DNA from: an uncultured bacterium
Lineage (GTDB): Bacteria > CSSED10-310 > CAZUFC01
NCBI GenBank assembly: GCA_964619725.1
Contig: CAZUFC010000018.1
Coordinates: 20,111-84,110, forward strand
Direction of reading: 5' to 3'
Length of the DNA: 64,000 nt
Shown here: positions 1 to 64,000 of the stretch, piece by piece
How the letters are laid out: each line of letters starts with the position of its first letter
Numbering within the stretch: position 1 is the stretch's first letter
Program-made: the position numbers and the translations under genes
The notes under the pieces: model-generated
What the model was told of the DNA's origin: nothing
Seen by the model: only the letters and a program-made list of their open reading frames with translations
Database searches by the model: none

Positions 1-1
1 T

Positions 2-739
2 CCCGGAGTTAATCATGAACTGCCGGAAGAAGACATCCGGCATCTCCTGGCCCTTTACGACGGAGAAATAGCTTTCACGGATAAATATATCGGAATGCTG
101 TTCCAGAGGCTCATTCAACTGGACCTGTTCGATGAGAGTCTCATCATTATAACGTCCGATCACGGCGATGAATTTTTCGAGCATAAAGGCAAAGGACACT
201 GCACGACTCTGTATGATGAGGTTATAAGGGTTCCATTAATCATCCGCCCGCCCAGGGGTAAAGATAAGACGAAAATCATTCCTGCGACGGCCCGCTCCAT
301 CGATATTGCGGCGACTGTTTTAAAATTTGCCGGCTGCACCATACCGGACTCTTTCCAGGGTAAAAACCTCCCGGCCGTCAATCCTTCACATTCAACCGAA
401 AACGTTTGTTATCCGGCATTCAGCGAAACTTCGGTAGTCCGCAGAGGACCCGACGGACGACCCGTCATGTTTGAAGAAGACGGCCACAAACTGCTTGTAG
501 AACAAAATTTATTAAAACTGATCAGGGAAAATCCTGGAAATACGCGTGAATTATACTCAATCGCCGGGAATCCACGTGAAACAAAAAACCTCCTCCAGGA
601 TAAACCGGAATTAAACTCGCTGTTTGCTGATACGATAAATTACTACGAAAAAGGATTGAAAGGCGAATCAGACCTGGAAGCCGTCAGCCTGGATGAAGAA
701 ACTCAGGATCAGTTGAAAGCCCTGGGATACATTGAATGA
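2..739 (+). CDS. Sulfatase-like hydrolase, C-terminal part (5' truncated by the window edge)
   Basis: The frame is open from base 2 (…LALYDGEIAFTDKYIGM…). It continues into SDHGDEFFEH, LYDEVIRVPLI and RSIDIAATVL, and ends with the LKALGY motif typical of alkaline-phosphatase-superfamily sulfatases. Confidence 0.85.
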   Translation, partial: PGVNHELPEEDIRHLLALYDGEIAFTDKYIGMLFQRLIQLDLFDESLIIITSDHGDEFFEHKGKGHCTTLYDEVIRVPLIIRPPRGKDKTKIIPATARSIDIAATVLKFAGCTIPDSFQGKNLPAVNPSHSTENVCYPAFSETSVVRRGPDGRPVMFEEDGHKLLVEQNLLKLIRENPGNTRELYSIAGNPRETKNLLQDKPELNSLFADTINYYEKGLKGESDLEAVSLDEETQDQLKALGYIE

Positions 740-1005
740 ACGGTTTCGGCGATGTAGAAGTTCACATCTCCTGACATTCACTGATAAGAAATTGTGAAAT
801 GTCTGATGAAAGAACAATGTTGAAGCAGTCAAACGGATAATTGCAGGCAAGGATCAGTTTTTTAATAAGGATTTCAATCAGTCAAAGGTGTTATGAAAAA
901 GTGCAGCCCTGGTACAATCAATCCCAAAAATACCGTCTCTTTTTCTGTGAAGGTTAATTTCCAGATGCCCGCTATTGCTAATAAAAATGATTCGATATTC
1001 CAATC

Positions 1006-1060
1006 GTCCCTTCTGTCCCTTAGGTCTCTTAGGTCCCTTAGGTCCCTTTGTCCCTTTGTC
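1006..1060. repeat. Tandem 8-9 bp repeat (GTCCCTTAG-like, 6 units)
   Basis: gtcccttct gtcccttag gtctcttag gtcccttag gtcccttt gtcccttt gtc. Confidence 0.85.
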
Positions 1061-1273
1061 TATTTTTATTAAAATCCTCATCCTTACCCGAATTCAATCA
1101 GTCAAACGATTCATCACTTTTCCATAGTTTTCTTAGCCGTCTTTTGCGGCCCTTCGCGGATAAAAAGTATACGAGCACATCAGGCATCTGCAAATGATTA
1201 AATAATTTCGGAAGAATTACTGTCCGCGAAATTACGCGAATTTACACGAAAAGAGAAGGGCGGGAAAATGTGT

Positions 1274-1432
1274 TCGATCGATTCAAATGACTGCCCTGTT
1301 TTGTTTTCAAACGACTGTACAGGCCAGGCCGATGCTTCGATTACGATTACCGCTGCACTGAGCAAGAGCATGAGCAAGAAGGATTCAAGCTGAGAAATTG
1401 TAACCCAGACATGGCCATTTTTGATCAGCGCC
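1274..1432 (-). mobile_element. MITE-like dispersed element, 'TGATCA family' (GATTAC/GAGCAC interior; partial)
   Basis: Its reverse complement aligns over about 150 bp with 45865-46017. It ends in aattgtaacccagacatggccatttttgatcagcgcc. Confidence 0.8.
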
Positions 1433-1483
1433 GGAATTTCTTATTCACTTGAAGAAGACGACACTCGATCATTCTTTCGATTT

Positions 1484-1597
1484 ATTTTGTTTCGACTGCG
1501 ATTCCGATCCCGACCCCGATTACTGAAAAAAAAACTGTCAAGCGTTTTGAAAAAAGTGTAACCTCGGTTTGATCATTTCCATTTTTTGATCAGTCCC
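1484..1597 (+). mobile_element. MITE-like dispersed element, 'TGATCA family' (CGATCC/CGACCC interior; right half)
   Basis: ttttgtttcgactgcgattccgatcccgaccccgattactgaaa…gtgtaacctcggtttgatcatttcc matches 10508-10600. A second end, tttgatcagtccc, follows. Confidence 0.75.
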
Positions 1598-1608
1598 AAT
1601 ATTTCTTT

Positions 1609-1684
1609 TTGACTTCTTTTTCTTTTTTTGTATTATTTATTTTCATAGACCAATGAAGGACCTTCATTGGTCTATGAAAATAAA
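1609..1684 (+). promoter_or_regulatory. Candidate sigma70 promoter (TTGACT-16-TATTAT) followed by a 49-bp perfect palindrome
   Basis: TTGACT at 1609-1614 and TATTAT at 1631-1636. The palindrome arms are 1636-1659 and 1661-1684. Confidence 0.5.
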
Positions 1685-1747
1685 GGAGATTCTTCCGCTT
1701 TTTTAACCCCCCCTTGTCATAATTTAAGAAGCGAGATGAGATAAGCT

Positions 1748-4024
1748 ATGAAACTAAATATCCTGTCAAATCGGTCTGTGGTCAATGCTGCGTTGAGGTG
1801 GATGGTCAGCCTGGCGTTGCTGGTGATGGCGGTGGGGTGTGAACGGGATGACGCAGATCGGGTGAACGAGCCTTCTGCTCCGTCCGGACTCAATGTGTTG
1901 CTTGTGACCTTGGATACGACGCGTGCGGACCGGCTGGGGTGTTATGGATACGATACTGCAGAGACGCCGAACCTGGATAAGCTTGCGGCCGAGGGCGTAC
2001 GATTTGATAGGGCGTATGCTCAGGCTCCGCTTACGCTGCCGTCCCATGCCTCTTTGCTCACTGGGAAGTACCCCCCTGAGCTTGGGATGCGAATCAACGG
2101 GGGCGGGCGTTTGTCCGGCGACATTCCGACGCTGGCAACGGAGTTGAAGGGTGAGGGCTACAGAACCGGGGCGTTCGTGGCAGCGGCGGTTTTGAGCAAA
2201 GCGTACGGACTGGAACGCGGTTTCGATATTTACGACGACGATATGAGTGACACGGGCGCAGGCGTTTTAGTTGCAGAGCGCCCGGGTGATCAGGTTTGCG
2301 ACGCAGCGCTTGAATGGCTGGCTGAGTCGCCTGAGGGGCCGTTTTTCGCATGGATACATCTGTTTGATCCACACCATCCATATAATCCTCCCGATCCTTA
2401 TCGTTCGAAATTCTCCGATCCGTATGACGGCGAAATCGCTTTTACGGATGCACAGGTGGGACGGCTGCTGCAACGGCTGCAGGACCTGAAGTTGACAGAC
2501 CGTACCCTCGTGGTGGTCGCCGGGGATCACGGGGAGGCATTCGGCGAGCATCAGGAAAAGCAGCACGGACTGTTCGTTTATGAATCGACCATGCGAGTGC
2601 CGCTTATCGTTGTTAGTCCAAAAAGCGTGCAGGTTGGTCTGGTGATTGACGGCGTAGTAGAATTGGTGGATATCATGCCGACGGTTCTAGAACTGGCGGG
2701 TATGAAGGATGTACCGGAGGTTTCGGGTCAGAGCCTGGTTGCAGCGATGCGGGACCCGGCATCAGCGGTCGGTCAGTATGCGTATGGGGAATCGCAGTAT
2801 CCGCGCATGAGCTTTGGGTGGGCATCTTTGGTAAGTTTGACTTCTGATCGATGGAAGTACATCAGAGCCCCACGGCAGGAGCTATATGACCTGCGGGCTG
2901 ATCCGAGCGAGGAGGAGAACATCATAGCGGATTACGCTGAAGTGGCGTCCGATCTTGACTGCCGACTGCAGAGGATGCTTGAGATGATGGAGGTTCAGGA
3001 GGCTTCGTCCGTTGACCGGAACGCGGAATCTCTCGCCCAATTGCAGGCCCTGGGGTATGTCGGCGGAACGTCGAATAATGTCGGCGATGATGAGAACGGC
3101 CGTGATCCGAAGGACATGGTCGTTGTGTATCGTGGGCTGATGCAAGCGCGCGACGCGCTTCAGCGCAGGCGATATGATGACGTGACCGAGATCATCGAAC
3201 CGCTGATTGAGCAAAGTCCGGAGTCTGACGCGCTCTATGCGCCGTTGGGTGCGGCATTTCTGCGGTTGGGGCGCTTTGAGGATGCCCGGCATGCTTACTC
3301 GATGAGTTTGCGGCGGGATAATGACCATCCCGGAAACCTGTGCGGCCTGGGAGACTCCTTGCGACAGTCGGGGCGAGTGGATGAAGCCATTTTGGTCTAC
3401 GAACAAGCGCTGGCGGCGTGGCCGAACTACGGGCAAGCACACAGCCGGCTGGGGCTGATAAGGGCGCAACAGGGGGACCACGCCGAAGCGCTCGAACATT
3501 TTCGTCGATTTGCGGAGCTGAATCCCTCCTCGCCCAACGCACACACAAACCTGGCTAATGCTTTGATGGCTGTGCAGCAGGCGGATAAGGCAGTGCATGA
3601 GCTAGAGATTGCCCTGGAGCTGTCTCCTGACTACGAGCCTGCGCTGCGGATATATTGGTACTATCTTTGGTCGACCGGTCGGCGCAAGAAGGCGGCGGCA
3701 GCTCTACGGCGGGCCTGCAAAGCATTTCCGCAGGACGGCGAGTTGTGGCTTAATCTGACCCGGGTGCTGGCAACGGCTCCCGGTTTGAGAAGCGGGCTTG
3801 ACGAGGCGGTGCAGACAGGAGAACGGACCGTTAAGCTTCAACCCAATGATCCTGTGGCGCTGGATACCCTGGGTATAGTCTATGCGCAGGCGGGTCGGTT
3901 CGAAAAGGCGATCCGACTCGCAGTGCGTGCGGAAAACCTGGCCCGTGCCGCGGGGAACGATGAATTCGCTGAAGAGATTCTGTCCAGATTGCAGCGATAT
4001 CGCGAGCAAAAGCCTCTGCCGTAG
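1748..4024 (+). CDS. Lipoprotein sulfatase-like hydrolase with C-terminal TPR repeats
   Basis: Lipobox MAVG-C, then LLVTLDTTRAD, APLTLPSHASLLTG, YDGEIAFTD, GDHGEAFGEH and LQALGY, followed by multiple TPR-like helical repeats. Confidence 0.9.
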   Translation: MKLNILSNRSVVNAALRWMVSLALLVMAVGCERDDADRVNEPSAPSGLNVLLVTLDTTRADRLGCYGYDTAETPNLDKLAAEGVRFDRAYAQAPLTLPSHASLLTGKYPPELGMRINGGGRLSGDIPTLATELKGEGYRTGAFVAAAVLSKAYGLERGFDIYDDDMSDTGAGVLVAERPGDQVCDAALEWLAESPEGPFFAWIHLFDPHHPYNPPDPYRSKFSDPYDGEIAFTDAQVGRLLQRLQDLKLTDRTLVVVAGDHGEAFGEHQEKQHGLFVYESTMRVPLIVVSPKSVQVGLVIDGVVELVDIMPTVLELAGMKDVPEVSGQSLVAAMRDPASAVGQYAYGESQYPRMSFGWASLVSLTSDRWKYIRAPRQELYDLRADPSEEENIIADYAEVASDLDCRLQRMLEMMEVQEASSVDRNAESLAQLQALGYVGGTSNNVGDDENGRDPKDMVVVYRGLMQARDALQRRRYDDVTEIIEPLIEQSPESDALYAPLGAAFLRLGRFEDARHAYSMSLRRDNDHPGNLCGLGDSLRQSGRVDEAILVYEQALAAWPNYGQAHSRLGLIRAQQGDHAEALEHFRRFAELNPSSPNAHTNLANALMAVQQADKAVHELEIALELSPDYEPALRIYWYYLWSTGRRKKAAAALRRACKAFPQDGELWLNLTRVLATAPGLRSGLDEAVQTGERTVKLQPNDPVALDTLGIVYAQAGRFEKAIRLAVRAENLARAAGNDEFAEEILSRLQRYREQKPLP

Positions 4025-4414
4025 AACTATTTGAGTGACCGGTTAAAAACGCCTCCTGATGCGTCAGGGATGCGCTCTACCCTCCCATTGCCGCTAGGAT
4101 AAGGCTTGTTTTTATTTCCAGTAACCATTGCCGGGTTTTGGCCGGCTCGGTTAGGTCGGGATTGTTTTGTTCGTTTTGAGCCTTTTCCTTTGATTCGGAT
4201 GCTGGATGGCTGATCATGGTTGCTTTTACGGCTTTTTTTAAGTGACTGATCAGATGAAGGTAATAAATCAGAGAGGCCTGATCAAACCGTAGCTGCTCTT
4301 TTTTCAAAACTTTTAACAGTGTGTTTCGGTGTCGGAGGCGCAGCAAAATGATTAAGAGGAGATATGTGTTGTCCTCATCATATTTACAAAGTTCTTAATT
4401 ATTCAAGGCTTCGA

Positions 4415-4452
4415 AAATCGTAACCTCAAAGACGCATTTTTGATCAATGCCC
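4415..4452 (-). repeat. Isolated left terminus of the 'TGATCA family' element
   Basis: aaatcgtaacctcaaagacgcatttttgatcaatgccc is nearly identical to the ends at 41606-41643 and (reverse complement) 10452-10490. Confidence 0.75.
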
Positions 4453-4503
4453 CTTTTGCAGAAAAAACAATCGTTTGAACGAAGCGGCAGGATAGGGATT
4501 TCT

Positions 4504-7500
4504 TTAAAAGCGCTCCTTATTCATCGCCGGTGAAAACACAGGAGTTGTCGTCGGTTTAGCGATCACTGACGGAGCGGCATAACTGCAATCGTAAGTGAAT
4601 ATGCCGTCCTCCGGCCTGAAATAGCGAATTTGATCCACCGGGTTGGATATGATGACGGCGGATTCATCGCCGTAAAAGCAGTCGACACAGACGACTTCGA
4701 ACGTAATGACTGCAAACGAACCGTTTAATTCGGGAGTAATCGCTGCATAGGGATCGAAGGCGCCTGTTCTGAGATGCCCCGGGGACGTTCTGTTGCATAT
4801 GAACCAGTTCCATGTTGAATTTAACTCGCCTTTACGGCAGGATATGAACTTCAGCATTTGAGGATCATAAAAAAGATCGAATCCTGCGGCATGAACAGTG
4901 TGTTCGTTGCTGCGAATCATCACGGGAACATCAATCAAGTCTCCTGCGCAGCCTCTGATATCGTTGATGAAGAGTTTTCCCCTATTGTGAGAAAAATGCG
5001 GTTGATCGTCATAGCGTCCCAGGTCGATGTTTTTAAACGGTCCTATGGCATCGACGCATTCGCAGTCCAGCATGACGTAATTCCACAGGATGCACTGAGC
5101 ATCTCCAGGCGTTACGGCGGCATTGCCGTCGCAATCAGCGGAACAAAACTCTTCAAATGTCGGCTCCGGCATATCTTGCAGATAGATGTTGAATGCGTGG
5201 AGGCCGTCACCCGGCGTCAATTCTCCGTTATTGTCTACATCGCCGTCGTTCCGGCAATCGGGAGGACAGGGAACGCCCTGACTGCTGCTTAACCACGGAT
5301 CATACAGCACATCGCCCCATACTTCGTCGCCGCTTCCTGTTCCGAGGCCGGACGGTCCGTCGGAAGCGCCCCAGTAGTTGAAGTCTGCCTGGAAAGTTCC
5401 GCCTGAAGCGTTGGAATCTGCCGTCAGTCCGTATAAGACATTATTTTGTATATTGTTATATTCCGCATAGCCGTCCGGAATGGGATAAGGTCCTCCGTAT
5501 TCACCGCTGCCTCCAAACAGAAAAATGCCCTGTGCGTTACCGGTCACGTCGTTGCAAACGCATATCAATTCGGAGATGTCCCATAAACGGAACGCCTGCC
5601 CTTCGCCGCCTTCACCTGACGATACGTTGTTTACGCTGTTGTGATGCAATTCGACCGCACCGGCGTGATTGATTTCCAGGGCCGCATAATGCTGACCGGT
5701 TTGCCCCTGGTTTCCGCCGATATCGCTCCAAACGTTATCGTAACATTCAACCAGGTCGGTCAGGTCGGAATAATCGCCGCGGAGAGCGACAACGCCGTTG
5801 CAGTCATGGATGTAGTTCCCTGCGAAAAGGATTGTCGCGACAGGCAGTTCATTTTCACCGGTGAATCCCGGATTCACAGGGTCCATGTCCATGACCGCGC
5901 TTCCGAGAATGTTCCTGAATTCCGTATTCGTTACAGCGAATGAATCACCCAGCTTGTTGCCGTATATCCCATGACGGTCTGCAGCATTATGGCCGTCTAA
6001 TACGCACTCGTCCATAACGAAATCCCGGACAGCGCCGGTATTCGTCATGCTGATGATACAGTCAGAACCCGCATCGCCTTCAATATGCAGGTATTCGAGA
6101 TAAAGTCCGGAAAGATTTCCGGCATTCTGGAACAAAATTCCGCCTGAAATAACCGGCAGACCGGCCGCCTCGCCTGAAATAAGCAGATTGTCCTTGTTAA
6201 AATCAGACTCGAATGTAACGGTCTCGTCGTAAATGCCGGAATTAACTCTTATTTCACCCCCGTACGCAACCGCCTCCAGCGCCTCCTGGACACCGGCGAA
6301 AGCATCGTAACCGAAAACATGGCCGTCGACGATGTCCCCTGGTTCGCTTCCCGCCCAGTCGTCGTCCACCCACACCAGGTTTGGCTGCGGGGATGGACTG
6401 GGTGAGGGGGTATACGTCGGGCTGCTGCTCGGAGTCCTGGTCGGCGTCAGCGTGGGCGTTCTTGTCGGAGTAAGCGTCAGGGTTCTCGTGGGGGTATTGG
6501 AAGGCGTCAGCGTATGAGTCGATGTCGGAGAGGGCGTCATAGTTGGAGTCAGGACGACTGTCGGTGTCGGTTGAACGTCTCCGTAAGGACCGTCCGGCGG
6601 AGTGAAATCTGTCGTCCATCTCGCCAATCCCTTCGTAATGCGAATCTCGTCGAGGTGACCATCTAAAAATTGGGACTCATATACATTGCTTCCGATGAAC
6701 AGGTCATCAGAATTATTATTGATCACGCCGGAAAAGGTTCCATTGTCATCTTCGTGTCCGTCTATGAACAAATATACATCTGTCGCTGATTTTGCTCCGG
6801 CGACGTGATGCCATTCCCCGTCATTTAACGACCCGGAACTCGTTAGGGCAAAATAAGGCAGCCCCCCGTCGTCGTCCAGGCTGAATTCTATTGTACCATG
6901 ATAGATTCTGAACTGCCAGGACCTTTCCTGCTCCTCCCATCTCCATTGCCCGATAATTTTGTTGTCGGGTTGAGATGCCGTAGTCCTGATCCAGAAATCG
7001 ACCGTAAAATCGCCGCTGCCGAAGTCCCAGTCTATGCTGTCAGGAATACGAAGATAATCGCCGGTTCCGTCGAAACAGATGGAACTCTGGGAAAATTTTG
7101 CATAGTCAGTATCATGCTGGGCATCGCCATAAGGGGTTATAGGATGAGGTTCGGATGCCCCCAGCGAAGCATCCTGGAACCCTGTTGCTCCGTCCGTATG
7201 ATTGGAATGGATCAACAATACGGTATAAGCGTCATTGCCGTTTCCAGGCAACGTAGGAGACGGACTCGGCGTTAAGGTTGGCGTCATAGTCGGCGTCGAC
7301 GTGGGCGTTAAAGTTGCGGTAGGAGAATGCGTCGGCGTCGACGTGGGCGTTAAAGTTGCGGTAGGAAAATGCGTCGGCGTATGGGTCGGGGTAAAAGTGG
7401 CCTGCGATTCACCGTAAGGTCCCGTGGGCGGAATAAATTCTTCGGTCCATCGAGCCATTCCTTTGCTTATGCGTATTTCGTCCAGGTAACCGGTATAATG

Positions 7501-8907
7501 CTCGCTCCCGTATACATTGCTGCCGATGTAAAGGTCTGCCGTATTGTTGTTGACGTTCCCGGAAAACGTCCCGCTGCTCGCTTCCTGTCCGTCGATGAAT
7601 AAGTATACGTCGTCTCCCGATTTGACGCCGGCCACATGATGCCATTGCCCGTCATTCATATTGCTGCCGGACAACAGGGAAAAATAGGGCGCTGAACCGT
7701 TATCGTCCAGCGAGAATTCTATTCTGTTGTTTGCCAGTCTCAGTTGCCATGATCTTTCGAGTCCCTCCCATTCCCATTGACCGATAATCTTACTGTTGGA
7801 TTGCGAAACCGTGTCTCTCATCCAGAAATCGATCGTGAAATCGCTGCTGTCAAAATTCCAGTCTTCGCTGTCAGGAATAGTCAAGCAATCGCCGCTGCCG
7901 TCGAAGCATATCGAACTCTGCCCGAATTTAGATATATCCGTCGAATGATGCACATCCCCAACGGGCGTAATCGGATGCGGTTCCGTCGCGCCGTAGGCAT
8001 CGTCGACGAAGACCGTCGAACCGTCGCCATCGTCTGAGTGGATCAGCAGTACGGTATTGGAGTCGTTGCCGTATCCGGGCGCTGTCGGGGTCGATGTGGG
8101 CGTTCTGGTGGGCGTCATGGTGGGCGTTGCGGTTGATTGCGGTTGACCATAGGGTCCTGTCGGCGGCGTGAATTCGGAAGTCCACCTGGCTATGCCTTTA
8201 GTGATGCGAATTTCATCAATATAACCGTTGAACGCGTAGCTTGTCTGCCAACCGTCTATGCCTATCATAGCGCCGCCGCCGTCCTCGATTACGGATGCTC
8301 CTATATCGGTCGTTCCTACTGAAACGCCGTCCAAATACAACGTTACCGTCGACCCATACCTCACCACAGCCACATGCTGCCACACGCCCGTCACCAGCGA
8401 CACACTCGATCTCACATCCGTCCAGTTTCCTCCTATTCTCATGATCGCCGTCAGTCGTCCCCCGAACCCGTCATGCCTCGCATACAGGTTTACGCCTTTC
8501 GCTTCACCCAATACTCGCATCCCCATTATGCCGTCCTTGTCGCCTACATAATTGGGAAATACCCAGCAATCCATCGTAAAATCAGCGTTCCCGAAATTCC
8601 AGTCATCGCTGTCGGGGATGCTCAAATAATCGCCGGTTCCGTCGAAATAAATCGAGCTCTGACCGAATTTCGATTCATCCGTGGAATGATGAGCGGTTCC
8701 CGACGCCGTGATTACATGAGTCTCCCCCGCTCCGTACGCATCGTTGACGAATGTCGTCGAACCGTCAGGTTCGTCTGAATGAATCAAAAGCTTTGTATAC
8801 TGATCGTTACCGTCCCCCATTACACATGGAGATGAAATCAATCCTGCGATTAAAATAAAAAAAATTGAAAAAAATGACCTTTTTGACGATGCGATCATCA
8901 ACTTCAT
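4504..8907 (-). CDS. Secreted modular protein: 3x LamG/concanavalin-like domains, PT linkers, right-handed beta-helix, dockerin, cohesin
   Basis: Probable ATG at 8907 after a GGGGGAAGG RBS, with a signal peptide. Three repeats GNDxxTxLLIHS…DFTxDxW…WxHVAxV…GxIDEIRITKGxARWT. Beta-helix region ending NYWGASDGP. Dockerin GDVDNNGELTPGD…ADCDGNAAVTPGDA. Cohesin GDLIDVPVMI…GFDLFYDPQMLKF…FAVITFEV. Confidence 0.85.
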   Translation of the reverse strand: MKLMIASSKRSFFSIFFILIAGLISSPCVMGDGNDQYTKLLIHSDEPDGSTTFVNDAYGAGETHVITASGTAHHSTDESKFGQSSIYFDGTGDYLSIPDSDDWNFGNADFTMDCWVFPNYVGDKDGIMGMRVLGEAKGVNLYARHDGFGGRLTAIMRIGGNWTDVRSSVSLVTGVWQHVAVVRYGSTVTLYLDGVSVGTTDIGASVIEDGGGAMIGIDGWQTSYAFNGYIDEIRITKGIARWTSEFTPPTGPYGQPQSTATPTMTPTRTPTSTPTAPGYGNDSNTVLLIHSDDGDGSTVFVDDAYGATEPHPITPVGDVHHSTDISKFGQSSICFDGSGDCLTIPDSEDWNFDSSDFTIDFWMRDTVSQSNSKIIGQWEWEGLERSWQLRLANNRIEFSLDDNGSAPYFSLLSGSNMNDGQWHHVAGVKSGDDVYLFIDGQEASSGTFSGNVNNNTADLYIGSNVYGSEHYTGYLDEIRISKGMARWTEEFIPPTGPYGESQATFTPTHTPTHFPTATLTPTSTPTHSPTATLTPTSTPTMTPTLTPSPSPTLPGNGNDAYTVLLIHSNHTDGATGFQDASLGASEPHPITPYGDAQHDTDYAKFSQSSICFDGTGDYLRIPDSIDWDFGSGDFTVDFWIRTTASQPDNKIIGQWRWEEQERSWQFRIYHGTIEFSLDDDGGLPYFALTSSGSLNDGEWHHVAGAKSATDVYLFIDGHEDDNGTFSGVINNNSDDLFIGSNVYESQFLDGHLDEIRITKGLARWTTDFTPPDGPYGDVQPTPTVVLTPTMTPSPTSTHTLTPSNTPTRTLTLTPTRTPTLTPTRTPSSSPTYTPSPSPSPQPNLVWVDDDWAGSEPGDIVDGHVFGYDAFAGVQEALEAVAYGGEIRVNSGIYDETVTFESDFNKDNLLISGEAAGLPVISGGILFQNAGNLSGLYLEYLHIEGDAGSDCIISMTNTGAVRDFVMDECVLDGHNAADRHGIYGNKLGDSFAVTNTEFRNILGSAVMDMDPVNPGFTGENELPVATILFAGNYIHDCNGVVALRGDYSDLTDLVECYDNVWSDIGGNQGQTGQHYAALEINHAGAVELHHNSVNNVSSGEGGEGQAFRLWDISELICVCNDVTGNAQGIFLFGGSGEYGGPYPIPDGYAEYNNIQNNVLYGLTADSNASGGTFQADFNYWGASDGPSGLGTGSGDEVWGDVLYDPWLSSSQGVPCPPDCRNDGDVDNNGELTPGDGLHAFNIYLQDMPEPTFEEFCSADCDGNAAVTPGDAQCILWNYVMLDCECVDAIGPFKNIDLGRYDDQPHFSHNRGKLFINDIRGCAGDLIDVPVMIRSNEHTVHAAGFDLFYDPQMLKFISCRKGELNSTWNWFICNRTSPGHLRTGAFDPYAAITPELNGSFAVITFEVVCVDCFYGDESAVIISNPVDQIRYFRPEDGIFTYDCSYAAPSVIAKPTTTPVFSPAMNKERF
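7289..7380. repeat. 42-bp tandem duplication within a PT linker
   Basis: gtcggcgtcgacgtgggcgttaaagttgcggtagga(g/a)aatgc occurs twice with one mismatch. Confidence 0.85.
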
Positions 8908-9289
8908 CCTTCCCCCCTTCATCAAAACCGGCGCCTCGCTCCAAAACGGCATCGTTGAATCAATGGCTCCTCCACAGTTACGACCGGCCGTGCAAAAAAA
9001 ATAAAGAATTCGACACGATCAACAAAGACTTGACGCTTAAATTCACAAGCTGTTCATCGCCTTTTAACCCTTACAGTTTAATGCTTAATCTATTAACAGT
9101 CAAACGGCGTTCGGGATGAAGCTGATTAAGACCGGGAAATGGATGGAACAGCCGGGGACGCCGGGGCAATATGCGGATATTTGCGGCAAGGAAATTTCCG
9201 AAGGGCGCTGACCCCAAAAAAAATAGCCGGACTCTCGTTCGGCTCCCTTTTCCTGTCTATTTCGTTTCTGCACCGAAACCGGTTCAACT

Positions 9290-10171
9290 GTGAATAGGTC
9301 CCGCATAGACAACGACAAAGAATTTATATTTACCCTCACCTCCACGACTGCTGCGCCGCTCCGCCCAAATTGCGCTGCAACTCCTTCACGAATACACAGC
9401 CGTTACCAAAGACATCCGGAAGATATTTCGACAGCAGATTTTCCAGTCCGATTATGTATTAATATTCGAAAATTATTCTGCGACAATGAGCAGTGTCGTT
9501 ATAGGATATTCACTGAAAAAATACCGTTCCTTTTGAATTCATACTAACGACTAACAAATGGATTATTACAGCAGGCATTACATGAGGCATTTGCTCTTGG
9601 CGGCGAAGCCGGCTCCCGGCTTCTCGAAATTCTGGGTATATCGATTAGTCCGGACACGCTTATTCGCCTTATCCGCCGCTTTCCTGATCCTGTCTTTCCA
9701 ACGCCTCGTGTTTTGGGTGTCGATGATTGGGCCAAAAGCAAAGGACAAACCTATGGGACATTGTTGGTTGATTTGGAGAAAAGACGTGTCGCGGATGTTT
9801 TGCCCGACAGATCGGCAGAAACTTTGAAGAAATGGCTTATTGACCATCCATGCATAGAAGTCGTCAGCCGGGACCGCGGAACGGAATACAGTAAAGGAGC
9901 GACAGAAGGCGCTCCTAATGCCGAGCAGGTGTCGGATCGTCGGCATTTATTGAAGAATTTACGAGAAGCCATCGAGCGTGTCCTTCAAACAAAGGTTTCT
10001 TTTTTACAAGTAGTTCCGGTGAATGAAGAATACGAGACCAATTGTTCCGGCGCTTCACCGCCCGGACAGGACAAACCGGCAGTTGAAAATGAGGATGCCG
10101 CAAATGACAATATACAGGGATTTGAAATGCGTAATCCGACAATTAAAATTATCCTAATGCCAATACAATGA
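9290..10171 (+). pseudogene. ISL3-family transposase relic (in-frame TAA at 9545-9547, 3' truncated)
   Basis: Zn-ribbon region (SRIHSRYQR…RKLFCDNEQC…IFTE). The same frame continues past the stop: ALGGEAGSRL…SPDTLIRL…VLGVDDWA…YGTLLVDLE…LPDRSAET…SRDRG…GAPNAEQVSDRRHLLKN. The C-terminal half is missing. Confidence 0.9.
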
Positions 10172-10451
10172 ATGGAGAGGGGGAGTAAGATTGGGTTATT
10201 TTGGGGCGGGTTAGGGGATTTCGATCAGTCAAAGGTTTCATGGAAAAGTCCACATTTCGGGTTAACAATAGGCAGCTTGCTTGATTAGGAGTATTTACGA
10301 ACAGATTTGTTCTCCCATTACGCTATTATATCCGCCAAGTCGGGAATTTACTTTGCTCCTAAAATAGCAGCATTTGTCGCCCTCCTTGTAAAAACCGCAA
10401 CATATGGCAGGAGTGACAAATGTCACTATCTTCGGAGCTTAAGCGATTTTT

Positions 10452-10600
10452 GGGAATTGATCAAAAATGCGTCTTTTGGGATTACGATTCTACAGAATAT
10501 CCCATCATTTTGTTTCGATCCCGACCCCGATAGCGACCCCGATTATTGAAACAAAATGTCAAACGTTTTTAAAGAAGAGTAACCACGGTTTGATCAGCCC
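10452..10600 (+). mobile_element. Complete 'TGATCA family' MITE-like element (149 bp)
   Basis: Left end gggaattgatcaaaaatgcgtcttttgggattacgatt, interior (CGAnnn)5, right end gtaaccacggtttgatcagccc. Colinear with the reverse complement of 41506-41643. Confidence 0.85.
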
Positions 10601-10606
10601 AAGAGT

Positions 10607-13600
10607 TTACCGTTTAAACCGTGCGGCCTGGGCTCCCAGGAGTATGCCCAGTAATGTCATTATCAGGATTTTACCGGTTGAAGAAAATGACGGTACGGGT
10701 TGAGGTTCCGGCGTATGAGTCACTGTCGGCGTAAACGTGAGAGTTGGTGAAGTGGTCGGGGTTATTGAGGGAGTATTTGTCGGAACAGTAGTGGGCGTCA
10801 AAGACGGTCTTTCGGTGGGAGTATGAGAAGGGACGGCGGTTGGCGTTTTTGTAGACGAGGCGCTGGGCGTTGGGGAAGATGTGGGATACGGCGTAGATGT
10901 CTGCGTTGCCGTGACAGTCGGTGAAGGCGTCGGTTGAGAACTCATCAGGAAATCTACGGCATTTTCGGCGAATTCCAGCATATCCTGTTTACCGTCATCA
11001 TCGGCATCGTCATTATAGAGTCCGGGAATACCTCCGAAAAGGATTGTGCGATCGTCGTTGCCTACTATAATGCCGTGTTGTCCTGTTTGAGGCGAGGATG
11101 TATAACCGCTGACCGCTGTTGCTCCGCTGTAGGCGGTAAAATAGGCGCCGTCGCAATTGCATGTGTCTGAGTTCGTAATCAGCAGGTCCAATGCATTCGG
11201 CGTCGTATAAAGCGGATGGGACGTGCTCCAGCAATGGATATTCAGGGGGGCATAATATTCGCTGATGTAATCGGCATCGAAATGAGCCGCCAGCGAGTCA
11301 TCCCAGTCCCAGTAGTTGATGAAACAATATCCGCCGTTATCGACATAATCTTCAATTGCTGCTTTGGCATTGGGACTCAAATATGACGAATACTGATCGA
11401 CTATAACCAGGTCCCAGTCCGTTCCGCCCGTCAGCGCTCCTAGGAAGTCGGCATCCGTGCCGGTATCCGTGAAGGAGTGTCCCAGGTTGGACAATGCGGG
11501 CGGGAAATATTCGATGCTGCCGCCGCAGGAGCCGCTTAGCAGCAATATATCCAGGTTGGGATCGGCTGTCGGCGTACGAGTCGGCGTATTGGTAGGAGGC
11601 GTTGTTGGCGTTTTGGTGGGGGTTTGCGTCGGTCCCGTGGGGGAAAGCGTAGGGGTTTCGAAAGAACAGGGAGCAGCGACGTAAACCAGCACGTCGTCAA
11701 TATTCCAGCCGCAATAGGTTACGCTGCTGTCTGTGGTTCCCATCACCCATCTGATTTGCACTGCGGAGTGACCGGCTGCCTGCGCGGATATGTCGTATTC
11801 TTCAAGTTTCCATTCAGTGTCCTGCAGGGACGTCGAAGGATTTTCCCACAACGGGGTCCAGGAGGAGCCGTCATTTGAAATCTGGAGCCGGGCATGGTCC
11901 CACCGGGAATTTTCCACTCCCAGCCATCGATAATAACTGAACAGGACTTCGGAAGAAGCCGAACAGTCGAAAGCGGGCGTCGTTAAGAAATATTCAGGCA
12001 TATAGTTGGTATATTCGCCTTCCAGGTTGTATCCGTAAACATAATCGCCCGTGTAACCCGAATCGGGATCGCCGTCGTTGCCCAGGGGCGTTCCCCATTC
12101 CCAGTCGCCGCCGCTGATGCTCCATCCGGGATTCGCATCCATATTTTCTTCAAAAAGGATCACAAGCTCCCAGGTAACAAAAGAATAAAAATCTCCTGAA
12201 TTATCATCCGTAATTTCGTTTCCTGCTGAATCCGAGGAACTGACCTGAAAATAATAAAGAGTGCAATCATCCAAACCGGTCAATTCCATAGAATGAGAAG
12301 TCGTCATTTCTTCATCTTCAGCCGTATAGCCCAGGGTTTCGTCAGGACCGTATTCCACTTTTGATGAAGCGGCTTCATTAGTCGTCCAGGTTATGGTAAC
12401 TGAATTATGCGAGACGTTTGTCGCCTCAACGTTCGTGATAACCGGAGCCGCACAGTCTGCTGCAGCGTTGTCCGTTAAATTCTGGGGGCCGGAACCGCCG
12501 TGATCTTCATCGTAGTAGCGGACCTCGATTTCATCGTTATGAGCGACTTGAAGTATCCCGTCCAGTGTAGGAGAACCTGCCGCAGCGGATATGGTTCCTT
12601 CAAAATGAGCTGTGTTGATTTCCGTTAGGGTCACCGTTTCCCAAATTGTTTCCGTGTCGCTTCCGATCTCGACGTCTACCGTGCCTTCACCTTCCAGGTC
12701 GAGGTCCTCAACAGTAATCAGAATCTGATCGCTGCAGTTATAATAATCGCGGTCCAACGATACGGAGCCTTCGGACGCGGGCCCCGAACCGGCCAGGGTT
12801 ACCGTTGATCCGTAATCGGCAGGCCATTCCGCATACTGGGGATGCTCATCGTCCTCATCCATGAATTCCGCGTATGTGTAAGCTTCATCCATGGTTATTT
12901 CTCCGTCGGCGTTATAATCCGCATCTACGGGAGTCCCATAGGCATCCATCCAGCGTACCGCCGCCGTCCAGTGAAATACATACGTGTCGTAAACATAGTC
13001 CGGGGGCATGGCCCAGGAGTATTCATGGTCATTGGCCGCTGTGGATATGACCCGAGGAACGTCCGAATCCATATTGATCACATCGTCTATAAAACCGCCG
13101 GAAAAACAGGGCTCAAGCGTTAATATGATCTCACGACATGCGATGGGCTCCAGCAGAGCAGCAAATTCATAATCCCATATGACCTCCCCGTTCCATAAAT
13201 TCATGGACGTCGGCTGTCCAGGAACGCCAAGCTGTCCGCTGCCGTGGTCCGTAGTGAAAATAAAAAGCGTATCCAGAGAACCCAGCGAACTTGCCAGATC
13301 GTCGAATATCATTTCTAAATTGTCAAATGTGCAGGCATACATGATGTCGTCGTCGCCGTCGCCGTCAAGATCAGGATCGGAACTCGTCCCCGTCGACTGA
13401 TCCGCCGCCGGATCTGTCCCGTCAGAAATCGCTGCGATTATATGATCGTCAAGATAACCGTAGACGTTCTTCAATGTCTTGTATATCTCCGAACAGTCGT
13501 TCCAGTACCGGGGATAATTGGAATAGGAATGAGCCCCTCCGGATAAAATTACCGCCCAGAGATTATCAGGCGACCTGGAATTTTTTCGGGCATGTATTTC

Positions 13601-14020
13601 CTGCAACGTGATCTGACGGTTCTCACCCTTGAACGGGTCCGGACCCTGAAAACGTATCATTTCCTTTAACATTAACGGAGGACGCATGCCGGGAATCACT
13701 TTATACCCGGACATACCCGGATCGATCAATACATAACGGCATGCATGCTCCCAGTTCGCTCCGGGATGATCGTCAATAAATACGAACCATTGATCCTGTT
13801 CCAATGTTAAAAAAGGGCCTTTCCACGTTTCGATGACCGTTCCCCCAGTCAAAAGCGATGAAGAAACGAAAACTGACGGCTCCTCCGCTTTTTTCCGGCA
13901 TAATTCCCGTTCGGCAAATCTGAAAATATCCTTTGCGGTTTCCGCTTCCGAAGAAGACGCCGCTGCGAAACAAAAAAATGTTGATATAAAACAAAAAAGA
14001 ACCGTCGCCTTGCAGTTCAC
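10607..14020 (-). CDS. Secreted C13 (legumain/caspase-fold, clan CD) peptidase with Ig/FN3/jelly-roll stalk, PT linkers and C-terminal membrane anchor
   Basis: Probable GTG at 14020 after AAGGAGG, with a signal peptide. WAVILSGG…NYPRYWND, His in FIFTTDHG, Cys in LEPCFSGG. FN3 (ITWTTNEAASSKVEYG…LYYFQVSS). Ends PVPSFSSTGK + hydrophobic helix + RFKR. Confidence 0.85.
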   Translation of the reverse strand: MNCKATVLFCFISTFFCFAAASSSEAETAKDIFRFAERELCRKKAEEPSVFVSSSLLTGGTVIETWKGPFLTLEQDQWFVFIDDHPGANWEHACRYVLIDPGMSGYKVIPGMRPPLMLKEMIRFQGPDPFKGENRQITLQEIHARKNSRSPDNLWAVILSGGAHSYSNYPRYWNDCSEIYKTLKNVYGYLDDHIIAAISDGTDPAADQSTGTSSDPDLDGDGDDDIMYACTFDNLEMIFDDLASSLGSLDTLFIFTTDHGSGQLGVPGQPTSMNLWNGEVIWDYEFAALLEPIACREIILTLEPCFSGGFIDDVINMDSDVPRVISTAANDHEYSWAMPPDYVYDTYVFHWTAAVRWMDAYGTPVDADYNADGEITMDEAYTYAEFMDEDDEHPQYAEWPADYGSTVTLAGSGPASEGSVSLDRDYYNCSDQILITVEDLDLEGEGTVDVEIGSDTETIWETVTLTEINTAHFEGTISAAAGSPTLDGILQVAHNDEIEVRYYDEDHGGSGPQNLTDNAAADCAAPVITNVEATNVSHNSVTITWTTNEAASSKVEYGPDETLGYTAEDEEMTTSHSMELTGLDDCTLYYFQVSSSDSAGNEITDDNSGDFYSFVTWELVILFEENMDANPGWSISGGDWEWGTPLGNDGDPDSGYTGDYVYGYNLEGEYTNYMPEYFLTTPAFDCSASSEVLFSYYRWLGVENSRWDHARLQISNDGSSWTPLWENPSTSLQDTEWKLEEYDISAQAAGHSAVQIRWVMGTTDSSVTYCGWNIDDVLVYVAAPCSFETPTLSPTGPTQTPTKTPTTPPTNTPTRTPTADPNLDILLLSGSCGGSIEYFPPALSNLGHSFTDTGTDADFLGALTGGTDWDLVIVDQYSSYLSPNAKAAIEDYVDNGGYCFINYWDWDDSLAAHFDADYISEYYAPLNIHCWSTSHPLYTTPNALDLLITNSDTCNCDGAYFTAYSGATAVSGYTSSPQTGQHGIIVGNDDRTILFGGIPGLYNDDADDDGKQDMLEFAENAVDFLMSSQPTPSPTVTATQTSTPYPTSSPTPSASSTKTPTAVPSHTPTERPSLTPTTVPTNTPSITPTTSPTLTFTPTVTHTPEPQPVPSFSSTGKILIMTLLGILLGAQAARFKR

Positions 14021-14150
14021 ATATTCCTCCTTAATATAATTGAAAACAATACCCCTTCCGCTCACCAGTCAACAAGAGCAGCTTTCTCGTTTCATTTAAT
14101 ACACGTTTTATGGGTAAAAATGCAAATTTTTTACCTCACCCCCCGGCCCC

Positions 14151-14393
14151 CTCTCCATGCATGGCTTTGGCATTAGGATAACAGGAATCAATCGTTGTTT
14201 TTAAAGCAAAAAACGTTAAAAATGTATTCGGTGTCGTTGTCGCTGTCGAATTTAAACTCGAAGCTCATTCATGTGAAATTGGGTTTAAAATTCATCGCGC
14301 ACGATAATCCGACAACGACAACGATTCATCAGCCAACATATTGAGAAGTAATGAAGTAAAGCTTATCCTAATACGTATTCCATGCCTGGAGAG
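14151..14393. mobile_element. Inverted-repeat-bounded element (31-bp imperfect arms) with internal inverted CGACAA hexamers
   Basis: ctctccatgcatggctttggcattaggataa (14151-14181) pairs with ttatcctaatacgtattccatgcctggagag (14363-14393). A third arm lies at 10149-10183. Confidence 0.7.
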
Positions 14394-14657
14394 GTGAGCA
14401 GTCCGGATATAGCATTGGGATGTATAGACTGGTGTAATTTTGACTGGATAAGGTCAAAGACCGGTTCAACGGCTATACGATATAGCTCCGGATGAGTTTG
14501 CACTCTTCTGCGATCATTTTTTGCTTCTGTTCGTCTTGTCCAAAGTTTGACTTGGGAACTCTGCGGCCTGTATTCTGAAATTACCATTCCCTTTTCGGGA
14601 GAAGTCGAATGTGACTGAAAAACATAAAAAATAAACGAGCAAAAAGCAGGTGAAATA

Positions 14658-17600
14658 ATGATTCGAATATTATTGGTTGTGATTTGTCTGACGGTGGTTT
14701 CTGCCGGTTCTCAGGCGCAGACTATCGCCTTGAAAAGCATCGAATTTGATCCAGCAAATTTTTCTTCGGATAAATTACCGGAACAATTTTTCATGGAAGC
14801 GCCGCCCGGGGATTACGGGTATTATATCGTTCAGGCTGAAGGAGGGCTTGACGGCAAGATGCGAGGTGCTGTTGAGCAGTGCGGGGCTTCGATATTGGAT
14901 TATGTGCCTTATGATGCTTATCTTGTTCGTGCGGATATTGCGGATGTTGAAGCGATAGAAGAATTGGCCTTCGTACGATGGACAGGACTCTGGCAGCCTT
15001 TTTACAAGATAGAGCCGATTTTGCTGAAATTCCGGGGTGAAAAGGATTATGATCTTTTCATCCAGTTGTTTGAGGGAGAACCGGTTGATGATGTGCGAAG
15101 AACCGCGGAATCGTCAGGAGGAATAATTGTTTCGGAATCGGGCGGGGTAAGGGAGAAGCTGCATGTACGCGTTCCTGGTTTTGTGTTGAGGAATTTTTTG
15201 GAGATGGTATCGGCGATGACGGAAGTTTCCTGGATAGAAAGGTATCCAGAGTATACGATGTGCAACGACAACACGATATGGGTATGTCAGAGCGGACTTT
15301 ATGCGGGGGAGACTACGCCGGTTTGGGACGCCGGAGTGCACGGAGAAGGTCAGTATGTGGCGGTGCTTGATACGGGTTGCGACGCGGACATGTGTTATTT
15401 TTATGATGATACTCAGGGAATGCCGGGCGGTCCGAATCCAGATCAGCGTAAAATCTATTCATACCAGGACATATATGAAACTGCTAACTGGGACCAGGTG
15501 GGTCATGGAACACATTGTGCGGGGACGATAGCCGGCGATGATTTCGCCAACCCGATCATACATGATACGGGCGACGGGATCGCTCCGGGGGCTTTTCTGG
15601 TTATCCAGGATGCGGGCGTACCCGGAGACGTTCAGCCTCCCGACGACATGTACGGCACGTTCGCCGCCGCTTATTCGGATATGGCGCGATTGCATTCCAA
15701 CAGTTGGGGATGGCCGGGAACTAACGGCGAATATCATGTTCATTCCCAGGAAATAGACCAGTTTACCTGGGAATATCGTGATTTTCTGTGCATTTTTGCG
15801 ATGGGTAATGAAGGACCGGGATCAGGGACAATGCGTGCGCCCGGAACAGCCAAGAATTGCGTCAGTGTCGGCGCCACGCGACCCGGAAGTCAGGCGGAAA
15901 ACAACGCCTCTTTTTCGGCTCACGGACCTACGGATGACGGCCGGATCAAACCTGACGTCACCATGCCGGGAGAATCCATTTATTCGGCCTATAACGACGG
16001 CAGCGGATCGTCGTTCAACTGCAGCGTTACAAGCATGAGCGGCACGAGTATGGCGACGCCGGGAGTCGCAGGAGCCTGCGCACTTATCAGGCAATACTTT
16101 GCGGACGGATATTATCCGACGGGATTGCCTTCCACGGGAGATGCTTTCGATCCCTCCGCCGCCTTAGTCAAAGCCGCCCTGATCAATTCTGCAGTCAATA
16201 TGACCGGTTCCTACACCGCAGACTCAGGCTCCGGACACGCTGATATTCCCTCTTTCGGACAGGGCTGGGGACGCGTCCTGCTTGACAATGCGCTCTACTT
16301 CGACGGTGATGTCCGTGACCTCTTCATTGATGAAAATATAGAGGGACTGAATACAGGACAAACGTCTGACGCTTCAGTGGCTATCATTTCTGAAGAACAG
16401 CCGCTTGAAGTGACCCTGGTCTGGTCTGATTATCCTTCCAACCCCTCAGCAGCGATTAATCTCGTGAACGACCTGGACCTGATTGTCGTTCATGACGGAA
16501 CAGTTTACCGGGGAAACAACTATTCGGAAGGAGAATCCGTTCCCGGAGGAAACAAGGATGAACTCAACAACGTGGAATGCGTTCAAATAAACGGTCCAGC
16601 TCCCGGAGTTTATGAAATAACCGTTTCAGCCGCATCAGCGCCTTTCGGTCCGCAGCCTTACGCCCTGGTCGTGACGGGCGATATAGCCTTTTCAGACGGC
16701 ATTATTTCCCTGGAACGGGACAAATTCGGATGCCAGGATGAAATCGGAATAAGGGTGTCGGATTATGATTTGAGGAATGAAGGAACGATCGTGATTACGC
16801 TGGACAGCGATTCGGAACCGCAGGGAGAACCGGCGACGCTGACGGAAGTATCGCCTGATTCCGGAGTTTTCTATGGAACGATTGAAACGACCGATTCCAG
16901 CCCTCATGAAAACAAACTATTCGTTTCAGAAGGCGATTCGATCACTTCTCTCTATGTCGACGAAGATGACGGTCACGGCGGTTATGACGTACCCAAGACG
17001 GATACTGCAACGGTGGATTGCACCGCTCCGATCATCAGCGGACTGGAAGTTACGGAAATAACCGGCGTAAGTGCGGCGATAACCTGGCAAACGAACGAAC
17101 CCGCCGACAGCATGGTCGTTTACGGCTCACAGATACCGCCTATGAACTCGGTTTCAGACGCCGCAATGACCCAGTATCATGAAATAGTCATCGAGAATCT
17201 TATGGAAGATACCTGGCATTATTTCTGGATATCGTCAAAGGATGAAGCTCATAATCAGACTGTCGACGATAACGGCGGAGAATACTACTCCTTTAAAACA
17301 TTAAAAACCATCATCAATTTTTTCGATGATATGGAATTCAATCCTGCCTGGTCGCAACAGGGAGACGGACAATGGGAATGGAATCTGCCCATGGGTTTGG
17401 GCGGAGGATTCCTCACGCATGCCGATCCTTCTGAAGACCATACGACCGGATACGGAAAAGTGCGGGGAACAGATTTGACCCAGGACGGTCTGTATAACGC
17501 CGGCTCAAACTGTACCCTGGTCTCTCCGGCGATTTCATGTCAAAACAGCGTCAACACCAGGCTCGAATTCTGGCATTGGCTTAATCTCAGCACAATGGAC

Positions 17601-18407
17601 CTGATACTCCAGGATAAAGTATTCGTCGAAGCGTCAAGCGACGGAGGCGCGACCTGGCATGAAGCCTGGAAACAGGAAGGCGCCTATACCTCCAACCAGT
17701 GGGACATGCTCTCAATCGACATATCACAATGGGCCGACGAACAACCCTCCGTAAAAATAAGATTCAGACTGACCTCCAGTCCCCTGTTCAACGACAGCGG
17801 ATGGAACATCGACGACCTGACAGTCTGGGGATACGATACGGAAACCTCCAATCCGACCTTTACGCCCACGTATACTCCGACAAAAACCGCAACGCCCACA
17901 TTTACCCATACCCCCACAAATACCGTCGCTCCCGGAACGCCTACTTATACCCCCTTCCCGCCAACTTCGACGCCCGAAATAACGAATACTCCCGAAGGAA
18001 CCCCGGGACCCTCACGGACGCCGACCATCCCCGCTCCGACAAATACTCCTTCCAGCGGCTCAGGCATAGCATTGCAACTCAATCAATCCGTCTTTACCGC
18101 CGGCGACCGGTTCCTGCTTGAAATGCAAGTTTGGAATACAACACAAGGCTTTGCCGCTGATATCTATACCGTTCTCGACGTCGCCGGAGGCTTCTGGTTC
18201 TGGCCCTCCTGGCGTCCTCTTCCCGAAATGGACTGCCTTACGACATATCTATACAACGGCTACGCCGGCAATGACGTTATCCTGGATTTCCAATGGCCGG
18301 AAAACGCAGGAGCCTTCTTCGGCGCCAGATTCTGGGGCGCCCTGTTCCACAGTCAAAGCTACGATCTCGTCTGTGAACCATGCTGCATCGTTTTCGGGTG
18401 GGAATAA
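14658..18407 (+). CDS. Secreted S8 subtilisin-like serine peptidase with Ig/FN3/jelly-roll stalk, PT linker and C-terminal beta-sandwich domain
   Basis: Signal peptide; catalytic triad motifs VLDTG, GHGTHCAGT and SGTSMATP; oxyanion FAMGNEG; GQGWGRV and NLVNDLDL as in KP-43-like subtilases. Confidence 0.93.
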   Translation: MIRILLVVICLTVVSAGSQAQTIALKSIEFDPANFSSDKLPEQFFMEAPPGDYGYYIVQAEGGLDGKMRGAVEQCGASILDYVPYDAYLVRADIADVEAIEELAFVRWTGLWQPFYKIEPILLKFRGEKDYDLFIQLFEGEPVDDVRRTAESSGGIIVSESGGVREKLHVRVPGFVLRNFLEMVSAMTEVSWIERYPEYTMCNDNTIWVCQSGLYAGETTPVWDAGVHGEGQYVAVLDTGCDADMCYFYDDTQGMPGGPNPDQRKIYSYQDIYETANWDQVGHGTHCAGTIAGDDFANPIIHDTGDGIAPGAFLVIQDAGVPGDVQPPDDMYGTFAAAYSDMARLHSNSWGWPGTNGEYHVHSQEIDQFTWEYRDFLCIFAMGNEGPGSGTMRAPGTAKNCVSVGATRPGSQAENNASFSAHGPTDDGRIKPDVTMPGESIYSAYNDGSGSSFNCSVTSMSGTSMATPGVAGACALIRQYFADGYYPTGLPSTGDAFDPSAALVKAALINSAVNMTGSYTADSGSGHADIPSFGQGWGRVLLDNALYFDGDVRDLFIDENIEGLNTGQTSDASVAIISEEQPLEVTLVWSDYPSNPSAAINLVNDLDLIVVHDGTVYRGNNYSEGESVPGGNKDELNNVECVQINGPAPGVYEITVSAASAPFGPQPYALVVTGDIAFSDGIISLERDKFGCQDEIGIRVSDYDLRNEGTIVITLDSDSEPQGEPATLTEVSPDSGVFYGTIETTDSSPHENKLFVSEGDSITSLYVDEDDGHGGYDVPKTDTATVDCTAPIISGLEVTEITGVSAAITWQTNEPADSMVVYGSQIPPMNSVSDAAMTQYHEIVIENLMEDTWHYFWISSKDEAHNQTVDDNGGEYYSFKTLKTIINFFDDMEFNPAWSQQGDGQWEWNLPMGLGGGFLTHADPSEDHTTGYGKVRGTDLTQDGLYNAGSNCTLVSPAISCQNSVNTRLEFWHWLNLSTMDLILQDKVFVEASSDGGATWHEAWKQEGAYTSNQWDMLSIDISQWADEQPSVKIRFRLTSSPLFNDSGWNIDDLTVWGYDTETSNPTFTPTYTPTKTATPTFTHTPTNTVAPGTPTYTPFPPTSTPEITNTPEGTPGPSRTPTIPAPTNTPSSGSGIALQLNQSVFTAGDRFLLEMQVWNTTQGFAADIYTVLDVAGGFWFWPSWRPLPEMDCLTTYLYNGYAGNDVILDFQWPENAGAFFGARFWGALFHSQSYDLVCEPCCIVFGWE

Positions 18408-18417
18408 GATACTTACC

Positions 18418-18621
18418 TAGTGCCTGTCCATAAACTCGATTGTCGATTCAAAATTTAATGCTGGACAGCCACTTGGGTTTTGATCCATAAACGGGCGAAT
18501 TTATCTTAAAGCAATTAAGACAAGGATTTGCGAGGCAGGGGCGGCGCTTATACTTTGACTGAGCAAATCCGAAGACTGACGCAGTATTGGGGAAAAATTC
18601 GCCGTTTATGGACAAAAACTA
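18418..18621. mobile_element. MITE-like palindromic element
   Basis: tagtgcctgtccataaac…gtttatggacaaaaacta, with an inner arm tccataaacgggcgaattt (~18484) pairing with aaattcgccgtttatgga. Internal ggatttgc/gcaaatcc stem. Confidence 0.7.
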
Positions 18622-18792
18622 CCTAATAACGCGGCGATAAAACCCGGATGCATTTTTATGAGAGAACGCTCTGTTTCGATGGTTTCCCCAAAAAAACGTT
18701 CAACGATGATACAAAACCGAAATTGTAATTCCTTTATTTCCACATGATCGGGCACAGTCAATTTAAACCTCCCGGAAACAAGGAAGGAGAAA

Positions 18793-18999
18793 ATGATCAA
18801 CTTAACTCCGAAATATGTCGTTGACGGCAAGAAGAGAATTGTGGCGGCGTTTATCCGTATTTCCAAATGGGAAAAGATAATCGAAGAAATTGAAGAACCG
18901 GACTACATCATAGCCTATGATGAGGCCAAAGCGTCTATTCAGGAGAGTATTCCATTCGATTCAGAGGTTCGAGAGATTCGAGAGGGATATGAAACTTGA
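18793..18999 (+). CDS. Putative type II antitoxin (RelB/StbD-like)
   Basis: 68 aa, acidic, with KYVVDGKK…WEKIIEEIEE…AYDEAKA…SIPF; strong RBS; the stop overlaps a RelE-like start (TTGA). Confidence 0.6.
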   Translation: MINLTPKYVVDGKKRIVAAFIRISKWEKIIEEIEEPDYIIAYDEAKASIQESIPFDSEVREIREGYET

Positions 19000-19120
19000 T
19001 ATTTTCGACAGAAATTCTCCGATCAGCCCCAAAGCAGTTGAGTAGAATAAACAGACGAGATCAGGATTGGATTATGTCATCAATTCGAGCTTTAGCTTTA
19101 GAGCAGAATCCTTATCTTTT
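18996..19120 (+). pseudogene. Truncated RelE/ParE-family toxin
   Basis: The N-terminus (EILRSAPKQLSRINRRDQDWIMSSIRALA…NP) is RelE-like. The conserved C-terminal RxRxGDYRxIY region is absent or degraded. Confidence 0.55.
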
Positions 19121-19157
19121 AATCCGCATTGTTGATTCATACCGGAAATTCTCATCG

Positions 19158-21800
19158 TCATTCAGAGTCGCGGCATAAATTGATCAACTCGTTCCAGGTG
19201 TATTCTCGTGTGGCGGGGTATTGGCTTTCGTATCCTGAGCCTTCATAGTGGAAAGCGTGATCGCAATTTGCATGGGCGAAAGAGATGATGAAACTGCTCT
19301 CATTTATGATGTCATTGCCGGAACAGGATATTTTCGGTTCCGCGACTATGAGATGAATTCCCGTGACCAAACCACCTGCGAAGCGCCACCAGGGGTCTGC
19401 ATCGGGGTCGGAAACCAGCCCGTAGTTTTTCATAATGTTGAAAAGGGCCTGTTTATCGATGAATACGCCGGCATCCAGCATTTCTGTGATATCGTCCTGA
19501 ATGCCGCTATAGAGCTCACTGGTAAAAATCCATCCGCCGTAAGGGGCTCCTCCTGTGTTGTACCACCAGGAATCCCAGCTTAAATCCAGCGGAGGAGTGT
19601 AAACTTTGCGCAAATCGCCGGGAGTCGCTATGAACAGAGGGTATAATTCTGCATTATCTGAGCCCGGATCATCCCAGTATCTAATGTCTGCATTGCCGTT
19701 GTAAGAATCCCAGTCTTTGAAGAATCCATGACCTTCGGGCCATTCGCCTTCCGACCATACCGCCTGCACTCCAGGATAATATGTTTCATATATGACAGAG
19801 GGTTCTCCGTTCCAATTGCCCAAAGGTCTGACGACATGCAGCCCAAAAGGCGACATCGTATTCGTGTTTCTGTAAAAATCGTAACCTCCCTCAACCGTTG
19901 AGGCATTCTCGACGACATGTCTGCACATTAAAGTTATCGGGACAAGATACTCCAAATTATCCGGAAGCGAATCGACCAGGGCTTCCACCCTCAGGTTCAG
20001 CCAATCCATGCGATCCTGAGGAGTATCATCTATGTCATAGGGGTCGCGAAGCCACCACGCTGCAGCAATTCCCGAATAGGACAACGCTTTTTCATTCATA
20101 GCCCATAAGAATCCGCCTATGTGTCCTGCGTACGATGTCGTTACCCAGGTATTTTTTGGGTCGCCTTCGTTGCCATAGACGATAATGATGTTATGAGTCG
20201 CCCAGGAGCTGAACCAGTCCATTACATAGCCATGAACGTTCCTGTCCTGCAAGAGACCGTCCTGCCACAATGCGGCGGACTTGCAGTTCGACATGTGCAG
20301 ATCATCGTAAATATGCAATGCGTATAAATCCCATACATCAAGCTCCCTGCTGTTTTCACCGGTATAAACGCGTGTGTCCTCTACCAGTCCGATACGAGGA
20401 ATCACCAAATCGCTCATTCTTATCCCTCTGAGCATTCCTTCGAGTTCTTCATGATATTGGGAATAATATTCATAATACGGATTGCTTTCATCATCGAGGT
20501 TAAAAAGAGTTTGGGCCAACTGACGTATCGCTTCATAACCTTCTGCATCCACCGTGATCCCGCGTATTTCCACGTCCACGCCGCCTATGTGTTCGTCCGT
20601 ATAACTCTTGAGTTCATCATTCAGCAAAGCTGATATTTCTTCTGCAAGAAGGTAACCGTGAGCAGCGCCCTGATCGAAAGGGGAGCCTTTGGCGTTGAGG
20701 TATAGAATCCTGTGATCTGAACCTCTTGTGTCCATAGGTTCAGCTCTCTTTGAATCGTATGTATCGGCGCTGACGGCTATAAAGCGACCTTTCACTGATT
20801 TCCTTCTTACAGGCGTATTTGACGTTATGGTGAGTCTTAAATATTCAAAATTATCGTCAGGATCGGTTCGATGATAATCTGATTTTATCATGGCATCAAT
20901 TCCGGCGTCCCGATCTGCGAACGGCATGCCTTGCCATCTGTAAACCCAGAAATCATCTCCTATTATCCCGCCGCCCATATAATTTGTATCGAGATCATAA
21001 AGCGCATATTCATCGCCGCTGACGAAAATTATGATCTCCTCCAGACTGTCAGGATCGTAAAAAGGTTCCATTGAATCAATCGTCTCAAAAGGAAAATTCG
21101 CTCCGCCAAAAGGCCATTGTTCTGTTTTGATCGTGCCTGCTTCAGAATATCCCCCCTGAGAATCCCAGGAAATAAACTCATTCCCGCATGTGAAGAGCTG
21201 GAGTCCGCCCTCACAAACTTCCATGGCAGCATCCATGCCGTTACTCAGCAATTCCGGAAAATCATCGCCCCAGAAATCATCGCCCAAATAACCGGGTGCA
21301 TCCCCCTGTTCAAAACTGAAATATCCCCGATCGGCCGTCCATAATATGTATTCGATTCCATTGATGTAAATCTGACATGCTTCAGGGGCATCTCCTCCCG
21401 GTCCGTCAAAATCAATCAATGCCAACATACCGGCATCGATTTCTTCAAACGGAAAAGCAGTTCCCCCTGCATCACGCCACCAGTCATCATTAATCATAGA
21501 AGGTCCGGATGATGTTCTACTATAATAATACCTGCCTTCAGGATCACGTACGACATATTCCGTCGCGTTGTAATCAGCTATTGCCGTCGCCTTGTTTACT
21601 TTACTCCGATCAATATCCTCTGCCGTTCTAAGGGCTGAAATTTCTTCTGCAAAAGTATCCTGAGAACTCGATTCAACAAAAACAGACCTTAAGGATGGTG
21701 CCGATGCCGATGAAATTCCAGCGCCGCTCGCTGAAATTATAAAAACCATCATGAATCCTGATACGATGCTTATTTTCCTGCCGATTTTATAAAAAATCAA
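19158..21800 (-). CDS. Secreted protein: hemopexin-like repeats fused to a C45-family (Ntn-hydrolase) domain
   Basis: Signal peptide; four W..P…IDA-type repeats; then KGSPFDQGAAHGYLLAEEI…EELEGM…SN/CKSAALW…YAGHIG…AMNEKAL. Confidence 0.6.
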   Translation of the reverse strand: MIFYKIGRKISIVSGFMMVFIISASGAGISSASAPSLRSVFVESSSQDTFAEEISALRTAEDIDRSKVNKATAIADYNATEYVVRDPEGRYYYSRTSSGPSMINDDWWRDAGGTAFPFEEIDAGMLALIDFDGPGGDAPEACQIYINGIEYILWTADRGYFSFEQGDAPGYLGDDFWGDDFPELLSNGMDAAMEVCEGGLQLFTCGNEFISWDSQGGYSEAGTIKTEQWPFGGANFPFETIDSMEPFYDPDSLEEIIIFVSGDEYALYDLDTNYMGGGIIGDDFWVYRWQGMPFADRDAGIDAMIKSDYHRTDPDDNFEYLRLTITSNTPVRRKSVKGRFIAVSADTYDSKRAEPMDTRGSDHRILYLNAKGSPFDQGAAHGYLLAEEISALLNDELKSYTDEHIGGVDVEIRGITVDAEGYEAIRQLAQTLFNLDDESNPYYEYYSQYHEELEGMLRGIRMSDLVIPRIGLVEDTRVYTGENSRELDVWDLYALHIYDDLHMSNCKSAALWQDGLLQDRNVHGYVMDWFSSWATHNIIIVYGNEGDPKNTWVTTSYAGHIGGFLWAMNEKALSYSGIAAAWWLRDPYDIDDTPQDRMDWLNLRVEALVDSLPDNLEYLVPITLMCRHVVENASTVEGGYDFYRNTNTMSPFGLHVVRPLGNWNGEPSVIYETYYPGVQAVWSEGEWPEGHGFFKDWDSYNGNADIRYWDDPGSDNAELYPLFIATPGDLRKVYTPPLDLSWDSWWYNTGGAPYGGWIFTSELYSGIQDDITEMLDAGVFIDKQALFNIMKNYGLVSDPDADPWWRFAGGLVTGIHLIVAEPKISCSGNDIINESSFIISFAHANCDHAFHYEGSGYESQYPATREYTWNELINLCRDSE

Positions 21801-22000
21801 CTCAAGTCTCCCAATTTCTTAATATAATGGAATACTAAGCGGAAAACAAAAATTAAATGAACCCTTCAAAAGTCCAGGATTGGACTCGCAAACTCGCGCT
21901 CCAATGGGATTTCGATCCCTGCATGAACGCCGGAGATGCTCAAAAATTGTAATCGGCAGACTAATTTTTCCTATAAGCTTTTATACGGATGTTTTTCTCG

Positions 22001-23116
22001 TCACTCAAAAGGTCTTGACGGGTAATTCCGAACGAATTCAATCATTTTCGGTATTACGGAATAAATGGACGGACAGACTATCCCGCTGCCTTTCAGAAAA
22101 GTCTGAGTATTTTTCGTATCGTAAAAGGCAGGATGATTAAAGTATTCGACCAGCTCGGCGGGGATGTTGAGTAAAGAGGGCACAGCGGGAAGCTGGACCG
22201 CGTTCTCGACCAGGATTGACGGTATCATGCCGAACGTTTTTATGCCGAAGTGCGAGAGGATGTTCTCGTATAAATCTGAAACGGGAACAGGTTCCGGGTC
22301 GGCAACATGAAACGTCAGGCCGAGGGCGGCTTTTTGCTCGACGATTTCCATCACGGCAGCCGTCATGTAATCAATGGGAACAAGGTTAATGGGGTATTTG
22401 CCCTGGCCGATCCTGGGCAGAGTGAACAATTTCAGCGGCAAACCGAGTTTCTCCAGCTTGACTAATAATCGTATGACGAAATAGGGTCCGTCGTACTTGT
22501 CGGTTTTTCCTGTTTTGGAATCTCCCACCACTATCGAAGGACGGATGATGATCGTCGGTATCTTTGTCATTCGCGAACGTACTTCAACTTCGGCATGAAA
22601 CTTGGTCTCTTCATAGTAATTCTTGAAACGCCGGCCCGCATCCAGGTCCGATTCCAATATCAGCCCCTCTCGCCTGCCCGATACGTAACAGGTACTGAAA
22701 TAAACGAAACGCTCCAGATTTTTCATCTCTTCGCAGAACTCCAATATGTTCAGCGTTCCGTCGACATTGACCTGATAAGCCGTCTTTCGGGGAACAGAAA
22801 GGTCGTAAATCGCCGCAAGGTGAAATACGTGAGTGATTTCATCAGACAAAGTTTCAAAAGTCAGCCGGTCCAGGGCAAGTCGCGGAACGGTTATGTCTCC
22901 GCAAATAATCCGCGCCCTTTTCTCGAAGCCGGGGATTTCCGTTGCTATCTGGCGAATGTCCTGCTCCGCTTTGGGAACGAACGCCGCCTGAACCAAAAAT
23001 ACGAATTTCCTGTCCCTGCGTTCCAACGCCATAGACTTCACCAGCCTCCTGGCTATGAATCCCGGGAATCCCGTGAAAAAATAAAGCTCTCCCTTTTTTG
23101 ATTTTTTATTCGTCAT
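22001..23116 (-). CDS. Extended SDR family oxidoreductase (fatty-acyl reductase / thioester-reductase-like)
   Basis: TGFPGFIA, GDIT, HLAAIYDL, VNVDGT, STCYVSG, catalytic YEETK, RPSIVVGDS. Confidence 0.9.
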   Translation of the reverse strand: MTNKKSKKGELYFFTGFPGFIARRLVKSMALERRDRKFVFLVQAAFVPKAEQDIRQIATEIPGFEKRARIICGDITVPRLALDRLTFETLSDEITHVFHLAAIYDLSVPRKTAYQVNVDGTLNILEFCEEMKNLERFVYFSTCYVSGRREGLILESDLDAGRRFKNYYEETKFHAEVEVRSRMTKIPTIIIRPSIVVGDSKTGKTDKYDGPYFVIRLLVKLEKLGLPLKLFTLPRIGQGKYPINLVPIDYMTAAVMEIVEQKAALGLTFHVADPEPVPVSDLYENILSHFGIKTFGMIPSILVENAVQLPAVPSLLNIPAELVEYFNHPAFYDTKNTQTFLKGSGIVCPSIYSVIPKMIEFVRNYPSRPFE

Positions 23117-23399
23117 AATTATGCCTTCCTTTTCCTTTCGAATTCAGGGTTAATCTTCCGTCTTATTTTTCGCCTTTTTGCGAAAGATTTATTTCATCTC
23201 TTCGCAACGCTATTTCCAAATTTCTGCCTGCTGAAACCGGTCCTTATCTCTGAAATGAATTCTACATTGAAAACATCGTTAATTGCAAACAGCCGGCCGC
23301 TATCGGAGTAAAACTTTGCGCCTGATTACGGGCTGTATGTTCACTCCCTTTTATTTATCTGATTAATACTTCCAAAAAAGCTCCTCTTCCGAAAAAAAA

Positions 23400-23427
23400 T
23401 TGTATTTATTCTGATTTTTGCTAGAAT
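23400..23427 (+). promoter_or_regulatory. Candidate sigma70 promoter with extended -10
   Basis: TTGTAT-16-TAGAAT with TG immediately upstream (TGcTAGAAT). Confidence 0.45.
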
Positions 23428-23638
23428 TCAAATTGAGGCCGTATTTCTCATAATTGCATACTTCAGGAAACTAAATCGTAGAAGTTGATTTGACCGATTC
23501 ATCGCCGTGACGTACGTGTGAGGATTAACGAAGCGCGTTTTGAGGACGCTTGAGGAATTGTTTGATCTGTTGTTTTGAAAGGGGGGAATTGCAGGTTTTT
23601 GATGTTTGGAATTGATTTTATCAGAAGAGGAGGATGTA

Positions 23639-26600
23639 ATGGAGATACCATTAAAGAAATTTTTCGGTTCGATGGAAACTGATGCGGTTCTGATTGTTCC
23701 TGAGGATATTAATCTTAATGAGCCTATTGAAAACGGACCCTTTAAAAAGATTGGAATAAATGCGAAGTGGGAGAAAAAGCTGCCTGTTTTCGGGGAGGAA
23801 CTCAGTCTCGATGCTGAAGTTGAATCTTACGTTTATTTTCATGATGCGGGGGAGAGCGTCAGGACGTTTCAGGGACTGAAAGCAGCAACTCCGGAAGGAA
23901 GGCATTTCGTGGAACTGGCGTTTCGTCCCAGGGTTACTGCTGAGATGGGTATGAAATGGTCTCTGGGATATTGGGATTTAAGTTTAAAAGCTGATGCTTC
24001 GATGGATGCGGAATATCGGCATCTGTTGTTGTGCAACCCGGGGCAGAAGCGACGTGACGCCTTTGAATCTGTTGTAAAATCCGCCAAATTGCCGAGGTTC
24101 ATTGATTTAAAGGAAACGCATGAAAGGAAAATAAAACCGTATGAATTTACAGGGCTTCATTACGCTTTACGCGAAAAATTGAAACTCGAAGCAGGCATCA
24201 TCAAGGAATATGATTGGGAAAAAGCTTTGCCGGATGTCCACAAGTTATTAAAAGAACTGAAAGAATCGGAATTACCGGAATTTAAAGTTAAAGCCGAAGC
24301 AAGCATCAAGGCCGGATTAGGTTTTGAATTATATGATGAATTAACGTGGGAACTGGGCAAAATTAATTGCGTGCATGACGATTGGACGAGAGTTAGAATC
24401 TCCAAAATTCATGAAGAGAGATTAACTCTGGGAGCGGTCATAGCTTTGAAGGCGGAATATGATCTGGGCAGTCCGTTCATATCTATGCTGGAAAAAGCAA
24501 TGGAATGGTCGCCGGTAAAAACAGCGATGAATGCATTGGCCGATGTCGGGAAAGTGAGTTCAAAAATTAAGGCGGGGGAATGGGAAGCTGTCGCTTCCGA
24601 GCTGGCTGAGAAGGCGACCCCTTTGCTGGCTCAACTTTTGGGCATCGATGAGCTTTTCGAGGAATTGAAAGATTCGGATGATTTAAAGAAAATACTGCGT
24701 GAATTGAATGATGCCGTCGAATTTTACAGTGAACTTGACGAAACCTTGAAGTCACTGTGGGAGGATTTACTGTCTGATGCGGGAGTGGGCGAAGATTCGG
24801 ATATCGTATTACGGTTGAAGGAGATAAAGGGACTGAAAGGGAAGTCGATTCAGGAATGTATAGACCTGTTGTTCGACGACGAAGGCAATGACTGGAGCAA
24901 AGCCCTGGACCTGTTTGAGACGTTGATGGGCGTCGACATTGAGTCTTTGGTCGTTTATGACGATGAAAAAGTCAGGGAAACGATAGACAAAGCGGCTGAA
25001 ATGGCTGAAAAAATTCTGAAATTCCTTGAGGATATTCCTGATGCCGTAATCGAAAGGTTCAACCAGTTTAATGATGAAACCGGCATCACGGCGGTTGTCC
25101 AGTGGATAGAGGAGCATACCGATTCCGTTGAAAGCCTGCAGAAATATGCAAAGGGTCAAATGGCGAAGTTTATCGAGCGCATTCTGAATAAATCAATCGA
25201 ACTCCTGGAGCCAGAGGATTTGAATAGAATTCAGAAATGGGCGGAAATTATTGATGAACTGATCGATAAAACAGATGAAATCGATGACAAGATAAGGGAA
25301 ATGCTGGAAAAAATGAAAGGCGATATGGGATTCTCCCTTTCTTTGGAACTGGACCGTGCAGTCAGAAAAACAGCGTTGCTCGATGTGGAAATAGATACTG
25401 CATCACGTCACTTGTCCGTGAAAGTCCTTAAAGCGCTCAAAGAAAGAAAAATTAAACGTTTTCTTAAGGAACTTCCTGGCCCGAAAGATGATAAAGAATC
25501 TCCCTTCATATTGCATGATTGCCTGTTCACGTCACGCAAGGTCAGAACCAATGCCTTGAATTTTATCTGGTCAGCGTTCGGATTGGAGGGATTATTAAAA
25601 AGAACAATTAAGCGTATCACCTCCACAAAAATTGAATTCAAAGAAAGTGACGGACAACAAACCAGAGAGGCGCTCTATTCGGCGGAAATGCAGGCCATGT
25701 TTGAAAGAAATGAAAATGTCCTTCAAGGCGGAATATCACTCCAAACATTTATAGAAGGCAAAGATTTTTACTTTGAAGGTCCGTATGACGCCGGTACGCT
25801 TAAACACAATCTCAATTTGTTCTTCCTGCTTGACGATCCGGAGTCTACCGCCACAAACCGAATATTCACGGACATATTCCTGATGCAGATAGGGTTCCTG
25901 GGCGTAAACCCGGAGTATGCCGCAAACGTTAAAATTCAGAAAAACCCGCCCAGCAATCTTTCACTCAGGATAATGCTGCCGGAAAAAGCCCTGGAACCTC
26001 TGTTCAGCGATTTAGATCATCCTAACTTTCAAGTAGACTTCTTGAATGCCTGCACCAGATGGCTGGATGAACCGTTTCTTAGAGGAGATGATAGTCAGGG
26101 AGAAGATGGATTAACTAGAGAAAAAAAGATGGCAGCCTTGATGACGTGGGAAAAGTATCATGAAATATGTGAAAAGCATGGTTCTGCCGGCCATAAAGTC
26201 GTGGAGGAATTGATAAAGCTTGGAGGAGCAGAACTGACTATAGGCGGTAAACCAGTAACAGTTTATTTTCGTCGCGATGGAACAAACTTGAGACCGGAAT
26301 TCATTTTTATTACCGAACTGCCGCGTATGATGAATGAATTACGTGAAAAGATGAAACGGTTCAGAGAGCATTTACCGAAAAAAAACGCCGAAAGCATCAA
26401 TCATAATTACATGGTAGAATTCATCAATTCGTTCGCGTCAAAAACTTTGAAAAAAATGAACCATAAAAATTGGAATAGTCCGCTATTTCCGCTCTGGTTC
26501 ATAATGGCTAGGTTGGGACGCAGTGCCGAGGATGTATTGAAAGAGGCGGAGGGGATTGCCGTATTCAGTTATGAGACTGATGAAGGAATGCGGCATTTGC

Positions 26601-26683
26601 GACCGTTGATGCTTGATCAGGGACTAAGAATCGACAAACCGGGCGACGGCAAAGGCTTATTTCCAATAAAATCCGGGGATTGA
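23639..26683 (+). CDS. Large hypothetical protein (about 1015 aa): beta-rich ends and long helical centre
   Basis: Long open frame with a GAGGAGG RBS before the ATG at 23639. No signal peptide or recognisable catalytic motif. Confidence 0.8.
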   Translation: MEIPLKKFFGSMETDAVLIVPEDINLNEPIENGPFKKIGINAKWEKKLPVFGEELSLDAEVESYVYFHDAGESVRTFQGLKAATPEGRHFVELAFRPRVTAEMGMKWSLGYWDLSLKADASMDAEYRHLLLCNPGQKRRDAFESVVKSAKLPRFIDLKETHERKIKPYEFTGLHYALREKLKLEAGIIKEYDWEKALPDVHKLLKELKESELPEFKVKAEASIKAGLGFELYDELTWELGKINCVHDDWTRVRISKIHEERLTLGAVIALKAEYDLGSPFISMLEKAMEWSPVKTAMNALADVGKVSSKIKAGEWEAVASELAEKATPLLAQLLGIDELFEELKDSDDLKKILRELNDAVEFYSELDETLKSLWEDLLSDAGVGEDSDIVLRLKEIKGLKGKSIQECIDLLFDDEGNDWSKALDLFETLMGVDIESLVVYDDEKVRETIDKAAEMAEKILKFLEDIPDAVIERFNQFNDETGITAVVQWIEEHTDSVESLQKYAKGQMAKFIERILNKSIELLEPEDLNRIQKWAEIIDELIDKTDEIDDKIREMLEKMKGDMGFSLSLELDRAVRKTALLDVEIDTASRHLSVKVLKALKERKIKRFLKELPGPKDDKESPFILHDCLFTSRKVRTNALNFIWSAFGLEGLLKRTIKRITSTKIEFKESDGQQTREALYSAEMQAMFERNENVLQGGISLQTFIEGKDFYFEGPYDAGTLKHNLNLFFLLDDPESTATNRIFTDIFLMQIGFLGVNPEYAANVKIQKNPPSNLSLRIMLPEKALEPLFSDLDHPNFQVDFLNACTRWLDEPFLRGDDSQGEDGLTREKKMAALMTWEKYHEICEKHGSAGHKVVEELIKLGGAELTIGGKPVTVYFRRDGTNLRPEFIFITELPRMMNELREKMKRFREHLPKKNAESINHNYMVEFINSFASKTLKKMNHKNWNSPLFPLWFIMARLGRSAEDVLKEAEGIAVFSYETDEGMRHLRPLMLDQGLRIDKPGDGKGLFPIKSGD

Positions 26684-27823
26684 TCAGGAGGCGTTTTTTT
26701 CTTCAAACAATTTACGGCATTCGGCCAGTCTTTCGACAATAGAAATATCCTGAGGACATTTATCTTCGCATTCTCCGCATTCGGTGCAAGCGCTTGCGGG
26801 TTTACCGGGATACCAGGGGTCTTTTCCTATTCGATCATATTTTTCTCTGGCGAAATTCTGCATCTCGTAGACGTCGTGGTAAATCTGGAATTTAAGTATA
26901 AGCGGTATGTTCACTTCCTGCGGGCAGGGCATACAATACTTGCAGCCCGTACAGCGTATTTCTCCCTTTTTTTTCAATTCGGTCATCACTTGAACCGCTG
27001 AATCGATTTCATCGTTATTCAACTCAGCAGTCTTGCTCGCCCACAACAGATTCTCCCGCACCTGTTCGATGGAACTCATCCCCGATAAAGCGCAATCAAC
27101 ATCCGGATTCGACCATACGAACTGAAGTGCAAACCGGGCCCGCTCTTCTGCAGAAATATTAAGCTGTTCCAGGACGCTCGGACCGAATTCTGTTATCCGG
27201 CCGCCGGCTACAGGCCCCATGACGGCTATGCCGAGATCGCGCTCCTTGACTTTTTTCATGGATTCAGCGTTGCTCATATCCAGCAGGGAATACTGACACA
27301 GAACCGCTTCAAAAATATCAACCTCAGCCAATGTCGCCAAGTCTTCCGTCGGACCGTGAAACGAATAACATAAATGTCTGACCAGTCCCTCCTCTTTCAA
27401 TGCAGCGAATTTTTTTATCCAACCGAACTTGTCGTCAAGCTCTTTGTACTCTTTTTCATTAATCCCATGCAAATAATAAATATCCAGATAATCAGTCCGC
27501 AACTTCTCCAACTGTTCATCAAAAACGCGGCGGAAATCCCCAGGCTCCTTGTACACCCAACCCGGAGCCTTGGTTGATAAAATAATGTCCTTCCGATACG
27601 GCTCCAGCAACTTCCCCATCACATTCTCCGACTCGCCGCCATGATAAGGATACGCCGTGTCAAAATAATTCACGCCGCCATCCATCAACTCCTCAAACAT
27701 CAATTCCGTATGCTCCATGTCGATTTTCTTCATGTCGGCCGGATCGCTCAACGGCAACCGCATGCAACCCATCCCCAAACGCGAAATCTGAATGTCCGTT
27801 TTGCCGAACCTTTTGTAAATCAT
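26684..27823 (-). CDS. Aldo/keto reductase with C-terminal 4Fe-4S dicluster
   Basis: LGMGCMRLP, NYFDTAYPYHGGESE, LSTK, CTGCKYCMPCP and CTECGECEDKCPQ. Confidence 0.93.
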   Translation of the reverse strand: MIYKRFGKTDIQISRLGMGCMRLPLSDPADMKKIDMEHTELMFEELMDGGVNYFDTAYPYHGGESENVMGKLLEPYRKDIILSTKAPGWVYKEPGDFRRVFDEQLEKLRTDYLDIYYLHGINEKEYKELDDKFGWIKKFAALKEEGLVRHLCYSFHGPTEDLATLAEVDIFEAVLCQYSLLDMSNAESMKKVKERDLGIAVMGPVAGGRITEFGPSVLEQLNISAEERARFALQFVWSNPDVDCALSGMSSIEQVRENLLWASKTAELNNDEIDSAVQVMTELKKKGEIRCTGCKYCMPCPQEVNIPLILKFQIYHDVYEMQNFAREKYDRIGKDPWYPGKPASACTECGECEDKCPQDISIVERLAECRKLFEEKNAS

Positions 27824-27912
27824 CTTTCCCTCCCGCCCTTCTCTGTTACCGTTTTTTCTTCATAATCGAACGAAGAGCCTCTTTTAACATACTATGAAAC
27901 ATGATGAATTCA

Positions 27913-28102
27913 TAGGAGGTTCAAAAAATTTGAATTTTAAGTTTTTCATAGATCGTCATGATGCCAAAAATCGTCTTTATCCCGCAGCATTGAGATTTAA
28001 AGCTTTACGAGATTTAGAGTCAGTAGTGAAATAATAATTGGCGTCTTTCAGCAACAACAATTTCAAAAAATTTGAAAAAAATTCAAATTTTTTGACCCCC
28101 TA
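27913..28102. mobile_element. MITE-like element with about 25-bp terminal inverted repeats
   Basis: taggaggttcaaaaaatttgaatttt … aaaattcaaattttttgacccccta (18-bp perfect core). Confidence 0.65.
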
Positions 28103-28134
28103 TTCAGCCATTTCGCCGATTTCTACGTTTAACA

Positions 28135-28310
28135 CGCATTTCTCATGCAAAACCTGTTACGAACGTCCATATCACCGCAGATTCAAGCGGCGATCCCTAC
28201 GGTCTTGCTCAATATAGCGCTGCTATGCTTCCGCAGGCCTCCGGTCCGCCACACTTGAATCTGCGGGAATCTGAACGTTCTCGCTACGATTTTATATGAT
28301 AAATCCGGAC
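28135..28310. repeat. Long imperfect palindrome (MITE/REP-like)
   Basis: Nested arms: ccgcagattcaag (28175-28187)/cttgaatctgcgg (28254-28266), gaacgtccatat/atctgaacgttc and atttctcatgcaaaa/ttttatatgataaat. Confidence 0.7.
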
Positions 28311-28727
28311 TAAGTCATTGTATTTTCGTTCACAGACCTTTTGGCATGAAAAATGCTTCCATATCAGCGTCAGCTTCGGACCGAATGCAGACAAACTTAC
28401 GCTCGATGGAAGGCAGGGGGCATGCCGCTGTAGACGGTAAAACCTCAGCGGCCGGACTATGCCCGATAAAGAAATGCTCTGCGCCCAAACCGGGCGTGGG
28501 GGAGGGCCCGAAAAAAGGGGCGGGGTTTATCCTTTGATTTTAAGGGTTTAGCCCCTGCTGCCGTATTCCTTGTGTCGACAAGTGTAATTGGAATTTTTTA
28601 ACGGGGGATATTACGTCGCAAAATGCGGGATTCCTGAACTTGATTTTTCGGGGCCAGGGGAATCACTGAAAGAAATCGATCCATCCTTTCAGTAAGCATC
28701 AAAAGGAAAGTTCAATGAGAAATATTC

Positions 28728-29208
28728 GGCACTGATTGAAAACAGGTCTTTTGAGTTTACAATACGGCAAAATATCCCATCGTCTTGTTTTGATTGCGGT
28801 TGCGATTTATATCCCGATCCGACCCAGATTACTGAAGCGAACCGTCATACTTCAGAACTCCTGACAAAGACAACCTAATATATTGAAATCAATTGACTTT
28901 TTTACACTGAGTCTCGGCATAAAAATTGTGCAGTTTTTAGCCCCCCCTATATCCGTGAAAAGAGCGTTGATTAATCGAAATTCAAAGATTGGCACTGATG
29001 TCAATGAGGATACAGGATGATGTTTCTTGTGGTTTTTAATAGTCTTCATATTCGATTAATCAACGGACCCGCAAGCGGGGGAATTTTGTTTAATTGATTT
29101 TTTTGATCGATTACTGGATTTTCGTCGAATATTTCACAATTTTTTATCGGTCAATGTCAGGATATGTGAAATTTTTCTAAGAAGCGTAATCCCGGTTTGA
29201 TCAGTCCC
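28728..29208 (+). mobile_element. 'TGATCA family' element expanded by an internal insert of about 300 bp
   Basis: Left end ggcactgattgaaaacaggtcttttgagtttacaat with a colinear body to ~28850. Right end gtaatcccggtttgatcagtccc at 29186-29208. Confidence 0.7.
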
Positions 29209-29267
29209 GAATATTCAATTTTAAAACGTCAGAAGCATTTATACGGCGAATCATCGATAGATTCAGT

Positions 29268-30395
29268 TCAGTCCAGTTCCTCCGTCAATCTTGGAATCAT
29301 GCATGCCCATAGCATGGCTCGTTCTGACGTATGACCGAAGCGGCCTTTCAGCGGTTCTGAGCCGTCGGGTTCGAAGACTTCCATGTAAGTCCGGTATTTT
29401 TCTATGTGTTCGGTATATTGTTTGAGATAGAAGCGGGCTTTTTGGGGGTAGATTTTTGCAGTCATTCTGATGAAGATCGGGGCGTGAAGGGTCCAGATGG
29501 AGTCGCCTTGGTAATTGGGCATGAAGAGACGAGCCATGAGATGCGGCGGCGACTTCACATCCTTTTTTTCATGGTATTTCAAGGGGAAAGGTTTATCCAG
29601 CATCTTGCCGATTATAGCATCGATGGATTTTTTCATCATACCTTCGTCGTTGATTATGCCTGTCCAGTAAGGCCATACGTTTGCGTCGGACGAGCAGACG
29701 GGCTCATCGTCCTGCAGATCGTTGCGGAAATATTTGCCTGTCCAGAATGCCTTTATGAATTCATTTATCAGGTCTTCTTCGTCAAAAGGATTATCCAAAA
29801 TGTCCTCAAATTCTTTCAGCAACTCAGCGCAGAAAATCATGAAAGTATTGTCAGTGCATGAGCGTTTCCGTCCGGCTACGTCTTTAACGTTTGAAAAGTA
29901 ACGATTTGCAACTGTTTTCCGTTTTTTATCGAACACCGTTTTATAATATGTCCAGATTTCTTTGTTCAGCAGACTACGGTATTCAGCGGCCAGTTCTTTT
30001 TTTCCGGATTTTAAGAGGCAAAAAAGGAGGTAAGGGAGTGAGTCTGAGGAGTAGGTATAGATATTGACGGCAGCTTTTGACTGAAATATGGTCGTAGAGA
30101 TTTTTCCGTTTAGTTTATAGACATTGAGCGCCCATTTCAGGTTTTGAACGAGTTTGTATTTGTAACCGAGATAAAGGAGGTCTTCTATGCACCAGCCCAG
30201 GTCTCTGATCCAGAACTGGTCCAGATGTACTGCTCCGGCTTTGAAGTAACTGCCGTTCCAGCAATCGTCGGCGATAGATTTGCAGATTTGAACGGCATTA
30301 CCCTGGTATTTTTTGTATTTTTTTTTTGAGAGATCGTGCCTGAGCAGTCTTACGCCTTCTTTGATCATAATCCAGGAGTTGGCGATTCTGTTCAT
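29268..30395 (-). CDS. Putative (alpha/alpha)6 six-hairpin glycoside hydrolase
   Basis: QFWIRDLGW, DSLPYL, FWTGKYFRND, NYQGDSIW and YMEVFEPDG resemble invertase/debranching-type (a/a)6 barrels. Probable ATG at 30395. Confidence 0.6.
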   Translation of the reverse strand: MNRIANSWIMIKEGVRLLRHDLSKKKYKKYQGNAVQICKSIADDCWNGSYFKAGAVHLDQFWIRDLGWCIEDLLYLGYKYKLVQNLKWALNVYKLNGKISTTIFQSKAAVNIYTYSSDSLPYLLFCLLKSGKKELAAEYRSLLNKEIWTYYKTVFDKKRKTVANRYFSNVKDVAGRKRSCTDNTFMIFCAELLKEFEDILDNPFDEEDLINEFIKAFWTGKYFRNDLQDDEPVCSSDANVWPYWTGIINDEGMMKKSIDAIIGKMLDKPFPLKYHEKKDVKSPPHLMARLFMPNYQGDSIWTLHAPIFIRMTAKIYPQKARFYLKQYTEHIEKYRTYMEVFEPDGSEPLKGRFGHTSERAMLWACMIPRLTEELD

Positions 30396-30419
30396 GATAA
30401 ATGCTTCCCTCAATCGAAA

Positions 30420-31850
30420 TTAAAGTTTAATTTTCTTCCATTTACCTCTCTGGAACCAGGTAAAAGCCATCAATCCCGAAACTGTGATGGCGATAGTTTG
30501 AGCCCAGAATATGCCGTTGACTCCCAGTTCCGGTAATTTGCTGAGGTAAAGCGCCAGGGGAACCTGCAAGCCCCACAGGCTTATTAAGGTGATAATCATG
30601 GGAGTAATAGTATCGCCGGCGCCTGCCAGGCTTCTGTTCAAAACGATGGACAATGCAAGGAAAGGCAGGCAGATAGAGGTTATACGGAGCATTGCGGCCC
30701 CGATTTTCAATACTTCGGGATTGGTATCAAAGAGGCGGATGAGTGTTTCCGGAAAAAAGAGGAAGGCCGTAAACAGTGCAGAAAGCATGATCAAGTAGAA
30801 GCCTACGGCCGAGTAGGCGCTTTTGGTTGAACGACTGACTTTACCGGCTCCCAGGTTCTGTCCGACCAGACTGGCGGAAGCTATGGCGAAGCCGAAACCG
30901 GGGAACAGGGCCAGCATGAACATGCGGTGTCCCACGCCGAAAGCCGCTACGGCAGCCGTACCGAATCCGGCGGCAATCCCCATAATCACGACTCCCATGA
31001 TGCCGCGGACGCTGAGCTGGATGGAGTTGGGTAAGCCTAAACGGATAATCGTCGCGAGTATTTTCCAGGAGGGTTTGAGATAGGCCGGGACGAATTTGAT
31101 TCTGAATTTGCCCTTGTACAAAATAAACAACATGATTAATGAAGCGATGATCCTGGAAGAAACGGTAGCTGCAGCGGCCCCTGATATGCCCATTTCCGGG
31201 AAGGGTCCCCATCCGAATATCAGAAAAGGATCGAGACACATGTTGATTACGAGGACGGAGGACATAACCTTCATCGGCGTAAAAGAATCGCCGGAGCCTT
31301 GCAATGAGGCGTTGAGCACAAAAGTCAGGAATACGAAAGAACTGAAGGAAAACATTATACTTAAGTATTGCACGCCCTGCTCTGTAACTTCAGGACTCGC
31401 TCCCATCAACCGGAAAAGGTCCGAGGAAAACATTACGCCGAAAATCGAAACGGGAACAGAAATGATGAGTCCCAATAAAACGGCGTTGGCGCAAATTCTG
31501 TCGGCCCTGTCAAAATCCTTTTTTCCGTAAGCCCGGGCAATCATGGCTGACGCTCCTGTTCCTACTCCCATAACGAACATGAACAGCAACATCATCAGGG
31601 TTCCGGCAATTGCAACGGCGGCCAGTGATTGAGACCCCAAACGGCCTACCCAGAACATGTCCACGATGTGAAAGAGACTGTTGGTGAGGTTGGTTATGAT
31701 CTGAGGTAAAGCAATTATCCATATCGATCTTGATATGCTGCCCCTGGTCAGGTCCAATTTCGTGCCCTTTTTGGTAACTCCAATAATTTCCCTCAGAAGA
31801 CTCCTGTCTCCAGGCACATAAGATTCCGATGCGTTCATCTTGTCATCCAC
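30420..31850 (-). CDS. MATE family efflux transporter
   Basis: DLTRGSI…IALP, VDMFWVGRLG…LAAV, GSGDSFTPM, NMCLDPFLIFG, VGQNLGAG; about 12 TM helices. Confidence 0.95.
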   Translation of the reverse strand: MDDKMNASESYVPGDRSLLREIIGVTKKGTKLDLTRGSISRSIWIIALPQIITNLTNSLFHIVDMFWVGRLGSQSLAAVAIAGTLMMLLFMFVMGVGTGASAMIARAYGKKDFDRADRICANAVLLGLIISVPVSIFGVMFSSDLFRLMGASPEVTEQGVQYLSIMFSFSSFVFLTFVLNASLQGSGDSFTPMKVMSSVLVINMCLDPFLIFGWGPFPEMGISGAAAATVSSRIIASLIMLFILYKGKFRIKFVPAYLKPSWKILATIIRLGLPNSIQLSVRGIMGVVIMGIAAGFGTAAVAAFGVGHRMFMLALFPGFGFAIASASLVGQNLGAGKVSRSTKSAYSAVGFYLIMLSALFTAFLFFPETLIRLFDTNPEVLKIGAAMLRITSICLPFLALSIVLNRSLAGAGDTITPMIITLISLWGLQVPLALYLSKLPELGVNGIFWAQTIAITVSGLMAFTWFQRGKWKKIKL

Positions 31851-32078
31851 GCTCTTCTACGATTGAAGAGACATTCGATTCGTTTTATTTCTATTTGGAT
31901 TATTCACGTTTTGGGCTGCTTCCTGCATTTAATGAGGCTGCTCACCTGCATTCATCCCTGAACCATTATCATCGGCCGGCGCCATTCAGCCGACCCGCAT
32001 TCTCAATTGGCGAGATTAAGGCAGTCGAAGCCTTAAGTCAAATTTACTTTTTCTGCGAGTCAACTGAAAACAGCATAA

Positions 32079-33014
32079 CTACAAAAGAACATTCAGTGCC
32101 GAGGGGCAGATGCGGAACTTCGCCGGAAGCGTTCCCGTCTGCTCGCCGTCAATATCCAGAAACACTTTTTCATCCGACAGCGCTCGAACTTCCTGCGCCC
32201 TGTGCACCTCAACTTTCTCATGAAGTATGTGCTTTCCCGAATAAATCAACGGCATTGTTCTTATAAGGTCATAGGTTTCCAGTTCTTTGATGACTACTAC
32301 ATCGAAACGGCCGTCGTCTATTTCCGCATCGGGCGCCACGCACATGCCGCCGCCGAAGTATTTTCCGTTCGATATCGCCGCTCCTACAATTTTCTGTTCA
32401 TCCAGTTCCTTTTCATCCAAATAGAGTTTAACCTTCTTGGGAGCGAAACTAAGAATAGTCATTACTGAGCTGTAAAGAAAAGAAACAAAGCCGCCGAAAA
32501 ATTTGGTCGTTCGGTTAACCCTGTCAGCGACTTCTCCTCCTATTCCCATATCCGCTATGTTGATGAATCGCCTTTCGATTTTTTTCTGAGCGTGGTCGAC
32601 AAAAGATGCGATGCCAAGGTCGACTCTTTTAATTTTCCCGTCAGTCATTTTTTGTATCTGTTTTTCATAAGGAAATTTACCGGAAAGGGTTTTTATCAGG
32701 TCCTGTCCTGTGCCGACAGATATAATCCCTAATGCTGCATCGTCGTTGACAGGGAAACCGTCCTCTTCGAAGAATCCGTTAACGATTTCATTCACTGTTC
32801 CATCGCCGCCCACCGCCACGAGCAGATCGAATCCTTTTTTCAGTTTTTCGCGAGTCAAAGAAAGGGCTTCCATGGGTTGACGCGTAAATTGAGCTTCAAA
32901 TCGCCAGCCGTTAAGCTCCATTTTTTTTCTTATAAAAGGCCATATACGGGCAGCTTTTCCATTTCCCGCATTCGGATTGATTATTACAAATATTTCAGCG
33001 GATTTTACATTCAT
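32079..33014 (-). CDS. Diacylglycerol/lipid kinase family protein (DAGK-cat, YegS/DgkB-like)
   Basis: IINPNAGNG, AVGGDGTVNEIVNG, GTGQDL, NGKYFGGGM, DDGRFDV, DIDGE. Confidence 0.93.
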   Translation of the reverse strand: MNVKSAEIFVIINPNAGNGKAARIWPFIRKKMELNGWRFEAQFTRQPMEALSLTREKLKKGFDLLVAVGGDGTVNEIVNGFFEEDGFPVNDDAALGIISVGTGQDLIKTLSGKFPYEKQIQKMTDGKIKRVDLGIASFVDHAQKKIERRFINIADMGIGGEVADRVNRTTKFFGGFVSFLYSSVMTILSFAPKKVKLYLDEKELDEQKIVGAAISNGKYFGGGMCVAPDAEIDDGRFDVVVIKELETYDLIRTMPLIYSGKHILHEKVEVHRAQEVRALSDEKVFLDIDGEQTGTLPAKFRICPSALNVLL

Positions 33015-33026
33015 TTTCCGGTTACC

Positions 33027-34139
33027 TCACGCTCCAAGCGCTTCGCTGAGCACATCCATAATGTCTTTAACTCTGCCTTCTTTTCCGTCGACGTTATTAA
33101 ACGCTCTCGTGCATTCCGGACAGGCGGTAACGAGGATATCGCCTTTGCGTACTTTGAATTCCCGGAATCTTCTTTCGGCAATGGCGGCGGCTGTTTCAGG
33201 AACGGTAAAGGACAGCCGGCTTCCATAGCCGCAACAGATTGCATCTCTTTTATGCCAATGAAATTCCTGGAATCCGTTTCGGCAGATTTTTTCCAATATC
33301 CTTCTCGGCGCCTCGAATATATTAAGTTTTCTTCCCAAATAACAGGGATCATGATAAAAAATTTTCCCCTCGACCGGATGAACCGGCTTATTTACATCAG
33401 CAACGTAAGGGGAGAAAAATTCGGTTACATGGACGAATTCCGTTCTGCTTTTGAATCCCAGGGCGGGATAACGCTCCAGAAACTCAACCAGACATTCCGG
33501 GCTATGGCAGATAACCTTTTTCGCATGCTTTATATTCTTCCAGAATTTTCCGGCATGCTTTTCAAATTCATCGGCAAATCCCAGAACATCCAGAGGTTCG
33601 CCGCAGCAAAACGGCGGTTCCGTCATGACTCCCACAAAATCGATTTCAAAGAATTTCAGGAGTTTAATAATGGAAGCTAAAGTTTTCGGACTGTTCGCAA
33701 CTAAATCGCAACCAGGAAAATAGAGGACTTCTGCATCATTGACTTTGTATTCTTCGGGAACATAGTGATCGAGATTTTTTTTCAAGTCGGTTTTGTGAAG
33801 GCTGCCGAAATGAGTGAAATTCCGTTTCAAATTTCTGGTATCTCTGGAGATAAGTTTCAAATCGACGGCTTGTCGTCTTGCTTTTCTCATGACGTCGGGT
33901 ATTACGACGTCGTGATCGCAATATTCAAAGCATGCCATACAGAAGGCACAATGATGAAACAAAGAGGCGGTTTCGACGTCGAAAGGTCTAAAGCCTTTTT
34001 CGACAAGATAAAACAGCGTCTGCCTGCCCCATGGCGTAGACGTTTCGCTGCTTTCAGCAACGGCGACAGGGCATGAAAACCGGCACAATTTAGGACAATA
34101 AGCGCAATATCTGGTTTCCCATCCCGGTTCGTCAGTCAT
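33027..34139 (-). CDS. Fe-S oxidoreductase, GlcF/GlpC/HdrD-like (two ferredoxin motifs + two CCG domains)
   Basis: CAYCPKLCRFSCP, CAFCMACFEYC, YFPGC…CCG…SPEC, YHDPCYLGR…CCG…TACPEC. The ATG at 34139 overlaps the upstream stop. Confidence 0.9.
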   Translation of the reverse strand: MTDEPGWETRYCAYCPKLCRFSCPVAVAESSETSTPWGRQTLFYLVEKGFRPFDVETASLFHHCAFCMACFEYCDHDVVIPDVMRKARRQAVDLKLISRDTRNLKRNFTHFGSLHKTDLKKNLDHYVPEEYKVNDAEVLYFPGCDLVANSPKTLASIIKLLKFFEIDFVGVMTEPPFCCGEPLDVLGFADEFEKHAGKFWKNIKHAKKVICHSPECLVEFLERYPALGFKSRTEFVHVTEFFSPYVADVNKPVHPVEGKIFYHDPCYLGRKLNIFEAPRRILEKICRNGFQEFHWHKRDAICCGYGSRLSFTVPETAAAIAERRFREFKVRKGDILVTACPECTRAFNNVDGKEGRVKDIMDVLSEALGA

Positions 34140-36975
34140 AATGTATCTCCCTGAAAGCGGGGATTGAAGCCAGAAAACGACGAGCCTCCTTCGCCATTGT
34201 CCATTTTTCCTCCGGATAGTATAAAAGCTCACCTTTGCGTTTAAGCATCAGAAGGCTTAATCCCGCTTTTTCAGCCGTCTTTTTAATATCTTCATCACTC
34301 GGCAGGGCACTTTTTTTCATTTTTATCCAAAGCGTCGCTCCGTGCTTATTGCATCTGCTGAGCATCGCCGGTTCTCCGCAGACATCATTGAAGAATGAAT
34401 CGTTGCTGAATATTATCAGCAGGTCTTTCCAGATTCCTGAAACGGAAATCATCCGCTCATTCATTTTCAGGTTGAACAATTCTGAATTTTTTTCAATTTG
34501 CACCTCAGATAACCTGTCGCCGATATTTTTCATGCTTTTTTGAAATCGCTCGAGTTGGATGGACGCTCTTTTGCGGTCTCCGTATGACGTGGCCTGTACA
34601 AGTAATTTTCGTCCGCCGTCATCGAACAGCATTTCGCAATGAAGAGTCGTCATATCGGCTGCCAGGAGTCCGGCGATCGCTTTAAGAGTTTTCCGGGCAT
34701 CTGAAGTTTGAAAAATTTCACTTGCGGCCGCTTTTTCTATTCTGCGTATTTTGAACCTTACCGCAGTCATCAGCACGAAATGACCGCCCGAACCTATGAA
34801 AAGAGGCTTCAGATCGGGGCCTGCAGCGGAAGCGGGAACATTCCTGGTTTTTAATTCCGATCCGTCCGGAAGAAGGCCGGTCCAGGATAAAATGGAATTT
34901 TCAAGACTCATTTCCGTCAATCCGTCAGGATAAACCATGCGAGCGCCGAGCAGACCTCCGAGAGTACCTTCATCATATCGATTGCAGGCGAAGGCCGGCC
35001 TGTAACCCTCTTCTTTGAGTTTTTCAATGATGTCCTTGATTTTTGCTCCGCTTTCGGCTTCCGCTGTCATGGTAATGGGGTCCGGCTTGAAGATGCGGTT
35101 AAGCGAAGTCATTCTAATGATATATGCGCCGCTCAATTCACCCGGATTAAAAAAAGTTCTCGTTCCGTTACCCACAACATAAATTTTTTTATTTTTACCG
35201 AACAATAAGCTTATGCATTCCGCCAATTGATTTTTGTTCTCCGGCATCATGATGCATTTCGGTAAATCCGCTTTTTCCGGCGTCATGAAGGGTAATGACT
35301 TTTTCACGAAATCGGCGATTTCGGCGCTGTCTTTTATGATCCCTTTTTTTCCTGCAATAGTTTCCAGTCCTCTCACCGTATCTTTTCTCTTTTTAGTCTT
35401 TTTCGGAACATCAATATTGTCAGGATTCAGACTCATTTTACCGGGATTCATTAAACCACCGGGATCAATAACGCTTTTGAAGCTACGCAAGACATTGATG
35501 CCGTTGCCTTTTTCTTTCGGCATCCAATTTTGCTTAAGGAACCCTATACCATGATGATGAGATATCGTCGCATCGCATTCGAGAAAAGCATCGAGGGCTT
35601 GCGCCCATACCCATTGATGCGTTTTCAGCGCTGTTTCAGCATCATTTTCATTTCCCACGACAGAAAAATAAATGGAACATCCTTCGGGGTAGGGATGAGA
35701 AAAATGCGCCATAATGAATGCCTTTTTACGGACCTTACTTATAACGGCATGGTATAGAGCTTCCACTTTATCCCAGGTTGCGCAGGTTTCTATCGTATCG
35801 ACGAAGGAGCCAGCGTCGAAAATTTTCGATTGGTTGTATGACACGTGATAGCGGTTGTTCCACCAGTTTTCAGCGGGTTGGCTGCCGGCGTTTTCTCCGT
35901 CGTTTTTCTCGCATATATCCGTTGCAGCCTTAAGATCATGGGCAGATATTTCGTCATTCCCTTCAAACGTCATAATCAGTAAACATTTGTCGGGAATGAT
36001 GCCCGCCGGCAGGTTCAGTTTTGTCGGATGAGCGAGCAACCAGGCTTCGCTTCTGGAATAGATGGATTTCGATATAAATTCAAGTGCCTTGAACAAATGT
36101 GTATTCAGCAGTTGCGCCGTAAGAGGCGTTTTACCTCCGGAGGATTTCCCCACGAGCAGGGTGTCGAAGGGATCGTACAGTCTGACGGCTGCAGGTTTAA
36201 CGTCGCTCTGCATTATTTCCCGTATAGCGTTCAAAGCATCCTTTAAGTTTTTAAAATAGAATCCCTGAAAACATCGCGCCGCCGGTTTCCGGTATATTTT
36301 AAGCGTAGCCTGGGTAATGACGCCCAGGGTTCCTTCCGCTCCCACGAACAGTTCTCCCGCGTTCTTCTCATGCGAAGGAAAAAGTTCAGGTGACGTCGTT
36401 TCAACGATCTTTCCATTCGGTAAAACTACTCTTAGAGCAACGATCATATCTTCAATCTTGCCGTACCGGGGGGAAAGCTGCCCTGCGCTTCGAGCGCTGA
36501 TCCAGCCTCCCAAAGCCGAGCAGTAAATGGACGAAGGGAAATGACCGAGAGTAAACCCGCGATATTGCAGTTCCCTTTCCAGTATTTCACCGATGATGCC
36601 GGTTTGAACTTTAGCGATAAGGCTGTTTTTATCCAGGGAAATGATGCGATTCATACGCTTCATATCCAAAATGACGCCGCCTTCCAACGGCGCTGTTCCT
36701 CCGCATACCCCTGAGCCGCAACCAAAGGGAACGACAGGAACGGATTCCGCCCGGCAAACCTCCAATATCCGGGAAATTTGTCGTTCGTTTTTGGGTTTAA
36801 CTATTATTGAAGGAAAGGGACAATATTTGCCGGCTCTTAATTTGATGATCGACCGAGGGTCCAGGTCCCTTGAATAGGCTATTTTATCCGGCTCGTTATG
36901 CGAAATGTTCGGTTTTTTGACGATTTTTTCAAGTTTTTTTTCTACGGCGCTCAGTTTTTGTATTCGTTCATTCAT
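34132..36975 (-). CDS. Alkyl-dihydroxyacetonephosphate synthase (AGPS)-like FAD enzyme fused to a second GlcE-like FAD-binding domain
   Basis: PFGCGSGVCGG, LGHFPSSIYCSALGGWISARSAGQLSPRYGKIED, GAEGTLGVIT, AVRLYD, AHFSHPYPEGCSIYF, SHHHGIG (AGPS His triplet) and DPGGLMNPGK. After a Lys-rich linker comes a second FAD-PCMH domain (GTLGG, GPDLKPLFIGSGG). Confidence 0.85.
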   Translation of the reverse strand: MNERIQKLSAVEKKLEKIVKKPNISHNEPDKIAYSRDLDPRSIIKLRAGKYCPFPSIIVKPKNERQISRILEVCRAESVPVVPFGCGSGVCGGTAPLEGGVILDMKRMNRIISLDKNSLIAKVQTGIIGEILERELQYRGFTLGHFPSSIYCSALGGWISARSAGQLSPRYGKIEDMIVALRVVLPNGKIVETTSPELFPSHEKNAGELFVGAEGTLGVITQATLKIYRKPAARCFQGFYFKNLKDALNAIREIMQSDVKPAAVRLYDPFDTLLVGKSSGGKTPLTAQLLNTHLFKALEFISKSIYSRSEAWLLAHPTKLNLPAGIIPDKCLLIMTFEGNDEISAHDLKAATDICEKNDGENAGSQPAENWWNNRYHVSYNQSKIFDAGSFVDTIETCATWDKVEALYHAVISKVRKKAFIMAHFSHPYPEGCSIYFSVVGNENDAETALKTHQWVWAQALDAFLECDATISHHHGIGFLKQNWMPKEKGNGINVLRSFKSVIDPGGLMNPGKMSLNPDNIDVPKKTKKRKDTVRGLETIAGKKGIIKDSAEIADFVKKSLPFMTPEKADLPKCIMMPENKNQLAECISLLFGKNKKIYVVGNGTRTFFNPGELSGAYIIRMTSLNRIFKPDPITMTAEAESGAKIKDIIEKLKEEGYRPAFACNRYDEGTLGGLLGARMVYPDGLTEMSLENSILSWTGLLPDGSELKTRNVPASAAGPDLKPLFIGSGGHFVLMTAVRFKIRRIEKAAASEIFQTSDARKTLKAIAGLLAADMTTLHCEMLFDDGGRKLLVQATSYGDRKRASIQLERFQKSMKNIGDRLSEVQIEKNSELFNLKMNERMISVSGIWKDLLIIFSNDSFFNDVCGEPAMLSRCNKHGATLWIKMKKSALPSDEDIKKTAEKAGLSLLMLKRKGELLYYPEEKWTMAKEARRFLASIPAFREIHYD

Positions 36976-37056
36976 CGTTTATTTTCCATCTGAAAAATTA
37001 GAAATGTTCTTTCCGGTTCGCAAAGCATCAGGGTTATGCCCCGGCCTATCAGCAAA

Positions 37057-38283
37057 TCAGCGCTTTTCATTACCGCTTTCAGATTGCTTAAGAAATTCTG
37101 AGAAAGTCATAACCGGAAAATCGTCTAAATCCGAGAACTTTCTGAAAACATAACGGCTGGTAGGACAAAATGTGACCATAATTTTCGCCTTTGAGAGGAA
37201 AGCCCGTTGCACGCCTTGAGCCGCCATTGCTTTAACCAGTTTCTTGTGAGTGATTCCCGCGCCTCCGCCTGCGCCGCAACAGGGAGCGGTTTCCGGGTCC
37301 TGGTCCATGTTCGTTATTTCCGCTCCCGTTTGTTTCAGGAGCATTCTGTTCAGAACGCCCAGGTTTTCATACCGGGTAAGCAGACAGGGATCGTGTATAA
37401 ATATCTTTTCGGGGATGCTCAACGACGGCAAACGGTTTCGAAGCGCTTCGGTAATAAAGAGAATCCTGAATGAATGTTTGAAGTAAGGGCTGTTTTTAAA
37501 GAAAAGGAAGCAACCGGGACATCCCGTTATAATTGTGTCTGCACCTGCTTTTCTCAACATCTCCAAATTACGGCGAATCAAGTTCTCCTGTTCTGAAGAT
37601 GGGAAGCCGAAAACATCAAGTATCCTCCCGCAACAGACTTCATCGATTAAGCCGGCTTGCAGGCCTGCTTTTTTTAACCAATAAAGATCATGGTCCGCTG
37701 TTTCAGGACTTCTCCACCGGACCGTGCAACCTCTGAAATATACGATTTGAAATTTACCGGTTGCCTGGCCTCCGGACTGCCCGAAAATATTTCCGCTTTG
37801 CTGCAGGTTCTTTATCGTTTTTTGAATTTTTTCAGGAAGCTGTTCCCGTGACGTCCGGTAAACCGAGCTCCGCACGAATTTGACCATCTGAGCGACAGGA
37901 ACTTCCTCCGGGCAAACAGACTCGCATTGCCGACATAGCAGGCACATGTAAAGCCGGTCTGTCGTGGAACGACTTTCCGGAACAGAACGGCCGTAAGCCG
38001 TCACGTATTCCCGTGGGCCGGGAAATTCCGGCAGACTGCCGGTTTTTACTAGTTCACAATGATCTTCGCATAGTCCGCAACTGACGCATCTTTCAAATTC
38101 AGGCAATCTTTTCAGGTCGTTGAAAGTATAACCGGAGATTCTGTCTTCATGATACGTTTTCTCAAATTCATCAGCCTGATCGCTTCTGGATTTGAATATT
38201 CCGGCGATTCTTTGAAAAAGATGAATATTGAACCTGATACCCAGATGAAAAATGGCGCTGATCGCTCCTCTTATCTTCCCCAT
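37057..38283 (-). CDS. glpC: Anaerobic glycerol-3-phosphate dehydrogenase subunit C-like Fe-S protein
   Basis: CVSCGLCEDHC, CLLCRQCESVCP, YFRGC…CCG…TGCPGC, HDPC…CCGAGGG; follows glpA-glpB. Probable ATG at 38283. Confidence 0.75.
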   Translation of the reverse strand: MGKIRGAISAIFHLGIRFNIHLFQRIAGIFKSRSDQADEFEKTYHEDRISGYTFNDLKRLPEFERCVSCGLCEDHCELVKTGSLPEFPGPREYVTAYGRSVPESRSTTDRLYMCLLCRQCESVCPEEVPVAQMVKFVRSSVYRTSREQLPEKIQKTIKNLQQSGNIFGQSGGQATGKFQIVYFRGCTVRWRSPETADHDLYWLKKAGLQAGLIDEVCCGRILDVFGFPSSEQENLIRRNLEMLRKAGADTIITGCPGCFLFFKNSPYFKHSFRILFITEALRNRLPSLSIPEKIFIHDPCLLTRYENLGVLNRMLLKQTGAEITNMDQDPETAPCCGAGGGAGITHKKLVKAMAAQGVQRAFLSKAKIMVTFCPTSRYVFRKFSDLDDFPVMTFSEFLKQSESGNEKR

Positions 38284-38299
38284 GATCCGGCTTTTCCTT

Positions 38300-39688
38300 T
38301 CAACCGCCTCCCGCAAAAAGCGAAGGAACATTCAATCCGGCGGCGTATCCCGTCAAAAGAGCGGTCCCTAATCCGCAACTTTCCTCTACAGGATCGTAAC
38401 CGCTCAGGACAGAACCGGCGAGCATGACATTTTTCCAGATGACCTTACCGGTGTCATCTACGGGACGTAACATGCCGTCGGTCCATATGCCCGATGAAAA
38501 CAACGGTTGTTTTCCGAAAAAAGATGGATGGCTTAATTTGGCTGCGTTCGCGGCGCTCAGAACTCCATCGCGTGATTGAAGTTCAAGGTTCAACAATTTA
38601 TTACAAACAGCGCCCTTATCGTTTAATTCGGTTCCGGCAAACCGTCCGACTGCGAAAATAAAAGCGTCTGCCTCGATTATCAGTTCGGCGCCTGATATCT
38701 TTCTCAGACAGACCGCTTCAATTCCGTCTCCTTCCGTATTAAATTTAACCGATGCGATACGGCCCCGGAGAACAGGAATACCGGCAGACATCAGCATTTT
38801 TTCCAGTCTGCGTTTTATCCTGATTCCCGCAGCCCCGGGAAACGGCGATACTATCTCAGCGACGGATTTGTTCAGCTCATTTTCCAGTATCTGCAGACAT
38901 TCTTCATGCCGCTCCAGTCCCAGAACACAGGGAAAAATCACCATATCAACATCGTTCGAGAGCGATTTCAATTCAGTTTTCACTTTTTCAGCGATTTTAA
39001 GGGAACAAGAAGCATCATCCAATTTTCTTGCGATTTGAGCGGCTTTGATTTCGTGGGAATTCTTCAAATCATCCAGCTCTAATTCGCATGCCTTAACTGA
39101 TTTACTGAAAGAACCGGATGATAATGAGTTTTGTAATTTTTCTTTGAGGAATGCCGAGATATACCCGGCTGAAAATTCCGGATATTGTTTAAAACCTGTA
39201 ATCAGAAGCGATTTCGAGTTCAGATTTTCTCTTCTACATTCGTAAAAGGCCGGCAGGCAATAATCGGTCCAACGATAGGCGCCGAAGGAGGTCAAAAGTT
39301 CTATCGATCTCTCAGGCGTTCCTTTCCAATATGATTCGTCCTCGCCGTCATCGAATGCTTCAACAACGGCACGAACAGCTTTTGAAAGTCCGCCGTTATC
39401 ATTTTTACTTCGGATAATTTCCGCTACTTTGGCATAAGGATGTTCCGGATTGCGCTCGATAAGCCGCTTTATCCTCTGATCTAAATTCAAGTCCCGGCGG
39501 TTATTAATTCGATAATAGTCGTCCCACTCGGTGGGAGAAGCGAAATGAAGCAAGCCCGATGAAAGTTGCGTTTCACCTCCCCCGCCTTCAAGGACGCACA
39601 AATTGAGACCGGATTCTTTCGCTTTCAGGGCTGCCATCGTTCCTGCAGCTTCTGCCCCTGCGATGATCAGATCGTAACGCCGGTTCAT
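38300..39688 (-). CDS. glpB: Anaerobic glycerol-3-phosphate dehydrogenase subunit B-like flavoprotein
   Basis: YDLIIAGA…G, LSSGLL, FPCVLGL, GIRI, AVGRF, GIWTD…LRP, NV.LAGSVL.GYDP…CGLGTALLTGY.AG. Confidence 0.85.
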   Translation of the reverse strand: MNRRYDLIIAGAEAAGTMAALKAKESGLNLCVLEGGGGETQLSSGLLHFASPTEWDDYYRINNRRDLNLDQRIKRLIERNPEHPYAKVAEIIRSKNDNGGLSKAVRAVVEAFDDGEDESYWKGTPERSIELLTSFGAYRWTDYCLPAFYECRRENLNSKSLLITGFKQYPEFSAGYISAFLKEKLQNSLSSGSFSKSVKACELELDDLKNSHEIKAAQIARKLDDASCSLKIAEKVKTELKSLSNDVDMVIFPCVLGLERHEECLQILENELNKSVAEIVSPFPGAAGIRIKRRLEKMLMSAGIPVLRGRIASVKFNTEGDGIEAVCLRKISGAELIIEADAFIFAVGRFAGTELNDKGAVCNKLLNLELQSRDGVLSAANAAKLSHPSFFGKQPLFSSGIWTDGMLRPVDDTGKVIWKNVMLAGSVLSGYDPVEESCGLGTALLTGYAAGLNVPSLFAGGG

Positions 39689-39770
39689 CGGTAATCCCTC
39701 CGGTATTTCCGGTTGCCGGGTAAAAGGAGGCGGCAGAAGCGCCCCTGGTTGAATAGGAGAGTATTACAAT

Positions 39771-41426
39771 TCATTTTAATGCGCCTGTACCCAGATGTAT
39801 AAAACGATTTATCTGTTCCTGCAGCAGGTTGATCCTGGAAGCGACGGGACGGCGGTTTTTCCATTTTGATTGAAGAAAAGAGCGTAATTCATTTTTTATC
39901 TGATCCGCTCCCCATTCCAATTCTTCTCCAAGAATAACCGCTGCCTGGAATGAACAGGAAAAACCTCCGCAGGGACCCATCCCGAGTCTCGTCCGCCTGC
40001 TGATGTCTTCCAGCGTTGCGGCATGTTCATGTCTCACGGCGTGCCTGATTTCAGCGCGACTGATCGATTCGCACCGGCATATAATGGTTTTTTTGTCCTG
40101 GTCGTCCCATTCGTCCGATTCCAGTATATCCTGCGCCGTCGTTCCATATCGGCAAATCATACGTTCCGCAGCTAACTCGATAATACCGTGTTTTCTTGCA
40201 AGTTCGCCGGCGCTTACGGAGGATGCGCTTCCCGGTAAAGGGAGCTCCCGGGTTCTGCAGGCGCTGCAGGTACGCTTTCTGTTCAGTTTTTCACATACGC
40301 GGTCAACAGCCTTTTCCGCCATCAGGCGATAATCAGCCAATTTTCCTCCCGTTATAGTCGCCAATCCTTCGATGCCGTCAGACTCAGCGTGATCAATTAC
40401 TTTGAAATCCCTGGACAGGCGATCCTCGTTCACCCCCCAATCGAACAAGGTAGGCCTAATACCGGCTATCACCCCTGTGATCCGTGCCTCCCTGATCCGG
40501 GGAAGAACCCGCTCCATCGACGCCAGCAGGTATTCGACCTCATCATTTAAAACTTCAATATCGTCCAAATCTCCGAAATAATCATCATCCGTCGTTCCCA
40601 GCATGCTGATGTTTTCATGCGGCTGAACGAATATCTCACGCCCGTCCATGGCCGTGGCTACGACGGCATAATTCACTATCCGCCGATCGAACAGAATGTG
40701 CACCCCTTTGGCAGGCCTGAGCTTCACCTCCGCACCGGCCATCTCAGCCAATTCCGAAGACCAGGGTCCGCCGGCATTTAAAATTATATCGCATTCCAAT
40801 TCCTTGTATTCACCCGTCAATTCGTTCACGCAATTCAGTCCCGTTATTCTTCGGCCTTCCCGTCTGAAACCGGCCGCTCGATGGTGATTCCATATCTCAG
40901 CGCCGTGCTCCCTGGCTGATAAAGCATTCAAAAGACATAAACGATATACGTCTATCCCCCATTCATCAAAAGTGATCGCTCCCTCCGTCATCCACGACAA
41001 TCCCGGTTCCAACTTCAAAACCTCTTCTCGCCTCAACCTCAAATGACGTTTGCCGCCCTTTAACCGGCTGAACCGGTCATATTCCTTCATGAAAGTTTCG
41101 ATCAATTCTATCTGTATCTTCGGAAATAACTTATCCTTCAAGACAGGAAATATAAAAGGAATGCGGAATATCAGATGTCCCGCGTTTTCTGCTATTGAAC
41201 CGCTGTCCTCACAAGCGTCTCGCGTCGTCTTGCGATCATACAGCAAATATCGCACGCCGCCGTGGATCATGCCGCTCGATACGCCGCTCGTTCCCGATCC
41301 GAAATCGTTTTTCTCAAGCAATAACGTCTTTACGCCCCGCAGCGCCAGATCACGCGCGCACCCGCTGCCCACTGCTCCGCCGCCGATCACGATACATTCA
41401 AATTTTTTTTCTCCTCTTTCTTTCAT
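39771..41426 (-). CDS. glpA: Anaerobic glycerol-3-phosphate dehydrogenase subunit A-like (FAD, C-terminal BFD-like 2Fe-2S)
   Basis: IGGGAVGSGCARDLALRG, GTSGVSSGMIHGGVRYL, PAKGVH, GTTD, AGIRP, ITGGKL, ICRCE…RRTRLGMGPCGGFSC. Probable ATG at 41426. Confidence 0.9.
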   Translation of the reverse strand: MKERGEKKFECIVIGGGAVGSGCARDLALRGVKTLLLEKNDFGSGTSGVSSGMIHGGVRYLLYDRKTTRDACEDSGSIAENAGHLIFRIPFIFPVLKDKLFPKIQIELIETFMKEYDRFSRLKGGKRHLRLRREEVLKLEPGLSWMTEGAITFDEWGIDVYRLCLLNALSAREHGAEIWNHHRAAGFRREGRRITGLNCVNELTGEYKELECDIILNAGGPWSSELAEMAGAEVKLRPAKGVHILFDRRIVNYAVVATAMDGREIFVQPHENISMLGTTDDDYFGDLDDIEVLNDEVEYLLASMERVLPRIREARITGVIAGIRPTLFDWGVNEDRLSRDFKVIDHAESDGIEGLATITGGKLADYRLMAEKAVDRVCEKLNRKRTCSACRTRELPLPGSASSVSAGELARKHGIIELAAERMICRYGTTAQDILESDEWDDQDKKTIICRCESISRAEIRHAVRHEHAATLEDISRRTRLGMGPCGGFSCSFQAAVILGEELEWGADQIKNELRSFLQSKWKNRRPVASRINLLQEQINRFIHLGTGALK

Positions 41427-41433
41427 AATGTCA

Positions 41434-41462
41434 TTTCTAACCGTATTAACGCATTGTGTCAA
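41434..41462 (-). promoter_or_regulatory. Candidate sigma70 promoter of the glp/AGPS operon
   Basis: TTGACA-17-TAGAAA on the minus strand, 7 nt before the ATG. Confidence 0.5.
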
Positions 41463-41505
41463 GAGCTTGAAATAAATAATCATTACGGGAAAAATTAAAA
41501 AATTC

Positions 41506-41643
41506 GGGAATGATCAACCCGGGGTTGCACTTCATTCTAAACTTTTGACGTTTTGTTTCAGTAATCGGGATCGCAATCGAAACAAAATGAGGGGAGATTC
41601 TGTCGAATTGTAACCTCAAAAGACGCCTCTTTGATCGATGCCC
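41506..41643 (-). mobile_element. Complete 'TGATCA family' element (138 bp)
   Basis: The reverse complement, ggcatcgatcaaagaggcgtcttttgaggttacaatt…cgattgcgatcccgattactgaaacaaaacgtcaaa…gcaaccccgggttgatcattccc, is colinear with 10452-10600. Confidence 0.85.
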
Positions 41644-41781
41644 TCTCTAAAAAATGCATATCGCTTTATCATTGTCAATCATCAAACGCATCGCATAGAA
41701 TGAAGGCTGCGTAGAATTTTGGTCGCATGAGCAGGACATCAAATCAGGATCGCCGAAATAAAGTCGGCAGAGCAGGGAAAA

Positions 41782-42708
41782 ATGTTGAACCGTGTGAAGA
41801 ATTTCTTTATTTACAGCAGATTTCCGTTTTTTACGGGAGTGGTCATGCCGGTAATGATAGGGACGAGTCTTGCTTATGCGGAAGGACATCCTGTGCATTG
41901 GGTTCGTTTTCTGATGGTTCTGGCCGGGATGGTGTTTGTTCATGCCGGTATGAATCTGGCCAATGATTATTATGATTTCAAGAGCGGGGCCGACCTGGGG
42001 AACCGCAATCGAGGACCTTTTTCAGGAGGCGGTCCGGCGCTGATTGAAAAGCGTGCGACACCTGGGCATGCAAAAGTATTGGTTGTATTTTCATTTGCCG
42101 TATCGGCGCTGATGGGTATTTCACTGGCATTGGCGGTGAAGGAAGTCCTGGGGCTGTTAATTTTTCTGATGGTCGCCGGTTTCCTGGGCGGCTATTTTTA
42201 TGCTGCGCCGCCGGTGCAGCTTGCGTACAGGGGATATGGCGAATTGTTCATATTTCTTTGTTTCGGGCCGCTTGTTGTTCTGGGCGCTTATGCGGTCCAG
42301 AGCAGTATTTTTTCCTGGTCTGCAGTGTGGGCAGGCTTTCCTGTCGGGTTCCTCATAACCAATGTCTTATGGATCAACCAGTTTCCCGATGCTGAATCAG
42401 ACAGGCAAGCCGGAAAAATGACCCTGGTGGTAAAAATGGGAAAAGCTCGTGCCCGTATACTTTTTTATCTCTTTTTTGCGGCGGGGTTTGCTGCACTGCC
42501 TGTTCTTTTTTTTGCGGGAGTGATAAAAGCGCCGGCGCTTGTCGCTCTGATTCCTGCCTTATTGGCCCTGAAGGCTTCGCTCATATGCCGCAGGCATTAC
42601 GATAATGCAAAGGCTCTCCTGCCTGCGCAACGTTATACCATCCTGGTCCATGCTTCCACGGGCATCCTGATGGCGCTCGGTCTGACGGCATCCGGTTTTA
42701 TCTCTTGA
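41782..42708 (+). CDS. menA: UbiA-family prenyltransferase, MenA (DHNA octaprenyltransferase)-like
   Basis: NLANDYYDFKSGAD, FSGG, YAAPP.LAYRGYGE, FGP, INQFPDAESD..AGKMTL.V; multi-TM. Confidence 0.85.
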   Translation: MLNRVKNFFIYSRFPFFTGVVMPVMIGTSLAYAEGHPVHWVRFLMVLAGMVFVHAGMNLANDYYDFKSGADLGNRNRGPFSGGGPALIEKRATPGHAKVLVVFSFAVSALMGISLALAVKEVLGLLIFLMVAGFLGGYFYAAPPVQLAYRGYGELFIFLCFGPLVVLGAYAVQSSIFSWSAVWAGFPVGFLITNVLWINQFPDAESDRQAGKMTLVVKMGKARARILFYLFFAAGFAALPVLFFAGVIKAPALVALIPALLALKASLICRRHYDNAKALLPAQRYTILVHASTGILMALGLTASGFIS

Positions 42709-43092
42709 CTTTTTAGTTATATATGTCCATCCGTCCTATATTCAGACTTCGTTAAGGCAAAATTTAAAGTCATTTAAATTCAATTATTTGAGCAGCATCT
42801 TTAAAATTGGACAATCGAGCAAAAACAAACATTTCAAAACTATTTAAATTCAATATGATAGTCAATGCCGGTGAATCGCCCGATCATCTCTTTTTGGTCT
42901 AACTATATGATTTTAATAACTTTAATAAAATGATCCATTGTCCAAAAAATCCACTGTTTTTTCACCCCTTTTTAACGATCTCTGATATTATAATTTTTCA
43001 TCTGCATTTTTCGATTATCGGAGTCGGTATAGCAAGCGGAACGGCAAATTCGGGATGTATCTTTAAATCTGATGCTAATATGCGTTTTTGAT

Positions 43093-43560
43093 TCAAATGC
43101 CGGTAGAGCCGAATCCGTTTTTGCCCCTGTCGCTTCGATCTATTTCATCTGTTTCTTCAACCGCTACACTGTAAACGGGTTGAACAACGAGCTGGGCTAT
43201 TTTCATACCGGGTTTGATTCGAAAAGTATCCTTGCCGTGATTGATCAGGATAACGCCCACTTCGCCGCGGTAGCCTTCGTCAATAGTGCCGGGAGCGTTC
43301 AGCACGGTTACGTTGAAATTGAGGGCGAGACCGCTGCGGGGACGAACCTGGGCTTCTGTATCGTGGGGCAGTTGGATCGCTATCCCTGTTCTCACCAATC
43401 GAGCCTGGCCGGGATCGATAGTCAGCTCTTCGCAGGAAAAAAGGTCCAAACCCGCATCGCCCGGATGCGCCGGACGTGGCAGCATCGCTCTTTCCCTCAA
43501 TTTTTTGATCAACAATTTTGGTTTTGGCTGTCGTTTGCGACGATGCTTTTTGGCGTTCAT
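43093..43560 (-). CDS. dut: dUTP diphosphatase
   Basis: [41 protein letters not shown]. Confidence 0.97.
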
Positions 43561-43820
43561 ATTTTAATTCTCCGTTGAGCGACATCAGGGCTTTCTTTTT
43601 TAGGTAATATTGAATGGCATGTCAACCGAACAGCCCCATGCTTTACTTCATTTTTCCTTCTGCGACGGCGTGAATCTTTTTTTCGCTTCAATTGCTTATA
43701 TGCTGAGGTAAACCAAACGACGGTCGCTTTGTTTTCTTGTGTTCATACTGAACAGTCGTTATAATGAGCTTCCTGGAATTTTGGTTTTTGCGGGCGGCGC
43801 TCGCAGAAGGAGAGAGACGC

Positions 43821-44663
43821 ATGAGAAAAATAATTCAACTGTTGATAATGTCCGGAGTAATAATTGTATTGGCGGCTCATTCAGCGAATGGATTCGGCCT
43901 GTCACTGGCGGGTAGATACTGGAGCTCGAGTTGGGAAACGGAGAATCTTGTGCTTGAGATACCGGAGGCGTCTTTCGGAGGTTATGTAGTTCCGAGTTAT
44001 TACGACACAGTGGACAGCATGGATTCGTCGGGCGTCGGCATGTACGGACTGGGACTCACTTTGCATCTGACGGATGCTTTTTCTTTTAATACCACGTTTA
44101 TGACGGGAAATTACGATGTGGAGATCGAATACGAGCAATTCATACCGGCGGAAGAAGTGGGCATTGATTTTGAGACTGAGTTTCGCATGGAACAGAGCGT
44201 GACCCGGTATGATATTGACCTGGCGTTTCAATACCGGATCAACCGTTATCTGACGGCCATCGTAGGATATAAGTCGCTGACCTATTCCTTTGAGAATCAG
44301 GTTATTGAACAGAAGAACATTTGGGGAGGCCGGGACGAGCAGTATGAAGAGCCGGAGATCGGGGCTTTTGATATATCTTATACGGGACCTGGAGCGGGTC
44401 TGAGCGGATTCTGGTTATTTCCCAACAACTTTTTTTATTACGGTGTGATTTCCGCATTGCCTTATTTGAAAGCATCCGGCGATGCTGACGAAAGACTGGA
44501 AGATACAGACGGCTGGGCCTACGTGGGAGAGGTCGGTCTGGGTTATGCCGTGACCGAATCTTTTGTTCCGACGCTGGGATGGAAGTATCAGCAATTTTCG
44601 GGTTTTGGGGAATTATCGGAGATTTTTAACGGCGTGACGGTGGGTTTGAGTTATCGATTCTGA
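43821..44663 (+). CDS. Outer-membrane beta-barrel protein
   Basis: Signal peptide, alternating amphipathic beta-strands and C-terminal beta-signal VTVGLSYRF. AGGAG RBS; TTGTGT-17-TATAAT upstream (43737-43765). Confidence 0.8.
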   Translation: MRKIIQLLIMSGVIIVLAAHSANGFGLSLAGRYWSSSWETENLVLEIPEASFGGYVVPSYYDTVDSMDSSGVGMYGLGLTLHLTDAFSFNTTFMTGNYDVEIEYEQFIPAEEVGIDFETEFRMEQSVTRYDIDLAFQYRINRYLTAIVGYKSLTYSFENQVIEQKNIWGGRDEQYEEPEIGAFDISYTGPGAGLSGFWLFPNNFFYYGVISALPYLKASGDADERLEDTDGWAYVGEVGLGYAVTESFVPTLGWKYQQFSGFGELSEIFNGVTVGLSYRF

Positions 44664-44793
44664 TTCCAGGACTTTTTTCGTCGAAGAGAGAAAGGCTGAA
44701 AACCTAAGGAAAGTGAAAAATCGAGGGAACGAAAAACGTTCATATTTCATGATAAGCTTCAATAAAAAGATCAAAAAGGATGGAGGAATCATT

Positions 44794-45831
44794 GTGAAAA
44801 GAGTTAAATTTTTTTCAATGCTTTTTGTTTTGGGAGTCATAACGATTTTTACAGGACCGGGAATGCAGGCTGAATGGCGGATGATTTATCAGAATCCGAG
44901 CGAAACGATATTCGATATCTGCTTTGCAGATTCAGACCATGGTTGGGCTACAAGCTGGGGCGGCGGAATTTTTCATACGCAAGACGAAGGAAAAACGTGG
45001 GAAGAACAGGAAAGCGGACTGAAGTATGAATGGATGAACGCTGTCGATTTTATTGACCGGTCGACAGGCTGGATAGCCGGCGGCGACGGTACTATCCTGA
45101 AAACTACCGACGGCGGCAATCAATGGGCTGCAAAAACTTATCTATTAAAGGGAAACGATCTCCTGGGGCTTTCACCGGAACAAGCCTTCAAACTCGTCCG
45201 CACCTCTGAAGCCGAAGGCGATATAAAAAATTTAGGGTTTGAAGACATCGAATTCTGGAATGAAAAAGAAGGCGTCGCCGTGGGCAGTCGCGGCATTATT
45301 CTGAAGACGAGAGACGGCGGAGGCAATTGGTTTTCGGTGAAAATTCCGACGGAAGAATTGATGATGGAGGTCCATTTTGCGGATGAAAATACAGGCTATG
45401 CCGTCGGAACGAAAGGCGTCGTCATTAAAACGACTGACGGCGGCTCAAACTGGGAAGCGCTGGATTCCGGGACAAAAGAACTGCTTTACGCCGTCTGGTT
45501 CGTTGATCCTGACATAGGCTGCATAGCCGGAAGGTCCGCCGCCATCTTAAGGACGACGGACGGCGGAAAAAACTGGTTCAGAACCTTCCAGGGCACTGAC
45601 GAAGAAGTCACAGACATGTATTTTACCGATGAAAAAAACGGATGGGCCGTCGGCGGCTCAGTCGAAAAAAATCAGTTCATACTCCGTACCACCGATGCCG
45701 GAAACTCCTGGAACAAACAGAAATACGATAAAAGAAACTGGTGGCATTCCGTATGGTTCACCGATGATGAAACAGGATACATCGGCGGAAACAGAGGCGT
45801 TATGATCAAGACGGAAGATGCCGGAGAGTAG
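44794..45831 (+). CDS. Secreted YCF48/BNR-repeat beta-propeller protein
   Basis: Repeats F.D…GW..G..G.IL.T.DGG..W; signal peptide; GTG at 44794 after GGAGG. Confidence 0.9.
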   Translation: MKRVKFFSMLFVLGVITIFTGPGMQAEWRMIYQNPSETIFDICFADSDHGWATSWGGGIFHTQDEGKTWEEQESGLKYEWMNAVDFIDRSTGWIAGGDGTILKTTDGGNQWAAKTYLLKGNDLLGLSPEQAFKLVRTSEAEGDIKNLGFEDIEFWNEKEGVAVGSRGIILKTRDGGGNWFSVKIPTEELMMEVHFADENTGYAVGTKGVVIKTTDGGSNWEALDSGTKELLYAVWFVDPDIGCIAGRSAAILRTTDGGKNWFRTFQGTDEEVTDMYFTDEKNGWAVGGSVEKNQFILRTTDAGNSWNKQKYDKRNWWHSVWFTDDETGYIGGNRGVMIKTEDAGE

Positions 45832-45864
45832 ACAGCGAATGTGCGCAAAATCATTTTAAATTTT

Positions 45865-46110
45865 GGCATTGATCAAAAATGGCCATGTCAGGGTTACAAT
45901 TTCTCAGCTTGAATCCTTCGTGCTCGTGCTCAGCACAGCGGTAATCGTAATCGAAATATCGGTCTGATTTGTACAGTCATTTGAAAGCAAAGTAGGACAA
46001 TCATTTGAATCGCTCGATTACGATTACGAGCACGAGCGCCGCTCCGTTGAGCACGAAAGTTCTTTTTGAGTATCGAGATCACAATTTGTAACACCTGTTT
46101 GATCAGTCCC
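45865..46110 (+). mobile_element. Complete 'TGATCA family' element (246 bp, GATTAC/GAGCAC interior)
   Basis: ggcattgatcaaaaatggccatgtcagggttacaatt … aatttgtaacacctgtttgatcagtccc; the interior has inverted hexamer blocks. Confidence 0.85.
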
Positions 46111-46175
46111 TAAATTTTTTATGCCAATGTGGAAAGGCGTTGCGAATTTTTAATCCGTAAACGAGAGAATATTTC

Positions 46176-46290
46176 GGGACTGATTAAACACCGATTACAA
46201 TTTGACCTATCAAAAAATCGACGAAAGAATTCTCCCTTTGGATGTCCGGCAAAATTGTAATCACGAAAGACACATTTTTGATCAATGACC
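46176..46290 (-). mobile_element. Minimal 'TGATCA family' element (115 bp)
   Basis: gggactgattaaacaccgattacaatt … aattgtaatcacgaaagacacatttttgatcaatgacc. Confidence 0.75.
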
Positions 46291-46309
46291 AGGAATATAA
46301 CGAAGTCGC

Positions 46310-47281
46310 TTATATAATTCGTAATCCGTAATGAAATAATTCCTTAAAAAAGACTTCTCGTTTTCCGGGTTCCTCAAGTAATTTCACAATGTCCCATCTT
46401 GATTCGACTAATCTGTCATTATCCATTCTTTTAATAAGCTCTTCAGTAAACACGGCGCCGAGATAAAAATTTTTACATCGGTGGGAATTTTTTAGTGCGT
46501 TTTGGAAAGATTTTGTGGCTGCTCCATATCTTTCAAGAGCGCCGGCAGGGTCTGTTCCCCCTTTTATCTCTACCACTGCAAGTAATTTGTCTTCTTTAGC
46601 GAATGAAATGTCGGGTTCTGTTCCGAATTTCATTGTAATGTCTTTTTTAAGCTTGAAAGTTTTAGGTAAGTCTTCACTTTCAACATTCGTTAGTTTTATT
46701 TTTGGATATAATATCAATTTTTCCTCTATCATCCATTCCAACAGGGCAATCTTAATTTTCTCTTCAGCTAGCCTTCCGATTTTATTTCTCATGGCGCCGT
46801 CGAGTGTAATTCCCATATTCGCCACAATACATCGATGACCATCGTCCAATTTCCAGTTCTTTACGTTTTTGACAATTGCGCAGATGAATGAGTTATATGT
46901 TTTGGCCATGAGAAGAGCTTTTTCTTTCGACAAGCTGATTTTATCTCTTCCGCTTTCCAATGATTCGATTGATCCGAAATAGCTTTTAGCCGCTTTGATG
47001 GAAAGTCCTGATAGTCCGCGATAGTAGAGGCTTGTACGGGGATAAAATTGTAATATTTCTGGATGGCAGAATACCAGTTCAGGGTTGTAATTTAATTTTT
47101 TTATATAATCCCATGCGTCGTTTGAAATATTTAAATGTTCAAGAGGACGCCATTTAAGTTTTCTCCTGTTATTTTTGATTAGTTGGAGAGCTTTAATATC
47201 CTGACGCTTTTTTAATGAGGAAGCAACCAGCAAAGACCTGATTCTTCTCAATTCTTCAACGTATTTGCTCTGTTTCTTCAT
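46310..47281 (-). CDS. Type II restriction endonuclease (XcyI/BsoBI-like, PD-(D/E)xK)
   Basis: GITLDGAMRNKIG…EPDI…VEIKGGTDPAGALERYGAA; directly downstream of a DNA methyltransferase; AT-rich. Confidence 0.8.
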   Translation of the reverse strand: MKKQSKYVEELRRIRSLLVASSLKKRQDIKALQLIKNNRRKLKWRPLEHLNISNDAWDYIKKLNYNPELVFCHPEILQFYPRTSLYYRGLSGLSIKAAKSYFGSIESLESGRDKISLSKEKALLMAKTYNSFICAIVKNVKNWKLDDGHRCIVANMGITLDGAMRNKIGRLAEEKIKIALLEWMIEEKLILYPKIKLTNVESEDLPKTFKLKKDITMKFGTEPDISFAKEDKLLAVVEIKGGTDPAGALERYGAATKSFQNALKNSHRCKNFYLGAVFTEELIKRMDNDRLVESRWDIVKLLEEPGKREVFFKELFHYGLRII

Positions 47282-47289
47282 GGATTATC

Positions 47290-48738
47290 TCATGTAAAAG
47301 TTTGCCTTTCATTGGATTTAGACCAGCGATAAACGCATTTACGGAGTTCACGTCTGCCATGTTCTCCCATTTGCTGCGAGCTGTTCCCTTTTCCTTTAGA
47401 AAGGAACCAGATGTAATCGACCTTCAGACCGGCGCTTTCAGCGAAATCAGACAGAATAAGGTCGACTGGTATTTCTTCTCCATGATAACGTACGTTATCG
47501 TTTACCATAAAAAAATGTCCGTTTGGTTTGAGAATTCGTGCCAATTCTCGAATAACAAGATTCATTTCAAAAAGATAATTTTCGATTAAATTTGGAATAT
47601 TGTTATTATTCAATTCTTTTTTTTCTTTTGCTTCATAGAGCAAATCGAGTATTTCACGAACTGCCTTTTGGTCATTAAAGGCTTGAGACGCAGAATTAAA
47701 GAAATCCATCTTGCCGCGAGCGCTATATTCGCTAAGAAGATTTTTTCGTTTGCTTTTATTTTCCACTGTGCATGACAATAATTCCTGTCTTAGTCTTTTG
47801 ACATCTTTTTCGTCATTTTCCATAAAGGCGAGTTCCAGAGCGTATGTTCGCGTATAATCGTATCTGTTTGCGTAGGGAGGTGATGTAATTATTACGTCTA
47901 CTGAATGCGTTTCCAGTTCCGGCAATTTGCTCAGACAGGAACCTTCTATCATTGTGGGCACGATTAACGGACAAGCATCATTTTTCCGTTCGATGTCTCT
48001 CAGCATTATGTTTAATTTATCCATTATCGCCATTTCAAAGTCAGGAATGAAACCTTTATTGAATCGTGATTTAATTTTTCGTCCAGCCCGGTAATCCCAT
48101 CTCAGATACTGTCCATCCTTTCTGGTGTAGCTAATTTCTTCGAGAATGGAAAAACATGCAAACCACAACAAAAATTGGATTTTGGCATCATCTATAGTTT
48201 CCAGAAAATCCATATAAACGGAAATCAAATATTCAGCTTCTTCAGAAAATGCTCCTCTGGTAATATTCAGATGCGGAAAACGATAATTGCAAAATGAAGG
48301 TCTATCGGATAAAAGTCTTTTAACTTTTTCGAGGTAACATCTGAATTTTGTCGGTTCGATTTGAAGTGCAAATAATCGAGCTTTTAGAATTGCGGGTCCT
48401 ATGGGTAAAATTTCAATGCCTATAGAGGAAAATCCATTTTCAAATGCGACATTCAATGTTGTCCCTGCGCCCGCAAAGGGATCAAGGATTCTGATATTTT
48501 TAGATTTAGTCCTGTCTGTATTTTTCAGCAGATACTTTACGAGATTGGAAGAAAAAGCTTCTTTAAATTTGAACCAACGGTAAAATGGAGATTGTTTGTT
48601 ATCCTGAAAGCTGACCATTCTTCTGTTCAAATGCTCATTTATTAAGAGTCTGTCAGCATATTTTACAAAGAGCGAATCACGTTTTCCTGCTCTGATGGCT
48701 TTAAATTCCGATTTTACGCTTTTTTGTTGCACGGTCAC
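47290..48738 (-). CDS. DNA amino-methyltransferase (N4-cytosine type, SPPY; M.AvaI/M.BsoBI-like)
   Basis: YRWFKFKEAFS, motif I LDPFAGAGTT preceding motif IV ITSPPY, and GNSSQQMG. Probable GTG at 48738 after AGGAG. Confidence 0.9.
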   Translation of the reverse strand: MTVQQKSVKSEFKAIRAGKRDSLFVKYADRLLINEHLNRRMVSFQDNKQSPFYRWFKFKEAFSSNLVKYLLKNTDRTKSKNIRILDPFAGAGTTLNVAFENGFSSIGIEILPIGPAILKARLFALQIEPTKFRCYLEKVKRLLSDRPSFCNYRFPHLNITRGAFSEEAEYLISVYMDFLETIDDAKIQFLLWFACFSILEEISYTRKDGQYLRWDYRAGRKIKSRFNKGFIPDFEMAIMDKLNIMLRDIERKNDACPLIVPTMIEGSCLSKLPELETHSVDVIITSPPYANRYDYTRTYALELAFMENDEKDVKRLRQELLSCTVENKSKRKNLLSEYSARGKMDFFNSASQAFNDQKAVREILDLLYEAKEKKELNNNNIPNLIENYLFEMNLVIRELARILKPNGHFFMVNDNVRYHGEEIPVDLILSDFAESAGLKVDYIWFLSKGKGNSSQQMGEHGRRELRKCVYRWSKSNERQTFT

Positions 48739-48911
48739 GGGATGATTCTCCTGACATCGAAAAATGATATGACAACTAGTACGTAAAGTCAAAGGTCAAA
48801 ATCGATTAGCAGGTAAGTTAAAAGGACATTCAGTTTTGACTGGCAAAATGACTTTACTACGAGACAGAACATCATCCGCCATCCGGCAACCACCATCCGG
48901 GATTCAACCCA

Positions 48912-50756
48912 TTAATCCGAGAAATTCTCCCTATAGATGGAAAATTCTATCCAATCGGAAGCGGGTCCGAGTCTGTTTTTGTACATGGCGTGAATTTTCA
49001 GTTTATAGTCGCCTTCCGGGAGAGTTTTCCACAATTTTTTATCAATTTTCAATTCAAGAGCGGAAAATTCATCATAGGAAGCGGTCTGACCGTCGGGGAA
49101 GACGAAGGTAAGGCGGTATCCGTCGGCGCCTTTGACTTCTGCCCATCGGAAGTAGATGGGATCGCTTCCCAGAATCTGATTTTTTTGTGGCGAGAATACA
49201 ACGGGACTTTCTTTTGGCGGTCCGTATGAAGCCGCTAGTTTATCCTGTTGAAATTCATGCCTGACGGCTGCCAGTGATCCGAAGGCTGAAACGGCGATAA
49301 GGAGCGAGAGGATGATATATGTCGTGCGGACGAGTCTGCCGGCATTTTGAGTATTCAATTTTTCTTTTACGAGCGATCGGCCATAGATGAAAAAGGCGGC
49401 CCAGCATCCCAGCGCTGCAGCCAGGGCTGTAGTCCAATAGGTGGAGGGTTTAACGATAGAGTAACCGGGAAGCAGGTAGTTAAGTATTTGGAGGGAGGGA
49501 ACGGACTGGAACATGCGATTAATGCCGTTGGCGCGGCTGAACAGGCGATAGGGATTGTCCATCCAGAGGATATTTTCAGCCATTCCGGCGAGGAAGAGTG
49601 GGATGAAGAGGAACAATGTGCGTTTCCGGTATTTGTGATCGAGCAGTCGGACGAAGGGAAGGGCCAGCAGGGGGAGCGCCGGCGCCAGGTACCTGGCGGG
49701 AGGGCACCAGCCGGCCCACCATATCGGTCGGGTAGAAGTGATGAAAAAATAGGGAACGATCATGGCAGTCCAGATTATTCCCATTTTTTTCTTTCCTTTG
49801 AACAATAGCGGGATGCCGAGGAGCATCAGCAGCAGATGCGGCGCGACTGCCGGGAAACCGAAAGCTCTATCCAGCAATATCCCGAAAACGCCTTTCAATG
49901 CCGCCGGCGTCAGGCTGGAGGAATCCGCATATATCAGGGCATGGAGGGGATGACCGAAGAGTTGTGTTTGATGAATGCAAAAGAGAACGGCCGACAGGAC
50001 TGGAATGATGAGAAAAAGAGCGTAAAATTTAACGGAACGACAAGTGAGCAGGTAAATCACCGCAATTATGAAACTCATCATCGCCAACCGGAAATGCAGC
50101 CAGGGAAAAACAGACACGATAAGTCCCAGTATCACGGCAGTTCCAGGTTTTCGAGGATCACGAAAAACCAGCCGGTCAAACGCTATGATAAACAATAACG
50201 CCCCGGGAACTTCGGGATAAATCAGACTCGAATAAACCAGTATCGGTCCTGTGAAAATAAAAGTCAGCGTTATTAATATGGAATTGACGAAGTGATGCGT
50301 CGCTTTGCGGCTCAATTGAAAAATCTTGTAGATCAGAACTGCCGTCAGGATATTTAGGAAAAGCAGACAGCAATTGCGGCCGCATAGAATATAAAAAGGA
50401 AGAATCAAAACCGGCAGGCCGGGATTGTGAAAGGAGTATATTTTTCCGTCAGCGCTTCCGAAATCCCTGTGAGGTTCCAGATGCTCCGGCGTATATCGTT
50501 TGTAATCTTCGTTAATGTAATTGTTCGCCAGGTCCAGATCGCCGTCTTTCCACAAGCTGTGCGCGATCAGAAGATAATGAGGTTCATCCCCTGTCAGCAA
50601 TATTTTCCTGCTGATGATCGCCTGTGAAATGAAGGCAAAGATGAAGAAGGAAAAAATCGCTAACGCGAGGGGAACAAATTTTTCCGTTTTACCTGGAAAT
50701 CTCGTTGAATCGTTTGCAGGCTGCTCATTTTCCGAACTGATGTGCTGTGAATTCAT
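48912..50756 (-). CDS. GT-C superfamily (PMT/ArnT-like) integral membrane glycosyltransferase
   Basis: First-loop GDEPHY, PGLPVLILPFY, YPEVPG, WWAGWCPPARYL; many TM helices; C-terminal Ig-like domain. Confidence 0.7.
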   Translation of the reverse strand: MNSQHISSENEQPANDSTRFPGKTEKFVPLALAIFSFFIFAFISQAIISRKILLTGDEPHYLLIAHSLWKDGDLDLANNYINEDYKRYTPEHLEPHRDFGSADGKIYSFHNPGLPVLILPFYILCGRNCCLLFLNILTAVLIYKIFQLSRKATHHFVNSILITLTFIFTGPILVYSSLIYPEVPGALLFIIAFDRLVFRDPRKPGTAVILGLIVSVFPWLHFRLAMMSFIIAVIYLLTCRSVKFYALFLIIPVLSAVLFCIHQTQLFGHPLHALIYADSSSLTPAALKGVFGILLDRAFGFPAVAPHLLLMLLGIPLLFKGKKKMGIIWTAMIVPYFFITSTRPIWWAGWCPPARYLAPALPLLALPFVRLLDHKYRKRTLFLFIPLFLAGMAENILWMDNPYRLFSRANGINRMFQSVPSLQILNYLLPGYSIVKPSTYWTTALAAALGCWAAFFIYGRSLVKEKLNTQNAGRLVRTTYIILSLLIAVSAFGSLAAVRHEFQQDKLAASYGPPKESPVVFSPQKNQILGSDPIYFRWAEVKGADGYRLTFVFPDGQTASYDEFSALELKIDKKLWKTLPEGDYKLKIHAMYKNRLGPASDWIEFSIYRENFSD

Positions 50757-50769
50757 GTTAAGAATCCTG

Positions 50770-51486
50770 TTATACGGAAGGGTCTTCGGTTGTGATTTGC
50801 TCTTTATACTCTTTCAGCATCATTCTGGTTTCATGATGAGCGGCTCTCACCGGTTCCGTCAACCTGTATTTCGTGCATAATTGTAAAACTATTTTAACGG
50901 CCTCTTTCAAAGTTATTCTGTAGCCCTGCGAAACGAACACAGGCTTGACTCCCGTGCGAGTTCTGACGACCGCTCCGATAATTTTTCCTTCATGGGTCAG
51001 ATATTCGAAGGAACCTTTTTCCTGTCCCGGTTCTTCATATTCTCCGATAAGGCGGCTTTTTGCGCAACCGATGGAGGGCCTGTCGAGAAGAATGCCCAGG
51101 TGCGCCGCCAGGCCCATGCGGCGAGGATGGGCGATTCCCTGTCCGTCGAAAACGATCAGGTCGGGTTTTTGTTTAATTTTGCGCCAGGTTTGCATGAATA
51201 CCGGTCCTTCACGAAAAGTCAGCAATCCCGGTATGTAAGGATATGTAAGCTTGCGTCTGCTGCGGAACACATTTTTCGTTTTTAATTCGGGATAATCAAA
51301 GACAGCTATTGCGCAGAATGACGTTTTCAGCCTGGCGGAGATTCCCACATCAGCGCCGGCGACGGTTTTTATCGTTCCGGATAAAGGTTCCTCTGTCCAT
51401 CTGTCATGGAGGGAGTCCTGTATTTTGACTGCGGTTTTGTAGTCGACATTCCAGGGATGAGTGATATTGTCGCTGTTTTGATTCAT
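50770..51486 (-). CDS. nfi: Endonuclease V (deoxyinosine 3' endonuclease)
   Basis: VAGADV, PYIPGLLTFRE, DGQGIAHPRRMGLA.H, IGCAKS, PVFVS.G, YRLTEP.R.AH. Confidence 0.96.
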   Translation of the reverse strand: MNQNSDNITHPWNVDYKTAVKIQDSLHDRWTEEPLSGTIKTVAGADVGISARLKTSFCAIAVFDYPELKTKNVFRSRRKLTYPYIPGLLTFREGPVFMQTWRKIKQKPDLIVFDGQGIAHPRRMGLAAHLGILLDRPSIGCAKSRLIGEYEEPGQEKGSFEYLTHEGKIIGAVVRTRTGVKPVFVSQGYRITLKEAVKIVLQLCTKYRLTEPVRAAHHETRMMLKEYKEQITTEDPSV

Positions 51487-52823
51487 CGCTCCAGTATATC
51501 CAGAATTTCGCCCACCAGATAAAGTGAACCGGTCGCCAAAATTACGCCTGATTGTTGATGTTTGTCTAAAACATAATGGAGGGTTTCTTCAACATTTCGA
51601 TGGATTCTTGTTCGTTCCTTTAATTTTTCAGGTACAGCTTCAGCGAAAAGTTTGCGGGGATCGATGCTTTTCGGGTTGTTGAAGCGCGTGAGATGAAGAG
51701 AGCGAATGCCCGGAGCCAGAATATCGAGCATACCGGCTGCGTTTTTATTCCAGGAAGCTCCGAAAATAAGATTCATGAGTTTGTTCGGATATATTTCACG
51801 GAAGGTATCCATCACGGCCTGCACGGAAGCGGGATTGTGTGCGCCGTCGAGAATCAGAGGCGTTTCTGAATCTTTAAGTTTTATGATCTGGAACCGGGCT
51901 TTCCATTTTGTGTTTTCAATGCCTTCAACGACGGCATCGAAATCAGGTTTCAACAAACGAAGACGGGCGGCTTCCTCGATTGCCGAAATGGCAGCCAAAG
52001 CATTGTTTATTTGAAAACGCCCGCACAAGGGCAGACAAACTCTTTTTTTAAAGGCATCGCTTTTTCTTTCCAGGGTGAAATGAACGCCCTGTTCGCTTGA
52101 ATCGACATCAGAAAAGGACCATTCCTTTTCGACTTCGATCAGGGAAGCGTTCAAGCGTCGAGCCGTATTGACGATGATTTTTCGCGCTGCATGAGGCTGT
52201 TCCGGCATGACGACCGATTGACCCTGTTTGATAATACCTGCTTTTTCCGCAGCGATTTCCTCAATGGATGAACCCAGGCTTTCCGTATGGTCCAATCCTA
52301 TCAGGGTTATAATTGAAACAGGCGCCCGGCACAGGCGCGTGGCATCAAGTCTTCCGCCCATGCCCACTTCAAATATCCCGAAATCGGTATTTTGCTCCTT
52401 GAAATGAAGAAAGGCCGTCGCGGTCAGTATCTCGAAAAAAGTCCGAAATTTTTGCGGCGGTTTTTTTTTATCGTTTTCAAAAGCGATTTTTATTTTATCG
52501 ATGATGCCGGCGAAGCTCTTTTCGGGAATCCAGTCGCCGTCAATCGTAATTCTTTCCCTGATATTCTGCAGGTGGGGTGAAGTATAAAAACCGCATTTAT
52601 ATCCCAGAGCATTTAACGCTGAAGCCAGAAACGCTCCCGTGCTTCCCTTGCCTTTGGTTCCGGCGATGTGGAAAGCCTTGATGCTATGATGGGGAGAGCC
52701 GAGTGATGTCATCAGGCGTTGGAAAGAGGAGAGATCATAATTATCGGGATCATAAGAAACGGCCGGTTTTTTTTCATAATTAATAAAGGTATTCAAATAG
52801 TTCAGAGAATCTTTATAATTCAC
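51483..52823 (-). CDS. folC: Bifunctional folylpolyglutamate synthase/dihydrofolate synthase
   Basis: HIAGTKGKGST, YTSPHL…RERI, EVGMGGRLDAT, IGLDH, EKAGIIK, LDGAHNP, TGSLYLVGE. Confidence 0.96.
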   Translation of the reverse strand: MNYKDSLNYLNTFINYEKKPAVSYDPDNYDLSSFQRLMTSLGSPHHSIKAFHIAGTKGKGSTGAFLASALNALGYKCGFYTSPHLQNIRERITIDGDWIPEKSFAGIIDKIKIAFENDKKKPPQKFRTFFEILTATAFLHFKEQNTDFGIFEVGMGGRLDATRLCRAPVSIITLIGLDHTESLGSSIEEIAAEKAGIIKQGQSVVMPEQPHAARKIIVNTARRLNASLIEVEKEWSFSDVDSSEQGVHFTLERKSDAFKKRVCLPLCGRFQINNALAAISAIEEAARLRLLKPDFDAVVEGIENTKWKARFQIIKLKDSETPLILDGAHNPASVQAVMDTFREIYPNKLMNLIFGASWNKNAAGMLDILAPGIRSLHLTRFNNPKSIDPRKLFAEAVPEKLKERTRIHRNVEETLHYVLDKHQQSGVILATGSLYLVGEILDILER

Positions 52824-53039
52824 TGCCGTGACCTTTTAAGCAGCCGTGGGAGGCGTTTTTCCATCGAAAATATTATGTGATTCAATTCGAAAGCGGCAGG
52901 TCTCCGGTGATGATCAGAGGGGAGTAACATCGACCAAATGGCCTCATTGGAAAAGAATCGCTGCGCCACCCTTCGCAAAACAAAAAACACAGGATTACGA
53001 TTGGAGGCGCAACGATTGTTGTTCAGGGCTTCGGCCGTA

Positions 53040-54563
53040 TCAGTCGCCGAATGTAATGCCCTGTGCGAGCGGCAATTCTTTGGACCAGTTGATGGTGTTG
53101 GTTTGTCGCCGCATATATCCTTTCCAGGCGTCGGAACCGGACTCGCGTCCTCCGCCGGTTTCTTTTTCGCCGCCGAAAGCGCCGCCGATTTCAGCTCCGG
53201 ATGTGCCGATATTGACGTTGGCGATGCCGCAGTCAGAGCCTGTCACAGACAGAAAGGCTTCAGCCTGCCTTACGCTGTCCGTAAATATGGCGCTGGATAA
53301 TCCCTGCGGAACATCGTTGTGAATCCTTATGGCTTCATCCAATGAATCGAATTCCAATATGTAAAGAATGGGCGCGAAAGTTTCTTCTCTGACGATCTCT
53401 GTTTGAGCCGGCATTTTTACGATGGTTGGTTCGACGAATTGGGCTCCCTTGTCAGGCAGTCTTGCGCCGCCGGCCACGATTTCTCCGCCCTGCTGTTTGG
53501 CTTTTTCAAGCGCATCCATCATTTCATCGACGGCGGATTCGGTTACCAGCGGTCCCATCAGGGTCGAGCCGTCAAGCGGATCGCCTATGGGGACCTGCTT
53601 GTATGCCTTGACGAGACGATCGACCAATTCTCCGGCAATGCTCTTGTGCACTATGATTCGTCTGGTGGTGGTGCAGCGTTGACCTGCCGTTCCTACCGCA
53701 CCGAATAATATGGCTCGCACGGTCATCTCAAGATCGGCGTTGTCCGTTACGATTATGGCGTTGTTGCCGCCCAGTTCAAGTATCGTGCGGCCGAAACGTT
53801 GGGCGGTCAATGACGCTACATGACGTCCTACTTTGGTGGAACCGGTAAATGATATCAACGGCAAACGTTCGTCATTCAAAAACAGATCGCCGATGTCAGA
53901 ACCCTTGCCCGTTATTACGTTGAATACTCCTTTTACGCCGTGATCAGACATCACGCTATTGGCGATGTTCTGAATCGCTATGCCGCATAAAGGCGTCTGC
54001 TTCGAAGGTTTCCATAAAACCGTGTCTCCGCAGACTGCAGCTATGGCAGCGTTCCACGACCATACCGCCACGGGAAAATTGAACGCCGTGATGACTCCTA
54101 CGACTCCCAGAGGATGCCATTGCTCATACATACGATGATGCGGTCGCTCCGACTGCATCGTTAATCCATACAACTGACGGGATAAGCCGACCGCAAAATC
54201 GCATATGTCGATCATCTCCTGCACCTCTCCGTGACCCTCTGCCCGGATTTTACCCATCTCCAGACTCACCAGGTCCCCCAAAGGCTCCTTGTACTCCCTC
54301 AGCGCATTTCCTAAATCACGTACAAGCTCGCCGCGCTTCGGTCCAGGAATTTCCCTCCAGGTCTTGAACGCCTCCTGCGCCCCGCCTGCAGTTTTTTCAT
54401 ATACTTCCTCAGTCACCTGTACCACCGACGCTATCGGTTCCCCCGTCGTCGGATTATATGAAACCAGCTCCTTGCCCTTCGGGTCCTTTATCCATTCGTC
54501 AGGACCCAGGCACGCACCGGGATTGACCTCTTTGATGCCTAATTTACTCAATAAAGCTTTCAT
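53040..54563 (-). CDS. amaB: Aldehyde dehydrogenase family 7 (piperideine-6-carboxylate / alpha-aminoadipate semialdehyde dehydrogenase-like)
   Basis: GEVQEMIDICDFAVGLSRQLYG, AFNFPVAVWSWN, LELGGNNA, GTAGQRCT, SDCGIANVNIGTSGAEIGGAFGGEKETGGGRESGSDAWK. Confidence 0.92.
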   Translation of the reverse strand: MKALLSKLGIKEVNPGACLGPDEWIKDPKGKELVSYNPTTGEPIASVVQVTEEVYEKTAGGAQEAFKTWREIPGPKRGELVRDLGNALREYKEPLGDLVSLEMGKIRAEGHGEVQEMIDICDFAVGLSRQLYGLTMQSERPHHRMYEQWHPLGVVGVITAFNFPVAVWSWNAAIAAVCGDTVLWKPSKQTPLCGIAIQNIANSVMSDHGVKGVFNVITGKGSDIGDLFLNDERLPLISFTGSTKVGRHVASLTAQRFGRTILELGGNNAIIVTDNADLEMTVRAILFGAVGTAGQRCTTTRRIIVHKSIAGELVDRLVKAYKQVPIGDPLDGSTLMGPLVTESAVDEMMDALEKAKQQGGEIVAGGARLPDKGAQFVEPTIVKMPAQTEIVREETFAPILYILEFDSLDEAIRIHNDVPQGLSSAIFTDSVRQAEAFLSVTGSDCGIANVNIGTSGAEIGGAFGGEKETGGGRESGSDAWKGYMRRQTNTINWSKELPLAQGITFGD

Positions 54564-54646
54564 CTTGTCACCTCACTAGCTTTTAAGGTCGTCAGCCAAT
54601 GCCTTAAACTCCTTTACCTTAAGGCGGTTGCTCCATTCCTCCGCAG

Positions 54647-54675
54647 AGACTACGGCGACCTTAACCCACTGTCAA
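54647..54675 (-). promoter_or_regulatory. Sigma70 promoter of the ALDH7 gene
   Basis: TTGACA (54675-54670), 17 bp, TAGTCT (54652-54647). Confidence 0.65.
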
Positions 54676-54750
54676 GAGAAATATCCGGGAATAATTCCTT
54701 CTTACATCAAAATAAATTTGATAAAAATCCAAAAAGCACTTATATCACTA

Positions 54751-54918
54751 TTGTGAAGGAAGTTCAGGGTAAAACCTGAGTGCAAAAAACAAGAAAGTCG
54801 ATCGCCTAGGGGAAGCGAACCCAACTCCCGACAAGGGTAGGATGACCATACTAAACACTGATGATTGAGCCCTAACCGAGTGGTCGAAAGATCGTCTTAA
54901 ACCGCTTCTGCGACACAA
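54751..54918 (+). ncRNA. Candidate structured RNA (multi-stem, possible pseudoknot) upstream of a receiver-domain gene
   Basis: Closing stems UUGUG/CACAA and GGAAGU/GCUUCU. Hairpins UCAGG-GUAAAA-CCUGA, UCGC-CUAGGGGAA-GCGA, CCC-GACAA-GGG and GGUC-GAAA-GAUC. Loop UAGGG is complementary to CCCUA at 54870-54874. Confidence 0.5.
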
Positions 54919-55023
54919 TCCTCTTTACGAATTCCGAACATTACATTTATCAGGATCGAACGAAAAAATTATACGAATTAAAGGCTTTCCTCCAAACTTT
55001 AATGCAAGCATGAGGAGGACGTC

Positions 55024-55404
55024 ATGACTAAAATTCTGATAACGGAGAGAAACAGCGAATTAAGAGGATACTATGAAGCTTCTTTAAAGGGTGAAAATTA
55101 CGAAATCATATCCGCCGGCGACGGTAAAACCGCTATTGATATGACGGGCAAGACCTTACCGGATGTCGTCGTTCTGGATACTCATCTGCCGGACATGGAC
55201 ATCAGAGATGTGATGAGTCGTCTTTTAAAGGAGCATCCGAATCTGCCCATAATACTGAACGCTGAAGATTATCTTTGTCAGTTGGATTTCATGAGCTGGT
55301 GCGCTCGCAGTTGTATACCGAAATCCAGAAACCTGACCGAATTGAAACGCCAGATAGAGAAAATAACGGCCGACCAGGACAGAATAGTCACGCATCATGC
55401 ATGA
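55024..55404 (+). CDS. Single-domain response regulator (receiver), atypical
   Basis: KILITE, AGDG..AI, PDVVVLDTHLPDMD (phospho-Asp), LPIIL, IPKS; GAGGAGG RBS. Confidence 0.85.
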   Translation: MTKILITERNSELRGYYEASLKGENYEIISAGDGKTAIDMTGKTLPDVVVLDTHLPDMDIRDVMSRLLKEHPNLPIILNAEDYLCQLDFMSWCARSCIPKSRNLTELKRQIEKITADQDRIVTHHA

Positions 55405-55408
55405 AGAG

Positions 55409-55481
55409 GGCCTTCGGCAGACAGTAACACAACGTTCCCAGCAGCGATAACGGTCTTATCGGTCATTGCGTTGCGAAGGCC
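55409..55481. terminator. Stem-loop between convergent genes
   Basis: ggccttcg…cgaaggcc enclosing cgataa-cggtc-ttatcg. Confidence 0.4.
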
Positions 55482-55500
55482 GATAAGGCTGTTCTTCAAA

Positions 55501-56037
55501 TCATTCCAGCCGTGAGTTTTTCAATCCGTCCATTATGTCCGCTTTCAAGAAACCGGAAGCCTTGATTCTGGTTCCCGGTCTTACGGCTTTTACGGCGTCT
55601 CCGTAGGACCGGCTGAACGTCAGTTTCATATCGCCGACTTCGGGGACGTTCAATTCGATATAGGGTGCTCCAAAGAAACCCTCTCCGGCTCTGATAGTTT
55701 TTCCACGAACGGAAGCGACAGCCCCCTTGAACGGTTTCCAAAAAATTTGTTTTTCATAATGATCAAGATCACCCTTAGGTCCGAAAAGCTTCCCCAATTC
55801 ATTCAGACTCACAGGTTGATTGAACCTCACTCGATCAAGCAATGCCTGGTAAATTCTGCCGTTGATACCGGAAAGTTCCTCTTCGGCCTTGCTCGATTCA
55901 AGCATTGCATCGATGCTTTTCAACAAGCCGATAGAAAAAAATAAACCGAATACCGCCAAAAAAACCAGGGCCTGAAAAGCTATTTTTTCTTCACCGAGTT
56001 TTTCTTTCAATACGACATTTTCTTCAGACGGATTCAT
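55501..56037 (-). CDS. Hypothetical membrane-anchored protein (possible OB-fold C-terminus)
   Basis: One N-terminal TM helix; ATGA-type overlap with the HAD gene. Confidence 0.6.
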   Translation of the reverse strand: MNPSEENVVLKEKLGEEKIAFQALVFLAVFGLFFSIGLLKSIDAMLESSKAEEELSGINGRIYQALLDRVRFNQPVSLNELGKLFGPKGDLDHYEKQIFWKPFKGAVASVRGKTIRAGEGFFGAPYIELNVPEVGDMKLTFSRSYGDAVKAVRPGTRIKASGFLKADIMDGLKNSRLE

Positions 56038-56723
56038 GCTTGCGCCTTATTTTGGAGAAAAGCATGCAATTCAGAGAAATGACTGATTATCCTGATCGGA
56101 TTCGGGGGATTCGTCTGGTTATATTCCCTGGCGAACTTCAGGGCCGGAGGTTTAGGATTGATGAGAACGGGAACGCCCGCCGCTTTCAATGCCGGTATGT
56201 CGTTTTCGTGGTCCCCGACATAAAGCGTCTCCGTAAAGCTGATGCCGTATTCATCCAGTTTGTTTTTCAAAATTTTGTCTTTTTCCCACAAGGGAACCCT
56301 GTTTTCCATCCGGCCTGTGAATATGCCGCCTTTCAATTCTAAATAGTTACCGGCTTCAAAAGTAAGCCCCAGGTCCCGCATGATAAATTCTGAAATAAGC
56401 TGCAGCCCGCTGGAAATAATACCTGTGATGAAATGGGAATCTAACTTTTGAAAAAAATGCCGTACGCCCGGCGAATAAGGCGGCTTTCCCGCGGGCAGCA
56501 TAACAGGTTCCGCATCCTTCCAGGCAGCTCCCTTCAGCAGCATGGCGTTATGACTTATCCATTCATGATACAGTTCCGGTCGTCCGTAATATTTATCCAG
56601 GGCCGCATCCCATTTTTCAATATCGCATAGGGTATGCCCCAGGGCATCCCAGGAGGAATGAAAATTACCCGTTTCATAGCGAACAATAGTACCATCCATA
56701 TCGAAAACAAGAGCTCGAATCAT
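56034..56723 (-). CDS. HAD-family phosphatase (phosphoserine phosphatase-like)
   Basis: VFDMDGTI, IISSG, K, YVGDHENDI. Confidence 0.88.
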   Translation of the reverse strand: MIRALVFDMDGTIVRYETGNFHSSWDALGHTLCDIEKWDAALDKYYGRPELYHEWISHNAMLLKGAAWKDAEPVMLPAGKPPYSPGVRHFFQKLDSHFITGIISSGLQLISEFIMRDLGLTFEAGNYLELKGGIFTGRMENRVPLWEKDKILKNKLDEYGISFTETLYVGDHENDIPALKAAGVPVLINPKPPALKFAREYNQTNPPNPIRIISHFSELHAFLQNKAQA

Positions 56724-56892
56724 CTCTTCATCCCTTTGAAAGTCTCAGGGAAGCCCCCTTTCATTTGAAATAGTATCAACAAAAGGGAAATAGGTCCAGA
56801 AAGAATGACGAATTCCAAGTCTCGCCATGAAGCAGGCCGACATCAAAAACTGCAGCATGCAGATCAAATATGTTCAGGCCGGGAATTGAGGA

Positions 56893-59800
56893 TCAGCGTA
56901 CCTGCCAGTATGGCCATATGTTGCTGTGGAGGCCTGAATAATCGGTGGCTCTGACTTCCAGCATGTAGTAACCCCGGGGAACGCCGGGACCAACGTCCAG
57001 TTCCAGGCCGAAAATGTTTTCGCCCAGGTGATCGAATTCCATGCCTGTTTCAACGCCTCCCACGAGCAGTTCGACTGTTTCGACATCCAATATGCTGTCC
57101 TGATCTTCAACCAGGACGTACAAGGCAATATGCCCGCCGTTTTCTTCCGTCACGGTCGTTTCATAGTAAGCTCCGATGGGTATTACGGGGGCCTGACCAT
57201 AGGAAGAAGCGGAGTAAAAATCGTAAGCTCCGGCGGAGTAATCCGCATTGGCATGGAGGAAAGGCAGGAAATTGTCAGAAGCCCCATATCCGTCGCTGCT
57301 TCCGACATTCAAGAACGGCCATATTTCGCTTTCATCTCCGCGGGCGTTAAAAGCCTGGACGCCAAGAATGTAATTGCTCGGCGGCGTTCCAGGCGGCAGG
57401 TCCGCCCGAAAGGTATAAATGCCGTCATCAGCCTGGAAGTCCCCCTGCGTGCCGTCGTCTTTGAGTTGTAAAATGGGCATGGGAGCGACCATAGGATTGA
57501 GTTGAGTTCCTCCGTAAAGTAGGTCGACGCGGGAAATTTCATCGCCGGCGATCCATGCCTGAACGTTAAGATAACCGTAATTTCCTGATTCTAAAGGATT
57601 CTGTTCAATAGTCACGAATTCTACGACAGGTTTTTCATGCGTCCAGCCGCCTCCGAAACCTATCCTGAAAACATCGTTGTCTTCAACGTTGACGACGACT
57701 CTCTGAGTCAACGCGCAGGTGTGATCGCGGTCCATATCGTCAGCAAACACGAAATCGGCATCGTCGAATCTCACGAAAACAGCGCCGCCCGAAACGTTTC
57801 TAATACCGTAGAAATCTCCGGACTGGAGGCCGATATTTTCTAGGTTCTCTTTACCGTTGAACATATTTTCGAGAGTATTGGGAGCGAATCCGAATTCGAC
57901 GTTCATGTCGGCTATACCGTTAAGCTCGTATTCGGCCGTAATTTCATAACTTCCGTCAGGAAGCGAAATTTCCCGTCTGACAGAAAGGTCGCTGGAGTAG
58001 AACAAGATGCTGCCGGGTTTAAGAGAAACCAGATATTCGTCATTAACGTATTTTTCATCTCTGAATCCGCTGACGCGATTCAAAACAGGATCAGGGTCAA
58101 TGGAAATGTATTCATCGACCGCTTCGTCTTCGCTTCCCAGGTCCGGATGGTTGACAGAAGCGCCGATGACTTCGATGGCCAGTCCGTTTTTGTCTATCAT
58201 GTAAGCTTTAACGAGTCTTCCTCCGTCATTTTCAAAGATGAGGAAGAGTTTATCGTTATAGAGCAGATATTCGTTTTCTCCGTCCAGGTCGACGTCTCTT
58301 TCTTCTGCAGAAGTTACGGCGGTTCTATTGGAGGCTGCCCATTCCGCAGCTTCCACGATCATATTGACGTCTCTGATATGGTTGCATGCCGGCAGGACCC
58401 ATTCGACCAGGACTCCTTTGGCGTCGTCATCATCTTCGTCGCCTGTGAGGTCGCGGACAGTGTATTCGTCATGCCAGGCGGCCTCGTAAAGCATGGCCAT
58501 AAATGCGTATTCGGCAAGCATAAGCAGTCTTTCGTCGCCGTCGGAGGTGTTCAGGCGGTTCCAGGTTTCCGGAATGATCCCGGTATTCCAGGCTGTTTCC
58601 TGTCCGTCATTCCACTGCCACATACCGTTAAAAGTTTTGCCGTTGGGCAGGGGTATTTCAGGATAAGCGCCTTCTTCATCCGCGTCGTATTGCCATCCTT
58701 TAAGGGCCGGTACGGTATCCTTGAAGCTCCATTCCCAGGGGCTTCCCCAATACCAGTTCTGGTAACCGTCATCCCATTTGTCGTCCCTGGGATCGCTTTC
58801 GGGCTGGTCAGCCGGCGCAGAGCCTCCGTCCGCTGAATCCTGCAGCCAGGCATAAGAGACGATAGGAAGGGTATCTTCGAGCCAATACGGCGGCAAGGGA
58901 AGTCCATAATCGTCGGGCAGATAATCCGTCAGAGGCGGATCATAAACCGTGTTCCATTGATCGCCCGCTCCGTCTCCGTCAATATCGACGTTGCCTTTGA
59001 GTATGTCCGTCAGGGTGGTCATCAGAATCCATTGATGATTGGCTATCCAGCGGGTGACTATTTCATGACCGTCGGGATTGCGGGGCGACGGTTGCGCGCG
59101 ATACGGCTCCCCGGCGTAATCTTCCCAGTCTTCCATGCATAATATGACCTGCTCCTGATCGGGATCGAAAACTTTTTCCAGTAATTTCGCCCTCAAACCG
59201 ATCTGCAAAGAAGGTTCATAGCTGCAATCGTAAAACGTGGGATACATTGTTTCCGTTTTCCATTTCTGCGCATACCTGTCGATAAAAAATATCTTCATGC
59301 CCTGGTATTCGTGTATTTTGTGAACGTCGTCGTCCAGGTCGACCAGTTCTTCATCTCCGTAAACTTCATTGAAGCAGTGCTTGTATGCGAACCAGCGGTG
59401 ATGATGCGTAAATTCGTCCAGTACCACGGCTTCATAGTTATACCCGAACCTGTCGTTGGCCGCTAAAATGTCGTCGGTAAAATCGCCTCTGGCCGTGCGT
59501 TCCGGTATCCAGAAGACCGGCAGGTCAGAAGGCGGCACCTCATAAATCGTGTTGATCAGTTCCGTACCAAGAAAAATCGACCTCTGATTCACTTCGCCCC
59601 TGAAAAACGGCATCATGTGTTCGGCGAAGACTCCTCCGGTAAGCCTGACGAGGCCGTTTTCAATGCCGGCCTTTATACGTTCGTTAAAAGAAGGATCGGC
59701 CCATTGTGCGCCCAGCGAAAGGGTGCCTGACAGGTGGAGCTCGACGGGCATTCCCGTAATTTCGGCGGTTTCAAGCGCTCTGTAAAGTCCGACGCCCAGC

Positions 59801-60723
59801 ATAGGCATCTCGGTATCTTTTGATTTATCCAGTCGGGCCTGTATGTCCATTTCATTATTGAAAGACTGGTTGCCGTGCATCAAAACGACCCATTTCGCTC
59901 TTCCGGGAGCTTCATCCAGGCTGCTGAACCATCCGTTCAGATAACCGTCCCCGAAACCGCGATCGTCATCAATAAAAGCATCGGTAATGTCCGAATTGCC
60001 GGGACCGCCGCCCGTTCCTCCGATTTCACCGGCTCCTTCGTTGGTTCCGTCTTTCGTGGTGAAAACCTGGAATTTCAGCGGCCCCGTCCCGTTCCAGCCA
60101 TGGTCCATGAGAAGCTGACGGGACGCTCCAAACTCAACGCTGTCCAGCTCTGAATGAAACGCCGGTCCGATAAGATCGGCAGGAATTTCAGGTTGTCCGG
60201 CAGCGCCTTCCTTGACCGACCAGTTAACGGTGTCGTATATGCAGAAGGCTATATCCCACGGCATATCGGTCTGACAATCCGTGTAATCGGGAAGCCAGGT
60301 TTCGCCGGCGGAAGAATCGCAATCTATCATTACATAACAATCGACGCATCCGGAAGCCTCCGCCATATATTTCAAATCGAAAAAGTCGATCCTGAAATAC
60401 ACATTATCCTCATCTTTGGAAAAGTAAAAAGCGACCAGGTCGCGGCTGTCGTCATACCCGTCGTCGAATAAGTAAACGGCATCGCTTCCGGGAGGAACGA
60501 TCTCCTCGCCCTCATCGCCGCCGATAGGATAACACGCTTCATAGGATGGATTCGTTCCCAGACTCATCCCGAAATGAAGGTCCATGGCCTTGATGTCCTG
60601 ATACTCCCAGTCGGTAAAATCCCCGTCGATTGTGACGGCTGCGTTGGAAGTAGCGGGAAAGGCTGTCACGTATATCAAAAGAAATACGCTGAAAATATGG
60701 GCTTTCTTTAGAGTTTTAAACAT
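56893..60723 (-). CDS. Secreted GH57-like glycoside hydrolase with N-terminal DOMON-like domain and two C-terminal Ig-like domains
   Basis: Signal peptide; IDGDFTDW; LMHGNQ, LHLSGTL, FAEHMMP, FWIPER (nucleophile-like) and EDWE (acid/base-like); DVDLDGENEYLLYND; LKDDG..GD..ADDGIY. Confidence 0.75.
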   Translation of the reverse strand: MFKTLKKAHIFSVFLLIYVTAFPATSNAAVTIDGDFTDWEYQDIKAMDLHFGMSLGTNPSYEACYPIGGDEGEEIVPPGSDAVYLFDDGYDDSRDLVAFYFSKDEDNVYFRIDFFDLKYMAEASGCVDCYVMIDCDSSAGETWLPDYTDCQTDMPWDIAFCIYDTVNWSVKEGAAGQPEIPADLIGPAFHSELDSVEFGASRQLLMDHGWNGTGPLKFQVFTTKDGTNEGAGEIGGTGGGPGNSDITDAFIDDDRGFGDGYLNGWFSSLDEAPGRAKWVVLMHGNQSFNNEMDIQARLDKSKDTEMPMLGVGLYRALETAEITGMPVELHLSGTLSLGAQWADPSFNERIKAGIENGLVRLTGGVFAEHMMPFFRGEVNQRSIFLGTELINTIYEVPPSDLPVFWIPERTARGDFTDDILAANDRFGYNYEAVVLDEFTHHHRWFAYKHCFNEVYGDEELVDLDDDVHKIHEYQGMKIFFIDRYAQKWKTETMYPTFYDCSYEPSLQIGLRAKLLEKVFDPDQEQVILCMEDWEDYAGEPYRAQPSPRNPDGHEIVTRWIANHQWILMTTLTDILKGNVDIDGDGAGDQWNTVYDPPLTDYLPDDYGLPLPPYWLEDTLPIVSYAWLQDSADGGSAPADQPESDPRDDKWDDGYQNWYWGSPWEWSFKDTVPALKGWQYDADEEGAYPEIPLPNGKTFNGMWQWNDGQETAWNTGIIPETWNRLNTSDGDERLLMLAEYAFMAMLYEAAWHDEYTVRDLTGDEDDDDAKGVLVEWVLPACNHIRDVNMIVEAAEWAASNRTAVTSAEERDVDLDGENEYLLYNDKLFLIFENDGGRLVKAYMIDKNGLAIEVIGASVNHPDLGSEDEAVDEYISIDPDPVLNRVSGFRDEKYVNDEYLVSLKPGSILFYSSDLSVRREISLPDGSYEITAEYELNGIADMNVEFGFAPNTLENMFNGKENLENIGLQSGDFYGIRNVSGGAVFVRFDDADFVFADDMDRDHTCALTQRVVVNVEDNDVFRIGFGGGWTHEKPVVEFVTIEQNPLESGNYGYLNVQAWIAGDEISRVDLLYGGTQLNPMVAPMPILQLKDDGTQGDFQADDGIYTFRADLPPGTPPSNYILGVQAFNARGDESEIWPFLNVGSSDGYGASDNFLPFLHANADYSAGAYDFYSASSYGQAPVIPIGAYYETTVTEENGGHIALYVLVEDQDSILDVETVELLVGGVETGMEFDHLGENIFGLELDVGPGVPRGYYMLEVRATDYSGLHSNIWPYWQVR

Positions 60724-60781
60724 GTTTTCAAACCTCCGGTTTCATGCTGCCGGAAAAATACAACCGGCTGTATGAATGCTT

Positions 60782-63700
60782 TTATTCGATGTCCAGTCTG
60801 GGCCAGTGCATGAATGTTCGCCCATAACCGTCCTCAATTTCCAACATTATAATGTGCCGTCCCGTCGGGAGAGCCTCCGCTCCATCGAAAAAGAAGCCGT
60901 ATATGCCGTCTCCCGCATTGAAGTCCTGGTGCATGCCGTCGTCGTAAAGTTCGAATTCGTCGGCTTGAATCGGCGGATCGATCGGATTCTCTCGCGTTCC
61001 GGCGTAATAAAATTTAACGTGTTCGATGCCGGCGTTCTCCGGATCGCTGATCCAGGCCAGCAGCCGCCACATTGATGATTGGCCCTTTTGAATATGCGTA
61101 TCCCACATGCCGGCCATCACTACCCTGGGAGGCGCTATAGGCGGCGAATAAGGTTCCGTCACGTTAATGAAGATATAATCCTTGCTGAACGCTTCATCGC
61201 TGTCCCTGGCAAAAATGACCAGAAGATAACGACCCGTTTCAATCCCTTCAGGGACCGTTATCCGTCCCGTATATACTCCGTCGTCCGATTGAGCGTCCCC
61301 TGAATTGAAAAGGTCGCCGTCGTCATAAAGATATATCTTTTCAGGCAATCCTATCGGTTCTCCGTTTATGTAGACCTCAGTTATCACGGAAGTTTCAGCC
61401 GCATCCTCAAAAACTTCCACCGTCAATAACGTTGCCGTCCTGCCGTCTGCAGGAGCGGAATCGGCGGATAATTGAGGATTCCTGGTGATCGGCGGGACCA
61501 TGATCATGTCGCCGTGACCGGGCGGAAATTCTGTGTCGTACATATAATCTTCATCCGTTTCCGCTCCGTTTTCATGATGTCCGTTCACGTTGTCTCCCGG
61601 AGAAATGATCGGATGCACCTGCATATAAGGATAAGGCATGTCGTAGCCTGCTTTTTGCGCGAATACGTAAACATTGACCAGGTATTCACGGAAAAGATCG
61701 TCGAATATCTCATCAGAACCGAAACACTGGTCCGCTCCATACCACCAGAAAGGATCGCTGCCCTCGGCCGTATAAAGCTCATCCCAGGCCAGGTACTGAA
61801 AATATGCCTTTCGTCCGTCTTCTTCCAGCGTCGGAAAAGGTTCGTAAGGATGAAAGCGCCATTCGGATGCGTTTACGGAATCCAGGTCCTCCCTGGTTTG
61901 ACGTAGATGTATCCAGGCCTGGTTCTCGTTCTCCTCGCCGATCCAGGTGTCGAGGTTCCCGTTCACCCAGGAGCCGTGCGCCAGCGGCTCAAGTTCCCAT
62001 TGTTCATCCAGCGGATACGGAGCCCCGTCAACATATTCGCCGTTCTTTATTCCTATTGCGCTGGAGGGTGTTGATGAAATAAGGTTATATTCCCCGTACC
62101 AGCGCTGCTCCGGCGGAATCATTGAACACGCCCGGTTCATTCTGTAATACAACCCGTAACTTTCAATCGGTCCCGGCAAATGAGCATACTCAAAAAAGGT
62201 CGCTCCGAAACGATGAAAATGCCCCCAGGCGTTTTCGCCGTCGGCACAGTGCGACCAAAATTTGTCATGTCCCCAGTCGACTATAATATGTTCTTCAAAT
62301 ACCCTGTAGGCCAGTTGATCGGCGTCCGCATACCAGCCGTTGGAATAATAACCGCCGTCATACGCTATCTGGTCGCCCTCGCTCCTGAACCAGGCGGACA
62401 TCGCATCCGTGCTGTCCCCGTCAAGATATTCGTCATCCTCATCAATACGGTAAATACGGCCGGGATCGTCCACATGACCTGATGCCATACACGTTTCATT
62501 GCCGCTGGCTATCCACTTTATGTTGTTTCTTCTGAAGGCATACGCTATCGTCTCGCCTACCGCTCCCTCGCCAGGCCACATGCCGTGAGGAAACTTGCCG
62601 AATGCCCGATTATACTGCCTCGATCCCAATGCCACCTGGTTGTAACAATCATCATCATAGATCGCCGGATCATCCGGCCCAAACTCGCCTTCAGCAGCCT
62701 CACCGGCCCCGTGATACGCATAATCGATGTCGTCTACCCTCGCCGAATACGGACTCTGCTCCAGATAATTATCCGTATCGTATATCAGCGGCAATATCGG
62801 ATGCGAATAGGGCGTTGTCACCACTTCAATCTGAGGATACCCGGTGTGAGGACATACCGTGTTCTGGAGCTTCCGGTGAATCGGTATTATGAATTTTATG
62901 ATTTTATACTGCTGAATCGCTATCATTAAAGCATCCCAGTCCGTAAAATGACGGCATATACGGCCGTCCAGTTCAAATTCCTCGCCCGTGCCGTAACTGT
63001 ATCCGCCCATATCCGCAGGGTCCAGCGTCTCACCGTGTTCTCCGAACCACTCATCCTCCGGCGTCCCCCACGTCTTGAATCCGCCATAAGTCTTTATGCC
63101 TTCCACAACGTCCGTTATCTCGTTCCCGTTCTCATCATGTCCCCTCAAGATATACTCGTCCGTCTCCTTGAAATATGAATGAAAAGCGCTCAGAGAATAC
63201 CATATCTTTAAATCCCGCAATTCATCGTCCGTCCAGTTGTCCGGGTTTACGCCTCCCGGTCCCTGCCTTTTTTCTTCCAATGCCGCATACGAAGGATACA
63301 AAAATACGTGATGCTCACGCGGCGTCAACCACGATGAATGATATAAAATGAATACCTTCTCCTGGTTCGTCAAATTCGCCTGAGGCTTGCACAATAAATC
63401 AAAATGCCTCTCAAACAGCGCCGAATCGTCATTCCAAGCAGGGTCAGTCGGATTCCCACCGGGATACAAATCTAAATCAAGCTCCTCAGGCGTGTCAGCT
63501 CCCTCAAAACAGGGCGCCAGCGCTTCCATATACGTCATCAACTGATGAAGCAATACTCCGGAAATGTTTATCGTTATATGAACGAACGGAAATCCGTGTC
63601 CCGTCGCCTCGCCCGTGTCGACCCACTCGTTGCCCTGTATCTCCCGCGTGTTGATGTTGTTCCTTCCGTCTATCAATACCGATGCCATGAAATAATAGTC

Positions 63701-63874
63701 GCGAATGCAGTGAATCCGCGTGAACGGATAATCAAATGTATCCGTCATTCGATGAAGATACGACGGCTGATGCTGGTTCCAGAAAAAATTTACGTAGGTC
63801 GTGTGCTGAGCTGAAATTCCACACGCCATCGCCGTTAACATAACTGAAATTACAAAGATAGTTTTTACTCTCAT
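60782..63874 (-). CDS. Secreted GH57 amylopullulanase-like enzyme with two C-terminal Ig-like domains
   Basis: Signal peptide; WNQHQP, RIHCIRDY, TPYSHPILPLI, GMWPGEGAV, DGENAW, AEGSDPFWWYG; two LYDDG…D…DG.Y domains. Confidence 0.88.
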   Translation of the reverse strand: MRVKTIFVISVMLTAMACGISAQHTTYVNFFWNQHQPSYLHRMTDTFDYPFTRIHCIRDYYFMASVLIDGRNNINTREIQGNEWVDTGEATGHGFPFVHITINISGVLLHQLMTYMEALAPCFEGADTPEELDLDLYPGGNPTDPAWNDDSALFERHFDLLCKPQANLTNQEKVFILYHSSWLTPREHHVFLYPSYAALEEKRQGPGGVNPDNWTDDELRDLKIWYSLSAFHSYFKETDEYILRGHDENGNEITDVVEGIKTYGGFKTWGTPEDEWFGEHGETLDPADMGGYSYGTGEEFELDGRICRHFTDWDALMIAIQQYKIIKFIIPIHRKLQNTVCPHTGYPQIEVVTTPYSHPILPLIYDTDNYLEQSPYSARVDDIDYAYHGAGEAAEGEFGPDDPAIYDDDCYNQVALGSRQYNRAFGKFPHGMWPGEGAVGETIAYAFRRNNIKWIASGNETCMASGHVDDPGRIYRIDEDDEYLDGDSTDAMSAWFRSEGDQIAYDGGYYSNGWYADADQLAYRVFEEHIIVDWGHDKFWSHCADGENAWGHFHRFGATFFEYAHLPGPIESYGLYYRMNRACSMIPPEQRWYGEYNLISSTPSSAIGIKNGEYVDGAPYPLDEQWELEPLAHGSWVNGNLDTWIGEENENQAWIHLRQTREDLDSVNASEWRFHPYEPFPTLEEDGRKAYFQYLAWDELYTAEGSDPFWWYGADQCFGSDEIFDDLFREYLVNVYVFAQKAGYDMPYPYMQVHPIISPGDNVNGHHENGAETDEDYMYDTEFPPGHGDMIMVPPITRNPQLSADSAPADGRTATLLTVEVFEDAAETSVITEVYINGEPIGLPEKIYLYDDGDLFNSGDAQSDDGVYTGRITVPEGIETGRYLLVIFARDSDEAFSKDYIFINVTEPYSPPIAPPRVVMAGMWDTHIQKGQSSMWRLLAWISDPENAGIEHVKFYYAGTRENPIDPPIQADEFELYDDGMHQDFNAGDGIYGFFFDGAEALPTGRHIIMLEIEDGYGRTFMHWPRLDIE

Positions 63875-64000
63875 TAAAGCCTCCCGGAAATTTTTCCTCG
63901 TTCATTCTATCCAAAAAATTTCGGCAATATCAAGTTTAAAACGAAACGAGCTTTTTCCGCTGTGCAGGATTTTGGAGAAAAATTTTTCCAAGTATTCCAA

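What the first reader, a model, noticed from the sequence alone, without database searches (positions are those of the whole stretch)
1274..46290. Dispersed element family with conserved TGATCAAA…GGTTACAA ends but interchangeable interiors
Seen: eight complete or partial copies (1274-1432, 1484-1597, 4415-4452, 10452-10600, 28728-29208, 41506-41643, 45865-46110, 46176-46290), all intergenic and in both orientations. The left end is GGCATTGATCAAAAATG..TCTTTTGAGGTTACAATT and the right end (reverse complement) is GGGACTGATCAAAC..(G)GTTACAA. Each end is therefore bipartite (a TGATCA palindrome plus GTTACAA) with different spacing left and right. Complete copies are 115-481 bp, and the interiors fall into at least three unrelated classes. 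Inference: this is more like a cassette scaffold mobilised in trans by an unidentified transposase or recombinase than a typical MITE with a uniform interior. No cognate enzyme is in the window, and I could not identify a clear target-site duplication.
Basis: partly seen in the sequence, partly recalled or inferred. Interest (0 to 1): 0.72.

Follow-up and report, generated by a model that had tools for sequence, protein, structure and literature searches.

The report
MITEs borrowing an unnamed transposase's ends
The repeats are copies of a small non-coding jumping-DNA element (a MITE) found at hundreds of places in this bacterium's genome, and their two unequal ends match those of an apparently unnamed insertion-sequence family whose transposase likely moved them and survives here only as broken copies.

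Summary
The repeat is real: 629 'left' and 773 'right' ends genome-wide (1 and 2 in a shuffle), with 385 complete copies under 1 kb.

It is a type II MITE family.

The interiors are mostly uniform. 289 of 385 copies share one ~155-bp class with a variable hexamer tract; the rest are minor subfamilies, chimeras and nested repeats. No gene-carrying cassettes were found.

The likely mobiliser is a ~500-aa DDE transposase with a DxxH motif, distantly related to IS256 and ISL3 and under no curated family cut-off in the scores shown. It survives here as three broken remnants. Its intact relatives elsewhere (~1.8 kb) carry the same two-part ends (101/143 upstream, 100/130 downstream) and 8-bp duplications. 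The inner hexamer sits 10 bp further in at one end than the other.

An IS1-like gene lying inside one copy is a passenger: 0/80 and 1/77 of its homologues carry these ends.

Earlier scan notes found this family on other contigs of this genome; two blamed IS1, which my test contradicts.

The parts
756..925 (+).
   Evidence: (I6)
1274..1432 (-). Half copy, class B interior, IRR-type ('left') end at 1432; no partner end
   Evidence: (I1, I2)
1484..1597 (+). Half copy, class A with hexamer tract; doubled IRL-type ('right') end at 1580 and 1597
4274..4451 (-). Complete 178-bp copy, chimera of a class C IRR side and a class A IRL side; no duplication left; a further degenerate end at 4242
10453..10601 (+). 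Complete 149-bp copy of the main class A; duplication decayed (3/8)
28720..28727 (.). Target-site duplication, left copy AAATATTC (right copy GAATATTC at 29209-29216; 7/8)
28728..29208 (+). Complete 481-bp copy: class A start followed by nested pieces of other genome repeats that mostly occur outside these ends
41506..41642 (-). Complete 137-bp class A copy between divergent genes; no duplication left
45857..45864 (.). Target-site duplication, left copy TAAATTTT
45865..46110 (+). Complete 246-bp class B copy with a perfect 8-bp duplication
46111..46118 (.). Target-site duplication, right copy TAAATTTT
46176..46289 (-). Complete 114-bp copy with a single-copy interior; no duplication left

Best explanation
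This is a high-copy family of non-coding MITEs, inserted with 8-bp target duplications, whose two unequal ends are those of an apparently unnamed insertion-sequence family, so that family's ~500-aa DDE transposase likely moved them in trans.

Shown: sharp ends; 8-bp AT-rich duplications; empty paralogous sites; duplications only around left-plus-right pairs; the same end layout on intact ~1.8-kb elements in other genomes. Three broken transposase remnants lie in this genome, two still ending in the IRR.

Inferred: the transposase binds the 13-bp tip and the inner hexamer, which the 10-bp offset would keep on the same face of the helix. It needs one end of each kind and nothing specific in between. 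It probably works by copy-out/paste-in like its nearest solved relative, the IS256-family ISCth4.

Also inferred: interiors diversify by hexamer-tract slippage, independent subfamilies, insertion of other repeats and IS elements, and nested or adjacent copies recombining or being moved from their outer ends. The family is probably mostly immobile now.
For: (1) Duplication length is exactly 8 bp: perfect in 61/380 copies, against 1/380 at 7 bp and 1/380 at 9 bp; shuffled pairing gives a mean of 0.49 and a maximum of 5 in 200. (2) 19/378 copies have an uninterrupted paralogous site, and in 16 of them the flanks overlap by exactly 8 bp. (3) Perfect duplications: 66/449 short left-right pairs, 0/17 left-left, 0/36 right-right; retention rises with end score from 5/96 to 32/97, rho 0.28. 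(4) Copies >=97% identical sit at different sites with different duplications. (5) The C179 and C164 remnants run from a transposase 3' end into the IRR. (6) Homologue loci show the IRL motif in 101/143 and the IRR motif in 100/130. A perfect 8-bp duplication is seen in 26/43 genome loci with both ends, from 9 genomes, 15 of them from one. (7) The hexamer offset is 9-11 bp in 57/58 distinct end pairs; in the MITE it sits at 19 and 29. (8) D, D, DxxH and E are invariant in 40/40 aligned proteins. Best PDB match is ISCth4 transposase by profile (E 7e-7) and by fold (E 2.8e-7, TM 0.32).
Against: No intact transposase and no full-length element with both ends exists in this assembly (91% complete, 344 contigs); the remnants lack a recognisable IRL. 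The remnant IRR matches the MITE class consensuses at only 26-28 of 36 positions, so the actual mobiliser may have been a sister element. Only 1/35 metagenome loci with both ends show a perfect duplication; collapsed short contigs are the likely cause, but this was not shown. 84% of copies lack a perfect duplication. No empty site was seen between strains (four runs of one study, inconclusive). The reaction pathway is untested and the structural match is distant.
Confidence: 0.88

Rival explanations
1. It is a MITE, but it is moved by the single IS1-like transposase at contig C100, which lies between a left and a right end.
For: The only PF13610/NF033547/NF033558-type hit in the genome lies inside a 2403-bp left-right pair. 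The ORF is intact (275 aa). GGnnnTG ends with 8-9-bp duplications fit IS1 (recalled).
Against: The DNA on both sides is an ordinary class A MITE split at one point. 0/80 and 1/77 homologue loci carry these ends, while 61/77 carry the IS1-like element's own CACTACC end, which C100 also has at the split point. The pair has no duplication (5/8).
Confidence: 0.03
2. It is a general cassette scaffold: the ends capture and move unrelated cargo, including genes, as a dedicated function.
For: At least six interior classes and chimeras exist, some with duplications: C-A 9 copies (1 perfect, 3 at >=7/8), F-G perfect, and a 690-bp element with a perfect duplication.
Against: 289/385 copies are one class. 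Perfect duplications occur in 1/41 pairs of 0.6-1.5 kb, 0/60 of 1.5-4 kb and 1/185 of 4-15 kb, which is chance level. The extra DNA in long copies is mostly other repeats that occur mainly outside the ends (7/37, 9/32, 7/32, 25/96). Only 8/385 midpoints fall in an ORF of >=150 aa.
Confidence: 0.06
3. The ends are host regulatory or structural sites (transcription-factor boxes, REP-like elements) and not transposon ends.
For: Copies are intergenic and enriched in convergent gaps (72/211 against 363/2317 of all gaps). The core looks palindromic.
Against: 8-bp duplications, empty sites, and the same ends on autonomous elements in unrelated taxa. The exact pattern is absent from 40 other genomes searched, 13 of them in the same phylum.
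Confidence: 0.02

Closest known systems
Type II prokaryotic MITEs (review PMC10969869, passages read: Chunjie, QMITE, Correia, ERIC)
   Same: 50-500 bp, non-coding, intergenic, terminal repeats plus target duplication, moved in trans, similarity to the parent confined to the ends; copy number comparable with the 711 ERIC copies cited for Photorhabdus
   Different: Two-part ends offset by 10 bp; several subfamilies and chimeras on one pair of ends; the parent IS has no curated family
BrickBuilt MITE of Porphyromonas gingivalis (PMC4596501, abstract and outline read)
   Same: Intergenic MITE with an internal tandem-repeat tract between leader and tail segments
   Different: 23-nt unit and 19 copies there; a degenerate 6-nt unit and hundreds of copies here; sequence similarity between the two was not tested
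IS256 family and the other prokaryotic Mutator-like families p-MULT 1-5 (PMC3942029, parts 2-4 of 6 read; ISCth4, PMC7780238, passages read)
   Same: Single-ORF DDE transposase with a helical insertion and C/DxxH motif; 8-bp duplication; bipartite end recognition. The IS256 subterminal motif TGTAAA is the reverse complement of this family's inner hexamer TTTACA
   Different: Second D to E is 218-241 aa (sampled values) against a 99-138-aa insert in p-MULT; ~500 aa against ~400; scores far below the IS256, ISH6 and ISLre2 cut-offs; hexamer inverted and at unequal distances in the two ends
ISL3 family
   Same: Weak NF033550 match in 37/40 proteins; DxxH motif; GG ends and 8-bp duplications (the last two recalled)
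   Different: Scores of 19-33 bits where shown, against a cut-off of 180; 0 of 4 true ISL3 loci have these ends

Membership tests
MITE (type II) | Short (50-500 bp), non-coding, multi-copy | tested here: met
   Main class median 155 bp; 385 complete copies; 8/385 midpoints in ORFs >=150 aa
MITE (type II) | Terminal inverted repeats with a target-site duplication of fixed length | tested here: met
   8 bp, 61/380 perfect; 16 empty paralogous sites
MITE (type II) | Ends shared with an autonomous IS, interior not shared | tested here: met
   for the ends. No long similarity of interiors to the remnants: 16 short hits, longest 51 bp, the longest falling in flank or nested-repeat DNA of the C243 piece
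MITE (type II) | Mobilisation in trans shown experimentally | not testable with these tools
   No assay; strain comparison inconclusive
IS256 / p-MULT (Mutator-like) | DDE triad with a C/DxxH motif in a helical insertion after the second D | tested here: met
   D147, D202, D223xxH226, E464 invariant in 40/40; helical in the model, pLDDT 90.9
IS256 / p-MULT (Mutator-like) | 8-9-bp direct repeats | tested here: met
   26/43 genome loci
IS256 / p-MULT (Mutator-like) | Insert of 99-138 aa between D2 and E (PMC3942029) | tested here: not met
   D2 to E is 218-241 aa; DxxH to E is 241 aa here against about 86 in IS256 proteins
IS256 / p-MULT (Mutator-like) | Score above the curated model of IS256, IS1249, ISH6 or ISLre2 | tested here: not met
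   19-30 bits against 150 for IS256 where shown; best E 1.4e-11 among 40; ISH6 and ISLre2 1 of 40 each at E ~1e-3
IS256 / p-MULT (Mutator-like) | Circular intermediate (copy-out/paste-in) | not tested
   Inferred only; no IRR-IRL junction was searched for in reads
ISL3 | Score above NF033550 cut-off (180 bits) | tested here: not met
ISL3 | The window's ISL3 remnant is bounded by these ends | tested here: not met
   The remnant at window 9338-9988 has no inward-facing end of this family
IS1 (single-ORF IS1-like, contig C100) as mobiliser | Homologous transposases bounded by the same ends | tested here: not met
   0/80 and 1/77; own end in 61/77
IS1595 or IS6 as mobiliser | A transposase of the family in the genome bounded by these ends | tested here: not met
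   No PF12762 hit; the only PF13610 and NF033547 hits are the C100 IS1-like gene
Any named ISfinder family or ISNCY group (ISM1, ISMae2, ISDol1; names recalled) | Entry in ISfinder with these ends | not testable with these tools
   ISfinder is not available; paper searches found no description

The most novel reading that the evidence does not exclude
The mobiliser defines an undescribed, widespread insertion-sequence family (986 homologues; marine, sediment and mat bacteria of many groups). It is a sixth prokaryotic Mutator-like lineage with a doubled insertion domain that tells its two ends apart by placing the same inner hexamer exactly one helical turn further in at one end. That would give a DNA-encoded basis for donor/recipient asymmetry in copy-out/paste-in transposition, and would let any correctly oriented left-right pair, whatever lies between, be moved.
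Probability: 0.4. Interest if true: 0.55.

Novelty: new variant of a known kind. Interest (0 to 1): 0.36.

Why it matters
The repeat itself is ordinary selfish DNA: about 76 kb in complete copies, shaping intergenic space and serving as a landing site for other elements. The useful result is the link to a transposase family that Pfam and NCBIfam do not name and that databases mostly call 'hypothetical protein'. Its ends, 8-bp duplication and catalytic residues are now defined, so it can be annotated and assayed. The conserved 10-bp offset between the two ends is a directly testable handle on how Mutator-like transposases treat their two ends differently.

Tried and rejected
IS1595 and classical IS1 as partner: no PF12762 or PF03400 hit in the genome.

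The C100 IS1-like gene: at first the best candidate, rejected as a nested passenger.

The window's ISL3 remnant: not bounded by these ends.

Known RNA families and tRNAs: none in the window.

Gene-carrying composites: chance level.

Ends in viral contigs: one search used a spacing one base too short; the corrected scan also found 0. The transposase was not found in viral contigs. The phylum pattern had the same spacing slip and found 0 of 13 others. One search, with correct spacing, found 104 matches here and 0 in 40 other genomes. No close relative of this genome is held, so positional conservation could not be tested.

Empty alleles in four runs of one study: none seen, coverage low, inconclusive. 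An intact high-copy transposase in those runs: not seen; summed depth was about 1-4 times single-copy in the best run (contigs drop rare variants).

Literature: DUF6399 gave 0 papers; searches gave no description of this family. The 2007 archaeal IS review was not held. Supplements of PMC3942029 (lists of elements and ends) were not read and could contain related elements. The protein atlas gave no answer.

Full report
OBSERVATION. The eight loci are there. The bipartite pattern occurs 3 times in the window against 0.01 expected. The window is contig C18:20111-84110 of a 9.17-Mb, 344-contig genome, 91% complete; the four runs that hold it are microbial-mat metagenomes of one study. Matrices built from the ends find 629 'left' and 773 'right' ends at >=16 bits, against 1 and 2 in one block-shuffled genome. 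Of 440 inward-facing neighbour pairs, 399 are left-right. Conservation starts abruptly at the terminal GG, and the eight bases outside are AT-rich. In the window, 4415-4452 is part of a complete copy 4274-4451 and there is a ninth end at 925. Rfam and tRNA scans were empty.

IT IS A TRANSPOSON. Among 380 left-right pairs under 600 bp, 61 have identical 8-bp flanks and 111 have at most one mismatch. Lengths 7 and 9 give 1 perfect case each. Re-pairing flanks at random gives a mean of 0.49 (maximum 5 in 200). The window copy 45865-46110 has TAAATTTT on both sides and 28728-29208 matches at 7/8; the other four complete copies have lost it. Retention tracks end quality (5/96, 14/96, 11/96, 32/97 by quartile; rho 0.28) and main-class copies are a median 87.5% identical to their consensus, as expected of an ageing family. 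For 19 of 378 copies both flanks occur adjacent elsewhere in the genome, and in 16 the flanks overlap by exactly 8 bp: empty sites with one target copy. Perfect duplications surround 66/449 short left-right pairs, but 0/17 left-left and 0/36 right-right pairs, so one end of each kind appears to be needed.

INTERIORS. Of 385 complete copies under 1 kb, 289 are class A on both sides (median 155 bp). Their lengths step by 6 (161 of 289 share one residue modulo 6) because of a hexamer tract. Minor classes are B-B 17 (246 bp, the window's 45865 copy), C-C 10, D-D 6, E-E 3 and F-F 2. Mixed pairs include A-C 10 and C-A 9; some sides were unassigned. A few chimeras keep a duplication (C16:93911 and C136:8301 perfect, window 28728 7/8, a 690-bp element perfect), though in-place recombination could also preserve one. 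Class A and B interiors occur almost only inside the ends (427/436; 42/42, 39/40, 44/45). The middle of the 481-bp window copy consists of repeats found mostly elsewhere (7/37, 9/32, 2/6, 7/32, 25/96). Long pairs show no cargo signal: 1/41, 0/60 and 1/185 perfect duplications. Only 8/385 midpoints fall in ORFs of >=150 aa, which cover 81% of the genome, and convergent gaps are enriched (72/211 against 363/2317); I read this as purifying selection (inference).

A FALSE LEAD. IS1595 and IS1 Pfam models found nothing. One IS1-like gene lies inside a 2403-bp left-right pair on C100. The flanking DNA, however, is a class A MITE split in two, and the insert has its own end. Among 80 homologue loci, 0/80 have the upstream motif and 1/77 the downstream motif, while 61/77 have the IS1-like end. 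Two earlier scan notes named IS1 as mobiliser or closest family; this test contradicts them.

THE PARTNER. Two unpaired 'left' ends, on C179 and C164, share an unusual interior. It is the 3' end of a broken ORF, with three stops and a frameshift on C179; a third fragment lies on C243. The catalytic piece retrieved 503-529-aa proteins at 50-55% identity, and one of these retrieved 986 homologues; of the 120 listed, most lie on 1.7-2.3-kb contigs and are unnamed or 'hypothetical'. In 40 aligned proteins D147, D202, D223xxH226 and E464 are invariant. The AlphaFold model (pLDDT 90.9) shows an RNase H core with a long helical insertion. The nearest solved protein is the IS256-family ISCth4 transposase (profile E 7e-7; Foldseek E 2.8e-7, TM 0.32), then Hermes. 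No Pfam or NCBIfam cut-off is reached in the scores shown; weak hits are ISL3 (37/40), IS256 (32/40) and DUF6399.

SHARED ENDS. I fetched 78 genome and 80 metagenome loci, the best 80 of 106 and of 132 confirmed stretches. A single bipartite test finds the short-spaced motif upstream in 101/143 testable loci and the long-spaced motif downstream in 100/130; these counts include many copies from one genome. Elements have a median length of 1775 bp. 26/43 genome loci with both ends have a perfect 8-bp duplication (9 genomes, 15 loci from one), but only 1/35 metagenome loci do. Across distinct ends the inner hexamer, mostly TTTACA, starts at 18-19 in 63/65 upstream ends and at 28-29 in 73/74 downstream ends, and the offset is 9-11 bp in 57/58 pairs. 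In the MITE it starts at 19 (179/182) and 29 (217/224). MITE interiors do not resemble the remnants beyond about 36 bp, which makes this a type II MITE in the sense of PMC10969869 (passages read).

MECHANISM. Shown: ends, duplication, empty sites, pairing rule, shared ends, catalytic motif. Inferred: mobilisation in trans by this transposase family (about 0.9) and copy-out/paste-in chemistry (about 0.65). The latter rests on ISCth4, which binds its ends in a bipartite, asymmetric way and makes 8-bp duplications at AT-rich sites (PMC7780238, passages read), and on the circular intermediates reported across p-MULT families (PMC3942029, parts 2-4 read). A 10-bp offset is about one turn of B-DNA (established knowledge), so the inner site would stay on one helical face while making the two ends unequal; this is a hypothesis. 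The inner hexamer is the reverse complement of the IS256 subterminal TGTAAA, a resemblance only. With the transposases broken and no intact high-copy allele seen, the family is probably mostly immobile, although ten small groups of >=97% identical copies, several with different duplications, show late activity.

KNOWN OR NEW. The element passes the MITE tests. The parent works like IS256/p-MULT but fails membership on insert length (218-241 aa against 99-138) and on curated scores; it also fails ISL3. I found no paper on it, but ISfinder and most subscription papers could not be searched, so 'unnamed' is provisional. Homologues on plasmids are annotated 'hypothetical protein' (8/8 records). 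The scan had already noted this MITE family on other contigs of this genome.

VERDICT. Real, and largely ordinary: a high-copy type II MITE, not a new cassette system. The residual interest is the apparently unclassified parent IS family and its ends offset by one helical turn. Interest 0.36.

Noticed in passing
L002:139-2349 (G000:C100): A single-ORF IS1-like element (275-aa transposase, PIN-domain and hypothetical passenger genes downstream) inserted into a MITE copy. Its right end matches that of 61/77 phage-contig homologues.
   Followed up: yes
window:9338-10171: Truncated ISL3 transposase pseudogene with one stop, the only one in the genome. It ends at one arm of a 35-bp inverted pair (10149-10183 and 14147-14181) that brackets a MITE and a peptidase C13 gene.
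   Followed up: partly
window:46310-48792: XcyI/BsoBI-like restriction endonuclease plus N4/N6 methyltransferase directly beside the MITE doublet at 45865-46289.
   Followed up: no
window:1003-1060: A 9-nt tandem array; a similar array lies inside the 690-bp element at C43:24874-25563, which has a perfect duplication.
   Followed up: no
window:42780-42985: Another multi-copy intergenic repeat, seen as a depth peak with shared loose ends; it carries no ends of this family.
   Followed up: no
G000:C78:4190-4460: A second repeat family of about 235 loci; 54 of them lie within 350 bp inward of a MITE end against a 4% background, and MITE copies also insert into it.
   Followed up: partly
L179, L187 (G004, same phylum): Elements of the same transposase family with a different tip (GGCATCGGCAAAA type) but the same hexamer positions, 19 and 29.
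   Followed up: partly
G041 (genome of L043): 30 IRR matches, and about 25 near-identical 1.73-kb copies fetched, many with perfect duplications, so the family looks recently active there.
   Followed up: partly
window:4504-18407: Large secreted-type proteins (laminin-G/cohesin, peptidase C13/fn3, subtilase) with Thr-Pro-rich linker repeats explain the strongest direct repeats in the window.
   Followed up: no

Follow-up and report, generated by a model that had tools for sequence, protein, structure and literature searches.

An AGPS-like flavoprotein, its Fe-S partner and an associated lipid kinase: a candidate module for redox-coupled glycerolipid salvage

Introduction

Sediments, predatory and sulfate-reducing bacteria and animal tissue are all rich in glyceryl ether lipids. 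AGMO, which acts on the same lipid class, cleaves alkylglycerols in an O2-dependent reaction, and to our knowledge the only known enzyme for glyceryl-ether cleavage needs O2; we also know of no gene to which the enzyme activity of alkylglycerol kinase has been assigned. The exchange reaction catalysed by AGPS, in which acyl-DHAP and a fatty alcohol give alkyl-DHAP and a fatty acid, requires no net electron transfer. The characterised AGPS of M. xanthus adjoins a FARAT gene, according to the excerpted text of PMC9131029.

Here we analyse a gene cluster in the window (the whole stretch of 64,000 nucleotides, from an uncultured bacterium) that brings a lipid kinase together with an AGPS active site and an Fe-S subunit of respiratory type, and that is therefore a concrete candidate, open to testing, for anoxic turnover of ether lipids or for a second way in which bacteria make them. 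The gene set probably acts, as its predicted role, on glycerol lipids bearing an ether or ester chain. Our leading reading, to which we give a probability of about 0.4, is that the module salvages or cleaves 1-O-substituted glycerolipids by a redox-coupled route. No description of the module was found in the literature searched.

Results

Layout of the cluster

Six co-oriented genes occupy 32079-41483 of the minus strand and encode GlpA-, GlpB- and GlpC-like proteins, a 947-aa AGPS-like fusion, a CCG Fe-S protein and a YegS/DgkB-type lipid kinase, and all were found as the earlier note had described them, with gaps of 82 bp or less or overlaps. The features are as follows.

39771-41483, minus strand: GlpA-like FAD subunit, 570 aa, with DAO, DAO_C and BFD-type [2Fe-2S] domains (Pfam, NCBIfam)
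38300-39688, minus strand: GlpB-like flavoprotein subunit, 462 aa, with Pfam FAD_binding_2 and matches to NCBIfam GlpB models
37057-38331, minus strand: GlpC-like Fe-S subunit, 424 aa, with Fer4 (2x[4Fe-4S] motif) and two CCG domains
34132-36975, minus strand: whole AGPS-like fusion, 947 aa, with two FAD_binding_4 stretches and FAD-oxidase_C
35416-36975, minus strand: AGPS-like catalytic half of the fusion (residues 1-520), with FAD_binding_4, FAD-oxidase_C, Arg265, Tyr436 and His473-475
34132-35328, minus strand: GlcE-like degenerate second half of the fusion (residues ~550-947), with FAD_binding_4 only and without the HHH region
33027-34139, minus strand: GlcF/GlpC-like CCG Fe-S subunit, ~370 aa from the ATG at 34139, with two CCG domains and two 4-Cys motifs
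32079-33014, minus strand: YegS/DgkB-family lipid kinase, 311 aa, with DAGK_cat and YegS_C
41782-42708, plus strand: menA (DHNA polyprenyltransferase), TIGR00751 score 114.2 over a cut-off of 102.15

Reading from glpA to the kinase gene, 82 bp separate the first two genes, the second pair overlaps by 32 bp, 81 bp separate the third pair, the fourth pair overlaps and 12 bp lie before the kinase gene. The CCG frame is also open from a GTG at 34232 (ORF 33027-34232), but the ATG at 34139 is the likelier start and places the first 8 nt of the CCG gene within the end of the fusion gene. The menA gene is divergent from the cluster at a distance of 298 bp, and the kinase gene is followed downstream by a MATE transporter gene and a 381-aa ORF without a family match. 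Within 32079-42708 there is no glpK, glpF, glpT or acyltransferase gene, in agreement with the earlier reading of the letters. Promoter-like and terminator-like sites were not above shuffled expectation (13 versus 14.8 and 16 versus 15.3, respectively), so the operon structure is a prediction from spacing and synteny. All six proteins lack transmembrane segments, an observation that counts against the salvage reading.

The GlpABC-like genes

Judged by sequence, the GlpABC-like genes encode a glycerol-3-phosphate dehydrogenase-like assembly, here termed complex 1. The GlpA-like protein scored 406.9 bits with TIGR03377 (cut-off 552.8), the GlpB-like protein 148-142 bits with the NCBIfam GlpB models, all below their cut-offs (TIGR03378, 142.4 against 174.15), and the GlpC-like protein 89.4 against an NCBIfam equivalog cut-off of 278. 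The solved structures nearest to the GlpA-like protein are alpha-glycerophosphate oxidase and G3P dehydrogenases, and the N-terminus of the GlpC-like protein is basic and amphipathic. In other genomes a ~140-aa ferredoxin holds the GlpC position.

The GlpA-like protein is the sole GlpA/GlpD-type match in the assembly, as is its counterpart in 5/5 other linked genomes checked, and a canonical glpK is present elsewhere in the genome, outside the cluster. It therefore looks like an ordinary G3P dehydrogenase and not like a lipid-specialised paralogue, contrary to the lipid-specialised role first proposed for it; its standing as the sole G3P dehydrogenase homologue, here and in the linked genomes, also counts against the salvage reading.

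The AGPS-like catalytic half

The N half of the fusion has the fold domains FAD_binding_4 and FAD-oxidase_C (Pfam, E 2e-57 and 3.5e-38). A phmmer search of the PDB placed Dictyostelium AGPS (4.5e-70) ahead of mouse D-LDH (8.6e-39), and the best Foldseek structures for the N half were the AGPS entries 5ae3 and 2uuv (E ~4e-27). With the catalytic Tyr and Arg of guinea-pig AGPS taken as named by the mutant entries 4bca and 4bc7, Arg265 aligns with Arg419 and Tyr436 with Tyr578, while His473-475 forms the HHH motif, which bears out the earlier description of the protein as AGPS-like. Arg, Tyr and HHH are invariant in all 79 family rows and all 8 canonical AGPS rows and are absent from the three GlcD-like rows; at the position of the EHG metal motif, 79/79 family rows read H-H-H versus x-E-H in 3/3 GlcD-like rows. 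Four further residues (H424, H427, R375 and K173) are invariant in the AGPS-like family and different in canonical AGPS, so the pocket may differ, and this unlikeness is another observation that counts against the salvage reading. Among these, His427 is common to the family and GlcD-like proteins and is lost in canonical AGPS.

The phylogeny against AGPS and GlcD that had been suggested earlier contains a 100* branch that parts all AGPS-like rows from the GlcD-like rows, with the window protein on the AGPS side. Canonical AGPS (8 rows, 100*) and a third type group together, and the CCG/kinase-linked family lies outside that group. Two assignments were rejected. The window protein is not an AGPS orthologue, given its separate clade and its 180 bits against guinea-pig AGPS (4bby), compared with 569 bits for a true bacterial orthologue. 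Nor is it a GlcD equivalog, given a TIGR00387 score of 241.8 (cut-off 567.9), HHH instead of EHG and a branch away from GlcD-like proteins. By alignment and tree, the catalytic half belongs to an uncharacterised clade beside AGPS that keeps the AGPS Arg/Tyr/HHH active site.

The GlcE-like half, the CCG protein and their predicted complex

The second half of the fusion matches Pfam FAD_binding_4 (E 2.9e-17), and hhalign of the C half against the N half (probability 99.9%, E 3.3e-37, spanning N-half residues 47-424) indicates that it is homologous to the N half but without the catalytic C-terminus; this GlcE-like part, fused in the window, is encoded as a separate ORF in 20 other loci. In the CCG protein the cysteines C13/C16/C20/C24 and C65/C68/C75 are invariant and C71 is nearly so. 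The N half and the CCG protein were predicted to form a complex with an ipSAE of 0.90 (runs 0.91, 0.90 and 0.90; best of three controls 0.00), a score that may derive in part from likeness to solved flavoprotein/Fe-S complexes; the ipSAE mark is attained by 58 of 80 solved complexes and by 2 of 110 mismatched pairs. The runs share at least 95% of contacts, with a partner pLDDT of at least 91, and the predicted interface sets CCG residues 11-23, which hold the first Cys motif, on FAD-domain residues 86-88, 128-152 and 376-387. The CCG protein is a GlcF-like subunit that is predicted to dock on the FAD domain through the first of its Fe-S motifs, and the fusion and the CCG protein, here complex 2, have the three-part layout of glycolate oxidase GlcDEF, with a catalytic, a degenerate GlcE-like and a GlcF-like Fe-S component. 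Because AGPS chemistry involves no net redox change, the role that we assign to the Fe-S subunit is a conjecture, and the ether-cleavage scheme first proposed for the AGPS-like protein leaves this dedicated, conserved subunit unexplained.

The lipid kinase

The kinase passes TIGR00147 (YegS/Rv2252/BmrU; 171.6 over a cut-off of 118.65), matches Pfam DAGK_cat and YegS_C (E 5e-27 and 3e-37) and has S. aureus DgkB as its nearest solved structure (E 6.1e-22), which agrees with the earlier call of a DAGK-family lipid kinase and specifies it as DgkB/YegS type; it lies below every equivalog-level model. We know of no characterised DgkB/YegS/BmrU kinase described as conserved after an AGPS-like/CCG pair, and the literature searched contained no paper on this position of the kinase.

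Conservation and distribution

Synteny was surveyed in 80 loci from other genomes, mostly Myxococcota. The CCG gene follows the AGPS-like gene in 49 of the 63 loci whose downstream sequence extends for 3.5 kb or more, and the kinase gene comes next in 35 of the 55 where it extends for 5 kb or more. The gene arrangement is beyond chance, and since the cluster is conserved, the objection raised earlier that it might not be falls away. This conservation extends less well to the front of the cluster, where GlpA (at least 300 bits) precedes the AGPS-like gene in only 8 of the 53 loci that have 5 kb or more of upstream sequence, and not at all to menA, whose adjacency had been made part of the original picture and for which 0/80 related loci had a MenA match. 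The GlpA-linkage label requires at least 4-5 changes on the family tree and is found in variously labelled lineages ('Deltaproteobacteria', Bdellovibrionota and Myxococcota MAGs). The recurrent neighbours of the AGPS-like gene are the CCG, kinase and GlpA genes, an Lnt-like gene and housekeeping genes; no FAR/reductase, acyltransferase or FARAT gene is among the recurrent neighbours of the module.

The gene module is widespread: a relative of the flavoprotein is encoded by at least 592 stretches in the collection of species-representative genomes, and Lujinxingia vulgaris (locus L031) is an example of a cultured carrier. The family is commonest in Myxococcota, with 23 of 61 sampled genomes, so the module is not an 'anaerobic' device. 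Of the anaerobic setting envisaged in the earlier note, what stands is the host: no haem-copper oxidase was found in the organism's 91%-complete assembly. Canonical AGPS is present in 8 of the 61 Myxococcota genomes, and only one genome has both types, a low overlap that is not significant (hypergeometric P ~0.12, with kin not independent); the near-exclusive distribution is a mild hint of functional equivalence, that is, of synthesis.

Discussion

In the salvage or cleavage route that we favour, the kinase would act on a 1-O-substituted glycerolipid (an alkylglycerol or a monoacylglycerol) and phosphorylate its free primary hydroxyl, either complex 2 itself or GlpABC would oxidise the sn-2 hydroxyl to the ketone, electrons would pass via the Fe-S subunit into the quinone pool, and the AGPS-type site would break or exchange the C1-O bond via a flavin adduct to give DHAP and a fatty alcohol or acid. 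Such a route would be O2-independent and would enter metabolism where GlpABC does, at the G3P/DHAP node. Its substrate and direction, and what the electrons do in it, are what we infer here. Salvage is preferred over de novo synthesis because the lipid kinase is conserved and no reductase or acyltransferase recurs, and the link to G3P/DHAP is drawn from the upstream GlpA in 8/53 loci and the repeated changes of its label on the tree. The specific scheme in which complex and kinase serve O2-independent dismantling or chain-swap of ether lipids, through an alkylglycerol kinase, quinone-linked oxidation to alkyl-DHAP and flavin-adduct cleavage to DHAP and fatty alcohol, is possible but doubtful; if true, it would be the first non-oxygenase breakdown of glyceryl ethers, and the AGPS active site would have arisen inside a respiratory GlcDEF-type dehydrogenase.

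That the module is instead an alternative bacterial alkyl-DHAP synthase system seems unlikely. In such a biosynthesis GlpABC would give DHAP or oxidise acyl-G3P, the AGPS-like site would swap the sn-1 acyl for a fatty alcohol, the Fe-S subunit would return electrons (alkyl-DHAP to alkyl-G3P) or keep the flavin oxidised, and the kinase would recycle dephosphorylated intermediates. The full conservation of the AGPS catalytic residues speaks for this proposal, and the single shared genome between canonical AGPS and the family points the same way, although without statistical significance. The genome's best FAR-like (NAD_binding_4) gene is 9 kb off, at 22001-23116, but it is outside the operon, with five ORFs of at least 150 aa between it and the cluster. 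Many carriers belong to groups known to make ether lipids, as far as the excerpts of PMC9131029 and PMC13159169 describe them; however, no FAR, acyltransferase or FARAT gene recurs beside the module, unlike the M. xanthus AGPS with its FARAT (PMC9131029, excerpted text), and de novo synthesis from acyl-DHAP has no need of a conserved kinase.

A non-lipid function is slightly less likely than that. Complex 2 would then be a quinone-linked dehydrogenase of the GlcDEF type with a small phosphorylated glycerol-like or hydroxy-acid compound as its substrate, the AGPS-like residues would do other chemistry and the DAGK-fold kinase would act on a soluble alcohol. This would suit the GlcD/GlcE/GlcF layout with its predicted FAD/Fe-S contact, the retention of His427 and the lack of membrane segments, but in the tree the family stands apart from GlcD-like proteins, all 79 members have HHH in place of the EHG metal motif, and the kinase both passes the YegS/Rv2252/BmrU lipid-kinase model and has DgkB as its nearest solved relative. 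In bacterial loci without the lipid kinase, a scan of 10 downstream ORFs revealed no FGGY kinase. Least probable is a chance meeting of two unrelated adjoining operons, with GlpABC serving ordinary anaerobic G3P respiration: the sole GlpA, the glpK outside the cluster, the low linkage count and the non-conserved menA adjacency would agree with it, but the linkage recurs in several separate tree branches and in all three lineage groups named above, the 81-bp gap in the window is tight, and several loci have a mini-ferredoxin between glpB and the AGPS-like gene.

The family offers a clear signature, conserved partners and cultured carriers, and the module may be an evolutionary intermediate between 2-hydroxyacid dehydrogenases and AGPS.

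Comparison with known systems

The kinase resembles the soluble lipid kinases DgkB, YegS and BmrU in its family model, domains and nearest structure. PlsA/PlsR-Ger, for anaerobic ester-to-ether reduction, and ElbD of myxobacteria concern the same lipid class (PMC13159169 and PMC9131029, excerpted texts); these and AGMO are of unrelated protein families, and none has an AGPS-like flavoprotein with an Fe-S partner. E. coli-type GlpABC shares the A-B-C order, the domain architectures, the BFD [2Fe-2S] tail of GlpA and the Fer4 and two CCG domains of GlpC, whereas all three window proteins are under the equivalog cut-offs, the window lacks an adjacent glpT, glpQ, glpF or glpK, and its operon runs on into the AGPS-like genes. 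With GlcDEF and the quinone-linked D-2-hydroxyacid dehydrogenases, including the fused YdiJ, complex 2 shares a catalytic FAD subunit, a degenerate FAD_binding_4 subunit and a subunit with 2x[4Fe-4S] and two CCG domains, but the GlcD, GlcE, GlcF and YdiJ NCBIfam matches are weak and far under equivalog cut-offs, HHH replaces EHG, and the family branches away from GlcD-like proteins. AGPS/ADPS (EC 2.5.1.26; PDB 2uuu, 4bby; M. xanthus MXAN_1676) has the same fold and Arg/Tyr/HHH residues and is the best sequence and structure match; in contrast to it, the window protein lies in a separate clade and is fused to a degenerate second copy. AGPS is redox-neutral and has no electron-transfer partner, whereas the window type has an adjacent Fe-S subunit in 49/63 loci, with docking predicted, and where the M. 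xanthus AGPS is accompanied by FARAT, as the excerpted text of PMC9131029 has it, the neighbours of the window type are the CCG protein and the lipid kinase.

Gene cluster and genomic context

The six genes that the earlier note had named as a candidate anaerobic ether-lipid set were verified, as were their co-orientation on the minus strand and their tight spacing, with gaps of 82, 81 and 12 bp and overlaps at the remaining two junctions. Because consensus promoter and terminator scans of the sequence gave counts equal to shuffled expectation, that is, at chance level, the operon call rests on spacing and synteny. Domain assignments were upheld by Pfam and NCBIfam. The GlpA-, GlpB- and GlpC-like proteins have the correct architectures and score below their equivalog cut-offs (406.9 vs 552.8, 142.4 vs 174.15 and 89.4 vs 278, respectively), and the kinase exceeds the cut-off of the YegS/Rv2252/BmrU lipid-kinase model (171.6 vs 118.65).

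Genes of the cluster and its neighbor (coordinates, strand, assignment)
41782-42708, divergent from the six-gene cluster, menA
39771-41483, minus, GlpA-like
38300-39688, minus, GlpB-like
37057-38331, minus, GlpC-like
34132-36975, minus, 947-aa flavoprotein fusion
33027-34232 (ATG at 34139 is the likelier start), minus, CCG Fe-S protein
32079-33014, minus, lipid kinase

The host assembly (9.17 Mb, 344 contigs, 90.9% complete, 6.5% contaminated) has its nearest listed kin at the level of 'same phylum' at best. No haem-copper oxidase was found in this 90.9%-complete assembly, which fits an anaerobic or microaerophilic host to the extent that an incomplete genome allows, and a single weak cytochrome-bd-like match (44 bits) was recovered.

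Several other features of the window were recorded. A 371-aa NAD_binding_4 ('male sterility', FAR-like) protein at 22001-23116 (minus), the assembly's best match to that family at 152.9 bits, resembles the N-terminal half of NCBIfam PRK07201 (232 bits, below cut-off); its gene is not part of the operon (9 kb separates it from the cluster), and the protein could be a source of fatty alcohol or aldehyde. At 46310-48792 (minus) an XcyI/BsoBI-like restriction endonuclease adjoins an N6/N4 DNA methylase in the window's lowest-GC part (0.379 at 46001-48000), probably an acquired restriction-modification island. An unusual fusion of an aldo/keto reductase with a C-terminal 4Fe-4S dicluster domain occupies 26684-27823 (minus). 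Large, probably secreted proteins run through 1748-18407, among them a sulfatase-TPR fusion (GC 0.58 vs ~0.47 elsewhere), a 1482-aa laminin-G/cohesin protein, a C13-peptidase/fn3 protein and a 1249-aa subtilase. Neither the 381-aa ORF at 29268-30413 (minus), which starts 6 bp after a MATE gene just downstream of the cluster, nor the 1025-aa ORF at 23606-26683 (plus) matched Pfam or NCBIfam.

An AGPS-like active site outside canonical AGPS

Residues 1-520 of the fusion matched AGPS best when scored against PDB sequences (Dictyostelium AGPS, 4.5e-70, 239.5 bits; guinea-pig AGPS, 3.6e-52, 180.3 bits), compared with 8.6e-39 for mouse D-lactate dehydrogenase. When modelled in full by AlphaFold (pLDDT 73.6, pTM 0.81), the fusion retrieved AGPS structures first (E ~4e-27) and D-lactate dehydrogenase second (~8e-23). 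In the sequence alignment the counterparts of Arg265 and Tyr436 in the guinea-pig enzyme are Arg419 and Tyr578, and the SHHHGIG motif corresponds to the AGPS HHH loop. Arg265, Tyr436 and His473-475 are invariant in 79/79 rows of the family linked to CCG and kinase genes, in all eight canonical AGPS rows and in all four rows of a third AGPS-like type, and this set is absent from 3/3 GlcD-like rows. Four further residues, H424, H427, R375 and K173 (35416-36975, minus), are likewise invariant in 79/79 family members and are R, Q, T and N in canonical AGPS; H427 is common to the family and GlcD-like dehydrogenases. These residues, H424 and H427 among them, might make up a metal site with His474.

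A tree of 94 rows was built by IQ-TREE quick search under LG+G4. It leaves out a short GlcD-like row and the two loci (of 80) in which no N-domain reached 440 aa; the canonical rows comprised a Polyangium protein, a true AGPS orthologue at 568.8 bits to guinea-pig AGPS, and seven proteins from 61 sampled Myxococcota genomes. A branch with starred support of 100 divides the outgroup (three GlcD-like rows) from every AGPS-like row, canonical AGPS and the third type group together (starred 99), and the window protein branches first within the CCG/kinase-linked family (SH-aLRT 87, unstarred). The deep branching order is provisional because the tool flagged long branches and uneven composition. The third type, seen in Myxococcota loci (L106:7084-8850, L107:7589-9154, L108:7345-9306 and L117), keeps the Arg/Tyr/HHH signature, yet reaches only ~225-250 bits to solved AGPS.

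The grouping with D-lactate/glycolate dehydrogenases that the earlier note had raised against its own reading was not seen: motif, PDB scores and tree place the protein on the AGPS side and rule out a mere GlcD/D-lactate dehydrogenase. AGPS orthology is ruled out by clade, scores and neighbors.

Conservation and distribution of the module

A protein search gave 2969 matches among 8000 scored candidates, in which the closest fused relative shared 36% identity over 78% of the length and unfused ~520-aa proteins shared up to 48% over the N half. The species-representative genome scan returned at least 592 relatives of the flavoprotein, the best 80 of which come mostly from Myxococcota or 'Deltaproteobacteria' MAGs, with some Bdellovibrionota, Planctomycetota, Cloacimonadota and Wallbacteria. 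Window proteins were compared with these best 80 loci by tblastn, and gene maps, which are rough, came from a GC3-filtered ORF caller. The CCG gene lay downstream in 49 of the 63 loci with at least 3.5 kb of downstream sequence and the lipid kinase in 35 of the 55 with at least 5 kb, bearing out the proposed conservation of the cluster; a six-member clade of the family has lost both neighbors. Cultured carriers include the Lujinxingia and Polyangium strains of loci L031 and L096. The conserved module consists of a catalytic flavoprotein of AGPS-like type with a GlcE-like pseudo-subunit, an Fe-S subunit resembling GlcF, and a lipid kinase, and here GlpABC is joined to it. The divergent menA is indeed adjacent here, but MenA occurred in 0/80 loci, and we treat it as incidental rather than functionally linked.

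No FGGY-type kinase was found in 10 ORFs adjoining bacterial loci without the lipid kinase. Other recurrent neighbors were housekeeping genes and, in 10 loci, an Lnt-like gene: at L026:8486-11182 and nine other loci a ~900-aa apolipoprotein N-acyltransferase-like protein (LNT_N + CN_hydrolase) is encoded directly 3' of the kinase on the same strand, which may reflect lineage inertia or a link to lipid remodelling.

Among the 61 sampled Myxococcota genomes the family was present in 23, canonical AGPS in eight and both in one. Myxococcota are largely aerobic; that the module is common in this phylum speaks against the anaerobic device proposed earlier. Same-phylum relatives of the host gave a family-level match in 0/13 (best 258.7 bits).

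Proposed activity and alternatives

We propose, with a probability of roughly 40%, that the module acts on 1-O-substituted glycerolipids. An unphosphorylated lipid alcohol would enter, as suggested by the kinase; the AGPS site suggests that the C1-O bond would be exchanged or cleaved, ending at DHAP; and the presence of an Fe-S subunit points to a net transfer of electrons to quinone. We found no description of the AGPS-like/CCG/lipid-kinase module in the literature, although supplementary tables, outside the search, may list family members; three other papers mention 'distant agps homologues' and describe no partners (PMC13159169; 10.64898/2026.06.23.733905; PMC11948995).

Ether-lipid synthesis, to which the same AGPS-type site could be put, is an unlikely role: neither a fatty-acyl reductase nor a glycerolipid acyltransferase recurred near the module in the related loci surveyed. 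The gene for the characterised M. xanthus AGPS, MXAN_1676, has as neighbors one gene encoding a FAR-GNPAT fusion and another of the epimerase family, and its loss reduces ether lipids only slightly (PMC9131029; PMC13012113). A small non-lipid substrate appears quite unlikely beside the AGPS-type residues and the recurrent lipid kinase.

That glpABC adjoins the module without meaning is very doubtful. GlpA (at least 300 bits) lay upstream in eight of the 53 loci with at least 5 kb of upstream sequence, and the link recurs in one further short contig. The GlpA- and GlpB-like proteins are the sole such homologues in the host assembly, a canonical glpK lies on another contig (699.9 bits, above its cut-off), and the linked GlpA is the only match at E 1e-15 or better in 5/5 other genomes with the linkage. 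A specialised second GlpA was rejected, as neither the host assembly nor these five genomes carries another copy; this argues that GlpABC is the cell's ordinary G3P dehydrogenase sited beside the module, and speaks against a lipid-specialised duplicate. In several other genomes (L013:9507-9938, L042, L046:8471-8929 and L053:624-1058) the gene ahead of the AGPS-like one, where glpC would be, encodes only a ~140-aa 2x[4Fe-4S] ferredoxin lacking CCG domains; the downstream CCG protein may there serve both flavoproteins.

Predicted Fe-S partner and three-part layout

Besides its two CCG domains, the CCG protein carries two cysteine motifs; across 14 aligned homologues every cysteine in C13/C16/C20/C24 and C65/C68/C75 is invariant, and C71 almost so. 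Its complex with the AGPS-like half, predicted from purpose-built alignments, scored an ipSAE of 0.90 (0.91, 0.90 and 0.90 in three runs; best of three controls, 0.00), a mark that 58/80 solved complexes and 2/110 mismatched pairs reach. Contact agreement between runs was at least 95% and partner pLDDT at least 91, and in the predicted interface the first Cys motif (CCG residues 11-23) faces segments 86-88, 128-152 and 376-387 of the FAD domain. The prediction supports binding of the CCG protein by the AGPS-like half, although resemblance to solved flavoprotein/Fe-S complexes could contribute to the score.

Pfam and hhalign together identify the second half of the fusion. Residues ~550-947 form a second, degenerate FAD_binding_4 domain that, with its stand-alone counterparts, aligns with residues 47-424 of the N half (probability 99.9%, E 3.3e-37) and lacks the latter's catalytic C-terminus. 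In 20 other loci this second half has an ORF of its own, lying between the AGPS-like and CCG genes; the ancestral layout was therefore one of three genes, resembling glcD-glcE-glcF.
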